A DNA stretch of 64,000 nt from Acidobacteriota bacterium (lineage in GTDB: Bacteria > Acidobacteriota > Thermoanaerobaculia > Multivoradales > UBA5704). Shown piece after piece: positions 1 to 64,000 of the stretch. The notes under the pieces are model-generated. The model did no database searches. It saw nothing but the letters and a program-made list of their open reading frames with translations, and was not told the DNA's origin. Every line of letters begins with the position of its first letter. Position 1 is the stretch's first letter. Location of the stretch: the NCBI GenBank assembly GCA_040005235.1, contig JBDTZG010000017.1, forward strand, positions 1-64,000, in the 5' to 3' direction. Both the position numbers and the translations under genes were made by a program.

Positions 1-2
1 CC

Positions 3-185
3 ATCCGCCTCCGCTCGGCCGAAGAGGCGGTCCGCCGCATGCCTCCAGGACCCGAGGCCGCCGAGCGCGCAGGACGCGCAGCGGCGGATGCCGTCGAGCC
101 GATCGACGACGTCCGTTCGACGGCCGACTACCGACGCTTCGCGCTCGAACGGGTGGTGCGGCGGCTGGTGCTCGGGCTTCGGTAG
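3..185 (+). CDS. C-terminal end of a xanthine/CO dehydrogenase family FAD-binding subunit (partial, runs off the window start)
   Basis: My translation ends ...AVEPIDDVRSTADYRRFALERVVRRLVLGLR*. PIDD-R-S-A-YR is the typical C-terminal motif of XdhB/CoxM flavoprotein subunits, and the purine-catabolism context fits. Confidence 0.7.
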   Translation: MRLRSAEEAVRRMPPGPEAAERAGRAAADAVEPIDDVRSTADYRRFALERVVRRLVLGLR

Positions 186-210
186 ATCTCGGTAGATCAA
201 GGACATCGCC

Positions 211-1569
211 ATGCCGACCACCCTCAACGCCGACGACCTCCGCGCCACGCTCGACCGCTTGAGTACAGCGAACCTCGCTCTCTCCCGCAGCCATCCCGGC
301 GACTCGGGGAAGCGCCAGCCGGTGCATACGGTCTACGGCGGCGCGCACCTATTCAAAGCCGAAGGGGCGGCGAAGCTCGGCGCGATCGCCTTGCGCTCTC
401 TGGAAGAGTACGCCCCGACTCCCGCCGATCTCGCCGAGGCGCTGGGCCTGCCCGAAGCGCTCGCCGGGGTGATCCACGGACGCGTGGCCGAGAAGCTCGC
501 CCGCGAGCCGGTCGAAGACTTCCGCGCCGATTTCGAGGACGGCTACGGCAACCGGCCGGACGAAGAGGAGGACGGCCACGCCGAATCCGCCGCGCGCGAG
601 ATGGCCGCGGGGCTCAGGGCGGGGACGCTCCCTCCGTTCATCGGCATTCGCATCAAGCCGTTCAATGAGGAGCTGCGTGTACGGTCGCTGCGCACCCTCG
701 ATCTGTTCGTCTCGACGCTGGTCCGGGAGACCGGCGGACGGCTGCCGGACAACTTTGTGGTCACGCTCCCCAAGGTGACGATCCCTGAGCAGGTGGCTGC
801 CCTCGCCGACGTGTTCGATCTTCTGGAGCCCGCTCTCGGGATTGCGCCGGGGTCGCTACGGCTGGAGATCATGATCGAGACGACTTCGGCGATCCTCGGA
901 GAAGACGGCCGGTCGAGGCTGCCGCTGCTTTCCGCCGCGGCGCGGGGACGGTGCGCCGCCGTCCATTTCGGGACTTACGACTACACGGCCTCGTGCGACA
1001 TCACCGCCGCCGAGCAGCGGATGGACCACCCAGCCTGCGACTTCGCGCTGCACATGATGAAGGTCGCCTACGCCGGCACGGGGCTCTGGCTTTCAAACGG
1101 CGCCACCAACGTCCTACCGGTGGCGCCGCACCGAGCGACCCCGGGCGGCCCGCCTCTCACCCCCGCCGAAAGGCAAGAAAACCGCGCCGTCGTCCACCGG
1201 GCCTGGCGTCTGCACGCCGAGCACACGCGCCACTCGTTGATCAACGCGTTCTACCAGGGCTGGGATCTTCATCCTGCCCAGCTCGTGCCGCGCTACGCCA
1301 CGGTTTACGCCTTCTTTCTCGAAGGGCTCGATGCGGCATCCAACCGCCTGCACAACTTCATGAAGAAAGCCGCCCAGGCGACCCTGGTGGGCGACATCTT
1401 CGACGACGCCGCGACCGGCCAAGGCCTGCTCAACTTCTTCCTGCGAGCCATGAGCTGCGGCGCGATCTCAGAGGCGGATACTCTTGAGAAATCGGGGCTG
1501 ACGCTCGAAGAGTTGCGCAGCCGGTCGTTCGTCAAGATTCTGGCCGGGCGCGGGAAGAGTAGGCTTTAG
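211..1569 (+). CDS. HpcH/HpaI aldolase / citrate-lyase-like family protein (DUF6986-like)
   Basis: 452 aa; RQPVHTVYGGAHLF, DFRADFEDGYG, TLPKVT, EIMIET, HFGTYDY and QGWDLHPAQL motifs of a CitE/malate-synthase-like TIM barrel; AAGGA RBS upstream. Confidence 0.75.
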   Translation: MPTTLNADDLRATLDRLSTANLALSRSHPGDSGKRQPVHTVYGGAHLFKAEGAAKLGAIALRSLEEYAPTPADLAEALGLPEALAGVIHGRVAEKLAREPVEDFRADFEDGYGNRPDEEEDGHAESAAREMAAGLRAGTLPPFIGIRIKPFNEELRVRSLRTLDLFVSTLVRETGGRLPDNFVVTLPKVTIPEQVAALADVFDLLEPALGIAPGSLRLEIMIETTSAILGEDGRSRLPLLSAAARGRCAAVHFGTYDYTASCDITAAEQRMDHPACDFALHMMKVAYAGTGLWLSNGATNVLPVAPHRATPGGPPLTPAERQENRAVVHRAWRLHAEHTRHSLINAFYQGWDLHPAQLVPRYATVYAFFLEGLDAASNRLHNFMKKAAQATLVGDIFDDAATGQGLLNFFLRAMSCGAISEADTLEKSGLTLEELRSRSFVKILAGRGKSRL

Positions 1570-1871
1570 GGCTCTTCCTCGGCGAGGGTTTTTTCGCGGA
1601 AGTGCCGGACAGCTACAACAGTGATCGTCTGAGTTCCCTCTTCGACTTGATAGACCGTGATGTAACTTCCAACCACGAGCCTACGAAGGGAGGAATCGAT
1701 TTCTTCTGACAATCGGCGGCCGAGCTGTGGAAAATCTGAAAGCACCTTCACGCGGTCGAAAAGATCTTCGATCACTCGCCTCGCGACGGCCGGGCTCTCC
1801 TCTGCGATGAAGTCGAACAACTGGGCCGCCCGATCCAAAGCGGAATCGGACCAAAGAACACGAAAGCTCAC
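1566..1871 (-). CDS. Type II TA toxin, RelE/ParE family
   Basis: 101 aa; V-W-S-D-S-A N-terminus, L-S-D-F-P-Q-L-G-R, Y-I-T-V-Y, V-R-H; overlaps the upstream antitoxin by 4 nt; visibly lower GC than neighbours. Confidence 0.85.
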   Translation of the reverse strand: MSFRVLWSDSALDRAAQLFDFIAEESPAVARRVIEDLFDRVKVLSDFPQLGRRLSEEIDSSLRRLVVGSYITVYQVEEGTQTITVVAVRHFREKTLAEEEP

Positions 1872-2155
1872 TGAGCGTATCGAGATAACAGTCGCGCACG
1901 CGCCTCTTCGTGAGGCACCACTCTTCCAGCACGGATGTCCGCTAAACCGCGATGGACATCTCGAAGCAGATCAATCTCTTCTAAGAGAATCCGGTAGCTG
2001 TCGATATCGACGAGTACCGCGGTATCCCTCCCCTGCTCTGTAAGCACTACAGGGCGTCGGGTATCCTGAACACGTTTAATTAGTCCTGCGGCCTGGGACT
2101 GCAACTCATCGACAGGGTGGCTGTCTTCAATCAGGTCGTACCGAATGCGGGCCAT
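1868..2155 (-). CDS. Type II TA antitoxin, Phd/YefM family
   Basis: RRPVVLTEQGRDTAVLVDIDSY core and GLADIRAGRVVPHEE tail; directly upstream of the RelE/ParE gene. Alternative GTG start at 2161. Confidence 0.85.
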   Translation of the reverse strand: MARIRYDLIEDSHPVDELQSQAAGLIKRVQDTRRPVVLTEQGRDTAVLVDIDSYRILLEEIDLLRDVHRGLADIRAGRVVPHEEARARLLSRYAQ

Positions 2156-2192
2156 GGACACCTCACCAATTTCTCTAGGATAACATTCTCCA

Positions 2193-3038
2193 TCAAACCC
2201 GCCGAAGCGTCGCCTCGATCAAGCCGTACGGCTCGCTCGTCGCGACGAAGATCTCGTTTCGATTCTCCAGCCCGAACGGCGTCAGATCCACCGGAATGTG
2301 GTGCCGGTTGGGCATCGTGAGGTGGATCTCCTCGACGTCCTTCAACCCTTCGAGAACTGCCTCGCCCATCGCATAGAGCGTGTGCTGCACGGAGCGGCTC
2401 TCGTGCTCGGCGAAGGTTTCGAGCAGGATGCGCCGGACTTCACTCCATAGAGGCCCAAAGGCGACGTCCGGGCGTGCGTAGCTCCACGAGGCAGAAAGGG
2501 CGGTCGCGAGCAGGCGGTCGGCGGTTTCTTTGAGCGTCGTGAAACGGTCGCGCGGGAAACCTTCGAAGGCCGATTTCGCGGTCTTCATCACTACCAGCTC
2601 TTCGATTCCCGCCGTGATGCTCACCCTGTCCGCGGTGCGCGAGATGACTGCGGTTCTCTTCTCAGCGCCGGCTCGGCGAAAAGCGCGAGGATGCGGCGCG
2701 CCGCCGCTTTCGATCCGCTCCCACAGGTGCTCCACCAGCTCAACACGGGCGCTCGACACGTGGGGATCGGTTTTGATCAGGTGATCCGACAGGACGAGGC
2801 CGAAGTCCTCGACGTCCTCGAACGGATGCTCCGCCGCCAGGCCGTAGACGGTGTTCTTCATCGTATCGGTCGCGACCACGCCCGCGTTATCTCCTTCCGT
2901 GTAGGCCGCGGCGAAGTCCCCTTCAAGGCGGATCGCGAGGGTGACGTCTTTTAGCTCGTGGCGATCCGGTCCGCGCCGGACGGTCACGAGGCGGACGCCA
3001 GATTTGCCGTAACCATTTCCAGAAATCGTGACGGCCAT
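2193..3038 (-). CDS. pucL: Urate oxidase (uricase)
   Basis: YGKSGVR, VATDTMKNTVY, KTAKSAFEGF, SVQHTLY, MPNRHH and PYGLIEAT uricase motifs. Confidence 0.95.
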   Translation of the reverse strand: MAVTISGNGYGKSGVRLVTVRRGPDRHELKDVTLAIRLEGDFAAAYTEGDNAGVVATDTMKNTVYGLAAEHPFEDVEDFGLVLSDHLIKTDPHVSSARVELVEHLWERIESGGAPHPRAFRRAGAEKRTAVISRTADRVSITAGIEELVVMKTAKSAFEGFPRDRFTTLKETADRLLATALSASWSYARPDVAFGPLWSEVRRILLETFAEHESRSVQHTLYAMGEAVLEGLKDVEEIHLTMPNRHHIPVDLTPFGLENRNEIFVATSEPYGLIEATLRRV

Positions 3039-3042
3039 CGAA

Positions 3043-3384
3043 TCAGCTCCCTCGGTAGGTCGAGTATCCGAACGGGCTCAACAGCAGCGGCACGTGGTGA
3101 TGCTCGTTTGCATCTCGCACGTCGAACACGATCGAGGCCTCCGGATAGAAGCCTTCGATGCCCAGCGCGCGAAAGTAATCACCGGTCGAAAACGTGAGCC
3201 GGTAGGTTCCAGTGACGAGCGCGCTCCCTTCGGGTAACAACCGACGGGCCCGGCCGTCTGGATCGGTCGCGCCGCGCCCGAGCGCGCGCCACCCCTCTTC
3301 GGTGCGGATCTCCAGCGTAATGGCCACACCCTCGGCCGGTTTGCCGCGGGCGGTGTCGAGCACGTGGGTGGTGATGGCGCTCAT
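3043..3384 (-). CDS. uraH: 5-hydroxyisourate hydrolase (transthyretin-like)
   Basis: True start MSAITTHVLDTARGKPA (ATGA overlap with the upstream stop); HVPLLLSPFGYSTYRGS C-terminal signature. Confidence 0.95.
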   Translation of the reverse strand: MSAITTHVLDTARGKPAEGVAITLEIRTEEGWRALGRGATDPDGRARRLLPEGSALVTGTYRLTFSTGDYFRALGIEGFYPEASIVFDVRDANEHHHVPLLLSPFGYSTYRGS

Positions 3385-3869
3385 GATTCGGCTTTCAGGA
3401 TACGCAACCGCGTGATCCTCTGCTGTTCCTCGGCCGCGATGCGCAGCTCCGTGTCGGGATCGTTGCCTAAGCGAGAGCGCAGCAGGCCGAGCATCTCCGT
3501 GGCGCTCTTGCCCGTCGCGCAGACGATGAAGATGTAACCGAAGCGCTCGGCGTAAGCGCGGTTGGCGTCCGCCAGGTCCGCGAGGATGACCTCTTCTGTG
3601 GATTCGACGCCGGCCTGCTCCTGCTCCGACCAACGGCGGAACTGGGCGTCCCCGGCGGTCTTCTTTTCGCCGATCTGTGGATGTGCCGCAAACGCCTCCC
3701 GCCAATCTTCCTTAGCGAGGCTCCACCAGGTTCGATCCGCCGCTTCGAGCAAGAACTCGGCGTCGGCGTACGGCCGGCCCTCGATCATTCGCCGCGCCCA
3801 GGCCCGCGAGCCGCAGCAAGCGAGGAACGCCGCCTCGGCCTCGGTCGGCGGCAGGTCGTTCAGCTTCAC
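3381..3869 (-). CDS. uraD: OHCU decarboxylase
   Basis: GTG start overlapping the allantoicase stop; CCGS..W, AFAAHPQIG, SEQEQAG, NRAYAERFGYIFIVCATG, EQQRITRLR. Confidence 0.93.
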   Translation of the reverse strand: MKLNDLPPTEAEAAFLACCGSRAWARRMIEGRPYADAEFLLEAADRTWWSLAKEDWREAFAAHPQIGEKKTAGDAQFRRWSEQEQAGVESTEEVILADLADANRAYAERFGYIFIVCATGKSATEMLGLLRSRLGNDPDTELRIAAEEQQRITRLRILKAES

Positions 3870-4849
3870 TCCGCAATCCTGCCGAACAAGCGCAGCCGGG
3901 CGACGCCGCCATCCGGGTAGATGCTCAAGCGGACATGCGTGACCGGCCCGTCCGCCGCGAGGTCGTCGAACAGGTGCCGGGTGTGGGGACGCAACGGCGT
4001 CTTCGGCAGGATCTCGCGCCAGCCCCCGAGTGCTTCGGCCGTCGGCTCGTCCGAGGCATCGCAACCTTCCAAGACGCAGCTGCCCGGCGCGTTTCCCTTG
4101 AAGTGGGACGTATCCACCTCGGCGCTTTCGATGCGTCCGCGCCGGCCGAGGCGGACGATCGCCCAATCGTGACCCGGCCCGCGGCGGCGCTGGGTCTCCC
4201 AGCCATCGTGCATGCCGAGCGAGGGTCCGGGAAGGATCAGGTTGTGCCGATTACCGAAGAACATGTCGCTGCACGCAAGCACTCGGCCGCCGTTCTCCAC
4301 TCCCGCGAGGTCGATCTCGCCGTGACGGCTCAAGCGCTCCCAATCCGGGACCACCTCGCCGTGAACGCGCAGGCGCGCGACGCCGCCGTCCGGATAGATG
4401 TTCAAGCGGAGATGGGTCGCTCTTCTGGGGGCGCTCCGGAGCACGAAGGCGTTCGGCGAGTTCCCTTCGAGCGGCGAGAGCGGCAGGATCTCCTGCCATT
4501 CGGCAACGACCAGATCCATCGGAGCGGGAAACCCCTCGACGACCGCGGCGTCGATCGAGCACGACTCGGGATAGTTGCCGCGAAAGTGTCGAGTGTCCAC
4601 CACTACGCCGCGCGGAATGCCGGGCAGGCCGAGCCGGAGGATCGCCCAATCGTGCCCCGGCTCGCGGCGCCGCCGGGTCTCCCAGCCGTCCATCCACTTA
4701 CCGACATCGGTGTATCGGCCTTCGATGAACACCGCCTCGGCGGCTATGAGGAGGTTCTCCTTCGGTGCGAAGAATTCGTCGTTCGCCGCGAGCACGGCAC
4801 CACCGAGTCGCTCGGCCGCCAGATCCACGAGGTCGGTAAAGTCGGTCAT
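3866..4849 (-). CDS. alc: Allantoicase
   Basis: Two repeats of DGWETxRRR-x-PGHDW and L-x-IYPDGGVARLR; start placed at MTDFTDL just after the allB stop. Confidence 0.95.
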   Translation of the reverse strand: MTDFTDLVDLAAERLGGAVLAANDEFFAPKENLLIAAEAVFIEGRYTDVGKWMDGWETRRRREPGHDWAILRLGLPGIPRGVVVDTRHFRGNYPESCSIDAAVVEGFPAPMDLVVAEWQEILPLSPLEGNSPNAFVLRSAPRRATHLRLNIYPDGGVARLRVHGEVVPDWERLSRHGEIDLAGVENGGRVLACSDMFFGNRHNLILPGPSLGMHDGWETQRRRGPGHDWAIVRLGRRGRIESAEVDTSHFKGNAPGSCVLEGCDASDEPTAEALGGWREILPKTPLRPHTRHLFDDLAADGPVTHVRLSIYPDGGVARLRLFGRIAE

Positions 4850-4853
4850 CCGG

Positions 4854-6257
4854 TCATCGTCCTTGCCCGTGGAGAGGTCTGCCGATAGGTCGATCGAGAA
4901 AAGCGTCACCATCGTAAACCGTTTTGCCGCGCAGAAGCGTCGAACGGATCATGCCGTACAGCTCTCGCCCGGCATACGGCGTGAGCTTGTGGCGGTGGTG
5001 AAGCGCCGCGGGGTCGATCGTCCGTCGCTCTTCAGGATCCCAGATCACCAGATCCGCGTCCTGCCCCGGCGCGATCGATCCCTTGCGGTCCTCGATTCCG
5101 GCGAGCCGGGCCGGCGCCGCGCACATCCAGGTCGCTAGATCGGAGATCGAGAAACCTCTCTCGCGGGCGCCGGTCCAGACCGCGGGCAAGGTCACCTGGA
5201 GGGACGCGATCCCGCCCCAGGCGGCACGGAAATCCCCGGTGCCGATCGCTTTGAGATCCGGCGGGCTCGGCGAGTGGTCGGTCGCGACCAGATCGATCTC
5301 CCGCGCGGCGAGCGCCCGCCAGAGGGCATCCCGCTCGGCCCGCCCGCGGATCGGCGGCGCGCATTTGAAGGCCGTGGCGCCGTCTTCGATTTCCTCGGCG
5401 CAAAAAGTCAGGTAATGAGGGCAGGTCTCGGCGGTGATCGGCAGCCCTTCGGCGCGGGCCGCACGCAACAGCGGCAGCACCTCGGACGTCGCCAGATGGA
5501 CGATGTGGACGCGGCACCCCGTCTCGCGGACCAGGCGCGACACCAACAAGAACGCTTCGACCTCCGCCGCGGCGGGTCGCGAACGGAGCCATCGGTCGTA
5601 TTGCCGCAGCTCGGCCGGACCGGCGCCGTTCCACACCCCGGAAGCTGCCTCGATCGGTCCCGGCAGCTCGGCATGAACCAGCAGCACGGCCCCATGCCGC
5701 GCCAGCTCGGTCATAGCCGGCCGCAGCTCGGCCTCCCCCACGCCGGGAAACTCGTCAACCCCGGACGGCACCAGAAACGCTTTGAATCCCAGGACGCCGT
5801 CCGCGATCAGCCCGGAGATCTCCGCCGGGTCGTGCGCGTTGCCGGGGACGATGCCGCCCCAAAGGCCGACGTCCACATGGCATTTCCCCTCGGCGGCCCG
5901 GAGCTTCTCGGCGAACGCCGCGCGCGTGGTCGTCGCGGGGACGCTGTTAAGCGGCATGTCCACGAGAGTCGTCACTCCCCCGGCAGCGGCCGCGCGGGTT
6001 GCGGTTTCGAACCCCTCCCAATCGGTCCGCCCCGGTTCGTTGATATGCACGTGCGTGTCGACGATCCCCGGCATCACCACATTCTTGCCGGCCTCAAGAA
6101 TCAGGACGTCGTCCGATCCCACCGCCGCGAAAGGCGCCAATCGCACGATCCGCCCGTCGCGAATATGGATCGAAGCGGAGATCTCGCCTTCGGGCGTGAC
6201 CACCCGGTGGCCGCGCACGATGAGATCGCTGGGATCGATGGGATCGGGAGAATTCAT
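4854..6257 (-). CDS. allB: Allantoinase
   Basis: PGIVDTHVHINEPGRTDWEGF, DMPLNS, ETCPHYL, FKCAPPIR, TDHSP, WGGIASLQ. Confidence 0.93.
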   Translation of the reverse strand: MNSPDPIDPSDLIVRGHRVVTPEGEISASIHIRDGRIVRLAPFAAVGSDDVLILEAGKNVVMPGIVDTHVHINEPGRTDWEGFETATRAAAAGGVTTLVDMPLNSVPATTTRAAFAEKLRAAEGKCHVDVGLWGGIVPGNAHDPAEISGLIADGVLGFKAFLVPSGVDEFPGVGEAELRPAMTELARHGAVLLVHAELPGPIEAASGVWNGAGPAELRQYDRWLRSRPAAAEVEAFLLVSRLVRETGCRVHIVHLATSEVLPLLRAARAEGLPITAETCPHYLTFCAEEIEDGATAFKCAPPIRGRAERDALWRALAAREIDLVATDHSPSPPDLKAIGTGDFRAAWGGIASLQVTLPAVWTGARERGFSISDLATWMCAAPARLAGIEDRKGSIAPGQDADLVIWDPEERRTIDPAALHHRHKLTPYAGRELYGMIRSTLLRGKTVYDGDAFLDRPIGRPLHGQGR

Positions 6258-6302
6258 CGGAGCGCGACGAGACTATAGGATCGGGCGGACGTGGAAAATG
6301 CG

Positions 6303-7679
6303 ATGACGCCTATCGATCTTCCCCTGCTGATTCAGGGTGGCACCGTCCTGACCCTCGATCCGGCAGCCACGGTCCTGCCCGGCGCAGACGTGCTCATCGA
6401 TGGCGGCAACATCGTCGCGGTGGGCCGCGTACCGGAGCCGCCGCCGGGAACGAGAGTCCTGGACGTCTCCGGCTGCTTCGTGCTCCCCGGCCTGATTCAA
6501 GGGCATCTCCATCTCGGACAGACGTTCTTCCGCGGTCTCGGCGAAGGACGGCGGCTTCTCGCTTGGCTGCGCGAGCGGATCTGGCCGCTCGAAGCGGCGC
6601 ACGACGACGAGAGCGCGTACTGGTGCGGAATGCTCGGCGCGGTCGAGTGTCTGCTCGGCGGCACCACGACGATCCAGGACATCGGGATCGGGCCGGGCGC
6701 GCCGGGGCTGCTCAAGGCGATCGCGGATTCCGGCCTCCGCGCCTTCGCCGGTCAGTGTCTGATGGATGGCGGCGACGGGCTCCCCGCCGCGATGCGGGGC
6801 GAAACGGATGCGGTGCTCGCCTCGACCGAAGCGCTGGGCGACCGCTTCGAAAGCGCCGCGAGAGGCGAGCGGCGACCGCGCCTCCGCTATCTGCTCAATC
6901 CGCGCTTCATCCTCACCTGCTCCGATCCTCTTTGGGCGGGAATCCGCGCTCTCTCTCTACGCCGCGGCTGGCCGGTGCATACCCACGCCCTGGAGCAGCG
7001 GGACGAAACGCTCGCGGTGCGCGAGATCAAGAACGGCCGCGACGAGATCGAATACTTCGCGGAGCAGGGCGTGCTCTCGACCGATCTGCGGCTCGCCCAC
7101 GGCGTTTGGATCACGCCTGAGCACCTGAAGCGGGTCTGCACCCACCGCTTCAGCGTCGTCCACTGCCCCAGCTCGAACCTGAAGCTCGGCTCGGGCGTCG
7201 CCGACCTGCTGGCTATCCGGAGAGCGGGAGTGCCGGTCGGCATCGGCACCGACGGCGCGGCGTGCAGCAATCAGCTCGACAACTTCGCCGAGGTCCGCCT
7301 GGCAGCCCTGCTCCAGAAAGTCAAGCACGGCCCCGACGCCTTCTCCGGCCTGGACGCACTCCGCCTCGCCACCTCCGAAGGAGCCAAGGCCCTCAACCTC
7401 GACGCCGAGATCGGCACGATCGAAATCGGCAAAGCCGCCGACCTCGTCGTCCTCGCCGCCCCGACAGCCGGTCATCCCGAGCTGTGGGGCGCGCCCCAAG
7501 CCGACCCCCACGACCTCGTCGCCTTCGGAGCCAGCCGCGGCACAGTGCGCCACGTGGTGGTCGACGGCCAACTGCTGGTCGAAGACGGCCGGCCTACGAA
7601 GCTCGACGCCGAAGAGATCTTCCGGGAGAGCGAGCGGTGCCTGGCGTCGCTGATTCGGCGGTCGGGGGTGGAGCTTTGA
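6303..7679 (+). CDS. Amidohydrolase-superfamily purine/nucleoside deaminase (TRZ/ATZ, 5'-deoxyadenosine-deaminase-like)
   Basis: PGLIQGHLHLGQT (HxH), HTHALE (HxxE), AHGVW, HCPSSNLKLGSG, GTDG; divergent from allB. Confidence 0.8.
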   Translation: MTPIDLPLLIQGGTVLTLDPAATVLPGADVLIDGGNIVAVGRVPEPPPGTRVLDVSGCFVLPGLIQGHLHLGQTFFRGLGEGRRLLAWLRERIWPLEAAHDDESAYWCGMLGAVECLLGGTTTIQDIGIGPGAPGLLKAIADSGLRAFAGQCLMDGGDGLPAAMRGETDAVLASTEALGDRFESAARGERRPRLRYLLNPRFILTCSDPLWAGIRALSLRRGWPVHTHALEQRDETLAVREIKNGRDEIEYFAEQGVLSTDLRLAHGVWITPEHLKRVCTHRFSVVHCPSSNLKLGSGVADLLAIRRAGVPVGIGTDGAACSNQLDNFAEVRLAALLQKVKHGPDAFSGLDALRLATSEGAKALNLDAEIGTIEIGKAADLVVLAAPTAGHPELWGAPQADPHDLVAFGASRGTVRHVVVDGQLLVEDGRPTKLDAEEIFRESERCLASLIRRSGVEL

Positions 7680-7812
7680 GTGCTTCCCCTCAGCAGGCAA
7701 TCTCCACCGATGGGTCGTAGCAATCCCCCTGGAACGTGTAGCCCGCCGGGCAGGCCAACAGGCGCGCCCCGTCTCGGGGAGGAAAAGCCCGCAGCTACGG
7801 TGCGGGCCGCGC

Positions 7813-10050
7813 CTACTGCACCACCGCCAGCCGCGTGATCGGCGGCAGGCAGCGGTTCTCGTCGCAGGCTTGATAGGTGAGCATCAGGCGGGCGCCCTCG
7901 GCGTCCTGGTGCAGCTCGCCCGTGATCTCCACCGTCCCGTCGTAGATCGAGTGCGGCCCGTCGCCGTAGGCCATCTTCACTTCGCGGCCCGCCGGATAGA
8001 CGATCTCCTGGAGGCGCGCGCCCTCCGCTTCGATCAGCGTGGGAACGAGAAAATCCGCGCTCGCGGGGTTGGCGTTCAGGTGCCATCCCTCTTCGATCAT
8101 CAAGATCAGGGCGAACTTCCGCCAACCGTCGACCCGCGGCTCGGACAGCTCGAACCGCGGCTGGACCAGGCGCTCGGCCTGGCTCGCCAGCTCTTCGAAG
8201 GAGGGACCGACCGGGTCGTCGCCCGGAATCTCCGCCGAGAGGCGCCAGTAGCGGCGAGCGGCGACCGCCGTCGATTTCACTCCTTCCGGATGCTGCGAGA
8301 CGAGCGACGCGACGCTCGAAAGAGCGCTCCGCGCCGCGTCCAGATAGGTGCGGTCGGCGGTCTGCTCGAACAAGCCGAGCAAGTTGTCTATCGCGATCGC
8401 ATTGCTGGCGGGAAGCGCGCCGTCGAACACGTCCTTCGAGCGGAACAACACGTCGTCGCTCTCTGCGCTGGTGTAGTAGCCGCCGTTCGGATCACCGAGC
8501 CGGGCGGTCTGTTCGGCGGTTAGCTCGCGCGCGGAATCGAGCCAGCGCGCCTCGCCGGTCGCCGAATGAAGCGCGAGCAGGCCGTGGACGAAAAACGCGT
8601 AATCGGAGAGAAACGCCGGGATTTTCGCTACACCTTCCCGCCAGGCGTGATGGAGCGTGCCGTCCGGCCGCGGGCTCCCCAGCACGAACTCGGCGGCGCG
8701 GGCGGCGGCGGCCACCAGACCGGGTTCCTTGAGCAGCTCGCCCGCGACCGCGAGGCCCGCGATCGCCGTGCCGTTCCAATCGGTGAGGATCTTGTCGTCG
8801 GTCGCGGGGCGCTTGCGTTCCGCGCGGGCGGCAAACAGCTTCTCGCGCGCCGGGCCGATCTCGCCGAGCAGCTCGGAGATCGGCATCCGCCGCCGCCCCG
8901 CCACCTCCTCGAACGACAGCGGCTGATGGAGCACGTAGTGCGTCTCTTCGAAGAACGGCGGCCGGTCGAAGCCGTAGAGCGGCGCCAGAAAAGGCGTGTC
9001 CTCGCGGCCAAGAACGGCCTCCAGCTCTCCCCGGGTCCAGACGTAGAAGGCGCCCTCGTGGCCGTCGGTTTCGGCGTCCACCGCGCTCCAGAACGCCCCT
9101 TCGGGGGAGGTCATCTCGCGGGCCAGGAACGCCGCCGTCTCGCGCACCACGCGCGCTGCCTGCGGATCGCCCGTGCGAGCGTGCTCGCGGGCGTAGATCT
9201 CTAAAAGAAGCCCGTTGTCGTAGAGCATCTTTTCGAAATGCGGGATCTTCCACTCGCGGTCGGTGGCGTAGCGGTGGAAGCCGCCGCCGATCTGGTCGTA
9301 GATCCCGCCGCGCGCCATCTGGTCGAGGGTGAAAGCGAGCATTTTGCCCGCGGCGGGCATTTCCCCCGCCACCTCGGCCAGCAGATGGAGGTTCGACGGG
9401 CTGGGAAACTTCGGCGCGCCGCCGAATCCTCCCCAGGCGGGATCGAAGCGCTTTCCTTGAGATTCCGCGGCGCGCAGAGCGCCCACCGGCGCGGGAGGCG
9501 CGCCTGCCGGGGCGTTCCTCTGCTCCAGATAGCGGCGCATGGCGCCTTCCATCTCCACGCCTTGCGCGATCACGTCGTCGCGACGGGAAGCCCAGGCTTC
9601 CGCGAGCTGCGCGAGCACGGCGCGGAAGCTCGGCATTCCTTGACGATCCTCGGGCGGAAAATAGGTCCCGGCGTAAAACGGCAGCAGGTCGGGCGTCAAG
9701 AACACCGAGTTGGGCCACCCCCCCTGGCTGGTGAGGATCTGGGTGGCGGTCATGTAAATCTCGTCCAGCTCCGGGCGCTCTTCGCGGTCGAGCTTGATGT
9801 TGACGAATTTTTCGTTCATCAGCGCCGCGATCTTCGGATCGGTGAACGACTCCCGCTCCATGACGTGGCACCAGTAGCAGGTCGAATAACCGACCGAGAG
9901 AAAGATGGGCTTCTGCTCGGCTTTGGCGCGAGCGAGCGCCTCCGGCCCCCAGGGGTACCAGTCGACCGGGTTGTGGGCGTGGAGCAGAAGGTAGGGGCTC
10001 GACTCGCGGGCGAGTCGGTTCGTGGCGTGGGGAGCTGCGGACTCGGTCAT
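7813..10050 (-). CDS. YyaL/DUF255 thioredoxin-domain protein with a C-terminal DsbD-N-like domain
   Basis: [46 protein letters not shown]; C-terminal WHLNANPA...[12 protein letters not shown]. Confidence 0.88.
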
Positions 10051-10143
10051 CGGGTTCCTCTCGGCGAGAGGGGGCATTGTAGGCGAGAGCGGGGCCGGCG
10101 CGCCGCCCGCCGAAAGGCCCCATTCCTTCGCCGACTGTTCCGA

Positions 10144-12576
10144 CTATTCCGCGCGCAGGGCCGTCACGGGCGAGGTGCGGGTCGCCCGATAGGCCGGCAC
10201 GAGGGTCGCCACCAGGCCGGCGGCGATCAACAGGCCGGCGGCGATCGCGATCGAGCCGAGATCGAACGCCGACTGGCCGTACATCAGGCTCGACAGCTTG
10301 TCCGCCGCAAGCCTGGCGAACAACGCGGCGAGCCCGATGCCGACGAGCAACCCGACTCCGACCAGGAACATCGACCGCTTCGCGACCAGTCCGACGATAC
10401 CCCCGTGGCTTTCGCCGAGCGCCATGCGGATACCCAATTCGCGGCGCCTCGTGGCCACAGCGAACGCGAGCAGACCGTAGACGCCGATGAGGGTCAACAT
10501 CAGCGCGGCGCCGCCGAAGAAGCGCGACAGGGTGGAGGCCAGGCGCGACCGGACGAGCGAGTTGGACACCCTTTGGCTCATGGTTTCGATGTCCTCGACC
10601 GGCACTTGCGGGTCGAGCTCTTTGACCGCTTGGCGCAGGGCGCTCGAAAGACCTGCCGGATCGCCGCTCGTGCGCACGACCACGAACGCGAGCGCCGAAC
10701 CGGTCGCCGCGAACGGCCGGTAGAAGGCGGGCTCCGGCTCTTCTCCCAGGCTCATGTGGCGCACCGGGCGCACCACCCCGATGACCTCGACCGGGGCGCC
10801 GGGACCCTGTTCCTCTTCGTAGAAGCTCTTGCCCAGCGGGCTCTCTCCCGGCCAGAGCGCCTGAGCGAGCTTTTCGTCGACCAGGGCGACCCGCGAGCGC
10901 GGTTTCTCCTCGGCCGGAGTGAACAGCCGGCCCTGGACCAATGGAATGCCGAGGGCGGCGAAATAGCCGGACGAGGCGCCGCGGGATCCGGCGGGAAAGG
11001 GAGCGGCGCCGGCATCGCCGCCGACCGCGCGCAGGACGGCTACGTTGTTGTCCCCGACCAGCGGCAGCTGGGTCACCAGGCCCGCGGAGGTTGCGCCCGG
11101 CAGGCCGCGCAACCGCTCTTCGAGCGCGCCGAACCAGGCGGCGCTTTGCGCCGGTTCGGCGGCGATCCGCTTCGGCAAGAACAGCGGCACGGTGAGCGCC
11201 CCTTCGGAGCGGAATCCCGGATCGATCTTGTCGAGCCGCGCCAGGCTGCGGTCGAGGAGCGCAGACGCCGTGAGCACGGCGAGCGCGAGGCCCACCTGGG
11301 CGATCACCAGGCCCGCGCGCAGCGGCTGCCGGTCGCCGCCGCCGCTCCCCTTGCTCCCCTCCTTCAGCCGCTCGACCACGTCCACCCGAAACGCGCGGAC
11401 CGCGGGCGCCAGGCCGAACAAGAGGCCGGTCAAAACCGCGGCGGCGAGTCCGAACAGCAGCGCTCGGCCGGAGAATTCGACTCGCGCGATGACCGGAAAG
11501 ACCTGTTCGGGAATCGTCGCGAGGAGCGCCTTTAAAGCCCAAGATGCAAGCAGCACGCCGACCGCACCGCCGAGAAGGGAGAGCAGCGTGCTCTCGACCA
11601 GCAGCTGGCGGACGATCGCGCCACGGCCCGCGCCGAGCGCGGCGCGCAGCGCCATCTCGCGCTCGCGGGCGAGCGCCCGGGCGAGCAGCAGGCTCGCCAG
11701 GTTCGCGCAGGCGATCAGCAGCACGAGGGTTGCGGCGACCGAGACGAACAGCACCATCGCCTGGAACCGGCCGATCAACTCGGCCCGGATCGGCATCGAA
11801 ATCAGACGAAACCCGCCGTCCGGCGGGTAAGACTCGGGATGCTCGCGAACGAACCGTTGCGAGATCACCTCAAGCTCGCTGGGCAGCTTCTCGATCGAGG
11901 CGCCCGGGGCGAGGCGGGAGACGATCACCAGTCCCCGCGCGTTGCGCGGGGGCAGCGCCGAAAGGTTCATCGCGATCGGCACCCAGAGATCCTGGTTGGC
12001 CGAGAGCGCCCGAAAGCTCTTCGGCATCACGCCCACGACCTCATACGGCTTGTCGTCGAGCAGGATCTTCTTGCCGAGCACCTTCTCGTCTCTCTCGAAG
12101 CGGCGCTGCCAGAGCGACCAGGAGAGGATCGCCACCTGGTTTTGGCCGAGCACGTCTTCGGACTGGGCGAACGTCCGTCCGATCTCGGGCGGCACCTCCA
12201 GCAGATCGAACAGGTTCGCCGAGACGCGGCCGCAGTAAATTCGGGCCGGCTCGCCCTCGCCGGTCAGGTTGAGGGTGAGCGGAATGATCGCCGCGCTTTT
12301 GCCCAGCGATTTGGCCTGCTCGACGAGATCCAGGTATTCGTACCCCGAAAGCGGCGACCGGTCGATGCCGTCGCGAACGAACTGGCCGTAGATCGCCACC
12401 ACGCGATCGGCATTCGGAAACGGCGCGGCGCGCAGGATCAGCGTGTCGGCGAAGCTGAAGATCGCCGTGGCGGCGCCGACTCCGAGCGCCAGGCAGAGGA
12501 CGGCCACTGCGGTGAATCCGGGAGAACGGGCGAGCCCGCGCGCGGCGAGGCGGAAATCGCGAAGCAGAGATTCCAT
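10144..12576 (-). CDS. Duplicated MacB/FtsX-type ABC permease (ADOP-like orphan permease)
   Basis: DFRLAARGLARSPGFTAVAVLCLALGVGA, LVLLIACANLASLLLAR, RRRELGIRMALG, PVTALRAE; two periplasmic + FtsX halves; no ATPase gene adjacent. Confidence 0.9.
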   Translation of the reverse strand: MESLLRDFRLAARGLARSPGFTAVAVLCLALGVGAATAIFSFADTLILRAAPFPNADRVVAIYGQFVRDGIDRSPLSGYEYLDLVEQAKSLGKSAAIIPLTLNLTGEGEPARIYCGRVSANLFDLLEVPPEIGRTFAQSEDVLGQNQVAILSWSLWQRRFERDEKVLGKKILLDDKPYEVVGVMPKSFRALSANQDLWVPIAMNLSALPPRNARGLVIVSRLAPGASIEKLPSELEVISQRFVREHPESYPPDGGFRLISMPIRAELIGRFQAMVLFVSVAATLVLLIACANLASLLLARALAREREMALRAALGAGRGAIVRQLLVESTLLSLLGGAVGVLLASWALKALLATIPEQVFPVIARVEFSGRALLFGLAAAVLTGLLFGLAPAVRAFRVDVVERLKEGSKGSGGGDRQPLRAGLVIAQVGLALAVLTASALLDRSLARLDKIDPGFRSEGALTVPLFLPKRIAAEPAQSAAWFGALEERLRGLPGATSAGLVTQLPLVGDNNVAVLRAVGGDAGAAPFPAGSRGASSGYFAALGIPLVQGRLFTPAEEKPRSRVALVDEKLAQALWPGESPLGKSFYEEEQGPGAPVEVIGVVRPVRHMSLGEEPEPAFYRPFAATGSALAFVVVRTSGDPAGLSSALRQAVKELDPQVPVEDIETMSQRVSNSLVRSRLASTLSRFFGGAALMLTLIGVYGLLAFAVATRRRELGIRMALGESHGGIVGLVAKRSMFLVGVGLLVGIGLAALFARLAADKLSSLMYGQSAFDLGSIAIAAGLLIAAGLVATLVPAYRATRTSPVTALRAE

Positions 12577-12830
12577 AGGGTCAGGCTCCGGGCGCGCGGC
12601 CCATAGTCGGAGGAGATTCATTCCCGCGGGCAGGGAGTGCGAAGCTCTACGTCGACTAAGTGCCGCCGGCAGTCCCGAGCGGGACCGCGGCCGGCGGGAA
12701 GTCCGCTGGGAATCGCCGAGGCACGGGCTGGCGCGGGGAATGATACTCTTGGCCGTCGCAGTAGATTAGCGCCGTACCTGCCGGAGGTTCTCGGCATCGA
12801 ATCTTGACCCTGCGGTCTACGGGAGGAGAT

Positions 12831-13061
12831 GTGGCTCGTCAGAACTACCAACACGGAAAGCGTCAGCGAGAGCTGGCCAAGAAGCAGAAGCAGGATGAGA
12901 AGGTCCAGCGTCGCTTGGAGCGGAAGAACAACCCTCTCTCCGACGATCCGAACGCCCCGGCGGAACCCGGCGAAGGCGGTGAACCGATCGAGGGCGAAGA
13001 AGCGGGCGAAGCTTCGGAAGCTCAAGCCGCCGAGGCCGCCGTACCCGAGGACGTGGCGTAA
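12831..13061 (+). CDS. Small hypothetical protein with a basic N-terminus and an acidic tail
   Basis: GGAGG RBS then GTG; ARQNYQHGKRQRELAKKQKQDEKVQRR followed by an E/A/P-rich tail. Confidence 0.7.
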   Translation: MARQNYQHGKRQRELAKKQKQDEKVQRRLERKNNPLSDDPNAPAEPGEGGEPIEGEEAGEASEAQAAEAAVPEDVA

Positions 13062-13117
13062 CCCTCTCCAGCTCCGATACGTCCCGGAGCCCGATCCAGC
13101 CGCCTCGGCCGCGAGAG

Positions 13118-14194
13118 CTACCTCCCGTCGGCCGTCAGGCGCGCCGCCGCCTCTGTGAATCCTCGGCGAAACTCTTGTTCCATCTCGGCTTTCCGCGGCT
13201 CGGGCAGGAAGGACGCCGCCAGAGCCGCGAGCGAGAAGCCGGCGAGGTCGGCCGCACCGTAGCCGAACGTCCGCGCGAGGCGGCTGTATTCGGTCGCAAG
13301 GTCGGTGTCGAAAAACGGCGGATCGTCGGTGTTGACGTTCACCGCCGCCCCGGCGCGCCGCAGCGAATCGAACGAATGTGCGGAAAGATCGGGATACACC
13401 CCGAGACAGACGTTCGAAGAGGGGCAAATGTCGAGCGGCAGCCGCCGCTCGACCAGCTCTCGCACCAGGGCGGGATCTTCGGTCGCCCGGACGCCATGAT
13501 CGAGCCGGTCGGGGCCGACGACGTCGAGCACCGAGCGGATCGAGTCCGGCCCGCCGTGCTCGCCGGCATGGGCGACCAAGCGTAGGCCGGCTTTCCGCGC
13601 GGCGTCGAAATGCTCCCGGAACGGCTCGTTGGGATAGCCGTTTTCGATCCCCGCGAGGCCCACCGCCACCACCAGGCCGGTCTTGTCGGCGAGCGCCCAT
13701 TCGATCGTTTTGTCCGCCGCCTCGACGGCGACGTTCCGCACGATGTCCGGGATCAGGCGCAGGGTGACGCCTAAATCGCGCTCGGCCTCGGCCGCCGCAT
13801 CGGCGATCGCTTCTCGGACCGCCTCGCCGTCGGCGCCGTTGCCGAGATGGGTCTGGATGGTGAAATGCGCCTCGGTGTAGACGATGTTCTGGCGCGCTTG
13901 GCTTGCGAGCACGTCGGCTGCGAGCGCGCGGAAATCTTCCGGCGAGCGTAGGCAGCGGGAGCAGGTGAGGTAGATCTCGACGAAGTGGTCGAAATTGCGG
14001 AAGCGGAACCACTCGCGAAGGCCCGCGATGTCCGCCGCCGGCAGCTCCACCCGGTTGCGCTTCGCGAGGTCGAGCAGCACGTTCGGCCGCATCGACCCTT
14101 CGAGGTGGACGTGCAGCTCGACCTTGGGGATTTCCAGCGCGAAGCGTTCGAGGCCAACGGACCCCTCCGACCTCGCGGGGTCCGCAGGGCTCAC
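13118..14194 (-). CDS. add: Adenosine/adenine deaminase
   Basis: PKVELHVHLEGS, AHAGE, RLDHG, CPSSN, NTDDP. Confidence 0.9.
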   Translation of the reverse strand: MSPADPARSEGSVGLERFALEIPKVELHVHLEGSMRPNVLLDLAKRNRVELPAADIAGLREWFRFRNFDHFVEIYLTCSRCLRSPEDFRALAADVLASQARQNIVYTEAHFTIQTHLGNGADGEAVREAIADAAAEAERDLGVTLRLIPDIVRNVAVEAADKTIEWALADKTGLVVAVGLAGIENGYPNEPFREHFDAARKAGLRLVAHAGEHGGPDSIRSVLDVVGPDRLDHGVRATEDPALVRELVERRLPLDICPSSNVCLGVYPDLSAHSFDSLRRAGAAVNVNTDDPPFFDTDLATEYSRLARTFGYGAADLAGFSLAALAASFLPEPRKAEMEQEFRRGFTEAAARLTADGR

Positions 14195-14709
14195 GGGCGA
14201 TGCCCCGGGCGCAGCCGTTCGGCGAGCAGCTCGAGCACCGACGGCGGCACCAGCCCGGTGAGATCGCCGCCGAGCCCGTAGACCTCTTTGACCAGCCGGC
14301 TCGACAGGTAGCTGAAATCTTCCTTCGGCATCATGAACACGGTCTCGACGTTCGGGTTCAAGCGCCGGTTCATCAACGCCATTTGGAACTCGAACTCGAA
14401 ATCGGAGACGGCACGCAGGCCCCGGACCACCGTGCGCGCGCCCAGGCGGGCCATGAAATCGACCAGCAGCCCCGAGAAGCTCTCGACCCGGCAGGGCGCG
14501 CCCGGGAAGCGCTCGGAGAGCAGGTCGCGCACCATCGCGACCCGTTCGTCGACCGAGAACATCGGCCGCTTCTCCTCGTTGAACAGCACCGCGACCACCA
14601 CCTCGTCGAAGATCGGCAGGCAGCGCTCGACGATGTCCAAATGGCCGTTGTGGAACGGATCGAACGAACCGGGATAGACCGCGATCCGTCGCGTCGGAAT
14701 ACCTGTCAT
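14191..14709 (-). CDS. coaD: Pantetheine-phosphate adenylyltransferase
   Basis: AVYPGSFDPFHNGHLD, VRGLRAVSDFEFEFQMALMN, SSRLVKE; ATGA overlap with the upstream gene. Confidence 0.97.
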   Translation of the reverse strand: MTGIPTRRIAVYPGSFDPFHNGHLDIVERCLPIFDEVVVAVLFNEEKRPMFSVDERVAMVRDLLSERFPGAPCRVESFSGLLVDFMARLGARTVVRGLRAVSDFEFEFQMALMNRRLNPNVETVFMMPKEDFSYLSSRLVKEVYGLGGDLTGLVPPSVLELLAERLRPGHRP

Positions 14710-17024
14710 CGGCCCTTCGCCCTCGCTATCTTGTCGGTCAGATCGAAAGTGGCCGCATTGTACGCGCCGTCGGTCGCGCGCAACAGGAGATATCGGGTTC
14801 CCGCCGGAACGTCCAGGATCAATTCCTCGCGCCGGCCGTCGAGCAGGCCATCCGCTGCCTTGGCCGAATGCCACTCTCCCCCGTCGAAGCTCACCTGAGC
14901 GTCGCGCACGGGGCTCCAGGCGTCTTCGAGCGTGACCCGGAGCTGCGCGCCCTCCGCTTCGGCTTTCGCCAGCGTCGGCGGCGAGTGATCGACGGTGAGC
15001 GCCGGGCTCACCTCTTCGGCGGACAGCCCCTCGCCCGCGTCGTTGGCGTCGGCGTCCGTCGCCTCCAGCCGGAAGCGATAGAGGCCGTCCGGCAGCGCGC
15101 CGACGTCGAAGCTCAGATATTCGTCCGACAGGTCGGCCGCGAGCTTGAGCCAGCCCGCCCCGTCGTTTGAAACGGCTCCCCTGTCCTCCCCCACCCCATG
15201 GCCCGCCGGGCGAAACGTCAAGGTGTAGCGGAGCGGATCGCCGTTTGGGTCGCTCGCCTTCCAGCGCAGCGAGCGGTAGCCGAGCTTCCACAGCGGCTTC
15301 AGCCGGCCGCTGTCGTCGATCTCCTCGGCCGGCGCGAGTGTGGTGAACAGCCCCTCGCGGTTCGGATGGACCGGCTCGAACGTCTGGTTCGACGGATTGA
15401 AGTTCTGCGGCACCAGGATCTGGCCCGGCGGCAATGCACCGAACGCCTCGATCTTCGGCCTCTGGTTCAGCTGGCGGTAGGAGAGCTCGACCGCGGCGAC
15501 GCGCGGCGACGCCTTGCCTCCGGCCGGCCCCACGAGCTGCGCTCGCCACTGGAGATACCGGCCCGACGGCGCGCCGTCCGCGCCGGCCCCTCCGGAGATC
15601 GCGATCTCGTCGCGAGTCGCGATCGAGCGCCAGGGGCTCCACTGCGACCAGGTCCGATCCGGATTGGCGCTCGCGCCGCTCCTCACCGAGAAACTCACCG
15701 AGGCGCCGGCCGGCACCTCGCCGCGCCACCGGAGCCGGCCGAACTTGGCCGGCGCGCCGGCATCGAGCACCGCGCCGGTGAACGTCCCTTGGGTCTCAAG
15801 CTCGGCGGTCGTCCGATAGAGCGCGGCACCGTTGGTGGTGGCGATCGTTGGGCCGGAGGCCCCCGCCACCAGAGCGACGAGCTGCCGCTCGTCGGTGTCT
15901 TTTTCCAGCTCCATCCGGCCGGTCGAGGTGCCCGACGGCCGGTAGGAGTAGAGCTTCCCTTCAAGGCCGGTCGCCACCCACAGCCGATCCTGCCAGAGCA
16001 GGTCGAACACCGTCTCGTCGGCGAAGTTGCCGATCCCCTCGGAGAGGCCGTTCGGGGCGATCGCCACCACCTCGCTCCTCGGCGTGCCGGCTTTACCGCC
16101 CGCCGGTTCGGGCTCGCCGATCGTCACGGTGACCGTCGGCTCGCCGGGCTTGCCGCCACCCGTCCCGTTTGCCGGTCCGCCAGCCGCCGGCCCGCCAGGC
16201 GCCGCCGCGCCGCCGACCGCCGGCACCAAGCTCGCCTCGGAGGCGACCAGCGCGGCGTAGATCGTCCCGTCGGGGCCGAGCGCGAGCGCCGCAACCTCGG
16301 GCTCTGCGGCGTCGAACAGGGTGCGCGCCGTGCCGTCCTTGGCGATCCGCAGGACCAAACCCTCGCCCGAAGTACCGACGATCACGTCGCCCCCGGCGCT
16401 CGCCGGCAGCGCGAGTAGGCTGCGCAGGTGCGGCTCGTCGGCGTCGTAGAAGACTTTGCCCTTGCCGTCGCCATCCACCCGGAACAGCTTCCCCTCGGTG
16501 CCGGTCGCCACCAGCAGCGCGCCGTCCGCGGCGCGCCGGATCGCCCAGATGTAGGTGGAAGCCGGGTCGAAGAACGGTTTGGCCTCGGCTTTGCCCTTGC
16601 CCGCGGTCGCGATGCGGTAGACCTTGCCGTGCGGCGAGGTGCCCGCGTAGAGCGTGCCGTCGGGGTCGGCCCAGAGCGCGAAGACCTCCGGCTCGGGGGC
16701 GTCGAACAGCACGCTCACCTCGCCCTTGGCGGTCACCTTGAGTATCTTGCCGTCGTTGCCGGTGCCGACCGCCCAGCCGCCGGGGATCGCGACGGCCGAG
16801 AGCACGAACGGCTCGCCGAGAGCGGCCATCCGCTCCACCTTCGGCGCCAGATCGAGAAAGCCGCCGGGGTCGAGCGCGACACCTGAAAGCGTGCCGGACC
16901 GGAAGTCGGCCCCGGTCTGGACCTGGAAGATCCGGACTTCGGTGGCGCCCGCCAACGATGCGGCGAACAGGATTCCGGCGCCGAGAGCAGCGGCCCCGGC
17001 GACCTTGGCGAGCGTTGGTTTCAT
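14706..17024 (-). CDS. Secreted beta-propeller repeat protein with C-terminal Fn3/Ig-like domains
   Basis: Signal peptide; repeated DGTLYAGT/GKVYRI-type blades; WSQWS and W-x-A-S-D-P-N-G-D-x-L-x-Y motifs. Confidence 0.75.
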   Translation of the reverse strand: MKPTLAKVAGAAALGAGILFAASLAGATEVRIFQVQTGADFRSGTLSGVALDPGGFLDLAPKVERMAALGEPFVLSAVAIPGGWAVGTGNDGKILKVTAKGEVSVLFDAPEPEVFALWADPDGTLYAGTSPHGKVYRIATAGKGKAEAKPFFDPASTYIWAIRRAADGALLVATGTEGKLFRVDGDGKGKVFYDADEPHLRSLLALPASAGGDVIVGTSGEGLVLRIAKDGTARTLFDAAEPEVAALALGPDGTIYAALVASEASLVPAVGGAAAPGGPAAGGPANGTGGGKPGEPTVTVTIGEPEPAGGKAGTPRSEVVAIAPNGLSEGIGNFADETVFDLLWQDRLWVATGLEGKLYSYRPSGTSTGRMELEKDTDERQLVALVAGASGPTIATTNGAALYRTTAELETQGTFTGAVLDAGAPAKFGRLRWRGEVPAGASVSFSVRSGASANPDRTWSQWSPWRSIATRDEIAISGGAGADGAPSGRYLQWRAQLVGPAGGKASPRVAAVELSYRQLNQRPKIEAFGALPPGQILVPQNFNPSNQTFEPVHPNREGLFTTLAPAEEIDDSGRLKPLWKLGYRSLRWKASDPNGDPLRYTLTFRPAGHGVGEDRGAVSNDGAGWLKLAADLSDEYLSFDVGALPDGLYRFRLEATDADANDAGEGLSAEEVSPALTVDHSPPTLAKAEAEGAQLRVTLEDAWSPVRDAQVSFDGGEWHSAKAADGLLDGRREELILDVPAGTRYLLLRATDGAYNAATFDLTDKIARAKGR

Positions 17025-19075
17025 CGATCTCTCTCCCGGAATTCTTGGGGGTGGGTGGCGGCGGCAATGGGGTTCGCGACCCGGGGCCGGCCGGCGGGCA
17101 ACGCGCTGGCGACCTCGCCGGCCGCGGAGTCCGCGCCCTCGGTGTTCAGCTCGGGCGGCTCGGCCGGCGAACCGCCGGGCGCGCGCACTTCGACTTCGAT
17201 TTTGACCAGTCCCGAAGCCGGCGCGTCGAGCGGGGCGGAAGCCTGCGCAATCACCGCGCCGGAAAACGGCGTGCCCAGCCCGGCGCCCCCGGAACCCCAG
17301 AGCGACCGCACGCTGCCCGGCAGCTGCGGCATCGTGGCACCTCCGGCGACCACTCCCGGACGGGGTTGGGAGACGATTGCTGAAAGCTCGCGTCGGGTAT
17401 GGAACGAGCCCAGCAGCGCGAGCGCCTGGGGCAGCGTCTCGGGATTCGCCGGTTCGAGCTGTAGACGCGCGGCGTCGATGCTCGCACCGTCGCCCACCCA
17501 GACGGAATAGCGCCCGGGGTCGAGATCCTTCGGCAGAGCGAGGTCGAGCGAGCGGCGCGACGTGGCGCCGCGGAACGCTCGCATATCGACCTCAAGGCGG
17601 ACCCGGTCGCCCGGCCGGACCACCGTCCGCTCGGCATGGGCGCCGTCAATCGACAATCCGCGCGGCTCGCTCGCCTGGTCGAAGTTGACTTCCATCCCCT
17701 GGATGCGAATCCGTTCGAGGTCGTTCTGCGCCAGATACGAGGCGATCGAGAGCAGATAGGCGACCGCCTCGTTGGTGGCGTTTTCGCCGTCGAAGCTCTG
17801 GGCGATCGTCAGGTCGCCCTGGCCGGCGATCGAAATCCGGGCCGAGAGGTCGAGCGACTGCCCGCCGGCCGTGCGACTGGCCGCCTCCAAGGAAGCAAGC
17901 GCCGCCGTGCCGACCATTCCGGGCACCAGGTCGGGCACGTCGGCGATCCGCATGTGGTACTCGTGCTCGCGCTCGCCGTGGACCTTGACCACGATCGGAA
18001 ACATCGGCGCCACCGCGCCGATCCGGCCTTGGATTCCCGAGCGGCGGTCCTGTTGGACCGCGCCGACGATCGGCCCAATGTTGGCGATTTTGAACGAGTT
18101 GTACTGGTTCGACAGGATCGTCACCACCTCGGCCGGCGCCATCGGGATCGACACCGGACCGGCGCCCAGGAAGGCATGGCCGAACGCGAGCAGTGAGTCG
18201 CCGCCCCGGTCGGTCACCGTGCCGGTCGCTCCGAGCCGGAAGTCGCCGTCCAGGATGACGCCCGACACCGCGCCGCCGGGGACCAGATCGGCCTGCCCAA
18301 GAGTCGGGCCGCCGGAGTCCGAAGTCCCGGGGGCGGCATCGTTCGCCCGGCCGGCGAGCGCCAGGGCGGTCGAGCCGAACCCTTGGCGCAGGGCTGCCAC
18401 CGAGCGTTCGCCGAAGCCGCTCGCGGACCAGACCACGGCGCCCTGCGCGCCCGTACCCTCGGGGGAAAAGCGCGCGGAGAGCGAGGCGAGCTCGCGAGAG
18501 AGGAGGTCACCGGGAATCCGCCGCGCCAGCAGATCGGCGAGCGGCACGATCGGCCGCCCGGTGGCGAGGCTCCCGGCCACCGGTGCTCCTCCGGGGGCGC
18601 CGGAACTCCCGGGATCGCCGGGATCGCCCACTTTGCGCATCGAAGCGATTGGCGTCACGCCGCCGATCGCCTCGTTCGAGAACGGCCAGCCGAACGCGAC
18701 CGCGCCGAGCAGGCGGTCGTCCAGATAGACCGGGCTGCCGCTCATGCCGGCGGCGACTCCGCTCTTTTCCAGGTCGTGCCCGGTGAGCTTGACCAGCACG
18801 TAGCTCAAGCCGGGCGCCAAGTTTCTCATCACCCCAACGACCTCGACGTCGAAACGTTCGGGCACCGTACCTTGAAATACCGTGACGCCGTAGCCCTTCT
18901 GGCCCACCTTCACCTCGTCGATCGAGTACGAAGGCGCGGTGAACGGCGATGCCGGCAATGTCGGCGACATTGGCGGCTGAGCGGCCCCAAGGATGTTGGG
19001 AAGAAGGAAGGTGGGAAGAAGGACAGCCCCGAGTGCGAGTGCGAGCGCGTAGCGATTCCAGACTCTGAAGCTCAT
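17021..19075 (-). CDS. SpoIVB-like peptidase (family S55), secreted
   Basis: GQKGYGVTVFQG, GVAAGMSGSPVY, GTVT, AFGH; signal peptide; start MSFRVWNR overlaps the tsaC stop. Confidence 0.85.
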   Translation of the reverse strand: MSFRVWNRYALALALGAVLLPTFLLPNILGAAQPPMSPTLPASPFTAPSYSIDEVKVGQKGYGVTVFQGTVPERFDVEVVGVMRNLAPGLSYVLVKLTGHDLEKSGVAAGMSGSPVYLDDRLLGAVAFGWPFSNEAIGGVTPIASMRKVGDPGDPGSSGAPGGAPVAGSLATGRPIVPLADLLARRIPGDLLSRELASLSARFSPEGTGAQGAVVWSASGFGERSVAALRQGFGSTALALAGRANDAAPGTSDSGGPTLGQADLVPGGAVSGVILDGDFRLGATGTVTDRGGDSLLAFGHAFLGAGPVSIPMAPAEVVTILSNQYNSFKIANIGPIVGAVQQDRRSGIQGRIGAVAPMFPIVVKVHGEREHEYHMRIADVPDLVPGMVGTAALASLEAASRTAGGQSLDLSARISIAGQGDLTIAQSFDGENATNEAVAYLLSIASYLAQNDLERIRIQGMEVNFDQASEPRGLSIDGAHAERTVVRPGDRVRLEVDMRAFRGATSRRSLDLALPKDLDPGRYSVWVGDGASIDAARLQLEPANPETLPQALALLGSFHTRRELSAIVSQPRPGVVAGGATMPQLPGSVRSLWGSGGAGLGTPFSGAVIAQASAPLDAPASGLVKIEVEVRAPGGSPAEPPELNTEGADSAAGEVASALPAGRPRVANPIAAATHPQEFRERDR

Positions 19076-19748
19076 GCCTCTCCTCTCGATGAGGACAACG
19101 ATGCCGGCAGCCCCTCTAGGCGCTCGGCGGGGAACGGACCTTGGCGCAGGATGCGGATCTGGTCGGCGGCGTCGAAGGCGACGAGGGTCGACGGCGGTCC
19201 ACCCGGCGCCTCGCCCGCGACCACCGCGAAATCGACCGCTCCGGCCTCTTCCAGTAACTCGGCCACCTCCCGCGCGTCGAGCAGCGGCGGCTCGCCGGTG
19301 CGGTTCGCGCTGGTCGCCGTGAGCGGACCGATCGCAGCGAGCAGCTCTCGCAGCTCCGCGTGATCCGGAATGCGCACCGCGAGCGTTGGGCGGCCGAGCG
19401 CTGCGGGCAGGTCGGTCCCCTCCGCCAGCGCCAGCACCCCCGTCAACGGAGCGGGCCAGAACGGGGCGAGCCGGCGCACCGGCTCCGAATCGGGGTCGAT
19501 GCCGAGGTCGGCGAGTTGCGACAGATCGGCGACGACCACCGGCAGCGGTTTGCGCTCCGGATCGAAGTCGCCGGAGCCGCGATTCCAATCGATCCGGCGA
19601 TCGATCCGCCGCTTGATCCGTTCGATCGCTGCGACACCCGCGGCGCTGTGCGGATCGACCCCCAGGCCGTAGCTCGATTCGGTGGGAAAGGCGATCACGC
19701 CGCCGCGAGAACGGAGCGCGCGAAGCTCCTCGATCGTCGTCTCTCCAC

Positions 19749-19752
<4 letters not shown>
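19072..19752 (-). CDS. tsaC: Threonylcarbamoyl-AMP synthase (TsaC/Sua5)
   Basis: IAFPTESSYGLG, FWPAPLT, AVRIP, TATSAN, PST. Confidence 0.88.
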
Positions 19753-21461
<1,709 letters not shown>

Positions 21462-21473
21462 GCTTGGGCGTTC

Positions 21474-21884
21474 CTACTCGTCCGAGAAGTCCGTGGGATG
21501 GGCGGGGCTCGACGCGGGATGGTTGTAGGTCGAGGGCACGTGGTCGGGATCGTCCTGCGCGCGGCGCTCGAAGCTCAAGAAGTCGTAATAGCCGCAACGT
21601 CCGTCGCCCGGGTAGGTGCGGCAGATCGCCGGCCGTGCTTCATAGATCGAGCAGCGCCGCGTCGTGCGGTCGAGAAACTGGCAGGCCGTACCGTAGATCT
21701 CGTCCGGCGTGTGGCGCAGGATCAGCTCTTTCGGCTCCTCCCCACGGCGGACGAATTTCTTCCGCGCGGCGCCGTACGACAGGCCGAAATGCTTCGCCAA
21801 GCGAATGAGATCGCTCTCTTCGACCTGAATGCGCGGGTACGAACAGCAGTATGAAGGGCAGCGATCGCAGTTGTAGAACGGCAC
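21474..21884 (-). CDS. YkgJ-family cysteine-cluster protein
   Basis: CDRCPSYCC, CQFLD, CSIYEARPAICRTYP; GGAGG RBS before the GTG at 21884. Confidence 0.85.
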   Translation of the reverse strand: MPFYNCDRCPSYCCSYPRIQVEESDLIRLAKHFGLSYGAARKKFVRRGEEPKELILRHTPDEIYGTACQFLDRTTRRCSIYEARPAICRTYPGDGRCGYYDFLSFERRAQDDPDHVPSTYNHPASSPAHPTDFSDE

Positions 21885-22071
21885 CGGGTCCTCCCTGAGA
21901 CGGGATTCTATCCCGGGCGACGCGAGCTGCGCAGTCGTTGGGTCCGATTGTGTGTCCGAGGGGAAGAGGTCCGAGAGGAAAGGGACCTCGCCTCCCCGCT
22001 CCCTCGGGCGCCGTCGGCTCCGCCGGTCGCTACGGCTCAAACGAAGCCTCTACCGGACCGAAAGACGAGCG

Positions 22072-23085
22072 TCAGGCGCTGCCCGTCGGCGCTTCCGGGT
22101 GATGCACGCTCACCCGACCGCGGCCGGCGCGTTTGGAATCGAACAGCGCCGCGTCCGCCGCCTCGAACAGTTGGTTCGGCGAGCGCATCGAAGGATCGAG
22201 GCCGGAGACACCGAACGAGCAAGAGACCTCGATCTTGTAGTCCTCGTAGCGGTAGTCCAACTCCAGCACCCGCTCACACAGCTTGCTGGCGAGCGTCTCG
22301 GCACCTTCGAGCTCGGTCTCGGGCGCGAGGATCGCGAACTCGTCGCCCCCCACTCGGGCGAAGATCTGCTCCGGCCGCACCACCTCGCGCACCAGGCTCG
22401 CGAGCTGCTTGAGCACGAAGTCGCCGCACAGGTGGCCGTAGGTGTCGTTGACCTGCTTGAACTCGTCGATGTCGAACGCGATCAGCGACAACGGCCGGCG
22501 ATGGCGCAACGCACGGGCGAACTCGCGTTGCAGCTCTTCCTCGTACTTCCGCTTGTTGTAGATCTCGGTCAGCCCGTCGCGCATCACCAAGTCGTAGATC
22601 GCCTCGTGGTAGGCGTGCTCCGGGTCGCGCTCGTGGAGGAACTTGAAATGGACGGCCGCGGTCTGGAATCGGTCGCCGCTTTGAAGCGCGGCCTGGCCGT
22701 TGATCCGCCGGCCGTTGACGTAGGTGCCGTTGGTGCTTCCCAGGTCCTCGATCGTCACCCGGTGGCCGAAATAGCGCAGCCGGGCGTGGGTGCGCGAGAT
22801 CGACAGCACCTCGGGCAGGCTGATGCCGGTGGCGGCGCTGCGACCGATTTCGAGCGTGGTGCCGGGAGAGAGGCGGAACCGCGAGCCAAGCCGCTGGTTT
22901 TCCGGATGGGCGATCAGGATGATGCCGGCTTCGACCTCGACCGCAGCGGCCTCCGGCTCCATGCCGCGCGAAGAGGTGCTGATCGACGCCGTCAAGCCGC
23001 TTTCGGAAAACGGCGTCAGGTCGATGTTGTCGGTATCCGCATCGCGCACGGCACCGAACGAGCCCGAATTGCGGGAAGAGGTCAT
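22072..23085 (-). CDS. FHA-domain diguanylate cyclase
   Basis: FHA motifs IGRS, SISRTHA, DLGSTNGTYVNG; DGLT, DIDEFKQVNDTYGHLCGD and an intact GGDEF. Confidence 0.92.
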   Translation of the reverse strand: MTSSRNSGSFGAVRDADTDNIDLTPFSESGLTASISTSSRGMEPEAAAVEVEAGIILIAHPENQRLGSRFRLSPGTTLEIGRSAATGISLPEVLSISRTHARLRYFGHRVTIEDLGSTNGTYVNGRRINGQAALQSGDRFQTAAVHFKFLHERDPEHAYHEAIYDLVMRDGLTEIYNKRKYEEELQREFARALRHRRPLSLIAFDIDEFKQVNDTYGHLCGDFVLKQLASLVREVVRPEQIFARVGGDEFAILAPETELEGAETLASKLCERVLELDYRYEDYKIEVSCSFGVSGLDPSMRSPNQLFEAADAALFDSKRAGRGRVSVHHPEAPTGSA

Positions 23086-23298
23086 AGCGGAATGTCGCAG
23101 CTTTATCGCCGGTACCGACCCATCGGGACGACTGAACTTCGTGGAAGGCTAGCATCCGAGGGAGGAGGGCGTCAACGCGCGTCCCGGAGCCCCATCGAGT
23201 GGATCGGGCGGATTGGGCGGCGCCCCACGCGCTCCCCCAAGGGGTACAATCCAGGGCTCTCAGGCCAAGCGCTCCCCGCTGAAAGGAATCGTCCCCTC

Positions 23299-24693
23299 AT
23301 GGTCTACCCGTGCGCCTCGCGCCCTGCTCGTTTTCGCATCCTATTTTCCTTGTTCGTCGGCTTTGTACTTCTGGGGCTCTCTTCGGCCGTCGCGGGAAAC
23401 GTCACCTCGGCCAGCCTATCGATCACCAAGACCGACGACGTCGACCCGGTGGCGCTTGCCGGCACGCTCGTCTACACGATCCAGGTTTCGAACGAAGGGC
23501 CGAGCGATGCGCTCGACGTCGAGATGAACGACACCCTGCCGGCAGGCGCGAGCTTCCTGGCACTCGCATCCCCTCCGGGTTGGAGCTGCACGACCCCCGC
23601 GATGGGTGCCACCGGTGCGGTCGCCTGTTCGATCGCGACGTTCCCGCCGGGAACCGCGTCCTTTTCTCTCTCGGTCCGGGCGGACGCCGGCCCGCTCCTG
23701 ATCAACACCGCGACCACGATCTCGACCACGCCCGACCCCGATTCCAAGGACAACAGCGCCGAGCAGACGACGACGGTCGGCACAGTCTCCCCCAGTCTGT
23801 CCATCACGGTCACCGACAGCCCCGACCCGGTCGCCGCCGGGGCCGACGTGACCTACACGGTGACCGCGACCACCGCGCTCGACGACAACCAGAACGTGGC
23901 GCTCCGCTTCGTCGTTCCGGCCAACGCCGGCTTCCAGTCGCTGATTCCCCCGTCCGGGGTGGAGTGGACATGCACTTCGCCTGCGGTCGGCGCGAGCGGT
24001 CTGGTCGAATGCCTCCGGGATTCCTGGACCCCCGGAAGCGCGGTGCTCGCCGTCACCGTGCAAGCCGACCCGGACCTTTCGCCCGGTTCGATGATCGACG
24101 GCACCGGCTCGATCGAGCTCGAAACCTCCGGCCGCCCGGTGGTCGCCTCCGCCACCGAGCCGACCGCCGTCATCTCCCCCGCCACCCTCTCCGTCACCAA
24201 ATCGGTTTCCGGAACCTTCGAGCCCGGCTCGTTCGCCACCTACACGATCGTGATCACCAACCAGGGACCTGCCACCCAATTCGACAACCCCGGTCCGGAG
24301 CTGACCGATCCGCTCTCTTTCGACTTCGCCCCGGTCTCCGTCTCGTCGACCTCCGGCACGGCGACCGCAAGCAACTTCCTCAATTGGGACGGCTCAATCC
24401 CGCCGGGCGGCACGGTCACGATCACCCTGCTCGTCCAGCTGAGCAGCCTTCTCACCCCAGGCGCCACCGTCTCGAACCAGGCAACCGCCATCTACGACGC
24501 GGACGGCAACGGCACGAACGAGTCGTTCGCCCCGTCCGACGACCCGTCCACGGCGACCGCAGGCGATCAAACGGTCTTTCAGGTGGTGGGTGCGCCCGCC
24601 GTGACGGAGATCCCGACGTTGGGCGGAATCGGACTCGCGGCGCTCGCGGTGCTGATGGGGTTGGCGGCGGTGGGGGTGCTGGTTAAGCGGTAG
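23299..24693 (+). CDS. Secreted DUF11-repeat surface protein with an IPTL-CTERM sorting signal
   Basis: Signal peptide; three LSITKTD/DSPDPV..YTI-type repeats; C-terminal EIPTLGG + hydrophobic helix + KR. Confidence 0.85.
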   Translation: MVYPCASRPARFRILFSLFVGFVLLGLSSAVAGNVTSASLSITKTDDVDPVALAGTLVYTIQVSNEGPSDALDVEMNDTLPAGASFLALASPPGWSCTTPAMGATGAVACSIATFPPGTASFSLSVRADAGPLLINTATTISTTPDPDSKDNSAEQTTTVGTVSPSLSITVTDSPDPVAAGADVTYTVTATTALDDNQNVALRFVVPANAGFQSLIPPSGVEWTCTSPAVGASGLVECLRDSWTPGSAVLAVTVQADPDLSPGSMIDGTGSIELETSGRPVVASATEPTAVISPATLSVTKSVSGTFEPGSFATYTIVITNQGPATQFDNPGPELTDPLSFDFAPVSVSSTSGTATASNFLNWDGSIPPGGTVTITLLVQLSSLLTPGATVSNQATAIYDADGNGTNESFAPSDDPSTATAGDQTVFQVVGAPAVTEIPTLGGIGLAALAVLMGLAAVGVLVKR

Positions 24694-24768
24694 GCGATCC
24701 GTTCCGTTTGTTCCGGATTGACGAGGAATCCCGGGATCCGTACTCTTCATCTCTGAGGGAACATTACG

Positions 24769-25002
24769 ATGACGACCGGAATCCTTCTCGAAATGGATAG
24801 CGCCGTGGTCGAGGCTGCTCGGGCCTTGGCCAGCCAGAAAGGTGTTTCTCTGGACCAGCTTCTCAGCGAGACCCTAAAAGATCTGGTTGGGACGAAACCG
24901 GGCTATGACACAGCAAAGGCGCGCGCGCTAGACCGGTTGAAGCACGGGTACGACCTCAACTGGACGCCTCCCGGCTCCCGCGACGAGCTGCATGACCGAT
25001 AG
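24769..25002 (+). CDS. Putative antitoxin (ribbon-helix-helix type)
   Basis: 77 aa; ARALASQKGVSLDQLL and SRDELHDR tail typical of VapC-linked antitoxins; overlaps the toxin gene. Confidence 0.75.
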   Translation: MTTGILLEMDSAVVEAARALASQKGVSLDQLLSETLKDLVGTKPGYDTAKARALDRLKHGYDLNWTPPGSRDELHDR

Positions 25003-25411
25003 ATGCTTCTTGGACACCAATGTCCTGGTCTATGCGCACGACCGGGGATGTGGAGAGAAGCACGAGCGGGCCAAGGGTCTCGTTGAGCGGCTCTGGGACG
25101 AAGGGACTGGTGTCTTGAGCACCCAGGTCCTCCAAGAGTTCTATGTCAACATTTGCCGTAAGGCCAAGAGCCCGGTTTCCCCCGATGAGGCGGCACGGAT
25201 CGTCAGGGATTATTTGAACTGGGAAGTGGTGGTCAATTCCGGAGAATCCATTCTCCAAGCGTTTCTTGTCGAGAGCCGATTCAAGATCTCTTTCTGGGAC
25301 GCCTTGATCATTCAGGCCGCGACCTCAGCCGGTGTTCCTACGTTGTATTCCGAGGATTTGAGCCACGATCAAGAATATGGGCTCGTGCGCGTAGTGAATC
25401 CGCTGCTCTGA
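24992..25411 (+). CDS. vapC: PIN-domain toxin (VapC)
   Basis: FLDTNVLVY, STQVLQEF, SFWDALI, LYSED, VNP. Confidence 0.92.
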   Translation: MTDRCFLDTNVLVYAHDRGCGEKHERAKGLVERLWDEGTGVLSTQVLQEFYVNICRKAKSPVSPDEAARIVRDYLNWEVVVNSGESILQAFLVESRFKISFWDALIIQAATSAGVPTLYSEDLSHDQEYGLVRVVNPLL

Positions 25412-25422
25412 AGGCCAACTCC

Positions 25423-25815
25423 TTACAGCGTCACCACCGCCCCCGCCTCGCGAATCCTCTGAGCGAAACTCTGCCAGCCCAGGATCGCATCGACTTCCGC
25501 CTGCACCGCCGCCAGCTCCAGCCCGAGAAATCGGGCCGAGGCGCTGCAAGCGAAGAGGCGGAGCGCGCCGCTCTCGCGACCTTCGGCGAGCATTGAGGAT
25601 AGCGGCGGCAGGTCGAGCGCTTCAAGGCGGTCGGCGGTCACCGGCGGCGCGGGGTCTAGATCGTCCCAGCGACCGCGAACCCAGGCGTCGAGGGCGCCGA
25701 AGAAGAGGGCGATCTCTACCGTTTCTCCCGCCGCCACGGTGCTTGCGGCAAGCGAAGAGATCTGGAAACGCAGATCCCAAGTGCCCCCGTGGGCGAGGAT
25801 GAACAGGTCGGGCAT
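25423..25815 (-). CDS. DsrE/DsrF-like family protein
   Basis: 130 aa; V-x-LFFGAL and LFACSAS with the single Cys typical of the DsrEFH-like fold. Confidence 0.65.
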   Translation of the reverse strand: MPDLFILAHGGTWDLRFQISSLAASTVAAGETVEIALFFGALDAWVRGRWDDLDPAPPVTADRLEALDLPPLSSMLAEGRESGALRLFACSASARFLGLELAAVQAEVDAILGWQSFAQRIREAGAVVTL

Positions 25816-25975
25816 CGGGGATCACTCTACCAGCGACAAGCGCAAACCCTCTCTTTCGCAGCCGACCTAATACCGCTCCAACGATCCGTCGTCAGGCCTC
25901 TCTAGAACCCCGGCTCAACCCCGAGCGACCGAATCGGTCGGCCGCGCGGGATCGGGGAGAAATGAGAGGAAGAAC

Positions 25976-28900
25976 ATGTCGTCTTCACGCGTCGTTCCCC
26001 GTTGGATTTCTCGCGCTGTCCCGCTCGTGGCGCTGATTTCGATCTTCTCCGTCGGCGCCCGAGCGAACGCTCAGGCCATGGTCCAAAACGATGCGCTCTC
26101 GGCCGACAGCTTCGCCGACCCGCGTCTCGAGGTGTCGTACCAGAGCGATCGAATGGAAAACACTTCGGCACCGCTGGCCCCCGAAGTCGAGCGCGGTTGG
26201 AACTCGTTCCGCCAGGCCGTCGGCGCGGAGAAAGCCGGCGAGTGGGTCGGTTGGGTGGACCGCCGCACCGGACGCCTCGACTACGCCGAAGGCCCTGGGC
26301 TTCCTTGGCTCCCCGGCTTCGGCAACCGCCTTGCGACCCAAGATCTGGTGAACCGCTTCGGCGTGAATGCCAAGTCCGATCTCTCCACTTTGGAAAAGAT
26401 CGCCCGAGATTTCCTGACGCCGCTCAGCGGCGCCCTCGGTATCAATCCTAAGGACCTGGTGCTATCGACGGGTCGTTCGGGGCGTCAGTCGGACTTCCTG
26501 TGGTTCCTCGACTTCGACGTAATCCGTGGCGGCCTTCCCGTGGACGGAGCGCGGGTTTTCTTTCGGATCAACAACGGCAACCTGATCCAGTTCGGCAGCG
26601 AGGGCCTTGCGTCGCCGGGGATCGAGACTCCCACCGCGAGGCTCGATCGTTCCCACGCCCTGGCCATCGCCACCGCCGCCTTTGGCAAGAACGCTCCGGC
26701 CGCTCGGGTCGTCGACTCGAAACTCCAGCTGGTGCAGTTCGCCCTCGACCTGCCGGGCCGAGCGGGCCAGTTCGATGCCGGCCGGGGAGTCCGTTGGACT
26801 CCCGTCTGGGAGATTACCGTGGAACGGGTCGGCGGCGCGCCGTGGCTCGCCCGCATCGACGCGGTCTCCGGCGAGGTGATGATCCTGCGAGACCTGCGCG
26901 AATTCGCGGCCGCGCAGGTGCATGGCGGTGTCCGAGCCGACGCGACGGTCGGCGAAACCGATCTGCCGATGCCGTTCGCGGACGTGGCTCCCGGAGCCAC
27001 CAATTCCGCGGGCCTCTATGACTACCAAGGCGGCGCGATCTCGTCGACTCTCGCCGGCACCTTCGTCACGATCAAAGATCTCAACTGCGGCACGATTTCG
27101 CAGAGCGCCGACGCCTCCGGCAACATCGATTTCCTGAGCAATACCGGCACCGACTGCACAACGCCGGGCTCCGGCGGAACCGGCAACACGGCCTCGGCAC
27201 GCACCCAGTTCTATTGGGTCAACCGGATCAAAGAGGTCGGGCGCGGATGGCTGCCGCTCAATTCCTGGCTCGGGCAAAACCTCCAGGTGGAAGTAAACCT
27301 GAACAAAGTCTGCAACGCCTATTGGCATCCGGTCACCAAGGATCTGAACTTCTTCATCTCGGGCATCTTCCCGAACTCGAACATCCCCTGCGGCAACTCG
27401 GGCGAGCTCCCCGGCGTATCGCTGCACGAGTACGGCCACGGGCTCGACCAGTTCGATGGCAGCGGCGGCTCGGACGCGGCGTCTAAAGAGAGCTACGCCG
27501 ACATCACCTCGATTCTCATGACCCATAATTCCTGCACCGGCTCCGGTTTCCTGGTCGACATCCCCTGCTTCGGGTACGGCGATCCCTGCACCTCCTGCTC
27601 CGGAATCCGCGACATCGATTGGGCAAAGCGCGAGAGCAACGTCCCTCATACCGTCGCAAACTACGTCCAGCCGGTCTGCAAGCCCGATCCGGATCTGAGC
27701 GGCGGCCTTTGCGGACGGGAGGAGCACTGCACTTCCTACATCGCCTCCGAATCGATGTGGGATTTGGTCAACCGCGACCTCCCGACCCCCGGCTCGGCGA
27801 AAGCGTGGAACACCGCCGAGAGAATCTGGTACCTGTCGCGGCAGACGGCGACGAACGCCTGGAAATGCGACAAGAGCAATGCGACCTGGGCCTCCGACGG
27901 CTGCACCAACGGCAGCATGTTCCGCGTGCTCCGTGCGGCCGACGACGACGACGGCAACCTGGCGAACGGCACCCCCCACGGCGGCGCGATCTTCGCCGCG
28001 CTCGATCGCCACGAGATTGCCTGCGCCGCCGATGCCGGCGCCAACGTAACGTTCGCCGGCTGCGTGCCGCCGGTCGTCCCGACGCTTACCGTCGCCGCGG
28101 GCGCGAACCAGAATTCGCTCTCCTGGACCAGCTCCGGCGCCGGCAAGGTCTATGACGTCTACCGCAGCGAAGGCGGCTGCGATTCCGGATTTGCCAAGAT
28201 CGCCAACGACGTCGCGGGCCTGGCATTCAACGACCCGAACGTCTCCTCCTCGTCCCAGTACGCCTACCAGGTGGTCGCCCAGCCCTCGGCCAACGAGGCG
28301 TGCGCCGCGGCGCCCACGGTTTGCAAAGTCGTCACCAGCCTTGAAAAGACCGATCTGTGGTCGAAGGACAAGCTGTGGGATACGGGCCTGGAGCCCGACC
28401 CGGCGACCGCCGCCAACAACATGTGGGAAAGCCGCGACATCTGGATTCGCAACGTCGACGACGGCCTGACGTCCCATCAGAATCCCGAGTTCGGCCAGAC
28501 CAACTTTGTCAATGTCCGCTTCTATAACAAAGGCACGGTGAAGGCGAAGAACGTCACGGTGGCGCTCTATTGGGCGAAAGCTTCCGCGGGTCTCGCCTGG
28601 CCGGCCGATTGGCATCCGTTCGGCTCGGCCGTCACTGACATCGACCCGAGCGGCACGGCGACCGTGGTCGTCCCCTGGCTCCCGGCGTTCAAGGGGCACG
28701 TCTGCCTGCTCGCACGCATCCTCTCCGCCCAAGACCCGCTGCCGGCCGAGGTCGCCGACCCGAACGTCAACGTCCGCAAGAGCAACAACCTGGTCTGGAG
28801 AAACGTCAACGTCGTCGATCTGGTCCAGTTCTCGGCCTTCACCGCGACGATGGTGGTCCGCAACTTCGAGTCGGCGACGGCGGTGGTCAAGCTGAGCTTC

Positions 28901-29251
28901 CTCGACCGGCTCGACCCGGGCGTGCTCAATCCGTTCCTCCGTCGCGGCCGGGTCACCGTCGATCTCGGACCCGCGCTGTTCGACCTCTGGCGCCGCGGCG
29001 GCGCGCTCGGCAGCAACGTTGCGATCGTCGGCTCTACGTCGATCCAGATCCTGGGCACCGGCGCCTGGATTCAAATGACGATGAGCCCGCGCCAGGAGTT
29101 CCCGATCGACCTCAACTTCCAGGACACGGCGACCGGCACGCTCCAGACGCGCACCGAGCCGAACGTGTTCGAGGTGCGCCAGACCAACATCCGCAGCGAG
29201 AGGGTGCAGGGCGGCGTGACGTACGAAATCGAGTCTCCCGCGCTGCGGTAA
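25976..29251 (+). CDS. Large secreted zinc metalloprotease (thermolysin/fungalysin-like, M4/M36) with Fn3 and a C-terminal module
   Basis: Signal peptide, FTP/PepSY-like propeptide, CNAYW, LHEYGHG (HExxH), ESYAD third ligand, Cys-rich body. Confidence 0.8.
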   Translation: MSSSRVVPRWISRAVPLVALISIFSVGARANAQAMVQNDALSADSFADPRLEVSYQSDRMENTSAPLAPEVERGWNSFRQAVGAEKAGEWVGWVDRRTGRLDYAEGPGLPWLPGFGNRLATQDLVNRFGVNAKSDLSTLEKIARDFLTPLSGALGINPKDLVLSTGRSGRQSDFLWFLDFDVIRGGLPVDGARVFFRINNGNLIQFGSEGLASPGIETPTARLDRSHALAIATAAFGKNAPAARVVDSKLQLVQFALDLPGRAGQFDAGRGVRWTPVWEITVERVGGAPWLARIDAVSGEVMILRDLREFAAAQVHGGVRADATVGETDLPMPFADVAPGATNSAGLYDYQGGAISSTLAGTFVTIKDLNCGTISQSADASGNIDFLSNTGTDCTTPGSGGTGNTASARTQFYWVNRIKEVGRGWLPLNSWLGQNLQVEVNLNKVCNAYWHPVTKDLNFFISGIFPNSNIPCGNSGELPGVSLHEYGHGLDQFDGSGGSDAASKESYADITSILMTHNSCTGSGFLVDIPCFGYGDPCTSCSGIRDIDWAKRESNVPHTVANYVQPVCKPDPDLSGGLCGREEHCTSYIASESMWDLVNRDLPTPGSAKAWNTAERIWYLSRQTATNAWKCDKSNATWASDGCTNGSMFRVLRAADDDDGNLANGTPHGGAIFAALDRHEIACAADAGANVTFAGCVPPVVPTLTVAAGANQNSLSWTSSGAGKVYDVYRSEGGCDSGFAKIANDVAGLAFNDPNVSSSSQYAYQVVAQPSANEACAAAPTVCKVVTSLEKTDLWSKDKLWDTGLEPDPATAANNMWESRDIWIRNVDDGLTSHQNPEFGQTNFVNVRFYNKGTVKAKNVTVALYWAKASAGLAWPADWHPFGSAVTDIDPSGTATVVVPWLPAFKGHVCLLARILSAQDPLPAEVADPNVNVRKSNNLVWRNVNVVDLVQFSAFTATMVVRNFESATAVVKLSFLDRLDPGVLNPFLRRGRVTVDLGPALFDLWRRGGALGSNVAIVGSTSIQILGTGAWIQMTMSPRQEFPIDLNFQDTATGTLQTRTEPNVFEVRQTNIRSERVQGGVTYEIESPALR

Positions 29252-29273
29252 GTCTCGAAGCACCCTGAATCGC

Positions 29274-29317
29274 AAAACGGCCGGTACGCCTTCGAGGCGC
29301 GCCGGCCGTCTTCGTTT
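29274..29317. terminator. Probable bidirectional intrinsic terminator
   Basis: ACGGCCGG-TACGCC/TTCGA/GGCGCG-CCGGCCGT hairpin, A-run on the left and T-rich on the right, between convergent genes. Confidence 0.65.
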
Positions 29318-29331
29318 CGGGGCAGGGAGAC

Positions 29332-30364
29332 TCAGTGCGCTGCGGCCGGCTCCCCCACCGTCCAGGTGTCGCCCTGGCGCAGCAGGTCTTCGAGCTTTCC
29401 CACCCCCTGTTTGCCGATCGCCTCGTCGATCTGGCCGACCACCCGCTGTTCGTAGGTGGGCGAATCGACGGAGCGGAAGACGCCGAGCGCCGTCGGGAAG
29501 TTCGGCGGCAGCAGCTGGGCGCCCAGGAACGCGGTGGCCGGGTTGTCCAGGTTTTCGTTCCAGACCAGGCATTCGTCGACCGTGTGCTCCGCTCCGAGCT
29601 CGATCACCTCCATCTCGGTGCCGCGCATGCGGATGCCGCGATCCTTGTTCTTGCCGAACACCAGGGGCTTGCCGTGCTCCAGGTAGATCGCCGCGTCGTC
29701 GCGGACGTCCCGATCCGTCATGTAGTCGAAAGCCTTGTCATTGAAAATGTTGCAGTTCTGGTAGATCTCGACGAACGCCGTCCCCTTATGCGCGGCGGCG
29801 CGGCGCAGTATTTCCTTCTGGTGCGGCAGGTAGATGTCGACCGTCCGCGCGACGAACGTCGCCCCCGCTCCGAGCGCCAGCGACAGCGGATTGAACGGAT
29901 AGTCGGCCGAGCCCGCGGGGGTCGATTTGGTCCGCTTGCCCAGCTCGCTGGTGGGCGAATACTGCCCCTTGGTGAGGCCGTAGATCCGGTTGTTGAACAT
30001 CAAGATCTTGACCCCGACGTTCCGCCGCAGCGTGTGGATCAAATGGTTGCCGCCTATCGACAGCGCGTCGCCGTCGCCGGTCGCGATCCAGACTTCCAGC
30101 TCCGGCCGCGAGAGCTTCAATCCCGTGGCGACCGCGGGAGCCCGGCCGTGGATGGTGTGAAAGCCGAACGTGTTCATGTAATACGGAAAACGCGACGAGC
30201 AGCCGATGCCGGAGACCACGACGAACTTCTCGCGCGGGATGCCCAGCTCGGGAAACACCTGCTGCACGGCGTTCAACACCGCGTAATCGCCGCAGCCGGG
30301 GCACCAGCGCACCTCCTGGTCGGTCTGGAAATCCTTGCGGGTGAGAACCGGGGCTACAGGTGCC

Positions 30365-30372
<8 letters not shown>
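29332..30372 (-). CDS. 2-oxoacid:ferredoxin oxidoreductase beta subunit
   Basis: WCPGCGD, SGIGCSSR, HGR, GDGD...NN (TPP-binding), YGLTKGQ. Confidence 0.95.
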
Positions 30373-32266
<1,894 letters not shown>

Positions 32267-32374
32267 CGGGCTCTAGCCTCCCCGTTGGATGACCTCACGG
32301 ATCACGAAAGGGAGGTTAGCACGGGCGAAAGGGTGGGTCCTCACCCGAACGGGCGGGACCCTCAATTCACCCCT

Positions 32375-33025
32375 CTACCAGCGGCACTGATGGAGATCGT
32401 CGGCAGCATCGACGGTCACGGTGTCGTTGCCGATCCCGCAATCGACCCGTTCGGCCGCGCCGTCCTTGGCGTCGATGGTGTCTCGACCGGCCGCGCCGTT
32501 GAAGCTGTCGACGCCGGGGCCGCCGGTCAGATGATCGTCTCCGGCTCCCCCTTGGAGGATGTCGTTGCCCCCTTTGCCGTCGATCGTGTCGTTGCCCAGC
32601 TCGCCGTCCAGCGTGTCGCGCTCTTCGCCGCCCAAAAGGACGTCGTCGCCCGATCCACCTTTGACGAACATCGGAATCGCGACACCTCCATTGTCAACAG
32701 GGCTGTCCTGGCTCACCCTGTCGTTCTTGTCTTTCAGGTCGAGAGAGATCGAGAGCGGAAGCGGCTCGCAGATGGCAGTGCCCTGAAAGATCCGGCAGCC
32801 CGGGCCGCCGAGCAGCGACGCCGTGCTGTCCTTCACGGAGAAGCCGACGATGGCTGGGCCACCCTGCGGATCGAACACACTACCCCGCGGATCGACCACG
32901 ATCGTGTTGACCTCGTTGTTGCCCGCCGTGTAGACCGCGACCCCGTTGACCATCTTGATCGAGCCCGCGTGGGTCGGAACGGCGAGAACAAAGCCTAAAA
33001 GGACGAAGGGGTACCTGAGTTTCAT
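32375..33025 (-). CDS. Small secreted protein with hemolysin-type calcium-binding (RTX-like) repeats
   Basis: Signal peptide; repeats such as GGSGDDVLL, GELGNDTID, GKGGNDILQ, GGAGDDHLT; GGAGG RBS. Confidence 0.82.
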   Translation of the reverse strand: MKLRYPFVLLGFVLAVPTHAGSIKMVNGVAVYTAGNNEVNTIVVDPRGSVFDPQGGPAIVGFSVKDSTASLLGGPGCRIFQGTAICEPLPLSISLDLKDKNDRVSQDSPVDNGGVAIPMFVKGGSGDDVLLGGEERDTLDGELGNDTIDGKGGNDILQGGAGDDHLTGGPGVDSFNGAAGRDTIDAKDGAAERVDCGIGNDTVTVDAADDLHQCRW

Positions 33026-33207
33026 CGGCCACCTCCCGCTGGAATGCGGAGAAAGAGATCCTGGATAAATCGCGGCGGACTCGCCGCGGTTTGGAATGCC
33101 AGAATCGTAGCCGGGGCTCTGGGATCTTCCCTCTGCCGAAAGGCCGGACTTTGACCCACCGAAAGTCAGGGGGGATTGAAGAGAAGCCGAATCACCGGGT
33201 GTGCTCG

Positions 33208-33295
33208 TCCTGGGAGCGCCGCCGTCTCGGCGGCGGTCGAAGCGCCGGACCTCCCCACCTCGTCATCGCCGGCGAGGACGCCGGCGGTCCCAGGA
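33208..33295. repeat. REP-like inverted doublet
   Basis: TCCTGGGAGCGCCGCCGTCTCGGCGGC at 33208 and an inverted near-copy ending ...GCCGGCGAGGACGCCGGCGGTCCCAGGA at 33295; each half contains its own small hairpin. Confidence 0.6.
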
Positions 33296-33357
33296 GAAGC
33301 ACATCCGAAGGCGGTGGAGAGCGATGACCCCGATCGCCTGCCTCCCCCGATCCCGGA

Positions 33358-33630
33358 GCGGATTCTTGTGCGCCTACCGCGGATTCTTGTGCGACTTTCG
33401 TCAGTGGGCTCGTTACCAACGTTGATGGGCTCGATCCCAACGGCGATGGGCTCGTCCCCAACGCGGATTCTTGTGCGCCCTCCGGAGATCTTTGTGCGCC
33501 TTTCGACGTTGGGCTCGTTCCCATCGCCGTTGGGCTCGATCCCGCCGGGTTTCCCCTCGTTCCCGACGCGGATTCTTGTGCGCCCAGCGGAGATTCTTGT
33601 GCGACTTTCGGCGGTACCCCAGATCCCCAC
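33358..33630. repeat. Degenerate 21-bp tandem array with a 105-bp higher-order period
   Basis: 13 units of 21 nt; type A (GCGGATTCTTGTGCG...) and type B (...TGGGCTCGnTCCC...) ordered AABBB AABBB AA plus one decayed unit. Confidence 0.85.
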
Positions 33631-33648
33631 GGCGATTCCGGCCCGCCT

Positions 33649-34605
33649 TTACGCCCGGGGATGAAACCGGTCGTAGAGGCTCTTCAGTCGGTGCTGGTGG
33701 ATGTGGGTGTAGATCTGGGTGGTCGCGATGTCGGCGTGGCCGAGCATCATCTGGACGGCGCGGAGGTCGGCGCCGTGCTCCAGCAGGTGGGTGGCGAAAC
33801 TGTGGCGGAGGACGTGGGGTGAGAGGGCGCGCAGGCCGATGCTTCGCCCGTAGGCCCCGAGGTTCTTCCAGAAGCCTTGGCGGGTCATTCCGTCGCCTTG
33901 GGAGTTGGTGAAGACGAAGGCGTGGCGTTTTCCCTCGGTGAGCGCTGGCCGTACCTCGGAGAGATAGCGGCCGACCCACATCTCGGCCGCTTCGCCCACC
34001 GGCACCACGCGCTCCTTGTCGCCTTTGCCGTAGGCGATCAGGAAACCGACGTCGAGCCGCAGCTGCGGCAGGTTGAGACCGACCAGCTCGGAGACTCTCA
34101 ACCCTGCGGCGTAGAGCAGCTCGATCATCGCCCGGTCGCGCAGGCCGAGAGGGGTCGCGACGTCGGGCGCCGCGAGCAGCGCTTCCACCTCCGCCTCGGT
34201 GAGCACCTTCGGCAGCGAGCGGAACCGCTTCGGCTGGACCAGGTGAACGGCCGGGTTGTCGGCGCGCTCGCCGATCTCGATCAGGTGTTGGAAGAAGCTG
34301 CGGATCGCGGCGAGCCCCCGGGCGATCGAGCGGGGCGAGAGCCCCTCGCGGCGCAGGTCGCGGATGTGGGCGGACAGCGCGGTCGGATCGACGATCAGCA
34401 GATCGCCGCCGCTTTTCGCCAGCGCCCGGGCGGTGCGCAGCAGGTCCCGGCCGTAGCTTTCGACGCTGTTGGCGGCGAGGCCCCGTTCGAGGGCGAGGGA
34501 TTCGAGATAGCGGCGGAGCGCCCGATGCCAGGGCGTCGCCTTTTCTTTGGCCGCCGCAGCGGCAGCCTCCGGATCGAGCGCGCGCGAAGCCCGTTTCTTG
34601 ATCAA
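33649..34605 (-). CDS. xerD: Tyrosine recombinase XerD
   Basis: LERGLAANSVESYGRDL, LRDRAMIELLYAAGLRVSEL, GKGDKERVVP, SPHVLRHSFATHLL, LGHADIATTQIYTH, HPRA. Confidence 0.92.
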   Translation of the reverse strand: MIKKRASRALDPEAAAAAAKEKATPWHRALRRYLESLALERGLAANSVESYGRDLLRTARALAKSGGDLLIVDPTALSAHIRDLRREGLSPRSIARGLAAIRSFFQHLIEIGERADNPAVHLVQPKRFRSLPKVLTEAEVEALLAAPDVATPLGLRDRAMIELLYAAGLRVSELVGLNLPQLRLDVGFLIAYGKGDKERVVPVGEAAEMWVGRYLSEVRPALTEGKRHAFVFTNSQGDGMTRQGFWKNLGAYGRSIGLRALSPHVLRHSFATHLLEHGADLRAVQMMLGHADIATTQIYTHIHQHRLKSLYDRFHPRA

Positions 34606-34660
34606 AGGAGGAGCCCGCCCTCGGCGGCCGGACGGTAGGGGCGACGCATGCGTCGCCCGG

Positions 34661-35944
34661 CTACGCCGGCGCGCCCGACGAGGCGGGGGTGCCCGGGGTC
34701 ACCCCGCGGGCCTGGCAGATGGCGCCGATCTCCCCCTCTTCGAGCACCCGGCCGGAAGCTTTCGCTCGCTCGAAGATCTCGTCGACCAGACCCGGCTCGG
34801 CGGTGTATCCGCGCTCTTCGAGCCAGAAGATGACGTTCGATTTGCCGCTCATGTTGCCCACTTCGATCACCTGGTGGCGGCCGATCAAGCTCGCGGGAAT
34901 CGAGGAGTAGACCCGGTCGGCGAGCCACTCCTCGCCGCGCGCGCGGGCTTTGAGGATCGCCGCGGCGTGGACTCCGGTCGCGGTGCGGAACGCGTCGCGG
35001 CCGATCACCGGATAGTTGTCCGGACAGGGGACGCCGGTGGTCTCGGCGACCAGGCGGCAGTAATCGACCAGCCGCGTGAGATCGCGATCGATCCAGCCGA
35101 GCAACTGCATATTGACCAGCAGCAGATCGATCGGGCAGTTGCCCACCCGCTCGCCAATGCCGAGCGCCGTGCCGTGCAGGCGGTCCGCGCCGGCCGACGC
35201 GGCGGCGAGCGCGTTGATCACCCCGAGATCGCGATCGCGGTGGCCGTGCCAATCGACCTTCACCTCTACCCCCGTCGCGTCGACCACGCCGCGGACGAAA
35301 CGGATCACTGCCGCCGCTCCCGCCGGGGTGGCATGCCCTACCGTGTCCGAGACGCAGACCCGGCGCGCCCCGGCCTCGACCGCCGCGGTATAGAGGCGGC
35401 GGAGGTCTTCGGGCTGCGCTCGCGTGGTGTCCTCGGTGACGTACATGACCGGCAAGCCGTGTTTGACGCCGAACTCGACCGCGCTGGTCGTCCAGTGGAG
35501 CATCTGGTCGAGGGTCCAACCTTCGGTGTAAATGCGCACCGGCGACGAGCCGAGGAAACAGGCGACCTCGATCGGCAGCCCCACCCGCTCGGAGATGTCG
35601 ACGATCGGCCGGATGTCCACTTCGAGCGTGCGCGCGGCGCAATTCGGCGCGACGCCAAGCCGCTGGTCGACGATCTCCCGCGCCAGCCGCTCGACGTCGC
35701 GCACCACGTGCGGCCCCGCGCCGGGCAGGCCGAGGTCGGCCGACTCGATGCCGAGGTCGGCGATCAGATGGAGGATCTCAAGCTTCTTCTCAATCGGCGG
35801 CGTCTTCACCGAAGGAGATTGCAGGCCGTCGCGCAACGTCTCGTCGTCGAGCTCGACCTTGCCGCGCAGGGGCTTGAGCTCCTGGCCGCTCTCCTTGTTC
35901 CAGTCGTAGATCAGCTCGCGGTCGTTCGTCGGGCTCGGCGGCAT
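34661..35944 (-). CDS. 2-isopropylmalate/homocitrate/citramalate synthase family protein (short form, no obvious regulatory domain)
   Basis: DETLRDGLQ, EDTTRA, DTVG, HGHRD, GIGERVGN; adjacent to a leuB-like gene. Confidence 0.85.
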   Translation of the reverse strand: MPPSPTNDRELIYDWNKESGQELKPLRGKVELDDETLRDGLQSPSVKTPPIEKKLEILHLIADLGIESADLGLPGAGPHVVRDVERLAREIVDQRLGVAPNCAARTLEVDIRPIVDISERVGLPIEVACFLGSSPVRIYTEGWTLDQMLHWTTSAVEFGVKHGLPVMYVTEDTTRAQPEDLRRLYTAAVEAGARRVCVSDTVGHATPAGAAAVIRFVRGVVDATGVEVKVDWHGHRDRDLGVINALAAASAGADRLHGTALGIGERVGNCPIDLLLVNMQLLGWIDRDLTRLVDYCRLVAETTGVPCPDNYPVIGRDAFRTATGVHAAAILKARARGEEWLADRVYSSIPASLIGRHQVIEVGNMSGKSNVIFWLEERGYTAEPGLVDEIFERAKASGRVLEEGEIGAICQARGVTPGTPASSGAPA

Positions 35945-35981
35945 CTGAGACTCTCCGGGGAATTGGATCGGGAACCGCGGG

Positions 35982-37088
35982 TCAGGCTTCCATCGGGGCA
36001 AGAGCGGTGCGCTCGACGCGCTTGGCGATCTCGCTGCCCACCTGGGAGGTGGTCAGCGTGCCGCCGACGTCGACGGTCGTCGAACCTTCGCGGATCGCCG
36101 CGAGGACCGCCTCGTCGAGCGCTTGGGCGGCCTGGGGGTGGCCGAGGGTTTCGAGCATCAGCGCGGCGGAGAGGATCGCGCCGATGGGATTGGCCTGGCC
36201 GGTGCCGGCATACTTCGGAGCCGAGCCGTGGACCGGCTCGAACATCGAGGTCCGGCCGGGGTGGAGGTTCGCCGAAGCGGCCATCCCCAGCCCCCCTTGG
36301 AGGGCGGCGCCGAGGTCGGTCACGATGTCGCCGAACATGTTGTTGGTGACGATCACCTCGAAGCTCTCCGGCCGCTTCACCATCATCATGGTGAGGGCGT
36401 CGACGTAGAGATGGCTGGGCTCGACACTCGGATAGTCGGGGGCGACCTCGGCGAATGCGCGCTGCCAGAGGTCGTGGCCGAAGCGCATGACGTTCGCCTT
36501 GTCGCTCATGCACACCTTCGTCTTGCCCTGTGCGACCGCGTACTCGAACGCCGCGCGCAGGATGCGCTCGACCCCCTTGCGGGTATGGATCTCGTCCTGG
36601 ATCGCCACCTCGTCCGGGGTCCCCTTCTTGAAATTACCGCCGACGCCCACGTAGGCACCTTCGGTATTTTCGCGGAAGACGACGAAGTCGACGTCCTTCT
36701 CGGTCTTGCCCTTGAGCGGGCAAAGTCGCGGGTCATAGAGCTTGACCGGCCGGAAATTGATGTAGAGATCGAGACCGAAGCGGGTGCCGAGCAGAATGTC
36801 CGCGGCATGCTTCATGTCCGGCACCCGGGGGTCGCCGAACGCGCCGATATAGATCGCCGCGTAGTGGTCCCGCCACTCGTCGAGCGTGCCGGGCGGCAGG
36901 CTCACGCCGGTCTCCAGGTAGTAATCGGCGCTGTACGGAAGGTGGACGAGCTCGAGGGGCAGGCTCCAGCCCGCGGCGGCGGCTTCCAAGACTTTGACCG
37001 CCTCGGCGGTCACGTCGACGCCGATGCCGTCGCCGGGCAGGACCGCGATCTTCTGCGGTCGACGGGATTTCGGATCTAGGGGCTCCAT
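35982..37088 (-). CDS. leuB: 3-isopropylmalate dehydrogenase family (isocitrate/isopropylmalate/tartrate dehydrogenase)
   Basis: PGDGIG, RENTEG, DKANV, NMFGDIVTD, FEPVHGSAP, ANPIGAILS. Confidence 0.8.
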   Translation of the reverse strand: MEPLDPKSRRPQKIAVLPGDGIGVDVTAEAVKVLEAAAAGWSLPLELVHLPYSADYYLETGVSLPPGTLDEWRDHYAAIYIGAFGDPRVPDMKHAADILLGTRFGLDLYINFRPVKLYDPRLCPLKGKTEKDVDFVVFRENTEGAYVGVGGNFKKGTPDEVAIQDEIHTRKGVERILRAAFEYAVAQGKTKVCMSDKANVMRFGHDLWQRAFAEVAPDYPSVEPSHLYVDALTMMMVKRPESFEVIVTNNMFGDIVTDLGAALQGGLGMAASANLHPGRTSMFEPVHGSAPKYAGTGQANPIGAILSAALMLETLGHPQAAQALDEAVLAAIREGSTTVDVGGTLTTSQVGSEIAKRVERTALAPMEA

Positions 37089-37134
37089 GACCCGAAATGC
37101 TACCACTCGAAGCGGACTCCGATAAACGGAACCC

Positions 37135-39834
37135 TCAGCTCGGTCGGACCTCGAACACGTCGACCAGCCGCGGCTTGAGACGCCGACCGTCCTCCTCCAC
37201 CTCGTCGACCGCGATGACGTAGCCGGTGAGCCCTTCGGCCGTCAGGCGGAAGCGGATGAACTGCTTGAACTGCTCGATCCGCGCCCCGCCGCCCGCCTCG
37301 TTGTTGTGGCCGTCGAAGCAGATCGAGACCGCGAGATACCAGCCGAAGAACGTGCACGTGAGGATGAGTCCCAGGGCGAGAGCCACGCAATAGGACGCCC
37401 CGGTGGCGGTCTGCGGCGAGGCATACGCGAAAGTGAGCGCGACCAGCCCCACGGTCCAGGCGATCCAGGCCAAAAGCAGGATCGCCCCCAGCCGGCCTCG
37501 ATCCGCGGCATTCCAGACACCGAGCAGACGCGGCGCAAGCCGCCCCAGCGCCCAGCTGACCAGCGCGGTCGCCACCCCGGCGGCAAGCGCCACATTCCAC
37601 GGCAGTGCCACGACCAAGAGGAGCGGCAACGTGAGTTGCAAAAGGGCGTGCCAGAAGCCGAGCAGGGCGAAGCCGGCTCTTCCCCAGAAACCGTAGAGCC
37701 CGCCGCCCACTTTCGCGGCGAAAATCGGCAATCCGACGAGAATACCGAAGAGAACGACCCAGAACGCCATGTCGATCGAGACCACCGCGAGCGAGTCGAC
37801 GCCGTAGCGGGTGATCCCCAGCAGTGCCGCCAGAAGCGTAAACGCCCAGAGCAGCCAGCCGTGGACCTGGTCGGAGATCGTCAAGCGCCCCTTGGCGCGG
37901 GCCGCGCGATTCATCGCCTCGTCGTATTGGCGGCTCCAGAGGAGTCCCCCGAAGCTCAGGAGAAGCATCGCCAGCACCACGAGGGTCGAAGCCAGCGGAT
38001 ACAGCTGGCCGTATTGCGTATCGCCATGCGGGTGCCCGAAGACCCACAACATCGACACCAGGCTGGCGGCCACCAGCAAAGTGATCGGCGAGTGGTACGA
38101 CGAATTCGGAATCTGTTCCCCGGCCTTGGCTCGCTTCGCCAGGTTGACGTTGCGCCAAATACCCCAGCCCACCAGCAGCAGCAGGATGGGGATGTAGTTC
38201 AATTCCCGATTCCACCGATGCCCCGGGCCGGTTGCCTTCAAGATCGGAATTTCCGGCGACGCGCAGGCATCCTCCCGCCCGAACGCACTGGGAGCGCCCG
38301 AAAGGTTCTCGACCCCCGGCACGCCTGCCGCGGCCTGGTCTTTCTCGGAAATACCCGGCATGACACAACGCTTCACTTCAAGCGCCGTGTGGAGAGCGGC
38401 CAGGGCTTTTTGCGACACCTCGCCGCCCCAGCCCACCACGGTTCGAAACAGGCTCTGATCCGCCGCTTTGACCTTTTCTTCCGGGGTTCCGGTGTCTGGA
38501 GAAATCTTCTCTAGAGCCGGCAATACCAGGCCGGTCCGGTCGAACAGCGGCGTCATCGCATGACGGAGGCTCGCCGACGTGGCGGCTCCCAGGAATAGAA
38601 ACCCGGCGATCAAAAGCCCGATCAGCCAGACTCTCCCCCCCAGAACGATCGACCAGGGGTTGAGCACCTGCCGGAGGACTTTGGCCAGCGCCGTCCGCGG
38701 CTCGGGATAGCGGATCGCGGCGGGGACTTCCCCTCTGTCCGTGCAAGAGGGATGAAGAAACGCGCCGCCGAGCCCGGAAACCACCGAGGCGTAGTGGGCC
38801 GGCTGTGCGGCGCCCGGTTCCGCCCCCCAGTAACGGGCGTAATGGTGGACGTCTCCCGACAGATCCAGACGGCAGCCGCCCGCCGGAAGGGCCTCGGGAG
38901 GATTCTCGTCGAGAAACGGGCACGGCAGCCCGATCGCGCGGAAGGTACTTACGATCGCCGATTCCGGGTCGGCCCGCCGGCCGAACTTCGTGATCGGCTC
39001 GGGGGTCGCGACGATCAGGCGGTCCGTCGGTTTTTCAGGGTCCTTGAGCATCGACTGAAAGTAATGCCGCTGGCGGCGATCCATGGCGCCGCCTTCGGCG
39101 TCCATCCCCCACATCCGCCACTTAAACGGCAGCTCGATCGAAACGAAGCTCGCCCACTGCTTGCGCTCGAACCCGCCCAGCACCAGCTGCGGCTGGTCCC
39201 CCTTCTTGTTCGGATTGAATTTATGGTCTTCGCCGAACGGCCGGCGAAACTGGCGGTTGAAACCGTCCAGAAAGTCGTAGTAGTCGTGGTTGCCGGGAAT
39301 CCCGAAGATCGGCCGGCGTTCCTTCCGGTCCACTTTGCCCAGGTCGGACAGATGCTGGAACGCCAGCTCGAACGGATACTGGAAACGCTCGGAGAGCGTC
39401 TCGTAGTCGGCCACGTGGTAGGCCGTGTCCCCGCCTACGAAGAGGAAGGCGCCGCGCGGCAGCCGCTCGACGGCCTCGGCGTTCGGCTCAAACGCAACCT
39501 TGTGTTCCGGCGCGGCGCCGGCCGGCACGAACAGATCTGAATAGGCGAGGTAAGCGATGCTGTAGGTCGCGCGCATCCCATCGCCCGAGTCGGACAAGTA
39601 ATCGAACCAGAGCTCGTCGCCGGTAAAGTCGCGGGTGCAATCGAACTCCTTGCCCACCATCCAGATCCGCGGATCCATGCGGGTACCGAACGCGCTGAAA
39701 ATCAGGATCTCGCGGAGGCTGGTGACCAGCTGGCGATCGAGCAGCCAGCCGACCGGCGGGCGCATCGGGTGCTCGCCGACGCCGAAATATTCCTTCAGAC
39801 TCTGCCACAAGCCCTTAGCTTTCTTCTTTGCCAT
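37135..39834 (-). CDS. Calcineurin-like metallophosphoesterase fused to a polytopic membrane domain
   Basis: DSGDG, GGDTAY, PGNHDYYD, SGDVHHYAR, SGLGGAFLHP, followed by many hydrophobic segments; start MAKKKAK. Confidence 0.8.
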   Translation of the reverse strand: MAKKKAKGLWQSLKEYFGVGEHPMRPPVGWLLDRQLVTSLREILIFSAFGTRMDPRIWMVGKEFDCTRDFTGDELWFDYLSDSGDGMRATYSIAYLAYSDLFVPAGAAPEHKVAFEPNAEAVERLPRGAFLFVGGDTAYHVADYETLSERFQYPFELAFQHLSDLGKVDRKERRPIFGIPGNHDYYDFLDGFNRQFRRPFGEDHKFNPNKKGDQPQLVLGGFERKQWASFVSIELPFKWRMWGMDAEGGAMDRRQRHYFQSMLKDPEKPTDRLIVATPEPITKFGRRADPESAIVSTFRAIGLPCPFLDENPPEALPAGGCRLDLSGDVHHYARYWGAEPGAAQPAHYASVVSGLGGAFLHPSCTDRGEVPAAIRYPEPRTALAKVLRQVLNPWSIVLGGRVWLIGLLIAGFLFLGAATSASLRHAMTPLFDRTGLVLPALEKISPDTGTPEEKVKAADQSLFRTVVGWGGEVSQKALAALHTALEVKRCVMPGISEKDQAAAGVPGVENLSGAPSAFGREDACASPEIPILKATGPGHRWNRELNYIPILLLLVGWGIWRNVNLAKRAKAGEQIPNSSYHSPITLLVAASLVSMLWVFGHPHGDTQYGQLYPLASTLVVLAMLLLSFGGLLWSRQYDEAMNRAARAKGRLTISDQVHGWLLWAFTLLAALLGITRYGVDSLAVVSIDMAFWVVLFGILVGLPIFAAKVGGGLYGFWGRAGFALLGFWHALLQLTLPLLLVVALPWNVALAAGVATALVSWALGRLAPRLLGVWNAADRGRLGAILLLAWIAWTVGLVALTFAYASPQTATGASYCVALALGLILTCTFFGWYLAVSICFDGHNNEAGGGARIEQFKQFIRFRLTAEGLTGYVIAVDEVEEDGRRLKPRLVDVFEVRPS

Positions 39835-39980
39835 GAGGCAGCCTCCTCGCTTAGGGACGGCCTCACCGCCCTGCCCTCCAAGAGCCGATCTTCTCGTTGT
39901 TGCGCTTGCATCGAATGTTACACCCAACTCCGCACCGCTTGCTCCGCCGGGCACATCGTGGGATAAATCGACGCTAGGCA

Positions 39981-40820
39981 ATGATTACCGCAGTCATCAG
40001 CAGGAAAGGCGGGGTCGGCAAGACCACGACGTCGGTCAATCTGGCGGCGGCGCTCGCCCTGTCCGGCCGGCGGGTCCTGCTGGTCGATCTCGACAGCCAG
40101 GCCTCGGCGTCGCTCTCGCTCGGGGTGCCGCGGGAGGAGCTGGCCCCCTCCTCCGCCGACGTGCTGCTCGGCGGGTTCCTGGCGAGCGAGGCGATCCGGC
40201 CGACGAAGGTCCCCGGTCTCGACCTGATCACCGCCTCGGTCGACCTGATCCACGCCGACCTGGAGCTGGGCCGCTACCGCTCGCGCGAGAGCCGGCTCAA
40301 AGGGGCGCTCGCGTCGGTAGCACCCCGCTACGACCTGATCTTCCTCGATTGCCCGTCGTCGCTCTCGCTCGTGCCGATCAACGCGATCGTCGCCGCCGAT
40401 GCGTTCGTGGTCCCCACGATGCCGCACTTCCTCTCGCTCACCGGGGTCACCAACCTGATCGCCGCCGCCCACCGGGCAAGCAACGAAGCCGGCGGCCGGA
40501 TCGTGCTTCTGGGGGTCCTCTTGACGATGGTCGATTACCGGATCAAATCGACCCGCACCCACGTCGAATCCCTCCGCGGCGAGCTGGGCTCGAAGGTGTT
40601 CGCGATTGAGATCCGAGTCAACAACCGCCTCGCCGAAGCGCCCGAGCACGGCCAATCGATCTTCCAATTCGATTCCAAAGCCAAAGGCGCCGCCGCCTAC
40701 CGCCTGCTCGCTCAGGAGTTCGTCCTCCGCGCCACCGACGCGGGCCGAAGGATCGCCGCCGAGATTCCCCGCCCGTCGGTCGAAGAGCCGGCGACGGAGG
40801 CGGTGACGCCGGGACGGTAA
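39981..40820 (+). CDS. ParA/Soj-family ATPase
   Basis: KGGVGKTT deviant Walker A, VDLDSQ, DCPSS, LAEAP. Confidence 0.92.
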   Translation: MITAVISRKGGVGKTTTSVNLAAALALSGRRVLLVDLDSQASASLSLGVPREELAPSSADVLLGGFLASEAIRPTKVPGLDLITASVDLIHADLELGRYRSRESRLKGALASVAPRYDLIFLDCPSSLSLVPINAIVAADAFVVPTMPHFLSLTGVTNLIAAAHRASNEAGGRIVLLGVLLTMVDYRIKSTRTHVESLRGELGSKVFAIEIRVNNRLAEAPEHGQSIFQFDSKAKGAAAYRLLAQEFVLRATDAGRRIAAEIPRPSVEEPATEAVTPGR

Positions 40821-40884
40821 GCGAGATCGGTCGATCGGAATTTCTCCCTCGTGGGAGCCTACTCTCCCGTTACAATCCTCGCCC

Positions 40885-41652
40885 ATGACCTTCAAAGATC
40901 ATTTCTCCGGCCATGCCGGCGCGTATGCGGCGCATCGTCCGGATCGGTATCCGGAGGAGCTGTTCGACTTCCTGGCCGGGCAGGCTCCGGGTTGCGGAGT
41001 CGCTTGGGACTGCGCGACCGGCAACGGCCAGGCCGCCATTCCGCTCGCCGAGCGGTTCGCCGTGGTGATCGCCACCGACGCCTCGGCCGAACAGGTCGCT
41101 CACTTCCGGCCTCATTCGCGGGTCGAGGTCCGCCAGACCCCCGCCGAGGCGAGCGGCTTGGCCGGCGGTTCGGTCGACCTGGTGACCGTCGCCCAGGCGA
41201 TCCACTGGTTCGACTTCGAGCGCTTCTACGCCGAGGTCCGCCGGGTTCTCCGCCCGGACGGCGTGATCGCGGCGTGGAGCTACAACCTCCTGCGCTCCGA
41301 TCCGGCGATCGATCGGGTGCTCGACTACCTGGCCGAGGAGCGGGTTTTCTCCTTCTGGCCCCACGAACGGCACTGGGTGAGCGAGGAATATCGGACTCTG
41401 CCTTTTCCCTTTCCCGAGGTTGCGGCCCCGCCGTTCACCATGACCGTCGAGTGGACGCTCGACCAGTTGCTCGCCTACGTCTCCACCTGGTCGTCGATCG
41501 TCCGCTGCCGGCGCGAAACCGGCCTCGACGCCCTGGCCGAAGTCGAACCCGACCTCGAAGCCGCCTGGGGCGGAGCTTCCGAGCGCGGTCAGGTGCGGAC
41601 TTTGAGCTGGCCGCTCCATTTGCGGTTGGGACGGGTGGAAGCGCGGTCTTGA
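40885..41652 (+). CDS. Class I SAM-dependent methyltransferase
   Basis: FKDHFS, WDCATGNGQAA, DLVTVAQAIHWF. Confidence 0.9.
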   Translation: MTFKDHFSGHAGAYAAHRPDRYPEELFDFLAGQAPGCGVAWDCATGNGQAAIPLAERFAVVIATDASAEQVAHFRPHSRVEVRQTPAEASGLAGGSVDLVTVAQAIHWFDFERFYAEVRRVLRPDGVIAAWSYNLLRSDPAIDRVLDYLAEERVFSFWPHERHWVSEEYRTLPFPFPEVAAPPFTMTVEWTLDQLLAYVSTWSSIVRCRRETGLDALAEVEPDLEAAWGGASERGQVRTLSWPLHLRLGRVEARS

Positions 41653-41670
41653 GGAACTAAACCGTCAAAG

Positions 41671-41697
41671 TTGCCTCATCGTCCGATCTGATATGTT
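41671..41697 (+). promoter_or_regulatory. Possible sigma70-type promoter of the ECF sigma gene
   Basis: TTGCCT at 41671 and an extended -10 TGaTATGTT at 41689-41697; favours the ATG at 41720 as start. Weak, by-eye call. Confidence 0.35.
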
Positions 41698-41719
41698 GTT
41701 GAGCAACCAAAGTTCGCAA

Positions 41720-42388
41720 ATGGATCGGGACGCCAATCTAGAAGCCGATGGCAGGCCGGAGTGGGAACTTGCCCTCCTCGGTGACGAGGGTGCGCTCGCC
41801 CGTCTGGTCCGTCGCCTCACGCCGGTGGTCCAGGCTCGCGTGGCCCGGAAGCTGTTGCTGTCCCGTGATCGCTCGGGTGGATCGCGCGACGTGCGCCAGG
41901 AGGTGGACGACCTCACCCAAGAGATCTTCCTGATCCTGTTCGCCGACGACGGCAAGGTGCTGCGCGGTTGGGACCCCGGGCGCGGCTTGTCTCTTGCGAA
42001 CTTCGTCGGTTTGGTCGCAGAGCGGCAGACGGTGTCGATCTTGAGGAGCGGCAGGCGCTCGCCCTGGCGCGACGATCCGACGTTGTCGGACGAGCTGGAA
42101 CGGATCGCCTCGCCGGTCGAGACCGAGACCGCCGCCGCCTCGCGCGAGGTACTCGGCCGGCTGTTCGACCGTTTGACCGAAGAGCTTTCTCCCCTCGGCC
42201 GCCGCCTGTTCGACCTCCTGCTGGTGCAAGAGACCCCCGTCGCGGAGGCGGTTCTCGCGACCGGACTTTCAGCCGACGCGGTCTACGCTTGGCGAAGCCG
42301 GCTGCGGCGTCTGGCGCGAAACCTATTGGCAGAATTGTCAGAACCGCCCCGGGAAGCGCGAACACCTGCTCGGGAGAGGACCCGATGA
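41720..42388 (+). CDS. ECF-type RNA polymerase sigma factor
   Basis: ALLGDEGALARLV, VDDLTQEIFLIL (region 2), LSPLGRRLF and region 4 HTH LATGLSADAVYAWRSRLR. Alternative start 41693. Confidence 0.85.
   Translation: MDRDANLEADGRPEWELALLGDEGALARLVRRLTPVVQARVARKLLLSRDRSGGSRDVRQEVDDLTQEIFLILFADDGKVLRGWDPGRGLSLANFVGLVAERQTVSILRSGRRSPWRDDPTLSDELERIASPVETETAAASREVLGRLFDRLTEELSPLGRRLFDLLLVQETPVAEAVLATGLSADAVYAWRSRLRRLARNLLAELSEPPREARTPARERTR
42336..42367 (+). promoter_or_regulatory. Putative ECF promoter, copy 1 (inside the sigma gene 3' end, upstream of anti-sigma/CHAT)
   Basis: T-GTCAGAACCG-ccccgggaagcg-CGAACACCT; same boxes and spacing as the copies at 46057 and 59345. Confidence 0.6.
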
Positions 42389-43296
42389 CAAGACCGATCG
42401 AGCCCGGAGCCGGAGCATCCGCTGGAGCCCCTATGCCCGGGGAGGACGACTCGCTCCTGCGCGAGCTGGGCGCTTGGGCACGCGACCGCGCCGCCGTGGA
42501 GCGCGAGCAGCTGGACGACCGCTGGGATCGCCTCGCGGCCGGCGCGCTCACCCCCGAGGAGGAGGCGGAGCTGCGCGCGGAGGCCGAGGGTTCGGCCGAA
42601 GGGGCCGCAGCGCTCGCTGCGTTTCAGCCCTTGGGACCGGAGACTGAGGCGCGGATCGTCGCCCAGATCCGGGCGCAACGGGCGGCGGAGCGGCCCGCCA
42701 AGCCGGCGATCGCCGCCGCTCGGCCGGTCGTCGCCGCGCCGTCCCCCAACGACCGGCCGAACAACGTCCTCCCCTTCCGTCGCCGCGCCGCCGTCTGGGG
42801 CGCCAGCCTGGGGCTCGCCGCGGCGGCGGTCCTGGTCGCGGTGCTGAGCCTTCCGGGACGCTCGGCGCCGCTTCCCGCGTATGTGGCGGAGCTCAAGGTC
42901 GGCGATCAAAACGACCGTAGCGGGACATCCGGCACCCAGCCGACCGGCGTCCCGACGTTTTCTCCCGGCGCGCGTTTCGAGCTGGTCCTGCGCCCGGCCG
43001 AGACCGTGAAGGGCGACGTGGCGGTGACCTGTCTATTGGTCGCGACCGGCGGCGGCCCGCCCCGGCCGTTCCCCGCTTGCGACGACGCCGAGCACTCGAA
43101 CGACGGCAGCCTGCGCGTCACCGGGACGGTCGGAAGCCAGATCGAAGGCCCGCCCGGCGATTGGACGCTTTGGGCGATCCTCGGTCGGCCGGGAGATCTG
43201 CCGAAAGATCCGCCGGTCACGAGCGTCGCGGAGCCGATCGCCGAAAAAGGCTGGATCGGGATCCCGCGACGAATCCGCTTCGCGGCGGCGGCGTGA
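42385..43296 (+). CDS. Putative single-pass membrane anti-sigma factor
   Basis: ATGA overlap with the sigma stop and GGAGAGG RBS; helical N-domain (WDRLAAGALTPEEEAEL), VLPFRRR then a TM helix (AVWGASLGLAAAAVLVAVL), then a beta-rich external domain. Confidence 0.7.
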   Translation: MTRPIEPGAGASAGAPMPGEDDSLLRELGAWARDRAAVEREQLDDRWDRLAAGALTPEEEAELRAEAEGSAEGAAALAAFQPLGPETEARIVAQIRAQRAAERPAKPAIAAARPVVAAPSPNDRPNNVLPFRRRAAVWGASLGLAAAAVLVAVLSLPGRSAPLPAYVAELKVGDQNDRSGTSGTQPTGVPTFSPGARFELVLRPAETVKGDVAVTCLLVATGGGPPRPFPACDDAEHSNDGSLRVTGTVGSQIEGPPGDWTLWAILGRPGDLPKDPPVTSVAEPIAEKGWIGIPRRIRFAAAA

Positions 43297-46037
43297 TCCG
43301 CCGGCCGATTCTCCTGGCCGCGGCGATCGCCGCGCTCGGCTGCTCCCGGCCGCCGTCGCCTTTGGCGGTCGAATACGCCGGTTGCTCCGAGGTCCTGCGC
43401 CAAGGGCCGACCTGCCTGCTCGAAGCGGGCAAAAAGGGGGCCTCCCCGCTCCTCACGATCTGGGTGCCGCTCGCGGCAGCGAATACCCCCACCGAAATCC
43501 GGATCGACGACCGGCCCGTTGCGGCGGAGGCTATGCCGGCTCGCGAGGGACACCGCTATTCGATCGAGGTCCCGCTCTCCTCACATCACCTAGAGGTCCG
43601 GCAGAAAAACCCCAAGGATACGAGCACCTGGTCGCTCGCACTCGCGCCGTTTCCGACGGAGCCGGCATGGTTCACCAACGCCCTTGAGCTCGCGCGCTCC
43701 GGAGAGCCGCAACCGACCGACCAAGCCCGGAAGATTCTTACCCGCCACCTCCCTACCATCTCCAACGCTGCGCTTCGCGCCCGCCTCTTTTGGATCCTCG
43801 CCCGCACTGCCCCCGTGCGCAACGCAGCGGACTTCAGGCGCGAGCTGGTGGCTCGCCAAAAAGCCGGCCATCTCCTCGGTGAGGCAACGGCCACCACAGG
43901 GTTGGCCCACCAACTCGCCGAGGACGAGCAGCTCGCCGAGGCATCCAAAGTCCTCGACGATTTGGTCCTTTCCCCCGCGCCTCCCGCCGAAGCGGCCTAC
44001 TTTGTCGCCTATGAACGCGGCCTGGTGGCGCGCCTTTCGGGTGAACCGCGGCAAGCCCTGCGGATGTTCGAAGCCGCGGCGACCGAGGCCGATCGGCTGG
44101 GTCTCGCCGCCAATCACGCCTACGTGGAGCAGCAGATGGCGTCCCTCTTTCTCGATCTCGGACGGTTCAAGGAGGCGGATGCCCGTTTCGCGGCGAACGC
44201 CGGGGCGCCCGGGGCCCCGAAGCTCGATCAGGAATGCGCCGCAGCGCAGCTGGACGCCAACCTCGGCTGGACCCGTCTGCTCGCCCGCGAGGCGGGCCTT
44301 GACGTGGGCGATCCGCTGCCTGCGCTCAAGGCAGCGCGCGATGCTTTCGACCGACTCACAGGATGCGGCGCGTCGCACCAGCGGGGCAACGCGCAGCTCA
44401 ATTTCGCGCTCGCCGATCTCCAAGCCGGCAGGCTCGACGACGCGGAGGCGGCACTCAAAAAAGCCCGCGCCCTCGCGACCACCCTGATCGCCGAGGAGCG
44501 GCTTTGGCAGAGCGAGATCGAAGCGCGGCTGGCGCTCGCCCGCAAGCGGCCGCGCGAGGCGCTCAAAATCTGGCAACTCTTGGAGGCCAACGCACGGAGC
44601 TCCAACTCGCTTGAAGATCTCTGGCTCGCGCTCACCGGCCGCGCTCGGACGGAGCGCGCTCTCGACGAACCCGACTCGGCCCTGCGCACGCTCGGCGAGG
44701 CGGAGGATCTCCTGGACCGCCAGGCGGCGACCGCTCAACGGTCCAGCCGAGCGCGTTTCGTGGCGCAGCGCGAGGCGAGCGCCCGGTTGCGCATCGAGCT
44801 GCTGCTTGAGAAGGGGCGACTGGCCGAGGCGCTTTCCGCCGCCCGCCGTTCCCGCGCCCGGGTACTGCGCCAGATCGAAACCGAAGGCCGGATCGAACGG
44901 CTCGCCGGACCGGAGCGCGAGCGATGGCAAGAGGCGGTTGGAGGCTTTCGCGCCGCGCGCCGGGACTGCGACGAGAAAGCCGCCAACGATTGGGCGGCAC
45001 CGGAGGACCGCCTGAAGATGATCCGCTCGGAGCGCGAGTCGCACTGCACGCAGGCCGAAGAGGATCTCGAAGCGGCGGTCGCCCATCTGGGCTTGAGCGC
45101 CACGACCGGCGCCTCCGAGAGCTTCCGGCCGCCCATCTCGGGCGAGTTGCTGCTCGCGTTCCATCCGTTGGATGACGGCTGGGTGGCGTTCGCGGAGGAA
45201 GGGACTGAAATATCCTTCCATCGCTTCGAGCTACCCTCCAGCGCGCTCGGCAATCCCAAAGATCTCGCCGCGCGGCTCTTCACGCCGTTCGCCGACGAGA
45301 TCCGGCGCGCCCGGCGGATTCGCCTGCTCCCCTACGGCTCTTTGCGCGAGGTGGATCTGCACGCCCTGCCGTTCGACGGCGCGCCGCTGCTCACGGGCCG
45401 GCCGGTGGTCTACGGTCTCGATCTGGTGAATCGGCCAGCCGTCGAAGCGTCCACGGAGACGAAACCCACCGCCCTGGTGATCGGCGACCCGCGTGGCGAT
45501 CTCCCTTTGTCCCGCAAAGAAGTGGCAGGAGTGGGAAGCGCACTGGCGGACGGCGGCTGGCAGGTCGACACGGAAAGCGGTGACGACGCCACGGTCAACC
45601 GGCTTCTCGAAGCGCTGCCGCGGATCTCGCTGCTCCATTTCGCCGGCCACGGGGTCGCGGGGAGCGCGGACGGCGGCGGCGAGCTGTTGTTGGGCGGCGA
45701 GGAGCGCCTGCTCGCGACCGAGATTCTGAACCTCAGCCGGGTGCCCGCACAGATCGTTCTTTCCGGCTGCGAAACCGGCCGCGCCGATCCAGGCGCCGCG
45801 GTCGAGGGGCTGGGCCTCGCCCAGGCGTTTCTGCTCCGCGGCGCCTCCCAGGTGGTCGCCGCGATCCGCACCGTCCCCGACGAAGACGCCGCCGCGCTGT
45901 TCGAGGCGTTCTACCGGCCGCCGCCGCGCGGCGCCTCCGATCTCGATCTCGCGAAGCGCCTCGTCCGGGCGCAGGCCGACGCGCTGCGTAAGAACCCGAA
46001 GAGCGCCGCGGTGAGCTTCCGCGTCTTCGAGCCCTGA
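43293..46037 (+). CDS. Lipoprotein TPR-CHAT domain protein (caspase-like cysteine protease)
   Basis: GTG overlapping the upstream stop; IRRPILLAAAIAALG-C lipobox-like signal; TPR-like helical repeats; LHALPF, VIGDP, LHFAGHG (His), VLSGCETG (Cys), GLAQAFLLRGA. Confidence 0.88.
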   Translation: MIRRPILLAAAIAALGCSRPPSPLAVEYAGCSEVLRQGPTCLLEAGKKGASPLLTIWVPLAAANTPTEIRIDDRPVAAEAMPAREGHRYSIEVPLSSHHLEVRQKNPKDTSTWSLALAPFPTEPAWFTNALELARSGEPQPTDQARKILTRHLPTISNAALRARLFWILARTAPVRNAADFRRELVARQKAGHLLGEATATTGLAHQLAEDEQLAEASKVLDDLVLSPAPPAEAAYFVAYERGLVARLSGEPRQALRMFEAAATEADRLGLAANHAYVEQQMASLFLDLGRFKEADARFAANAGAPGAPKLDQECAAAQLDANLGWTRLLAREAGLDVGDPLPALKAARDAFDRLTGCGASHQRGNAQLNFALADLQAGRLDDAEAALKKARALATTLIAEERLWQSEIEARLALARKRPREALKIWQLLEANARSSNSLEDLWLALTGRARTERALDEPDSALRTLGEAEDLLDRQAATAQRSSRARFVAQREASARLRIELLLEKGRLAEALSAARRSRARVLRQIETEGRIERLAGPERERWQEAVGGFRAARRDCDEKAANDWAAPEDRLKMIRSERESHCTQAEEDLEAAVAHLGLSATTGASESFRPPISGELLLAFHPLDDGWVAFAEEGTEISFHRFELPSSALGNPKDLAARLFTPFADEIRRARRIRLLPYGSLREVDLHALPFDGAPLLTGRPVVYGLDLVNRPAVEASTETKPTALVIGDPRGDLPLSRKEVAGVGSALADGGWQVDTESGDDATVNRLLEALPRISLLHFAGHGVAGSADGGGELLLGGEERLLATEILNLSRVPAQIVLSGCETGRADPGAAVEGLGLAQAFLLRGASQVVAAIRTVPDEDAAALFEAFYRPPPRGASDLDLAKRLVRAQADALRKNPKSAAVSFRVFEP

Positions 46038-46055
46038 ACGGCTTTTTTCTACCCC

Positions 46056-46087
46056 GGTCAGAAACGAGCCCGGCCCGGCGAAGACCT
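46056..46087 (+). promoter_or_regulatory. Putative ECF promoter, copy 2 (upstream of subtilase 1)
   Basis: G-GTCAGAAACG-agcccggcccgg-CGAAGACCT, intergenic; CGAA starts 65 nt before the ATG at 46144. Confidence 0.65.
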
Positions 46088-46143
46088 CTGCCGTGCGCCC
46101 CTCCTTAAACCCAAGCGCCTTTCTTGTTTCGGGGAGCCAGATC

Positions 46144-48150
46144 ATGTTCGGTCGGTTTCAACAGCCATTCGCGTTTCGATGCCTCGCCGCCGGCCTTGTC
46201 CTCATCCTCGCCTCGGCCTTGGCATCGGGGGAGTTGCAGGCCGCCAAGATCTCCTTCCGCCCCTCCAACTACGGCCTCCCCCCGGGAGGTTGCTCCGACC
46301 GGTACTGGGTGGCGCTCGCCGACGGAGCGGGTCTGCCGGCTTCGGTCTGCCCGACCGTCGAAGGTTGGAGAAAGGAATTTCTGTTCAACGCAAACCTCAG
46401 AAATCTCAACGGACCGCGCTTTTGCCGCTATTTCTGGAATCCACCGATCTCCAAGACCGAAAGAGGCGAACCGGGTATGCCGCCTCTCCTCTTGGCCGAC
46501 ATCGCGAGGTTGCAGGCCACGGAGCATCTCCACGGCACGGTCCGCCGCTGCGGCGTCCTCGGAGCTTCCGGCACGACGCTCGCCGAGCGCAATCAGGAAG
46601 TGATGTTTCGCGAGTTTCGGTTCCAGACGGGAGATACGGACCTGCCCTTTCTGACCGCGTCGTCCGATGTCCGGTTGGCCGTCCTCGACACCTATCCGAC
46701 CGGGGATTTCCCGGCTAAGGAAAAGGACCCGGTCGTCTGCAAGACCGGCCACGGCTTCGCGATCGCCCACCTCATCGAGGAGTTGATCTGCGACGGCAGC
46801 GGGGGCGAATTCAAGGAATGCGCCGCGGCGATGACCGGCCGTCTCGCCCTACCGCTCGGCGGGCCGGGGTCCGGATCGCTCGATCAGCCCGATCCTCCGA
46901 TCGGGTCGGGTTGCGGCGGATACGGCAGCCCGCTCGATCTCGCGCTCGCAATCCGGGACGAGGTCGCGGCATGGAAGAAGTCCGGCATCCGGCATCTGGT
47001 GCTCAATCTTTCGGTCGGTTGGGATTCAAACCTGCTGCACAAAGGCCTCGGTGCGGAAGCCGCCGATGGTCTGAACGCCGAGGAGCTGAGCGTCTACGCG
47101 GCGCTCCGAAACGCCGCGGCCCAAGGCGCTCTTTCCATCGCCGCCACCGGGAACGGCCAGGGGGTGGCGCTGTCGGAAACCGGCCCGCTGCTCCCCGCCG
47201 GCTGGTACGCCAAACCGCCGACCATCGCGCTGCTGGCGCCGGTTCCCTTGACGACGATCGACCCGGTGGTCTGGCCGATCGGGGCGACCGATCGCAACGG
47301 CCAACCGCTGGGCAATGCGCGACCGGGCGCCGAGCCGCCGCTGGTGGCTTACGGCGATCACGCGACGGTCAAACTACTCGGCGACGGCTGGACCGACCCG
47401 CTCACCGGCAGCTCGGTGGGAGCCGCGGTCGCTTCGTCGCTCGCCGCCCTCGCTTGGCGCTTTCAGCCGGCGCTCGAACGCCAGGAAGTCATGGAGATGC
47501 TGGCGGCCTCCGCCACCCCCCTGGTGCGAGACGCCGCCTATCACCGCAACCCGAGCCAGAGTCCGCCCAGGGTTCGGAGGCTGTCGGTCAACGCCCTCTT
47601 GAGCCGCGCCTGGAGCCCACCGAAAGTGCTCGCCACTCCTCCCACCTCAGGCCAGACGACGGTCGACTGCGCGGGCGGAAGCTGGATCCCCACGACCGCC
47701 GGGCCTAAGCTCTATAGCTGCCCGGGAACCGCCGTTCCTGCCCAAGCCTCGGCCATGCCACTGCTGACGCCGCTCGGCGCGGTGCCCTGGGTACAAACCC
47801 AACCGGGAGCCAACGCCTGCCCCAGCTGCTCGCTCGGAGGCGGCGGCGGCGGGATGCTGCGCGGAATCCAGACGCCGAAACAGATCGACCTGCGACTCGA
47901 AATCCCACCGGACTGGAACCCCCAGCTCCAGCTCACCGATCTCTGGATCGAGGCTTCGGATGCTCAAGGAGCCAAGACAACCGTCTGGATCGGCAAGCCG
48001 GCTAAGCTGCTCGCCCCGAACGACTCGATCCAAGTCCAGAGCCTCCCCTTCCCGCGCGACCTCCGAGCGGCCGTCCTGTCCGCCCGGGTCAAAGTCGGGC
48101 CAAAGGATTACTCGCTGCGCATGCCGATCTACGTCGACCCGGGGGAATAG
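46144..48150 (+). CDS. Secreted S8 (subtilisin-like) serine protease, paralog 1
   Basis: Signal peptide; VRLAVLDT (Asp), GHGFAIAH (His), VLNLSVGW, AATGN (oxyanion Asn), LTGSSVGAAVAS (Ser). Confidence 0.8.
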   Translation: MFGRFQQPFAFRCLAAGLVLILASALASGELQAAKISFRPSNYGLPPGGCSDRYWVALADGAGLPASVCPTVEGWRKEFLFNANLRNLNGPRFCRYFWNPPISKTERGEPGMPPLLLADIARLQATEHLHGTVRRCGVLGASGTTLAERNQEVMFREFRFQTGDTDLPFLTASSDVRLAVLDTYPTGDFPAKEKDPVVCKTGHGFAIAHLIEELICDGSGGEFKECAAAMTGRLALPLGGPGSGSLDQPDPPIGSGCGGYGSPLDLALAIRDEVAAWKKSGIRHLVLNLSVGWDSNLLHKGLGAEAADGLNAEELSVYAALRNAAAQGALSIAATGNGQGVALSETGPLLPAGWYAKPPTIALLAPVPLTTIDPVVWPIGATDRNGQPLGNARPGAEPPLVAYGDHATVKLLGDGWTDPLTGSSVGAAVASSLAALAWRFQPALERQEVMEMLAASATPLVRDAAYHRNPSQSPPRVRRLSVNALLSRAWSPPKVLATPPTSGQTTVDCAGGSWIPTTAGPKLYSCPGTAVPAQASAMPLLTPLGAVPWVQTQPGANACPSCSLGGGGGGMLRGIQTPKQIDLRLEIPPDWNPQLQLTDLWIEASDAQGAKTTVWIGKPAKLLAPNDSIQVQSLPFPRDLRAAVLSARVKVGPKDYSLRMPIYVDPGE

Positions 48151-48268
48151 AGGGCGCGGATGATCCCGTGGGGGCCGTCGACGACCTGGATGCCTCAGAC
48201 AGGGCTCAGAACCGAGGCGGCCCAAAACATGCCCGTTTCGGGTATAGTTTCCGGAGACGACTTCGACG

Positions 48269-48643
48269 ATGAGCATCTTAAAGCGCAAGGACTTCGCCCG
48301 GTGGCAGGCAGGCGAGAAGCTTCCGGATACCTCCTTATGCAAGGCCGTCGAGGAGATGGAAAGCGGCCTGATCGACGCTGACCTGGGCGGCTACCTCTAC
48401 AAGAAGCGCGTGGCTCGCCCCGGCGCAGGTAAGAGCGGTGGTTATCGGACGGTGCTCTCAGCCCGGATCGGTAACCGCTACGTGTTCCTCCACGGCTTTG
48501 CGAAGAGCGACAAGGCCAACATCACGCCCGACGAGAAGAAGGCCCTGAAGTTCGCCGGCAAGGTGTTTCTGGATCTCCCGCCTACAGACCTGGCGAAGGC
48601 AGTAAAGGCGGGCGTATTAATGGAGGTGCATTGTGTCCAGTAA
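48269..48643 (+). CDS. Type II TA toxin, RelE/ParE superfamily (HigB-like, toxin-first)
   Basis: GLIDADLGGYLYKKRVARPGAGKSGGYRT, HGFAKSDKANIT. Confidence 0.88.
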   Translation: MSILKRKDFARWQAGEKLPDTSLCKAVEEMESGLIDADLGGYLYKKRVARPGAGKSGGYRTVLSARIGNRYVFLHGFAKSDKANITPDEKKALKFAGKVFLDLPPTDLAKAVKAGVLMEVHCVQ

Positions 48644-48938
48644 GCTGATTGAATCTTTGCGCGGCGACCTCGCCGAGCTGCAGAAGGCGGGCGTCATCAG
48701 TAAGGTGACGATGCGGCAGTTCGACTCGATCTGCCCGCCACCAGTACGAGAGTTCAGCGCAGACGACATCAAACGACTGCGCGAGAGACTGCAATTCAGC
48801 CAACCGGTGTTCGCACACCTTTTGCACACGACGGCATCGACGGTGCGCAAGTGGGAACAGGGCGACACGAGGCCCGCCGGGCCAGCCCTGAAGCTGCTGA
48901 ACGTCATCGCTGACAAGGGCCTGGAAGCCGTCTTGTAA
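48633..48938 (+). CDS. XRE-family HTH antitoxin (HigA-like)
   Basis: IKRLRERLQFSQPVFAHLL, TVRKWEQGDTRPAGPALKLL; overlaps the toxin gene. Confidence 0.88.
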   Translation: MSSKLIESLRGDLAELQKAGVISKVTMRQFDSICPPPVREFSADDIKRLRERLQFSQPVFAHLLHTTASTVRKWEQGDTRPAGPALKLLNVIADKGLEAVL

Positions 48939-49040
48939 ACCGCAGCCGAGCCGCGGAACTACCTGCTGATAGACAGAGAGTGGCTCTGGGGCGCGGAACT
49001 CGCCCATCCGACGAAGGTGGCCGCAAGCGGGCGCATTGAG

Positions 49041-49435
49041 CGGCTAGCGAGCGCGGGATTCGGCTAGACAATGCGAACAGCGGCTAGCGAGCGCGGGATT
49101 CGGCTATCCAAGCGCGGATTCCAGCTAGCCAGCTCCGGCTGCGGCTATCCGGCTCCTATGACGGCTATCCAAGCGCGGACTTTGGCTCCCAAACACGGAT
49201 GGCGGCTATCCACTTCTGCAGCCGGCTATCCAGCTCCGATCGCAGCGATCCAGCGCCCGATAGCGGCTGGCCACCTCGAATCGTAGCGATCCAGCGGCCG
49301 AGAGCGGGTATCCGTCGCGAATCGTAGCGATCCAGCGTCCGATAGCGGCTATCCACCTCCGATGGCGGCTCGTCGGCGAGTGAGATCGGCCCGCCGACGC
49401 CGATAGCGGTATCCGGTGGATAGAGCGGCTCGCCA
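49041..49435. repeat. Degenerate tandem array of about 20 units, 20-21 bp period, core CGGCTATCC
   Basis: Core variants start at 49041, 49061, 49081, 49101, 49122, 49142, 49162, 49183, 49203, 49223, 49243, 49264, 49284, 49305, 49325, 49346, 49366, 49387, 49407, 49426. Confidence 0.85.
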
Positions 49436-49550
49436 GCCGAGGAGGAACGCGAGCGAAGCCGTAATCACGCGATCCGCGGCGGCCGGCGAAGTGCACGCTC
49501 GCTCGGACCTTTCGCCGCTTGGGCGAGCCGCTTGCGATCGCGATTGACGC

Positions 49551-50252
49551 TTATTCTGTCCGCGCTGCGGTTACCTCCAGCCGATAGCCAATGCCCGCGG
49601 CGGAGAGCAGATAGCGCGGCTCGGCCGGTTGGGTTTCGATCTTCTGGCGCAGGCGGTGGACCAGCTGCTTGAGCGCCTGGCGGTCGCCGGAGATCCGGTC
49701 GCCCCAGACGTGGCGTAGGAGGCGTTCGAAGGGGAGGTCACTGCCGGCGTTGGCTGCCAGCAGTTGGAGCAGACGAAATTCGAGCCGGGTGAGGCGCACC
49801 GGCTCGGCACCGGCCACCTGGACGCTTTGGCCTTCGGCGTCGATCAGCAGTTCGCCTACCGATAGCGGCTGGGGGCGTTCGGCTACCCCTGAGCGGCGCA
49901 GCAGGGCGCGGACTCGGGCGAGTAGGGTGCGCGGGCTGAAGGGTTTGGCGAGGTAGTCGTCGGCGCCGAGGTCGAGGCCGCGCACCTGGTCTTCTTCCGT
50001 GCCTCGCACGGTGAGCATGACGATCGGGATGGCCGAGGTTGCCGGGTTCGCGCGCATTCTTCGACAGACCTCGAAGCCGTCAAGGCGCGGCAGGTTGACG
50101 TCGAGCAGAACGAGGTCCGGCCGCTCGAACTCGGCCATCAAGAGCGCAGCGGCTCCATCCTCCGACTCGATCACGAAATAGCCGTCGCGGCGCAGGGTAT
50201 AGCCGATCAGATCGCGCAGATCGGGATCGTCGTCGACCACCAGGATCTTCAT
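49551..50252 (-). CDS. OmpR/PhoB-family response regulator
   Basis: ILVVDDD, LLDVNLP, GADDYLAKPF, winged helix LTRLEFRLL...GIGYRL. Confidence 0.95.
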   Translation of the reverse strand: MKILVVDDDPDLRDLIGYTLRRDGYFVIESEDGAAALLMAEFERPDLVLLDVNLPRLDGFEVCRRMRANPATSAIPIVMLTVRGTEEDQVRGLDLGADDYLAKPFSPRTLLARVRALLRRSGVAERPQPLSVGELLIDAEGQSVQVAGAEPVRLTRLEFRLLQLLAANAGSDLPFERLLRHVWGDRISGDRQALKQLVHRLRQKIETQPAEPRYLLSAAGIGYRLEVTAARTE

Positions 50253-52253
50253 GCCGCGGCCCCTTCCCTACCGGGAGGTATGCCCGTCGCGATCGGCAGG
50301 GTAAATGAAAAGCGCGCCCCCCGTTCCCGCGAGATCGCCGCGACCTTGCCGCCGTGGCGTTCGACGATCGAGCGGACGATCCACAGGCCGAGCCCCATGC
50401 CGGTCTCCTCCGGTTCTCCCTGCGTTTCGGGCTCCGCTCCTGCCGTCGTCTGGCCGGGAAAGCGCCCGGGGATGCGAACGAAGCGGGCGAACAGATCGTC
50501 CGGCGATCCGGGCGGCAGGCCGGAGCCTTCGTCCTCTACCCAGAGGCGAAGCCGCTCTGGCTCGGTCTCCCCGCCGATCGTGATCGTCGAGCCCTCGGGG
50601 GCGAATTTCTGGGCGTTGGCGAGCAGGTTCACCATCACTTGGGTCAGGCGCTCGGCGTCGCCCTCGATCCGTGGCAGCGGAAAGGGCAGCTCGATCGACA
50701 GCCGCTGGCGCCGCCGTTCGAACAGAGGCGCGGTCAGCTCCGCGGCCTGCTCGACCACCTCGTCGAGGGCGACGGGGCTCCGGCGGATGCCGTCCTCCCC
50801 CGCCTCGATGCGGACGCTTTCGAGCAGGTTGTCGATCAGCCGGGTGAGCCGCAGCGCCCCCCGTTCGAGCGACGCGGCGAGCTGCCGCGCCGGCTGGTCG
50901 CCAGCTCGTCCAGGCGCTCGCCGAGCAGCTCCAGCGAGGCGAGCTGCGCCGCGAGCGGCGTTTTGAATTCGTGGGAGACGTTGGCGAGCACAGCGTCGCG
51001 CAGCCGGCGCGAGGTCTCGTCCCCGGTTTCGTCGCGGATCACCTGAAACTGTTGCTCCTCGGCCAGCTCCGAGCTGGTGATGACAATCACCCGCTTGCCC
51101 CCGTTCCGGCGCAGCGACTCGGTCGCCCGCGCGCCGCCGCGGAACCGGGCGTGGATGATCGGGCAGTGCTCTTCGCACGGCCGGACGCCGTTTTCCCCGA
51201 TCGGCAGGAGCACGTCGCCGCAGAAGCGGCCGATCGCCGCTTGAGGATCAACTCCGAGCAGCGCGGCGGCCTGCGGGTTCAGGTAGCGGATGCGCCGGTC
51301 GCGATCGACCGCGAACACCCCGTCGGCGATGCCGGTCAACACCGCTTCCGCCTCCGCCTGGCGGCGGCGCAGCTCGGCGGTGAGGTGGGAGAGCCGGCGA
51401 CGCATTTCTTCCATGGTCGCGGCGAGCGTGCCGACCTCGGCGGTCTCCCCCCGCGCGGCCTCGGGAATCGGACTGGAAAAGTCGCCCCGGCCGATCCGCG
51501 TCGCGGCCCGATCAAGCGCCTGGATCGGGCGGGCGATCCTGCGGCCCAGAAGGAGGCCGGAGAGCATCGCAAGCGCCGCGACGCCGAGCGCGAGCAGCAG
51601 GAAGCGCCTTTCGAGCTGATGCAGCGAGAGGGCGACCTCGCCGCGCGGCAGTGCGGTCTCAATCGTCGCGGCATGGCCGGCGGCGGCGAAGATCTGGCGC
51701 GAAACATAGCGCTCGCCGTCACGCACGGTGCCGTTGGCATCCGCCGGCCTCGCGGAGCGAAGTACAACCGGCAGACCCACCTGCGCGGCGATCCGGTCGG
51801 AAAACTTCGAGTCCAGGGCGAGAGCGGTGGCGACCGTAGCACCCGGCACGGCGACGATCGGCGCCGAACCGATCAACCGCAAGACCGCGGAGAGAGCACC
51901 GGCCCGGCCGAGGCGAACGGCTTTCCCCCGGCGATAACCGCGCAGGCGGTGAGGCCGCTCGTCGAGCGAAAGCGCTCCAGAAATACCGCGAGACCGGCGG
52001 CGTCCCCCTCGCGCAGCAGGCGCGCGGCGGTCGGCCGTTCGGCGAGCAGGCGGGCGGAGGTGCGGATGTCCTCGGCCGAGCGTTCGACCGCCTGGCGCGC
52101 GCTGATCCCCGCGAGCGCCACCCGGGCGAGCGCCTGTTCGTCCGCCAGCCGGTCGAGCAGGCGGACGGCGGCGAGCGCGATCGCCAGGACCGCGAGCAGG
52201 ACGAGGATGGCGTTTCCGCCGACGAGGAGAGTGCTGAGGCGAATCCGGCGCAT
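50249..52253 (-). pseudogene. HAMP-PAS sensor histidine kinase split by two frameshifts (pseudogene or sequencing error)
   Basis: Three consecutive frames: TM/sensor N-terminus (52253 to ~51890), TM-HAMP-PAS-H box VSHEFKTPL (~51890 to ~50900), HATPase NLLANAQKF, DEGSG, GMGLGL (~50900 to 50249). Confidence 0.8.
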
Positions 52254-52312
52254 GGGGTTTTGAGTTTCGGGCGCGGCTAAAGTCTATCGCGCCAAGGTCG
52301 GGCTTCTTTGCC

Positions 52313-52391
52313 CCTCAGCGTTTGGCCTCAGCGTTTTGGCCTCAGCGTTTGGCCTCAGCGTTTGGCCTCAGCGTTTGGCCTCAGCGTTTGG
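52313..52391. repeat. 13-bp tandem repeat, 6 copies (CCTCAGCGTTTGG)
   Basis: Five perfect copies and one with an extra T; the last copy contains the cysW stop codon. Confidence 0.95.
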
Positions 52392-53229
52392 CCGCGCGCA
52401 GGCCGGCGCGCCACTCGATCAGGCTTTTGATCACTAGGGTGATCAGGGCGAGCAGGGTAAGCAGCGAGGCGACCGCGAACGCGGCCGAGAAGGCGTATTC
52501 GTTGTAGAGGATCTCGACGTGAAGCGGCAGCGTGTTGGTGAGCCCCCGGATGTGGCCGGAGACTACCGAGACCGCGCCGAACTCCCCCATCGCCCGGGCG
52601 TTGCAGAGGATCACGCCGTAGAGCAGCCCCCAGCGGATCTTCGGCAGGCTAATGCGGGTAAAGGTCTGCCAGCCCGAAGCGCCGAGCGTGAGCGCGGCTT
52701 CTTCTTCGGCGCTCCCCTGCGATTGGAGCAGCGGCAGCAGCTCGCGCGCGATCATCGGCGCGGTGACGAAGATCGTCGCGAGCACGATGCCGGGAAGGGC
52801 GAAGATGATCTTCCAGTCGTGGTCGAACAGCCAGGGACCGAGCCAGCCGTGCAGGCCGAACAGCAGCACGAACATCATTCCCGCGATCACCGGCGAGACC
52901 GAAAACGGCACGTCGATCAGCGTGATCAGCAGGTTCTTTCCCGAGAAGCGAAACTTGGCGATCGCCCACGCCGCAGCGAGCCCGAACAGGAGGTTGATCG
53001 GCACCGCGAACGCCGCCGCGGAAAGCGTGAGGCGCACCGCAGAGAGCGCCTCCGGCGTCTGCACCGCGGCCCAGTAGACGGCGGTCCCCTCTTCGAACGC
53101 TTTGACGAATACGAGCGCGAGCGGCACGAGCAGGAACAGGCCGAGGAAGAGCAGCGCCGCGCCGATCAACAGGCGGCGGACCCACGGGCGCTCGGTGGTC
53201 GCGGGATGAGACGGTCGTTCTGAGGACAT
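52381..53229 (-). CDS. cysW: Sulfate ABC transporter permease CysW
   Basis: LIDVPFSVSPVIAG, EEEAALTLGASGWQTF, ARAMGEFGAVSVVSG, TLPLHVEILYNEY. Confidence 0.95.
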   Translation of the reverse strand: MSSERPSHPATTERPWVRRLLIGAALLFLGLFLLVPLALVFVKAFEEGTAVYWAAVQTPEALSAVRLTLSAAAFAVPINLLFGLAAAWAIAKFRFSGKNLLITLIDVPFSVSPVIAGMMFVLLFGLHGWLGPWLFDHDWKIIFALPGIVLATIFVTAPMIARELLPLLQSQGSAEEEAALTLGASGWQTFTRISLPKIRWGLLYGVILCNARAMGEFGAVSVVSGHIRGLTNTLPLHVEILYNEYAFSAAFAVASLLTLLALITLVIKSLIEWRAGLRAAKR

Positions 53230-53246
53230 AAGAAGAGTCCGCCCCG

Positions 53247-54143
53247 CTAGACCGCCGGCTCGGCCGGCAGCGCCCGGTTGTACCGAAGGGTGAGGAAGTT
53301 GATCGTGAGCAGCAATGCGAACGAGACCGACAGGAACACCGAGGCGATCGCGGTCGCCCCCGCGTAGTCGTACTGCTCCAGCTTGATCATGATCAGGAGC
53401 GGCGTGATCTCCGAGCGCATCGGCAGATTGCCGGCGATGAAGATCACCGAGCCGTATTCGCCGAGAGCGCGGGCGAACGCGAGAACGAAACCGGTCGCAG
53501 CGGCGGGCGCGATCTCCGGCAGCAGGACGCGGCGGAACAGCTGGCCGCGGGTTGCGCCGAGGGAGACCGCCGCCTCTTCGATCTCCGGATCGAGCCCGGC
53601 GAGCACCGGCTGCACCGTGCGGACGACGAACGGCAAGCCGATGAAAGTGAGCGCCACCAGAATGCCGAGAGGGGTATAGGCGATCTTGATCCCAAGCGGC
53701 GCCAGATATTGGCCGATCCAGCCGTTGCCCGAGTAGATCGAGGCGAGCGCGATGCCGGCGACTGCGGTGGGCAAAGCAAACGGCAGATCGACCATCGCAT
53801 CGACCAGCCGCCGCCCGGGAAATTCGTAGCGTTCGAGCACCCAGGCCACCAGCACGCCGAACACGACGTTGACGATCGCCGCGGCGAACGCGGTCACCAG
53901 GCTCAGCCGGTAGGCCGCGATCGTCCGGGGGTCGCTGATGATTTTCCAGAAGGCATCCCAAGTCAGCGAGGCGGTTTTCAAGAAGACGGCCGAGAGGGGG
54001 ATCAGGACGATCAGCGACAGATAGAGCAGCGTGAAGCCCATCGACAGTCCGAAGCCCGGCAGATTGCCGCGCTTGGGTCCGCGTCGCTTCGGTGCCGCCG
54101 CTAATGGAGCCAGGGCGCCCGTCCCGCTCTCAGGCATATACAT
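53247..54143 (-). CDS. cysT: Sulfate ABC transporter permease CysT
   Basis: LPGFGLSMGFTLLYLSLIVLIP, DLPFALPTAVAGI, ARALGEYGSVIFIAGN, KLEQYDY. Confidence 0.95.
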   Translation of the reverse strand: MYMPESGTGALAPLAAAPKRRGPKRGNLPGFGLSMGFTLLYLSLIVLIPLSAVFLKTASLTWDAFWKIISDPRTIAAYRLSLVTAFAAAIVNVVFGVLVAWVLERYEFPGRRLVDAMVDLPFALPTAVAGIALASIYSGNGWIGQYLAPLGIKIAYTPLGILVALTFIGLPFVVRTVQPVLAGLDPEIEEAAVSLGATRGQLFRRVLLPEIAPAAATGFVLAFARALGEYGSVIFIAGNLPMRSEITPLLIMIKLEQYDYAGATAIASVFLSVSFALLLTINFLTLRYNRALPAEPAV

Positions 54144-54146
54144 CGG

Positions 54147-55136
54147 CTACCGGCCCGCCTGATAGATCTGGTCGAACACCCCGCCGTCGGCGAAATGGGT
54201 TTTCTGCGCCTTGGCCCAGCCGCCGAACACCTCGTCGATCGTGAACAGATTCATCTTGGGAAACTGCGCGGCGTACTTAGCGGCGGCACCGGGGCCGCGC
54301 GGCCGGTAGTAATTGCGCGCAGCGATCTCCTGGCCCTCCGGGCTGTAGAGATATTCGAGATAGGCCTTCGCGAGCGCCTCGGTCTTGTGCTTCTTCGCCA
54401 CCTTGGCGACAACCGCGACCGGCGGCTCGGCGAGGATGCTCTTGGAGGGTGCCACGATCTCGAATTTGCCCTTGCCGAGCTTCTCGACCGAATAGATCGC
54501 CTCGTTTTCCCAGGCGATCAGCACGTCGCCGATGCCGCGCTCGACGAACGTCACGGTCGAGCCGCGGGCTCCGGTGTCGAGAATCGGCACGTTCTTGTAG
54601 ATCCGCGTCACCAGGTCCTTCGCCTTCGCCTCGTTGTTGCCATACTTGCCTAGGGCATAGCCCCAGGCGGCGAGGTAGTTCCAGCGCGCTCCGCCAGAGG
54701 TCTTGGGATTCGGCGTGATCACCGAGATGCCCGGCCGAGCGAGATCCTCCCAGTCGTGGATCTTTTTGGGGTTCCCCTTCCTCACCAGGAAGACGATGGT
54801 CGAGGTGTAGGGGGTGCTGTTATTCGGCAGCAGCTTCTGCCAGTTCGGGGGCAGCAGGCCGGAGGCCGCGATCGCGTCGATGTCGTAGGCGAGCGCCAGG
54901 GTGACGACGTCGGCTTCCAGCCCGTCGGAGACGGCGCGGGCCTGCTTGCCCGAGCCGCCGTGCGACTGCTGCACGGCAAGATCCTGGCCGGTCTTCGCCT
55001 TCCATTGCTTGGCGAACGCGGCGTTGAAATCCTGGTACAGCTCGCGGGTCGGGTCGTAAGAGACGTTTAAGAGGTTCACCGCCGCCGCGGGGAGCGCGGC
55101 GAGCAAAATCGTGAGAGCGAGCAGGGTTCTTCTCAT
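54147..55136 (-). CDS. sbp: Sulfate-binding periplasmic protein
   Basis: [42 protein letters not shown]. Confidence 0.95.
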
Positions 55137-55147
55137 GACGAAGGCTC

Positions 55148-56593
55148 CTAGAAGTTGATCTGGAAGCGGCTGAAGACGACCCTTTCATCGGGCCGGTCAC
55201 CGATTCCGGAAGGCGCCGAGACCGCCCCGCCTTCGAAGCGGGTTTGGGCGAGGTCGAACATCCAGCGCACGGAGCGGTTGAGGTACCAATTGAGCCCGAG
55301 GCTCCACGCCTTGGCGGAAGAAGCCGAGGAGGTCGGACTCGCGAACAGGGGAAACGCGTCGTCATCGACGTCGAGCTCGGAAAAGCGGCCGACCAGCTCG
55401 AACGCGCCCCAGGTCTTGGCCTTGGGGTCAAAGTTCTTCTTGGGTGCCACTCCGCGATAGCTCGGCGAGCCGCCAGCGATCACCCACGACCCCGCCACCT
55501 GCCAGGCCTTGTTTTCGAGATCCGTCGCGACCGCGCCGCGCCGCACCTCTTGCGAAGACGTCGTGTATTCCGACAGCAGGCCGAACCGGCTGCCGTACCA
55601 AGTGAGCTGCGGCAAGAGGCGCTTGCGGTCGCCGTTGGCCATCACGGTTCCGGCCGCGGTACCGTCGGAACGGTAGGAGAAAAAGGTTTGCTGGGCGTCC
55701 GTGCGGTAAGAGGGCAATCCCGTCGCGGTGAGGGTCCCGTTCTGCGTGCCTTGAGATGCCGCGACGCCGAAACCGAGACCGCGAAGGCCCAAGTTGTCCG
55801 ACTTGGCGAACGGGGTGAAGAACAGTCGGGCCGCCACGTCCTTGCCGCTGTTGCTGTCAAGGTCGCCGCCGTTGGCGCCATCGACGACGCCGTTCCACAC
55901 CCCGACCGCGTAAGTGGCCCGCCCCGCCGCGAGATCGCCCGAGACCTGAACCACGAGATCGCGGTTCGGCACCAGGTTGGTCGGCAGCGCGCGCTCGACG
56001 AAAAAGATGTCGGTCGCTCCTTGAAGCCGCTCGATCCCCACCGGCGGCTTGAACTTGCCCGCGCGAACCTTGAACGCGGGCGCGAAGCGGCCCTCGATAT
56101 AGGCATCGAACAGTACGCTGGTCCCCTGGCCGAAGTCGGGCATGATCCGGAAGTCGAACCGATCGAACACGGTCCCTTCAAAGATCGGCCGCGCCCGGCG
56201 GAGCAGGAAGGTATCGACGTTTGGGCGCGAGCGGTCGTCACTGAAAAAGCGGCCGTCGAACTGGACGTAGCCGCGCAGCTTGAGCACGTAGGCGCCGTCG
56301 GCGGATTTGAACGAGAATCCATCCTTGCCGCTGGTCACCGAAGTTGCGGTCTTCGCCTTCTCCGAGTCGCCTTCGTCTTTGATTTCCGTCTTCCGGTCGA
56401 GCACGCGGAGCTTCTGGTCGATCTCGTCGAGCCGCTCATCGACCGATTTGGGGGCTTCGTCGGCCGGCTCTGTCTCGGCCGGCGGCTCGGCGGGTGGAGT
56501 CGGCTCCTGTGCGCGCCCCGGTCCGCCGAAAGCTACGGCGGCGAGGGTCAAGGCAGACATGAAAAGAGGGAGCGAGGCGCTTCTAACCTTCAT
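55148..56593 (-). CDS. OprO/OprP-family anion-selective porin
   Basis: Signal peptide, coiled-coil N-terminus, [31 protein letters not shown], terminal RFQINF. Confidence 0.82.
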
Positions 56594-56629
56594 CTGAAAT
56601 CTCCTGGGCTTTTTGCGGTCAAACGGGGG

Positions 56630-58552
56630 TCAAGGCATTCCCGCGCCGGAGCGGATGATCAACAGCGGCCGGCTCGCGTTTTCGATCAGTTCCGCGACGA
56701 GCCCTTCGAGCTTGATCGCGCGCCGCGCTCGGGCGAGCGGCGCACCCAGCACGATGACCGTCTGTTCGGAAGGAGAGGCCGCGGCGAGGATCTCGGTCTG
56801 CGCGTCGCCGCGGCGGATCAAGACGTCGGCCGCAACGCCAATGCGCCCGAGCGAGCGGACGCTCGCCGCGAGAAAGCGCTGGGCAAGCGCCGCCTCGGCC
56901 GCCATCGCCTCGGCCGGCAGAACGGTCAGTACGGTGGCCGTGGCGCCGAGATGGCGCGCGAGCCGTCCGGCGAACAGAACGTCCTCCTTGCCCGGCTCCC
57001 CCACGGCGACGCAAATCAAGAAATGGGTCGGCAGCTCAGGAGAAGCGGATTCCGGCACCGCCAGCAGATGGTGGCCGCCCGCGGCGAGCGCCCGCTCCGC
57101 CTGCTCGACGGCACCGCGGGCCGGCAAACCCAAGACGACCAGATCGACCGGCCGGCGCTCCACTTGATCGGCAACCGCCGTGGCCAGAAGCAAAGGCGAC
57201 GCGAATGCCTCGACCGAGGCGAGGCCGCTGCCCAGCCTCTCCTTCTCTTCTTGCAGACGCTCCTCGAAACCGCCGGCCGCGCGCTTGGCCCCTCGGCCCG
57301 AGTCGGATTCGGCGGCGCTCGCGAGCACGGTGACCCTGGCGTGCGCCATCCGGGCGATCCGGCCGCCGAGATCGGTCGCCGTGCGGGCCGCGGGCGAGCC
57401 GTCGGTCGCGAGCAACAGAGAGAGCCCCGGGTGGACGAGCGCGTGGATGCGCCGCACGCCCACCCAGGCCGGATCGCCCGGACGGAGCGGATAGCGGTAT
57501 GCCTGATGCTGGGAGCGGACCGCGTCGATCAGCACGTGCTCGCTGCCGAACGGCACGTCGGGCGCGATCGGCCGGACCCCGGCGAGGGGAGGAAGGCGAA
57601 GGCGCAGGCGTTCGGCGGCGCCGACCAGGGAGGTCTGCTCGACGATGGCCTTCCCGAGCAGCGGATAGCCGAGCGCCTCTTCGGACTCTTTGACCGCCAC
57701 GTCCTCGGGCCGAAACAACACCTGGACACGCCGCGGTTCGAATCCGCCATCTCCCCCCGCCGCCCGTCCGCCCTCGGTCGCGAGCGGAAACTCGACCGGC
57801 CCCAGGCGCACCCCGGCGCGCGTAGATTCGCCGACCATCAGGTTCGCGCTGCCCAAAAACGTCGCCACGAACTCGGTCTGCGGCCGCAGGTACAGCTCCT
57901 GCGGCGGCCCGGCTTCGAGCAGGCGGCCGAAGTTGAGCACCGCGAGCCGGTCGGCCAGCTCGAACGCCTCCTCCTGATCGTGGGTGACGAAGATCGTCGC
58001 GATTTGGAGCTCCCGCTGGATGCCGCGGATAGTCCGCCGCAGCTCCGTGCGGATACGTGCATCGAGCGCCCCGAACGGCTCGTCGAGCAGCAAAACCTCG
58101 GGCTCGTGCGCCAGCGCCCGGGCGAGCGCCACCCGCTGCTGCTGGCCGCCCGAAAGCTGCCGCGGCATCCGGCCGCCGAGCCCCGCCAATCCCACCAGCT
58201 CGAGCAGCTCGTCGCGCCGCCGCCGCCGATCCGCACGGCCGACCCTGCGGATCGAGAGTGCGAACTCGATATTTTCGGCCACCGACATGCCGCGAAACAG
58301 GGCGTAACTCTGGAAGACGAAACCCACGCCGCGCTTGCTCGCCGGCAGGTGCGTGACGTCGCGGCCATGGAGCAGAATGCGCCCGGCGTCCGCTTCGGCC
58401 AGGCCGGCGATCATCCGCAGCACCGTGCTCTTGCCGCTGCCGCTCGGGCCGAGCAAAACGAACAGCTCGCCGTCCGCTATTTCGAGCGACAGGTCGTGGA
58501 CCACCGAATGGCCCTGGTAGCGCTTGGTGAGCTGTTCGAGCACGATCGACAT
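56630..58552 (-). CDS. cysA: Sulfate ABC ATPase (CysA-like) fused to two C-terminal universal stress protein (USP)-like domains
   Basis: GPSGSGKST, LSGGQQQRVALARAL, LLLDEPFGALD, FVTHDQEEA; then LLLATDGSPAA..VDLVVLG and FLICVAVGEPG..RPLLII. Confidence 0.8.
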   Translation of the reverse strand: MSIVLEQLTKRYQGHSVVHDLSLEIADGELFVLLGPSGSGKSTVLRMIAGLAEADAGRILLHGRDVTHLPASKRGVGFVFQSYALFRGMSVAENIEFALSIRRVGRADRRRRRDELLELVGLAGLGGRMPRQLSGGQQQRVALARALAHEPEVLLLDEPFGALDARIRTELRRTIRGIQRELQIATIFVTHDQEEAFELADRLAVLNFGRLLEAGPPQELYLRPQTEFVATFLGSANLMVGESTRAGVRLGPVEFPLATEGGRAAGGDGGFEPRRVQVLFRPEDVAVKESEEALGYPLLGKAIVEQTSLVGAAERLRLRLPPLAGVRPIAPDVPFGSEHVLIDAVRSQHQAYRYPLRPGDPAWVGVRRIHALVHPGLSLLLATDGSPAARTATDLGGRIARMAHARVTVLASAAESDSGRGAKRAAGGFEERLQEEKERLGSGLASVEAFASPLLLATAVADQVERRPVDLVVLGLPARGAVEQAERALAAGGHHLLAVPESASPELPTHFLICVAVGEPGKEDVLFAGRLARHLGATATVLTVLPAEAMAAEAALAQRFLAASVRSLGRIGVAADVLIRRGDAQTEILAAASPSEQTVIVLGAPLARARRAIKLEGLVAELIENASRPLLIIRSGAGMP

Positions 58553-58644
58553 GACGAGGCGCATCGTAGGGATCGGCGGATACGATGTCGGTCGTTGGGC
58601 GGTGACATTTCGGACCGATTTCGTCACCACCCGGGAGGACCTCC

Positions 58645-59325
58645 ATGAACCGCTTCGCCCTGCTTCTCGTTTCGATCGCCTTTGGAATTTCACCTCTGGC
58701 GGCAGAGGACAAAACCCTTCCCCCCGGCTTCGTCGATCTCAGCCAGGCCGTTCCAGGAATCGTGCTCGACATCCGCTACACGGGCCCGCACAACTTCGTC
58801 GGCGTTCCCATCGACGGCTACGTCCGGCCGCGCGCCCTGCTCACCCACCTCGCGGCGGCGGCTCTGGCGAAGGCGCAGGAGGACCTCGCGCCGTTCGGCT
58901 TCGGCCTCAAGGTGTTCGACGCATACCGGCCGCAGCGCGCGGTCGATCACTTCGTCCGCTGGTCTCACGACGCCGCCGCCTTAACGGGCAAGGCGGAGTT
59001 CTATCCGCAGGTGGACAAGTCCAAGCTGTTCGAGCTCGGTTACATCGCCGAGAAATCGGGTCATTCGCGCGGCAGCACCGTCGATCTCACAATCGTCGTC
59101 CTGGCGGATGGCTCGGAGCTGGCAATGGGCAGCCCCTACGACCTGTTCGATCCGATCTCCTGGCCTGACAGCGCGAAAGTCTCACCCGAGGAGCGCGCGC
59201 ACCGGCTGCTGCTCCGCGAGGTGATGCTCCGCGCGGGTTTCAAGCCCTACGCCCAGGAGTGGTGGCATTTCACGCTGGAGGGCGAGCCCTTCCCGGAGAC
59301 CTACTTCGACTTCCCGGTGGAGTGA
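58645..59325 (+). CDS. D-Ala-D-Ala dipeptidase (VanX/DdpX, M15D), with signal peptide
   Basis: DIRY, FDAYRPQRA, SGHSRGSTVDLT (SxHxxGxAxD-like), EWWHF. Confidence 0.93.
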   Translation: MNRFALLLVSIAFGISPLAAEDKTLPPGFVDLSQAVPGIVLDIRYTGPHNFVGVPIDGYVRPRALLTHLAAAALAKAQEDLAPFGFGLKVFDAYRPQRAVDHFVRWSHDAAALTGKAEFYPQVDKSKLFELGYIAEKSGHSRGSTVDLTIVVLADGSELAMGSPYDLFDPISWPDSAKVSPEERAHRLLLREVMLRAGFKPYAQEWWHFTLEGEPFPETYFDFPVE

Positions 59326-59343
59326 GCCCAGGCATATCTCCCT

Positions 59344-59374
59344 TGTCAGAAACGCGCTCTCCGCAACGAAACCC
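59344..59374 (+). promoter_or_regulatory. Putative ECF promoter, copy 3 (upstream of subtilase 2)
   Basis: T-GTCAGAAACG-cgctctccgcaa-CGAAACCC, intergenic; CGAA starts 66 nt before the ATG at 59433. Confidence 0.65.
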
Positions 59375-59432
59375 GAAAGGCCCGCCAACCGATGGCGAGG
59401 CAACTTCCTTCGTTGATTTCAGGAGAGATGCC

Positions 59433-61466
59433 ATGTTTACCCGCACCCGCTGGTTCACCCTTCTTGCCCTCGTCCTGACAACGGCCCCGAGCCTTGCGGA
59501 CGAGATCTCGCTGGATCGTTCCCCCACAATGCGCGCCTGCTATACCTTCCGAAGCAATACCGAAGGGTACGACCTCGGCGCGCTCTTCCGCTCGAAGATC
59601 AAGGTCGGCGACGTTGCGGTGGTCGACAAATATTCCTGCTCCAACCGCCTCTGGCTCGCCCTCTCCGACGGCCCGACCTGCCCGAAGGTGGACGGCTGGA
59701 ACACCGCCTCGCTGTTCGGAGCCAGCCCGGCGCGCCGTCAACCGGGCCACCCCATCCGCTCGTTCTGCCGCTACGAAAGCCCCCGGAGTCCTTCCGGTTG
59801 CGCCATTGCGGCGCTTCAGGCGGAACCCAAGCTCCACGCCCTGGTCCATCGCTGCAACGTAGTCGAGGAGATCGCCACCGCCGAACCGGCCCGGCCGTCC
59901 AAAATCAACCTGGAACCGGAAGGCGCCTCGGCCCAGCTCGATGAGCTTCAGAGCTCAGAAATGGCGAGAAATTTCCTCTACGAAGTCGGGGCAGCCGATC
60001 TGCCGCATCCGGACCGCGAAGAGTCCAACGTCCGCTTGACTGTTCTCGACACGGTCGCGACCGGCGACGGGGCACCGGACAGCCTGCCCGCCGGCTGCAC
60101 CAACCATGGCTTCGGCCTCGCCCACATCGCCCAGAAGCTGACTTGCGACGACAAAGGTTGCGCCGCGGCACTCGGGACTCAGCTCGCGCTGCCGCTGTTG
60201 GATTCCGGCGGACGGGCGGTGGACGCCAGGTCGAATTGCGGCAACTCCGGCACTCCGGGAGACGTCGCGGTAGCGATCCGCGCCGCGGTCGACCGTTGGC
60301 TCGCGCTTCCGGGCGACCCGAAGAAGAGGCCGCACCTGATTCTCAATCTGTCGCTCGGATGGGATCCGAAAGTGCTCCACGAGCAACTCGGCGCGATCGA
60401 CCCCGAAGACCATCTGAACGCCGAAGAGCTGGCGGTCTATGACGCCCTCGCCTACGCCGCCGAACAGGGAGCGCTCACGATCTCGGCGGCCGGCAATGCG
60501 TTCGGCGGACCGACTCCCGAGCTGGGCCCCACCCTCCCCGCCGGTTGGTATGCCCACCCGCCGGAGGTATCACTGCTCCCTCCCAGCGACGACACGGTGA
60601 TCTGGGCGGTCGGCGGCGTGGCCCGCGGCGGCCAGCCTTTGGCCAACTCCCGGAAATTCTCCGAGCCCGGGCTGGTCACCTACGGCGATCACGCGGTGGT
60701 CAAGCTGCCGAAAGGGGGCTACACCCAACCTCTCACCGGCACCTCAGTCTCGGCGGCGGTCGCCTCGTCGGCCGCGGCGGTCGTTTGGCATTTGCGTCCC
60801 GAACTGTCGGGACGCGAGGTGATGGAGCTGCTTTCGAGCTCGGGGTCCGATCTCGGCCGCGGCGCCGTGCTCTACCGGAGCCACGGTACCGTCGACGCGG
60901 CCAAAGAGGCACCGCCCGGCGTCCGCCAGCTCGGCCTTTCGGCCGCGCTTCGAGCCGCGCTCGCACCGAAGGTGGCGTTGGCAAAGATCGAAGAAAATCG
61001 GATGGGCTGTCATTTGGTTCAGGTTCCGGCCGAGAAAGTTCCCGCCGTCTGCGCCAAGCGGACCTATTACACCTGCGACGGCGTGCCGCCGAGCTGCACG
61101 GCCGACGCGCTGCCGCCTAGGCCGGTGGCCGGCGGGGTGAGCACCCAGCCGGGGGCGAATCCCTGCCCCTCCTGCTCGCTCGGCGGCGGCGGCGGCACCA
61201 CGGCGGCGCTGCAGATCGAAATCGACTCCGACTGGCCGAACGGCTGCCTGACCGATCCAATGCTGGAGATCGAAACGCCGGACGGAACGAAGTTCGGCAT
61301 CCCGATATTGCTCGAAAAGCCGCTCTGCCCGAGCGACCAACTGATGGTCGACGATCTCGACCTTCCGACCTCGATCGCCTCGGCGCGGATCAGCTTCAAA
61401 TACGCCGAGGAGAGCTACTCGGTTCAAAGCACGGTCCAGATTTTGACCCAAACGGGGACCAAGTAG
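59433..61466 (+). CDS. Secreted S8 (subtilisin-like) serine protease, paralog 2
   Basis: AGGAG RBS; signal peptide; VRLTVLDT, NHGFGLAH, ILNLSLGW, SAAGN, LTGTSVSAAVAS; colinear with 46144-48150. Confidence 0.82.
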   Translation: MFTRTRWFTLLALVLTTAPSLADEISLDRSPTMRACYTFRSNTEGYDLGALFRSKIKVGDVAVVDKYSCSNRLWLALSDGPTCPKVDGWNTASLFGASPARRQPGHPIRSFCRYESPRSPSGCAIAALQAEPKLHALVHRCNVVEEIATAEPARPSKINLEPEGASAQLDELQSSEMARNFLYEVGAADLPHPDREESNVRLTVLDTVATGDGAPDSLPAGCTNHGFGLAHIAQKLTCDDKGCAAALGTQLALPLLDSGGRAVDARSNCGNSGTPGDVAVAIRAAVDRWLALPGDPKKRPHLILNLSLGWDPKVLHEQLGAIDPEDHLNAEELAVYDALAYAAEQGALTISAAGNAFGGPTPELGPTLPAGWYAHPPEVSLLPPSDDTVIWAVGGVARGGQPLANSRKFSEPGLVTYGDHAVVKLPKGGYTQPLTGTSVSAAVASSAAAVVWHLRPELSGREVMELLSSSGSDLGRGAVLYRSHGTVDAAKEAPPGVRQLGLSAALRAALAPKVALAKIEENRMGCHLVQVPAEKVPAVCAKRTYYTCDGVPPSCTADALPPRPVAGGVSTQPGANPCPSCSLGGGGGTTAALQIEIDSDWPNGCLTDPMLEIETPDGTKFGIPILLEKPLCPSDQLMVDDLDLPTSIASARISFKYAEESYSVQSTVQILTQTGTK

Positions 61467-61684
61467 GCGCGGGAGGTGCCCAGGGCCGGCGGCCTCGCCA
61501 CCCGAGGCCGCCGCATATCTTTTCGAATCCATCCCTTTAGGGGGTTTCACAGCCACCTCATCTGGTGTACGATCACGAGAAGCCATGACGTACGCTTCAA
61601 ACGAAACGCCGGATCGAGAGTCGTTCAAGAAAACGCTTTCGGTCGCCCCATAGGTCGCAGTCGAACCAGAGGAGTTGAACCACC

Positions 61685-62260
61685 ATGAAGAACCGGAAGC
61701 TTATTGTCCCTCTGTTGGCCCTCGCGTTGGTCGCGGTTGGTGCCGCGCAGTTGTACGCCGCCATCACCGTGTCGAGCACGAACGTGCCGCTCGCGATCCC
61801 CGATCTCGGCAACGTCAACAGCACCCTGTCGGTGGTTCCCTCCGGCACGATCACCGACGCGAACCTGACGGTCAACATCACCCACACCTGGAATGACGAC
61901 CTCGAGCTGCGGCTCACCAGCCCGGCCGTGGCGGCTCAGCTGCTGTGGGCGGATTGCGGCGGCAGCGGCGACAACCTGACCAACACGGTGATCGACAACG
62001 ACGCCGCCGGTCTCGCGAGCTGCACGTTCGCCGGTCAGCCGTTCACCGGCTCGTTCCAGCCGACCGATGGCGGTCCAGTTACGCCGATCGCCGCCACCGG
62101 CACCATGAACGCGTTCGACACCACCAACTCTGCCGGCACCTGGACGCTGAACGTGACCGACGACTCCTCGATCTGCACCGGCACGATCAACGCTTGGTCG
62201 ATCACCCTCGACGGCGCACCGCCGCTGCCGGTCGAGCTGATGAACTACGACGTGGGCTAG
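61685..62260 (+). CDS. Small secreted proprotein-convertase P-domain protein
   Basis: Signal peptide; PLAIPD, VNITHTWNDDLELRLTSP, GTWTLNVTD, GTINAWSITL; ends PLPVELMNYDVG. Confidence 0.85.
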   Translation: MKNRKLIVPLLALALVAVGAAQLYAAITVSSTNVPLAIPDLGNVNSTLSVVPSGTITDANLTVNITHTWNDDLELRLTSPAVAAQLLWADCGGSGDNLTNTVIDNDAAGLASCTFAGQPFTGSFQPTDGGPVTPIAATGTMNAFDTTNSAGTWTLNVTDDSSICTGTINAWSITLDGAPPLPVELMNYDVG

Positions 62261-62303
62261 GCATCACCTTCCGCGCAACCCGCGCGGACTTGTTTCGTTG
62301 CTC

Positions 62304-62343
62304 AAGGCCTCCGGCGGTCCACCGCCGGGGGCCTTTCGCGTTT
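62304..62343 (+). terminator. Intrinsic terminator
   Basis: AAGGCCTCCGGCGGT / ACCGCCGGGGGCCTT hairpin followed by a T-containing tail. Confidence 0.7.
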
Positions 62344-62367
62344 AGACTTAGAGCCGATCGATCCGTC

Positions 62368-64000
62368 ATGCGATTCACCCCTCAGAAGCTCCACGCTCTC
62401 CGCCCGTTTCCTCTCGTTCTAGCTCTCCTCCTCGCGGGGTGCTCCCCCACCCACCGTCCCGCCCCCACCGCTCCCAACCTCGTACTCATCTCGATCGACA
62501 CGCTGCGCCCCGACCGGCTCGGCTGCTACGGCGGCCGGCAGGTCGAGACGCCGACGATCGATGCGTTCGCCGCCTCGGGCGTCCGGTTCGCCAATGCCTT
62601 CACCCCCGTGCCGCTCACCCTGCCGGCACATTGGACGATCCACACCGGAATCGATCCCTGGCATCACGGCATCGTCGACAACGGCATGACACCTACGGGC
62701 TCTCCGGGCCTCACGCTCGGGGAGCGGTTCGCCGCCGCCGGTTACGACACGGCGGCCTTCGTTTCCGCGTTCGTCCTTCATCGGACGTTCGGGCTCGACC
62801 GCGGTTTCACCCTCTACGACGACGGTCCCTCGGCGGACGCCGCGCTCGATCAGCTGCTCCACGCCACCGGCCGCGCCGACGAACGGGTGGATCGGGCGCT
62901 CGCCTGGCTGCGCAAGCCGCGGACTCGGCCCTTCTTCCTCTGGCTCCATCTCTACGATCCCCATGCGCCTTACGATCCGCCGGCTGATTTCCGGGCCCGC
63001 TACGCCGGCCGGCCCTACGACGGCGAGATCGCGTTCGTGGATACCCAGGTGGCGCGCCTCTCGGCCGCGCTCGAACGGTCGGGCGCGGCGAGCCATACGA
63101 TCGTGGCGCTCCTTTCCGATCACGGCGAAAGCTTGGGCGAGCACGGAGAGCAGAGCCACGGCATCTTGCTCTACGACGCGACGCTCCGCGTGCCGATGAT
63201 CTTCCGCCTGCCGGGGCGCCTCCCGAAGGGGGAGGTGCGGAGCGACGAGGCCTCGCTCGCGGACGTCGCCCCCACCGTGCTTGCGCTCGCCGGCCTGGAG
63301 CCCCTTGCCGGGATCGACGGGCGCGATCTCTTCGGCGGCGAAAAGAGCGCCCGTCGCCTGGCGGCGATCTCCGAAGCACCCCTGCGGCGGTTCGGCTGGT
63401 CGCCCCTGTTCGCGATTCGCGGCGCGGGGTGGAAGTACATCGCGGCGCCGCGTCCCGAGCTTTATGACCTCACCGCCGACCCGTCCGAACGCCGGGACCA
63501 AAGCGGCCAACGGAGTGCCTTGGCGACCGACCTCGCGCGCGGCGCGCGGGGAATCGAAAAAGAGCTGAATGCGCGCCTCGCGGTCCCTCCGGCGTCCGAG
63601 CCGGATGCCGAGACCCGGGCGAACCTCGCGGCGCTCGGCTATATGGGTAGCGGCCGGAAGCCTGCCGGATCGACGCTCCCCGATCCGAAAGACGTCATCG
63701 GCTCGATCGCCGATTTCGACCGGGCCTACCAGCTGTTCGGCGACGGGCACCTCGACCAAGCGGAGGCGCTCTTCCGTTCGCTCGCCGCCAACTCGCCGCT
63801 CGGTCCGGGCTTCGCGCTGCCGGCGCTCGGACGGATCGCCCAGATGAGGGGCCGCAACCAGGAGGCCGAAGCGCTCTTCCAGAGCGAGCTCGACCACGAT
63901 CCCGAGGCGGTTTCGGCCCTCGCTCAATTGGCGCGGCTGGCTCTCCTGCGCAACGATCCGCAGACCGCCATTCTCCGCAGCCGCCGGCTGGTCGAGCTGA
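62368..64000 (+). CDS. Sulfatase-like hydrolase lipoprotein with C-terminal TPR repeats (partial, runs off the window end)
   Basis: My translation (absent from the ORF track): LLLAG-C lipobox, PNLVLISIDTLRPDRLGCYG, PLTLPAHWTIHTG, FFLWLHLYDPHAPY, YDGEIAFVD, SDHGESLGEHGE, LAALGY, then helical repeats. Confidence 0.88.
   Translation, partial: MRFTPQKLHALRPFPLVLALLLAGCSPTHRPAPTAPNLVLISIDTLRPDRLGCYGGRQVETPTIDAFAASGVRFANAFTPVPLTLPAHWTIHTGIDPWHHGIVDNGMTPTGSPGLTLGERFAAAGYDTAAFVSAFVLHRTFGLDRGFTLYDDGPSADAALDQLLHATGRADERVDRALAWLRKPRTRPFFLWLHLYDPHAPYDPPADFRARYAGRPYDGEIAFVDTQVARLSAALERSGAASHTIVALLSDHGESLGEHGEQSHGILLYDATLRVPMIFRLPGRLPKGEVRSDEASLADVAPTVLALAGLEPLAGIDGRDLFGGEKSARRLAAISEAPLRRFGWSPLFAIRGAGWKYIAAPRPELYDLTADPSERRDQSGQRSALATDLARGARGIEKELNARLAVPPASEPDAETRANLAALGYMGSGRKPAGSTLPDPKDVIGSIADFDRAYQLFGDGHLDQAEALFRSLAANSPLGPGFALPALGRIAQMRGRNQEAEALFQSELDHDPEAVSALAQLARLALLRNDPQTAILRSRRLVEL

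Follow-up and report, generated by a model that had tools for sequence, protein, structure and literature searches.

A conserved ECF sigma factor module with a TPR-CHAT lipoprotein and a subtilisin-like peptidase in an acidobacterium: a candidate two-polypeptide counterpart of DdvS/DdvA

A stretch of 64,000 nucleotides from an Acidobacteriota bacterium (positions 1 to 64,000 of contig JBDTZG010000017.1, assembly GCA_040005235.1), referred to here as the window, carries consecutive genes for a sigma factor, a membrane protein, a TPR-CHAT protein and an S8 peptidase (Table 1). The question raised by this locus is whether the four genes constitute a system in which a sigma factor is released by proteolysis across the cell envelope and, if so, which of the encoded proteases cuts which protein. 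An ORF check of the window recovered all four reading frames on the + strand, and the sequence bears out the original prediction as to gene content, overlaps (ATGA and GTGA) and intact catalytic residues.

Table 1. Coordinates of the genes and sequence elements discussed in the text (positions in the window)
Feature	Position	Strand	Basis
AT-rich conserved element TGATATGTT, ~25 nt 5' of sigma ATG	41689..41697	+	conservation
Divergent ECF sigma factor, 222 aa	41720..42388	+	TIGR02937 and family profile
P2, putative ECF-type promoter GTCAGAA-N-GCGAA in sigma 3' end, 48 nt 5' of anti-sigma ATG	42337..42362	+	PWM 20.4 bits
Anti-sigma-like single-pass membrane protein, 303 aa	42385..43296	+	model, conservation, fusions
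TPR-CHAT lipoprotein, 914 aa	43293..46037	+	PF12770 E 1.8e-28, model
P3, putative ECF-type promoter GTCAGAAA-N-GCGAA, 20 nt past CHAT stop, ~60 nt 5' of S8 ATG	46057..46082	+	PWM 27.6 bits
Atypical S8 (subtilisin-like) peptidase, 668 aa, N-terminal signal peptide	46144..48150	+	PF00082, triad
P4, same motif 5' of second S8 paralog	59345..59370	+	PWM 18.3 bits
S8 paralog, 677 aa, 39% identical to cassette S8	59433..61466	+	tblastn

The module of four genes is conserved. Translational coupling links the sigma factor, the membrane protein and the CHAT lipoprotein, the sigma stop codon overlapping the ATG of the membrane-protein gene (ATGA, 42385-42388) and the stop codon of the latter overlapping the GTG of the CHAT gene (GTGA, 43293-43296), while the S8 ATG at 46144 follows the CHAT gene after a gap of 106 nt; translation probably does not begin at the GTG given in the ORF list (46093). 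The order sigma/anti-sigma/CHAT/S8 on one strand recurs in 49 of 79 loci and, as the synteny search proposed in the original prediction was meant to establish, in 43 of the 64 loci with at least 2 kb of upstream and 2.6 kb of downstream sequence; S8 alone is missing in 11 of these 64 and other parts in 10. This order is not due to chance, since dozens of loci repeat it, as does a second, paralogous cassette detected by tblastn elsewhere in the genome (contig C104). The loci with the four-gene order belong to Acidobacteriota and Myxococcota from soil. The module is patchily distributed (8 of 201 sampled genomes of the class, 7 of 81 genera), with two to three paralogs per genome. In the window, the neighbouring genes encode ParA, a methyltransferase and a RelE-like protein.

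The sigma factor is divergent: its single sequence matches TIGR02937 over residues 26-200 (E 5.8e-8) at 32.5 bits, below the 42.9 cut-off, and its Pfam region 2 and region 4 matches are weak. A profile of its family (54 sequences) matches the solved ECF sigma factor 9isn_F over the full length (E 2.9e-8, positions 8-198), and 62 sequences share conserved residues in regions 2 and 4. Profile matching thus places the protein among the two-domain (sigma2 plus sigma4) ECF, or group 4, sigma-70 factors. Upstream of the gene, the five closest loci (L011-L016) all retain the CTGATAT within the TGATATGTT element; as the embedded ATG is absent in one of them, L014, this ATG is not a start codon. TATAAT with at most one mismatch occurs at the same site in 29 of 57 related loci, as against 1.06% of random 75-nt windows. 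The upstream region of the window's own sigma gene contains no near-consensus TATAAT, and a simple sigma-70 scan of it returned no full promoter; the element is possibly the extended -10 of a housekeeping-type promoter.

The membrane protein is predicted (pLDDT 79.8) to comprise a cytoplasmic helical domain (residues 21-102), a transmembrane segment (~134-155), a loop and an Ig-like ectodomain (190-300); its sole hydrophobic span is preceded by RRR, and its topology is N-in, single-pass. Arg178 (codon 42916-42918) is invariant in 49/49 and 57/57 sequences and is modelled just outside the membrane, in a low-confidence, flexible loop that joins a strand to the Ig domain. Sequence searches of Pfam, NCBIfam and the PDB found no match for the protein, neither zf-HC2 nor any other Pfam family was found in the 49 family members, and residues 1-133, the cytoplasmic part, contain no His or Cys and hence no CHCC zinc site. 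The family nevertheless extends to 3284 representatives (E <= 0.001, 50% identity), which carry no annotation. Natural anti-sigma-CHAT fusions occur at two loci, L080 (1159 aa) and L070 (1164 aa), and three of the best 150 of the 3284 representatives are 1156-1249 aa long with a CHAT domain at the end. The L070 fusion carries the HxxxCxxC motif of classical zinc anti-sigma factors and lies after a canonical ECF sigma gene and before an S8 gene.

Since the second gene matches no anti-sigma family, the cassette could be regarded as an operon of exported proteins that merely lies beside a sigma gene. This reading is highly improbable, however, given the 4-nt overlap of the second gene with the sigma gene in 28 of 47 loci (and of the anti-sigma and CHAT genes in 21 of 47, by automatic start calls), the N-in, single-pass topology, the joining in L070 of the ectodomain family to a classical HxxxCxxC anti-sigma domain, and the sigma-type promoter at a fixed distance before the second gene. 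The membrane protein is, on these sequence features, likely to be the inhibitor of the sigma factor.

The third protein consists of a signal sequence with a lipobox-like Cys17, a beta-sandwich (27-119), a TPR solenoid (125-598) and a CHAT domain (610-914), and was modelled with a pLDDT of 85.5 and a pTM of 0.81. The CHAT dyad, His786 (45648-45650) and Cys826 (45768-45770), is invariant in 20/20 relatives. When the model was searched with Foldseek, the best match was the type III-E CRISPR protease Csx29 (8eey_B, E 7.7e-15); separases were matched as well, as was DdvA of M. xanthus (8rot_A, E 1.5e-13, 885 columns, TMq 0.39). The likeness to Csx29 invoked in the original prediction therefore holds at the level of the fold but not at that of the family, the Csx29 model NF041237 scoring 14.1 bits against a cut-off of 300.

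Docking of the CHAT protein on the anti-sigma ectodomain receives weak support from complex modelling, a check suggested in the original prediction. The pair used was that of the C104 paralogous cassette (CHAT 36-861 with ectodomain 128-266) rather than the window's own, with alignments made in this analysis. The predicted complex scored 0.50 (runs 0.44, 0.50 and 0.53; best control 0.00), in a band, at or below 0.60, where 7 of 80 solved complexes pass along with both passing mismatches and where a prediction is more often wrong unless the pairing is likely beforehand. The runs agreed in at least 60% of contacts, and partner pLDDT was at least 73. Overall, 58 of 80 solved complexes pass the mark applied to this score, as do 2 of 110 mismatched pairs.

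The fourth protein is assigned to Peptidase S8 from its Asp-His-Ser order, its oxyanion Asn and its match to the family model. The PF00082 match (27.7 bits, cut-off 21.8) is partial, covering profile positions 113-276, as is that to the NCBIfam mycosin model (E 7e-13), and its Atlas neighbours are S8 peptidases without exception. Asp182, His203 and Ser424 are each present in 57/57 sequences and the oxyanion Asn288 in 54/57. The N-terminal ~140 aa are conserved and rich in Cys and Trp and contain no known prodomain, neither an I9 nor a fervidolysin-type prodomain being detected. The S8 paralog encoded further downstream in the window also matches the mycosin model in part (E 3e-14).

The output of the sigma factor was approached through a bipartite motif of fixed spacing, TGTCAGAAA-N14-GCGAA, which lies 5' of the S8 gene, of the second S8 paralog and of the membrane-protein/CHAT pair. 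Pattern matches in the window number three, against 0.46 expected, a count reached by none of 100 shuffles. Only four sites in the 6.2-Mb genome score at least 18 bits with the PWM; three of them are those in the window (P2, P3 and P4), and P3 is the best match in the genome. Of 61 loci, 48 have the motif at fixed spacing between the CHAT and S8 genes. P2-type sites, which were left out of the PWM training, occur in 38 of 53 loci, and in 28 of these 38 the GTCAG lies exactly 48 nt 5' of the ATG; such sites remain at five loci (L023, L024, L027, L043 and L051) where the sigma ORF stops within the promoter. In the subfamily comprising C104 and L039, both promoter sites have a variant -10, GCAAA. 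An ortholog of the second S8 paralog, again with the promoter motif, is carried by L014, and the paralog in the window is predicted to be a regulon member. The predicted regulon consists of peptidases and proteins of no known kind, with no CBASS or CRISPR genes. The distribution of the motif is consistent with the proposal that the sigma factor induces both the subtilase genes and the genes of its regulators. Before the sigma gene itself, the motif was found at one locus only at a score of at least 16 bits, and it is absent before the window's sigma gene; the feedback is thus predicted to act on the regulators only.

These features are best accommodated by a trans-envelope ECF sigma switch of the DdvS/DdvA kind, in which inhibitor and protease reside on two polypeptides; the complete series of steps is given a probability of about 0.55. 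The sigma factor would be held by the cytoplasmic helical domain of the membrane protein, whose Ig-like ectodomain would dock the TPR-CHAT lipoprotein in the periplasm. The signal, probably a periplasmic protein or peptide to which the TPR solenoid binds, would activate the His786/Cys826 dyad, and the CHAT domain would then make the site-1 cut at Arg178 or close to it, within the flexible loop next to the membrane. Breakdown of the anti-sigma factor would be completed by an RseP-type M50 protease, a second cut that is feasible because M50 site-2 proteases are encoded in the genome (best on contig C82, 225 bits). Expression of the secreted S8 peptidases, and of additional peptidases in other genomes, would be switched on by the freed sigma factor, which would also raise the levels of anti-sigma factor and CHAT protein, a reset by negative feedback without positive autoregulation. 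The fusions, the invariant Arg in the loop and the weak complex prediction make the CHAT cut plausible.

The invariant dyad is tied to the anti-sigma loop by conservation alone, which leaves room for a somewhat unlikely reading in which CHAT and ectodomain form a sensor complex, CHAT acts on another substrate (for example a foreign protein in the periplasm or the precursor of S8) and the anti-sigma factor is inactivated by a different protease or by a conformational change. The Cys/Trp-rich N-terminal region of S8 could need such processing, and, in the DdvA study (PMC11506125), unstimulated cells with a mutated dyad behaved like the wild type and no self-cleavage in response to a signal was observed, results that count against a cut of the anti-sigma factor by CHAT. 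Against the alternative, the fusions unite the CHAT dyad and the Arg loop in a single polypeptide, an arrangement like that of DdvA, and the 11 of 64 loci that have sigma, anti-sigma and CHAT genes but no nearby S8 gene imply that S8 is not an obligatory CHAT substrate.

The S8 peptidase might itself make the site-1 cut, with CHAT serving as a guard or co-inhibitor as RseB does for RseA; induction of S8 by the sigma factor would then constitute positive feedback. S8 is exported to the same compartment by its signal peptide and is the most constant predicted target of the sigma factor, with 51 promoter matches in CHAT-S8 spacers. This arrangement is nonetheless improbable: S8 would be needed before its induction, yet its sole recognizable promoter is of the sigma type, cassettes lacking S8 occur, and an invariant His-Cys dyad would be superfluous in a mere guard.

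For the preferred switch, in which CHAT cuts the anti-sigma factor, the closest known system is DdvS/DdvA of M. xanthus (PMC6061681; PMC11506125; PDB 8rot, 8rw5). Both have an ECF sigma factor followed by a single-pass anti-sigma factor (putative in the cassette) and a periplasmic TPR-CHAT domain with a His-Cys dyad, and share a proposed logic in which activation of CHAT by a signal leads to a cut in the juxtamembrane linker and then to the action of RseP. DdvA is an anti-sigma factor with a fused periplasmic TPR-CHAT domain for which self-cleavage has already been suggested (PMC11506125). The layout of the cassette is therefore not unprecedented, contrary to what had been supposed, and ECF54 provides a further subtilase/CHAT context (PMC8999054). 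The architecture of DdvA is shared by the fused relatives of the cassette, whereas in the window the dyad is encoded by a separate lipoprotein gene, and comparison of the window proteins with DdvA gave no sequence-level match. DdvS/DdvA have a CHCC zinc anti-sigma domain, which the cytoplasmic domain of the window protein lacks; conversely, the window proteins have an Ig-like ectodomain (membrane protein) and an N-terminal beta-sandwich (CHAT protein). The predicted promoter is GTCAG-N17-CGAA here and, according to PMC6061681, the promoter is GTAA-N16-CGT for DdvS/DdvA, whose operon promoter provides a sigma autoregulation that is absent here, P2 lying inside the sigma gene. The predicted regulon here comprises S8 peptidases, in contrast to CBASS and CRISPR for DdvS/DdvA.

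That regulon bears on a further reading, in which the same mechanism serves as an anti-phage or anti-competitor alarm, with a phage or foreign protein as the signal and the proteases as effectors. DdvA-DdvS controls a defence island (PMC11506125), and the patchy spread and multiple paralogs of the module would suit such a role. It is improbable, however, because the PADLOC defence models left the four proteins unmatched save for a weak, partial match of CHAT to BovA (E 3e-5), the predicted targets are peptidases and proteins of no known kind, and the genes flanking the cassette are those listed above.

The proteolytic switch may also be compared with three other systems. ECF54 likewise has an ECF sigma gene beside conserved subtilase and CHAT genes, for which proteolytic control was proposed from synteny alone (Huang 2015 and Casas-Pastor 2021, cited in PMC8999054; PMC7826278). 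It is described as actinobacterial and as having no anti-sigma factor, whereas the present module belongs to Acidobacteriota and Myxococcota and has an anti-sigma-like gene; such a gene, being unannotated, could have been overlooked in ECF54. The type III-E craspase (Csx29, Csx30 and CASP-sigma; PMC10028731) similarly uses a TPR-CHAT protease to control a sigma factor through a cut inhibitor, as would apply here, but it is cytoplasmic, RNA-guided and bound to Cas7-11, while the present CHAT protease is exported (signal peptide, Cys17). With the RseA-DegS-RseP type the module shares, presumptively, a single-pass anti-sigma factor, a periplasmic site-1 cut and an M50 site-2 cut. Classical site-1 enzymes are of the DegS/PrsW type, whereas the site-1 enzyme here would be an operon-encoded, caspase-fold cysteine protease.

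What is new in the present module is the set of putative promoters of fixed spacing, the invariant juxtamembrane Arg and the anti-sigma-CHAT fusions. In DdvA, enzyme and substrate form one chain, and the signal is not known (PMC11506125). In the split form, the enzyme, the substrate loop (Arg178) and the read-out promoters (P2 and P3) are separate and predicted, and therefore the question of the CHAT cut can be reduced to a simple co-expression and mutant test. A name for the family of 3284 anti-sigma-like representatives would benefit the annotation of many genomes from soil, and the family may explain ECF groups described without an anti-sigma factor. More tentatively, a ligand-gated, caspase-fold CHAT lipoprotein may act as the site-1 protease that cuts a separate anti-sigma factor at an Arg loop, in a feedback-only circuit that switches on exported peptidases and thereby equips predatory and proteolytic soil bacteria to sense foreign or substrate proteins in the periplasm. 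If so, it would be the first CHAT protease to act in trans in regulated intramembrane proteolysis.

The cassette, in which genes for a sigma factor, an anti-sigma-like membrane protein, a TPR-CHAT protein and an S8-like peptidase follow one another, is a real, conserved module. The overlaps described in the original prediction, ATGA between the sigma and membrane-protein genes and GTGA between the latter and the CHAT gene, are both present, and the catalytic residues that it had called intact are retained among relatives: the CHAT dyad His786/Cys826 is invariant (20/20), and Asp182, His203 and Ser424 of the peptidase are each kept in 57/57 aligned sequences (Asn288 in 54/57). The conserved four-gene synteny that it had proposed to look for was also found. 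When one genome per species was scanned, 263 relatives of the CHAT protein emerged, from which 79 loci were kept. By our own count of their titles, 56 are from Acidobacteriota (Thermoanaerobaculia, Holophagales or phylum only), 20 from Myxococcota or 'Deltaproteobacteria', including Pyxidicoccus, Sorangium and Polyangium, and three are other or unclassified. The order sigma, anti-sigma, CHAT, S8 on one strand was recovered by tblastn, with both paralog sets as queries, in 49/79 loci. All four genes are present in 43 of the 64 loci with sufficient flank, S8 alone is missing in 11, and other parts are missing in 10. With automatic start calls, 4-base overlaps join sigma to anti-sigma in 28/47 loci and anti-sigma to CHAT in 21/47.

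The genome itself (6.2 Mb, 140 contigs), whose closest protein relatives are labelled Thermoanaerobaculia, carries a second cassette of the same gene order on contig C104 (about 5489-11729; L002/L006), whose proteins share 28-54% identity with those of the window, as well as a third S8 paralog at 59433-61466 of the window. The membrane-protein family has a scattered distribution in the class (8/201 sampled genomes, 7/81 genera). The neighbouring ParA-like and SAM-methyltransferase genes upstream and, downstream, the RelE-like gene and the response regulator and kinase pair of the opposite strand look unrelated to the cassette; the small ORF overlapping the RelE-family gene could encode the partner of the toxin.

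Coordinates of the cassette, its neighbours, promoter matches and related genes elsewhere
Feature	Position	Strand	Remarks
ParA-like ATPase and SAM-methyltransferase genes	39981-41652	+	directly upstream of cassette
Sigma factor	41720-42388	+	222 aa
Single-pass membrane protein	42385-43296	+	303 aa
TPR-CHAT protein	43293-46037	+	914 aa; signal peptide, lipobox-like Cys17
S8-like peptidase	ATG 46144 to 48150	+	668 aa; signal peptide; 106-nt gap after CHAT
RelE-family toxin gene and overlapping small ORF	48269-48643 and 48633-48938	+	PF06296, E 1.6e-43; directly after S8
OmpR-type response regulator and histidine kinase	49551-51178	-	downstream of cassette
Matrix match P2	42334	+	20.4 bits; sigma 3' end, 48 nt before anti-sigma ATG
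Matrix match P3	46054	+	27.6 bits; before S8; promoter 46057-46082
Matrix match P4	59342	+	18.3 bits; before second window S8 paralog
Fourth genome-wide matrix match	contig C8, 139334		21.0 bits; precedes ORF from 139407
Fusion loci	L080:7044-10523, L070:1614-5108		Acidobacteriota
~750-aa family members	L035:7683-9800, L044:7911-10250, L047:12415-14718, L071:12374-14680, L087:15880-18123		

In Pfam searches the CHAT domain was matched at E 1.8e-28, S8 was matched partially and slightly above the cut-off, sigma regions 2 and 4 gave weak matches only, and the membrane protein gave none; the NCBIfam ECF superfamily model aligned over the full length of the sigma factor with a score under its cut-off. 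The protein was accepted as a divergent ECF sigma factor because a profile of 54 members of its family matches the solved ECF sigma 9isn_F (E 2.9e-8, positions 8-198). Among the cassette proteins, PADLOC models returned a weak partial CHAT match alone. A GTG at 46093 was set aside as the S8 start in favour of ATG 46144, which follows a GGGGAG Shine-Dalgarno sequence, opens the signal peptide and coincides with the starts of homologs. A lipobox regular expression was positive in 40/76 CHAT and 26/57 S8 proteins, crude counts that are affected by miscalled starts and some false hits and serve qualitatively only.

The membrane-protein family has many members (3284 representatives at E <= 0.001, 612 at 1e-30), and a consistent Pfam family was assigned to 0/49 members; NCBIfam and PDB profile searches with the membrane protein gave no meaningful match, and whole-model Foldseek returned only Ig-like/NPC2-like folds, for the ectodomain. 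The structural model (pLDDT 79.8) has five cytoplasmic helices (21-102), a linker and a membrane span, beyond which lie a strand modelled with confidence (166-171), a loop of low confidence that contains Arg178, which is invariant, and an Ig-like sandwich (190-300). The strongest evidence that this gene encodes an anti-sigma factor, as predicted, and that its ectodomain would form a functional unit with the TPR-CHAT protein, is provided by relatives in which the two proteins are fused in frame and the lipoprotein signal is absent (L080, 1159 aa; L070, 1164 aa). The L070 fusion gene sits after a canonical ECF sigma gene and before S8, and its product carries the classical HxxxCxxC zinc anti-sigma motif in the cytoplasmic domain. 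Among the best 150 of the 3284 family representatives there are three fusions of 1156-1249 aa ending in a CHAT domain.

The model of the CHAT protein (pLDDT 85.5, pTM 0.81) comprises a beta-sandwich (27-119), a TPR solenoid (125-598) and the CHAT domain (610-914). Its top Foldseek ranks are held by Csx29 (E 7.7e-15), the Myxococcus xanthus protein DdvA (8rot_A; E 1.5e-13, 885 columns, TMq 0.39) and separases, while at the sequence level a weak likeness was detected to Csx29 alone (E 0.002). A complex of CHAT protein and ectodomain was predicted for the C104 paralogs, from custom alignments, rather than for the pair in the window. The score of 0.50 (runs 0.44, 0.50 and 0.53; best control 0.00) gives weak support to binding: the mark is reached by 58/80 solved complexes and 2/110 mismatches, and at scores of 0.60 or under by only 7/80 solved complexes and by both mismatches. 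The runs share at least 60% of contacts, with a partner pLDDT of at least 73; the output named no interface.

A putative promoter motif of fixed spacing, cTGTCAGAAA-N14-GCGAAg, is common to the CHAT-S8 spacers of 48/61 loci. A matrix trained on these 48 sites, none of which is from the window, matched the whole genome on both strands at 18 bits or more only four times, three of them inside the window, where the core pattern occurs three times against 0.46 expected and 0/100 shuffles reach three. Transcription from P2, P3 and P4 is predicted to begin some 7 nt beyond GCGAA. At a threshold of 16 bits, the 79 loci contain 51 matches in CHAT-S8 spacers, 37 just upstream of anti-sigma, one upstream of sigma and 45 elsewhere, the last mostly downstream of S8 on the operon strand. 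The anti-sigma-proximal site, a type absent from the training set, was found in 38/53 loci, and in 28 of these 38 GTCAG stands precisely 48 nt ahead of the ATG. That this site is a by-product of coding for a conserved 'ELS' in the sigma factor was ruled out, as the -10 element and the spacing survive in loci whose sigma ORF stops within the promoter; it is therefore the DNA of the site, rather than a coding sequence, that is conserved. The two promoter sites of the C104/L039 subfamily bear a variant -10, GCAAA, which is expected if each cassette's own sigma factor reads them, and this suggests that the window and C104 switches are insulated from each other. In three myxobacterial loci (Myxococcaceae, Pyxidicoccus), L057, L060 and L074, S8 almost abuts CHAT and lacks its own promoter motif; its transcription would then start, together with that of CHAT, at the site upstream of anti-sigma.

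Upstream of sigma, a near-consensus TATAAT is present in 29/57 loci, compared with 1.06% of random windows, and the window's own clade shares a conserved TGATATGTT. A short leader, GAAAGTNCG..., separates the putative -10 from the sigma start codon (window 41700-41720) and is conserved at the same position in L028, L029, L032, L044, L061, L071, L073 and L087. ATG 41693 was ruled out as the sigma start, since locus L014 lacks this ATG yet keeps the DNA element. Over 41400-48500, a simple sigma-70 promoter scan returned no sites, and terminator-like sites numbered five against 5.3 expected, one being a weak hairpin with a T-run just after CHAT (46029-46044). In the proposed circuit, a housekeeping-type promoter would drive basal transcription of sigma, anti-sigma and CHAT, whereas anti-sigma and CHAT, as well as the S8 genes, would be induced in a sigma-dependent manner, presumably without positive autoregulation of sigma.

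Elsewhere among the loci, genes behind this predicted promoter encode a canonical S8 peptidase whose prodomain is of the fervidolysin type, a papain-like peptidase, an FTP-motif protein and transthyretin-like proteins. In five loci the promoter also precedes, downstream of S8, a ~750-aa protein family (about 705-780 aa) with a conserved N-terminal 'NPNYFGN' motif; the single member scanned (L044) had no Pfam match, and the family was not found in the window's genome. The ORF behind the C8 match encodes a membrane-spanning Ser/Thr protein kinase of 827 aa, and a kinase also lies behind the motif in L085; the former may be a regulon member or a chance match.

The closest known system is DdvS/DdvA, in which, according to the text of PMC11506125, DdvA is an anti-sigma factor with a fused periplasmic TPR-CHAT region, for which self-cleavage in response to a signal, and then the action of RseP, has been proposed by its authors, who could not show the first step. 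The same text reports DdvA-like proteins from Myxococcota and one Comamonas only, whereas the L080 and L070 fusions belong to Acidobacteriota. The DdvS promoters are given in PMC6061681 as GTAA-N16-CGT, one of them before its own operon. In the ECF classification paper PMC7826278, ECF54 is described as actinobacterial and without a clear regulator, and CHAT is unmentioned in the main text, although its supplements may list such context. Full-text literature searches found no experimental study of ECF54 among the papers listed and no description of the split cassette, which supplementary material may list. The module is most plausibly a DdvS/DdvA-type switch in split form, with a predicted, hidden anti-sigma family, a candidate promoter of defined sequence and a putative peptidase regulon. 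Its central step would be cutting of the anti-sigma loop by CHAT, which is now cleanly testable.

Follow-up and report, generated by a model that had tools for sequence, protein, structure and literature searches.

The bipartite sequence GTCAGAA-N15-CGAA (equivalently GTCAGA-N16-CGAA) very probably serves as the -35/-10 promoter cognate to the divergent ECF-type sigma factor whose gene occupies positions 41720-42388 of the window, i.e., the whole 64,000-nt stretch of DNA analysed here, and part of a circuit with negative feedback and without autoinduction. The recognition of the motif by this sigma factor, the transcription start sites (TSS), the role of the CHAT protein and the dynamics of the circuit are what we infer from the layout and conservation of the following features:

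41689-41697, + strand: TGATATGTT, a weak candidate for the extended -10 element of a housekeeping-type promoter driving the sigma operon; kept in the orthologs of the genus
41720-42388, + strand: divergent ECF-type sigma gene; the open reading frame opens with ATG 41693, and ATG 41720 fits the MD... start of the orthologs
42337-42362, + strand: putative anti-sigma promoter; -35 GTCAGAA 42337-42343, -10 CGAA 42359-42362, predicted TSS about 42370 (site 1)
42385-43296, + strand: anti-sigma factor of 303 aa with a single membrane pass and no Pfam family; start codon and sigma stop overlap as ATGA
43293-46037, + strand: TPR-CHAT protein (Pfam CHAT, E 2.2e-28); starts with a GTG that overlaps the stop of the anti-sigma gene (GTGA)
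46029-46052, + strand: weak terminator-like hairpin and T-run separating CHAT from the promoter of subtilase 1; suggestive only
46057-46082, + strand: putative promoter of subtilase 1; -35 46057-46063, -10 46079-46082, predicted TSS about 46090 (site 2)
46144-48150, + strand: S8 subtilase-like secreted protease 1, 668 aa (Pfam Peptidase_S8, E 2.3e-6)
59345-59370, + strand: putative promoter of subtilase 2; -35 59345-59351, -10 59367-59370, predicted TSS about 59378 (site 3)
59433-61466, + strand: S8 subtilase-like secreted protease 2, 677 aa (Pfam Peptidase_S8, E 3.3e-10)

A pattern scan of the window for GTCAGAAMCG-N12-CGAA, the form in which the initial annotation had written the motif, returns exact matches at 42337-42362, 46057-46082 and 59345-59370, all on the + strand, and none in 100 dinucleotide-preserving shuffles of the window. 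No other exact match exists in the genome (6,224,448 bases), and all three lie within one 17 kb stretch adjoining the sigma gene; the three copies claimed at 42337, 46057 and 59345 are thus real, and the genome scan that had been suggested puts their frequency far above chance. As had been stated, the boxes agree and the 12-nt spacers (CCCCGGGAAGCG, AGCCCGGCCCGG and CGCTCTCCGCAA) are all different. Site 1 lies within the last 52 nt of the sigma open reading frame, and its CGAA is 22 nt from the anti-sigma ATG (42385). Site 2 starts 20 nt past the CHAT stop codon (46035-46037) and site 3 equally 20 nt past that of an M15 dipeptidase gene; measured from the C of CGAA, the distance to the ATG is 65 nt for subtilase 1 (46144) and 66 nt for subtilase 2 (59433), which is the spacing originally reported. 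Site 3, with its spacer ending in CTCTCCGCAA, is also present in four genomes of the same genus (G002, G003, G006 and G007), and its counterpart behind the M15 gene is found in a fifth genome, G004 (L042). Ten more sites appear in the genome when one mismatch is allowed, including one at position 11429 of the window; these were dropped as chance matches, and those inspected look coding-interior.

When all positions of the 6.2 Mb genome are scored with a position weight matrix (PWM) built from 31 sites found in other genera, the sites of the window come 1st, 2nd and 4th, with site 2 as the top match (24.3 bits) and site 3 in 4th place (20.0 bits). Among the additional matches to this matrix, those at C35:127974 and C24:77551 were rejected, both being inside same-strand open reading frames with high GC3; further ones lie at C43:9520 and C68:17065. 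The cut-offs of 12 and 15 bits used with the matrix are arbitrary.

The scan of orthologous loci that had also been suggested finds the motif in other genera at the corresponding positions, and in part also in a second phylum; the boxes are kept and the spacers free. The core kept across genera is (c)tGTCAGAAa-N13-gCGAAg, i.e., (T)GTCAGAA-N15-(G)CGAA: the GTCAGAA and CGAA boxes of the motif as originally written stand, while the "mCG" following GTCAGAA is specific to the genus and is not a general feature. In 21 contexts (the window and 20 relatives), 50 sites with at most one mismatch are found on the sigma strand vs 6 on the opposite strand. A set of 80 related sigma loci (1,267,545 bases), drawn from named MAG records, carries 163 such sites on the sigma strand, 100 of them exact, vs 6 (0 exact) on the opposite strand and 11 (0 exact) for the reversed pattern on both strands. 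The relatives are not independent of one another, as a single genus supplies six of the 21 contexts and five of the 80 loci and some loci come from the same genomes. The 15-nt gap between GTCAGAA and CGAA is seen in nearly all sites of the relatives, and only the two boxes are conserved, the spacers and flanks varying freely.

The positions of the sites are conserved as well, and many soil bacteria related to this one share the layout. Among Acidobacteriota loci, 52 of 60 have a site at the 3' end of the sigma gene (48 of 60 reach 15 bits with the PWM there) and 44 of 53 have one after the CHAT gene, before an S8 subtilase; some of the loci lacking the first (8/60) or the second (9/53) belong to a variant clade. 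The distance to the anti-sigma start is exactly 22 nt in 31 of 54 sites. Further sites stand ahead of more downstream genes in related loci, and the relatives carry 2-5 sites per locus with other targets too, so that the proposal of a regulon defined by three copies applies to this genome and does not extend to its relatives. The 155 open reading frames called downstream of sites comprise 54 anti-sigma and 47 S8-like ones, the latter being the largest target family other than anti-sigma; a Pfam S8 domain was confirmed in 7 of 20 open reading frames of relatives that were checked. The starts of these reading frames were set automatically (longest high-GC3 frame) and are rough, and the S8 distances are therefore approximate. 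The sites in Myxococcota relatives were matched at two mismatches, without a chance control, and several of them have CGTA as the -10 box.

At the level of whole genomes, the excess of the motif in sigma-bearing genomes is small. In a class-wide sample scanned with a 12-base pattern, 15 matches occur in 7 sigma-bearing genomes vs 123 in 194 others; this sample includes two unpublished genomes of the sigma-less group, G166 and G044, which contribute one background match each and on which no claim rests. Exact matches to an 11-base pattern favour the cognate reading: 124 are found in 22 sigma-bearing genomes and 37 in 19 genomes lacking the sigma, and the reversed control gives 35 in 41 genomes. 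In one genome, G027, none of its three pattern matches is at the sigma locus. These genome-level totals were summed by hand from tables.

The usual ECF operon is autoregulated through a cognate promoter located upstream of the sigma gene. The sigma operon of the Acidobacteriota loci does not have this layout: none of 57 loci reaches 15 bits with the PWM within 400 nt upstream of sigma, and the best score in 41300-41760 of the window is -8.0. In four Myxococcota loci (L116, L129, L132 and L135), a copy of the motif is present upstream of sigma. A TATAAT-like hexamer occurs within 170 nt upstream of sigma in 43 of 79 loci, the background being 0.023 per 170 nt. Other genera have CTATAAT or CTATACT at the place equivalent to TGATATGTT of the window, while the genus of the window has only TGATATGTT upstream of sigma; a sigma-70 promoter scan of 41300-48400 returned no full promoter. 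A candidate GGAAC/AAC-N17-CGTC promoter upstream of sigma was dropped as unsupported by conservation. The initial reading of the internal promoter as one that would drive the anti-sigma but not the sigma gene itself appears to hold, because an upstream copy is lacking in all 57 Acidobacteriota loci.

The same genome contains, on contig C104, a paralogous module with second copies of the sigma, anti-sigma and CHAT genes (sigma2, anti-sigma2, CHAT2) and an S8 gene. There, a variant motif, TGTC(A/G)AA-N16-GCAAA, is located at the 3' end of sigma2, after CHAT2 and before two more units, and the same variant is present in L082, L099, L114 and L122. The helix of sigma4 carries one clade-specific D-to-A change. 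Comparison of the two modules supports the view that the boxes change together with the sigma paralog within one genome.

Since the boxes of site 1 fall in codons of the sigma C-terminal tail (L-S-E ... R), it could be argued that only the subtilase sites are promoters and that the copy at 42337 has been kept merely as the code for the ...ELSE... peptide, with no working promoter. It is true that the G of GTCAGAA always occupies codon position 3, that the box always encodes x-S-E/G/K and that the LLxEL just before it is conserved protein sequence. However, the residues following S-E are not conserved, and the -35 box uses TCA for its Ser in all 17 coding cases, although TCA makes up 2.2% of the Ser codons of the genome (CGA makes up 6.4% of its Arg codons). 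The clade-2 and L056 sigma factors retain the Ser but encode it by TCG, and they carry a different box. In L052 and L053, where the sigma stop codon lies inside the spacer, the -10 box is kept beyond the end of the protein; in L055, the stop follows the motif by 6 nt. All three loci preserve CGAA as well as the 22 nt that separate it from the anti-sigma ATG. These patterns show that the in-gene copy is under constraint at the level of DNA and not of protein, and they make a purely coding origin of site 1 very improbable.

It is also conceivable that the motif is a real cis-regulatory element read by another alternative sigma factor or a DNA-binding regulator encoded elsewhere. Co-location alone cannot separate the sigma factor of this locus from such a factor, the sigma is a weak match to the curated sigma models, and some exact matches (37 in 19 genomes) are found where the sigma gene is absent. 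We nevertheless consider this explanation quite improbable: in genomes lacking the sigma, the number of matches is close to the background given by the reversed pattern (35 in 41 genomes), whereas the element accompanies the sigma gene from genus to genus, Myxococcota included, and shifts jointly with the sigma paralog inside one genome. The motif is, moreover, asymmetric and bipartite, with a fixed 16-nt spacing and on the sense strand only, and its CG(A/T)A box is typical of ECF promoters and forms no palindromic operator. An extremely improbable option is that the motif works at the RNA level (as a leader, a processing site or an attenuator), or that it was left behind by a duplication or marks the boundary of a mobile element. 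It would fall in transcribed leaders if upstream transcription reads through, and site 2 is preceded by the weak hairpin and T-run listed above; this hairpin is only suggestive because the number of terminator-like sites in the region (5 found vs 5.2 expected from shuffles) is not above that of the shuffles. Against this option, a scan of 41000-62000 produced no Rfam family at the gathering score, and the freely varying spacers show no pairing pattern. The identity of the boxes does not come from duplication either, because the flanks of the copies are unrelated (the regions upstream of subtilases 1 and 2 have nothing in common except the motif) and the subtilases, which judging by their sequences are old paralogs with no recent duplication, are only 39% identical; with site 1 residing in a different gene altogether, the earlier statement that the in-gene copy is not explicable by the subtilase duplication is borne out. 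The assignment of the motif as the cognate -35/-10, which had originally been made from the window alone, is therefore supported by the conserved positions, by the ranks obtained with the matrix from other genera and by the DNA-level constraint inside the sigma gene, all at the level of sequence. The motif shows the sequence traits of an ECF-type promoter: a bipartite structure, a fixed spacer of about 16 nt, a CG-containing -10, sense orientation and conservation together with sigma.

The sigma factor itself is divergent. It matches TIGR02937 with an E of 6.5e-8 and 32.4 bits, under the cut-off of 42.9, and Pfam Sigma70_r2 and r4_2 with E of 0.03 and 0.02 (14.5 and 15 bits, under the cut-offs of 24 and 25.7), while a profile of its orthologs matches the solved ECF sigma ShbA (9ISN_F) over positions 7-195 with an E of 1.2e-5. 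The proteins of the family are 222-231 aa long and end about 20 residues past sigma4. Complex prediction for sigma and residues 1-130 of the anti-sigma gives a score of 0.82, the best control scoring 0.00, with predicted contacts in sigma residues 21-77 and 141-203; the prediction runs share at least 76% of contacts, and the pLDDT of the partner is at least 71. The mark used for this score is passed by 58 of 80 solved complexes and by 2 of 110 mismatched pairs, counts that apply here only roughly because our analysis used its own alignments. As sigma/anti-sigma complexes have already been solved, passing the mark may reflect likeness to them. By this prediction, the co-encoded protein is an anti-sigma factor that would contact both sigma2 and sigma4. 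Its N-terminus has no Cys and no His, and a hydrophobic stretch is located, as judged by eye, at about residues 136-158. The TPR-CHAT protein has an N-terminal signal with a lipobox-like ALGC; its gene follows the anti-sigma gene in all 20 ortholog contexts long enough to show it, and a PDB sequence search with the CHAT protein gave no match at an E of 0.01 or better.

The arrangement suggests the following scheme. The anti-sigma factor encoded next door would hold sigma at the membrane, and the exported TPR-CHAT protein may help to sense a signal or to cleave the anti-sigma, by analogy with DdvA, in which these parts are fused. Freed sigma would bring RNA polymerase to three promoters in this genome, of which the one in its own last codons would re-express the anti-sigma and CHAT, and the two others front the paralogous secreted S8 proteases. 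The sigma gene has no such promoter and is seemingly driven by a housekeeping-type one; therefore, the circuit would provide negative feedback without positive autoinduction. A broader proposal, in which our confidence is somewhat short of even, is that this Thermoanaerobaculia ECF family, with its kin in Myxococcota, is a pure negative-feedback device. In such a device, the sigma promoter would be constitutive and of the TATAAT type, non-conserved tail codons would be kept as the promoter of an anti-sigma/TPR-CHAT pair representing a split DdvA, and the output would be a small set of secreted proteases; paralogous modules would be insulated from each other by coordinated changes in the -35 (GTCAGAA to GTCGAA/GTCAAA), the -10 (CGAA to CAAA) and sigma4 (D to A). 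If this is true, the two modules are a natural pair of orthogonal sigma/promoter sets, and the paralog-specific motif pair could serve as orthogonal parts.

For an uncharacterised ECF family of an uncultured lineage, this would supply a promoter open to testing, predicted start sites and a small regulon of anti-sigma, CHAT and S8 proteases, which in relatives also takes in other large secreted proteins, and the conserved layout of feedback without autoinduction would extend the known designs of ECF circuits. Standard ECF promoter prediction, as described in PMC7826278, scans the region upstream of the sigma gene; prediction limited to that region would miss this sigma family, whose motif lies at the 3' end of the sigma gene. 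Our literature searches by topic found no paper on this sigma family or on a GTCAGAA-type ECF motif; the supplements of ECF classifications may already describe both.

Several described systems resemble the locus in part. The promoter of ECF41 is TGTCACA-n16-CGTC (PMC3426412), as cited in the initial annotation, and the likeness is one of geometry only: the same 16-nt spacer, a nearly identical -35 (TGTCACA vs TGTCAGA) and a CG-type -10. According to the parts of that paper considered here, ECF41 sigma factors have a long C-terminal regulatory extension, no anti-sigma and a neighbouring COE gene that they regulate, whereas here a sigma of 222-231 aa is accompanied by an anti-sigma, with CHAT and S8 neighbours and protease targets, which sets it outside ECF41. 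ShbA (PDB 9ISN, ECF40-like), the closest solved sigma by profile, is remote (23 bits with the NCBIfam ShbA model vs a cut-off of 209); it reads CGTAAC-N16-CGATGA and prefers G-13, C-12, G-11 and G/A-8 A-7 (PMC12019637), a -10 preference that fits gCGAAg(a). Its -35 differs from that of our motif and, as far as it is described in that source, ShbA works without an anti-sigma and directs transcription of hrdB and of its own gene. ECF54 has carboxypeptidase, subtilase and CHAT-domain genes nearby (PMC8999054, PMC7826278), the last two being neighbours here as well, but in the passages concerned it is described as actinobacterial and without an anti-sigma, and the main text of PMC7826278 mentions neither CHAT nor S8.

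There is a precedent for an internal sigma-dependent promoter of an anti-sigma gene, namely P3 of rseA in the E. coli sigma-E system (Rhodius et al. 2006, via PMC8595263). It is located inside the sigma coding region, and its transcript covers the genes of the anti-sigma and its partners but not the sigma gene, providing extra negative feedback. The position of the promoter inside the sigma gene and ahead of the anti-sigma is shared with our locus, where the dependence on sigma is presumed; the sigma family and the motif are unrelated. As described in the same source, P3 is more than 230 nt upstream of rseA and gives a 228-nt leader, whereas here the promoter is in the last codons and its transcript would have a leader of about 14 nt; rpoE of E. 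coli is also preceded by a promoter dependent on sigma-E, in contrast to 0 of 57 Acidobacteriota loci here.

The system closest in its parts is DdvS-DdvA of Myxococcus xanthus, which combines an ECF sigma, a membrane anti-sigma with a periplasmic TPR-CHAT module and several sigma-dependent promoters in one locus (PMC11506125, PMC6061681); the same combination is predicted here, and the split anti-sigma/TPR-CHAT pair ties this family to the DdvA type of signalling. A profile search of the PDB listed no DdvS chain at an E of 0.001 or better. As these sources present them, DdvS directs expression of a CBASS/CRISPR island along with its own gene, and DdvA has a zinc-binding (CHCC) N-terminus, whereas the predicted targets here are S8 proteases, sigma is predicted not to be autoregulated and the anti-sigma N-terminus is devoid of Cys and His. 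DdvA, finally, unites anti-sigma and TPR-CHAT in one protein, whereas in the window they are encoded by two translationally coupled open reading frames (42385-43296 and 43293-46037), and the split form is found in all contexts long enough to show it.

The bipartite motif GTCAGAAMCG-N12-CGAA very probably belongs to an ordinary kind of element, the ECF promoter, but its layout is unusual and conserved. Its assignment as the putative promoter of the ECF-type sigma encoded beside it, proposed in the initial annotation, is well supported by comparative evidence. The genes concerned are:

41693-42388, + strand: sigma, divergent ECF-type; the ATG at 41720 fits the orthologs
start overlapping the sigma stop (ATGA, 42385-42388), + strand: anti-sigma, 303 aa
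43293-46037, + strand: TPR-CHAT protein (CHAT E 2.2e-28), start overlapping the anti-sigma stop (GTGA, 43293-43296)
46144-48150, + strand: subtilase 1, S8 subtilase-like, after the site at 46057
59433-61466, + strand: subtilase 2, S8 subtilase-like, after the site at 59345

The two start-stop overlaps suggest translational coupling of the first three genes. The sigma matches TIGR02937 with an E-value of 6.5e-8, under the cut-off, and Pfam sigma domains only at E 0.02-0.03; a profile of its orthologs spans both domains of the solved ECF sigma ShbA (9ISN; E 1.2e-5). The anti-sigma matches no Pfam family; its N-terminal part is conserved and a hydrophobic stretch lies near residues 136-158. The complex predicted for sigma and anti-sigma residues 1-130 scored 0.82 (best of three controls, 0.00), with anti-sigma contacts on both sigma domains, 76% or more of the contacts shared between runs and a partner pLDDT of 71 or more. 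Of 80 solved complexes, 58 reach the mark applied to this score, as do 2 of 110 mismatched pairs; our own alignments were used here, and the pass may be explicable by sigma/anti-sigma pairs that are already solved. Read by eye, the N-terminus of the TPR-CHAT protein (MIRRPILLAAAIAALGC...) resembles an export signal or a lipoprotein signal.

Exact matches to the motif in the window lie at 42337, 46057 and 59345, all on the + strand, and 100 dinucleotide-preserving shuffles of the window gave none. The assembly (6,224,448 bases in 140 contigs, 66% G+C; the window is C5:1-64000) has no other exact copy, and ten sites in it carry one mismatch; those inspected look like coding sequence. Thus, the claim of three copies at a frequency above chance holds, as does that of differing spacers: the N12 is different at each site, and the upstream flanks of the two subtilases do not align outside the motif. 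Since subtilases 1 and 2 are only 39% identical (E 5e-99), they are old paralogs. A PWM trained on 31 sites, all from other genera, ranks 46057 first, 42337 second and 59345 fourth among all positions of the genome. Together they make up the entire high-confidence regulon predicted for this sigma there. With the C of CGAA taken as -12, the numbering described for ShbA (PMC12019637), transcription would start near 42370, 46090 and 59378.

The sigma has relatives in Thermoanaerobaculia/Holophagales MAGs of the Acidobacteriota and more distant ones in Myxococcota. It was detected in 22 of 41 close relatives (E <=1e-10) and in only 7 of 201 genomes of an even class sample (E <=1e-40). The order sigma, anti-sigma, CHAT is retained in every long-enough context of the 20 fetched, which together with the window hold 50 sites on the sigma strand vs 6 on the other (<=1 mismatch). 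At the same tolerance, 80 sigma loci (named records, 1,267,545 bases) contain 163 sigma-strand sites, 100 of them exact, vs 6 opposite-strand sites, none exact; the reversed pattern gave 11 sites on both strands, again none exact. The motif predicted for orthologous loci is therefore present there, and at stereotyped positions: about +566 from the sigma match, i.e., at the sigma 3' end (52/60 Acidobacteriota loci), and about +3900 to +4350, immediately after CHAT (44/53), followed by one to three further downstream sites. Conservation of the consensus, ctGTCAGAAa-N13-gCGAAg, is confined to the boxes. Among 155 called ORFs downstream of sites, 54 are anti-sigmas and 47 are S8-like (of 20 downstream ORFs checked with Pfam, 7 were confirmed as S8), and the sigma gene itself appears four times, three of them in Myxococcota; the remaining ORFs encode a mixture of proteins, most of them 500-780 aa long. 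The genome-level excess in sigma-bearing genomes is modest: exact 11-base matches number 124 in the 22 genomes with the sigma vs 37 in the 19 without (reversed control, 35 in all 41), and hand counts of a 12-base pattern in the class sample gave 15 in the 7 sigma-bearing genomes vs 123 in the 194 others.

A promoter serving the anti-sigma but not the sigma itself had been proposed, and the loci agree: none of 57 Acidobacteriota loci scores 15 bits or more within 400 nt upstream of sigma, vs 48 of 60 that do so at its 3' end (opposite-strand background, 3 matches in 1.27 Mb), and the best PWM score upstream of the window sigma is -8.0. A TATAAT-like hexamer, CTATAAT or CTATACT in most cases, stands within 170 nt ahead of the sigma match in 43 of 79 loci (background 0.023 per 170 nt); in loci L064-L119 this box is near-perfect and lies 40-85 nt before the match, and the genus of the window has TGATATGTT in its place (41689-41697). 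The presence of the box points to sigma being expressed in a housekeeping manner, and favours 41720 over 41693 as its start codon. For the window itself the housekeeping reading is weaker, since no complete promoter came out of a simple sigma-70 scan there. Among Myxococcota relatives (L103, L105, L110, L116, L129, L132, L136, L137), some carry the ECF motif upstream of sigma, the usual autoregulated layout, and the second box often reads CGTA, not CGAA; these sites were counted with up to two mismatches and no chance control. The in-gene position may therefore predate the loss of autoregulation.

The box inside the sigma gene always has the codon phase xxG TCA GAA, and it is therefore conceivable that protein constraint retained it. 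Against this, every one of 17 coding cases spells its serine as TCA, a codon used for only 2.2% of serines in the genome, the -10 box yields CGA, only 6.4% of arginine codons, and the sigma tail is not conserved beyond S-E. Moreover, CGAA is kept where the sigma stop falls within the spacer (L052, L053) or just past the motif (L055). At 31 of 54 sites, exactly 22 nt separate CGAA from the anti-sigma ATG, which would leave space for a start site and a Shine-Dalgarno-like GGGAGAGG.

What ties the protein to the DNA most strongly, if indirectly, is the co-variation of motif and sigma. The same genome carries a paralogous module:

contig C104, 5492-14810 (locus L139, about 990-10310): sigma2, anti-sigma2, CHAT2, a third S8 gene and small ORFs

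Sigma2 is 53% identical to sigma, CHAT2 matches CHAT at E 2.9e-29, the third S8 gene has E 2.5e-10, and the module also encodes a protein of 688 aa that has an HELGH (HExxH-like) motif. Since this module carries its own variant, TGTC(A/G)AA-N16-GCAAA, at matching positions (the sigma2 3' end, by eye; 9546, after CHAT2; 11822; 12627), the motif changes together with the sigma. The variant recurs at equivalent positions in L082, L099, L114 and L122. The clades differ cleanly at a single position, which is D186 in 15 window-type sigmas and A in 5 sigma2-type ones, in the sigma4 helix ...SADAVYAWRSRL.... In the relative G003, an exact window-type motif (GTCAGAATTCTTCGTCGGCGCGCGAA; C13:113818-113843, - strand) lies about 200 nt upstream of sigma2 and points away from it, and may cross-regulate a divergent gene; the window's genome has no such motif at the equivalent place.

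The likeness to ECF41 that had been noted holds for promoter geometry (TGTCACA-n16-CGTC) but not for the sigma, which lacks the extension described as defining ECF41 (PMC3426412). As reported for E. coli, rseA P3 is a sigma-dependent promoter within a sigma gene that transcribes the anti-sigma, the arrangement proposed here, but there an upstream sigma-dependent promoter also exists (PMC8595263). In M. xanthus DdvA, anti-sigma and TPR-CHAT are described as fused (PMC11506125), whereas here they are two genes; ECF54 shares the subtilase and CHAT neighbours but, by its description, has no anti-sigma (PMC8999054).

Downstream of subtilase 2, a sulfatase-domain ORF with C-terminal TPR matches (61945-63999) has no motif ahead and runs past the window end. 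Subtilase 1 is followed directly, on its own strand, by a RelE-family toxin gene (48269-48643; PF06296, E 1.6e-43). The putative subtilase-2 promoter begins 20 nt after an M15 D-Ala-D-Ala dipeptidase gene (58645-59325, E 1.7e-36), and the order M15, motif, subtilase 2 is also found in the relative G004 (L042).
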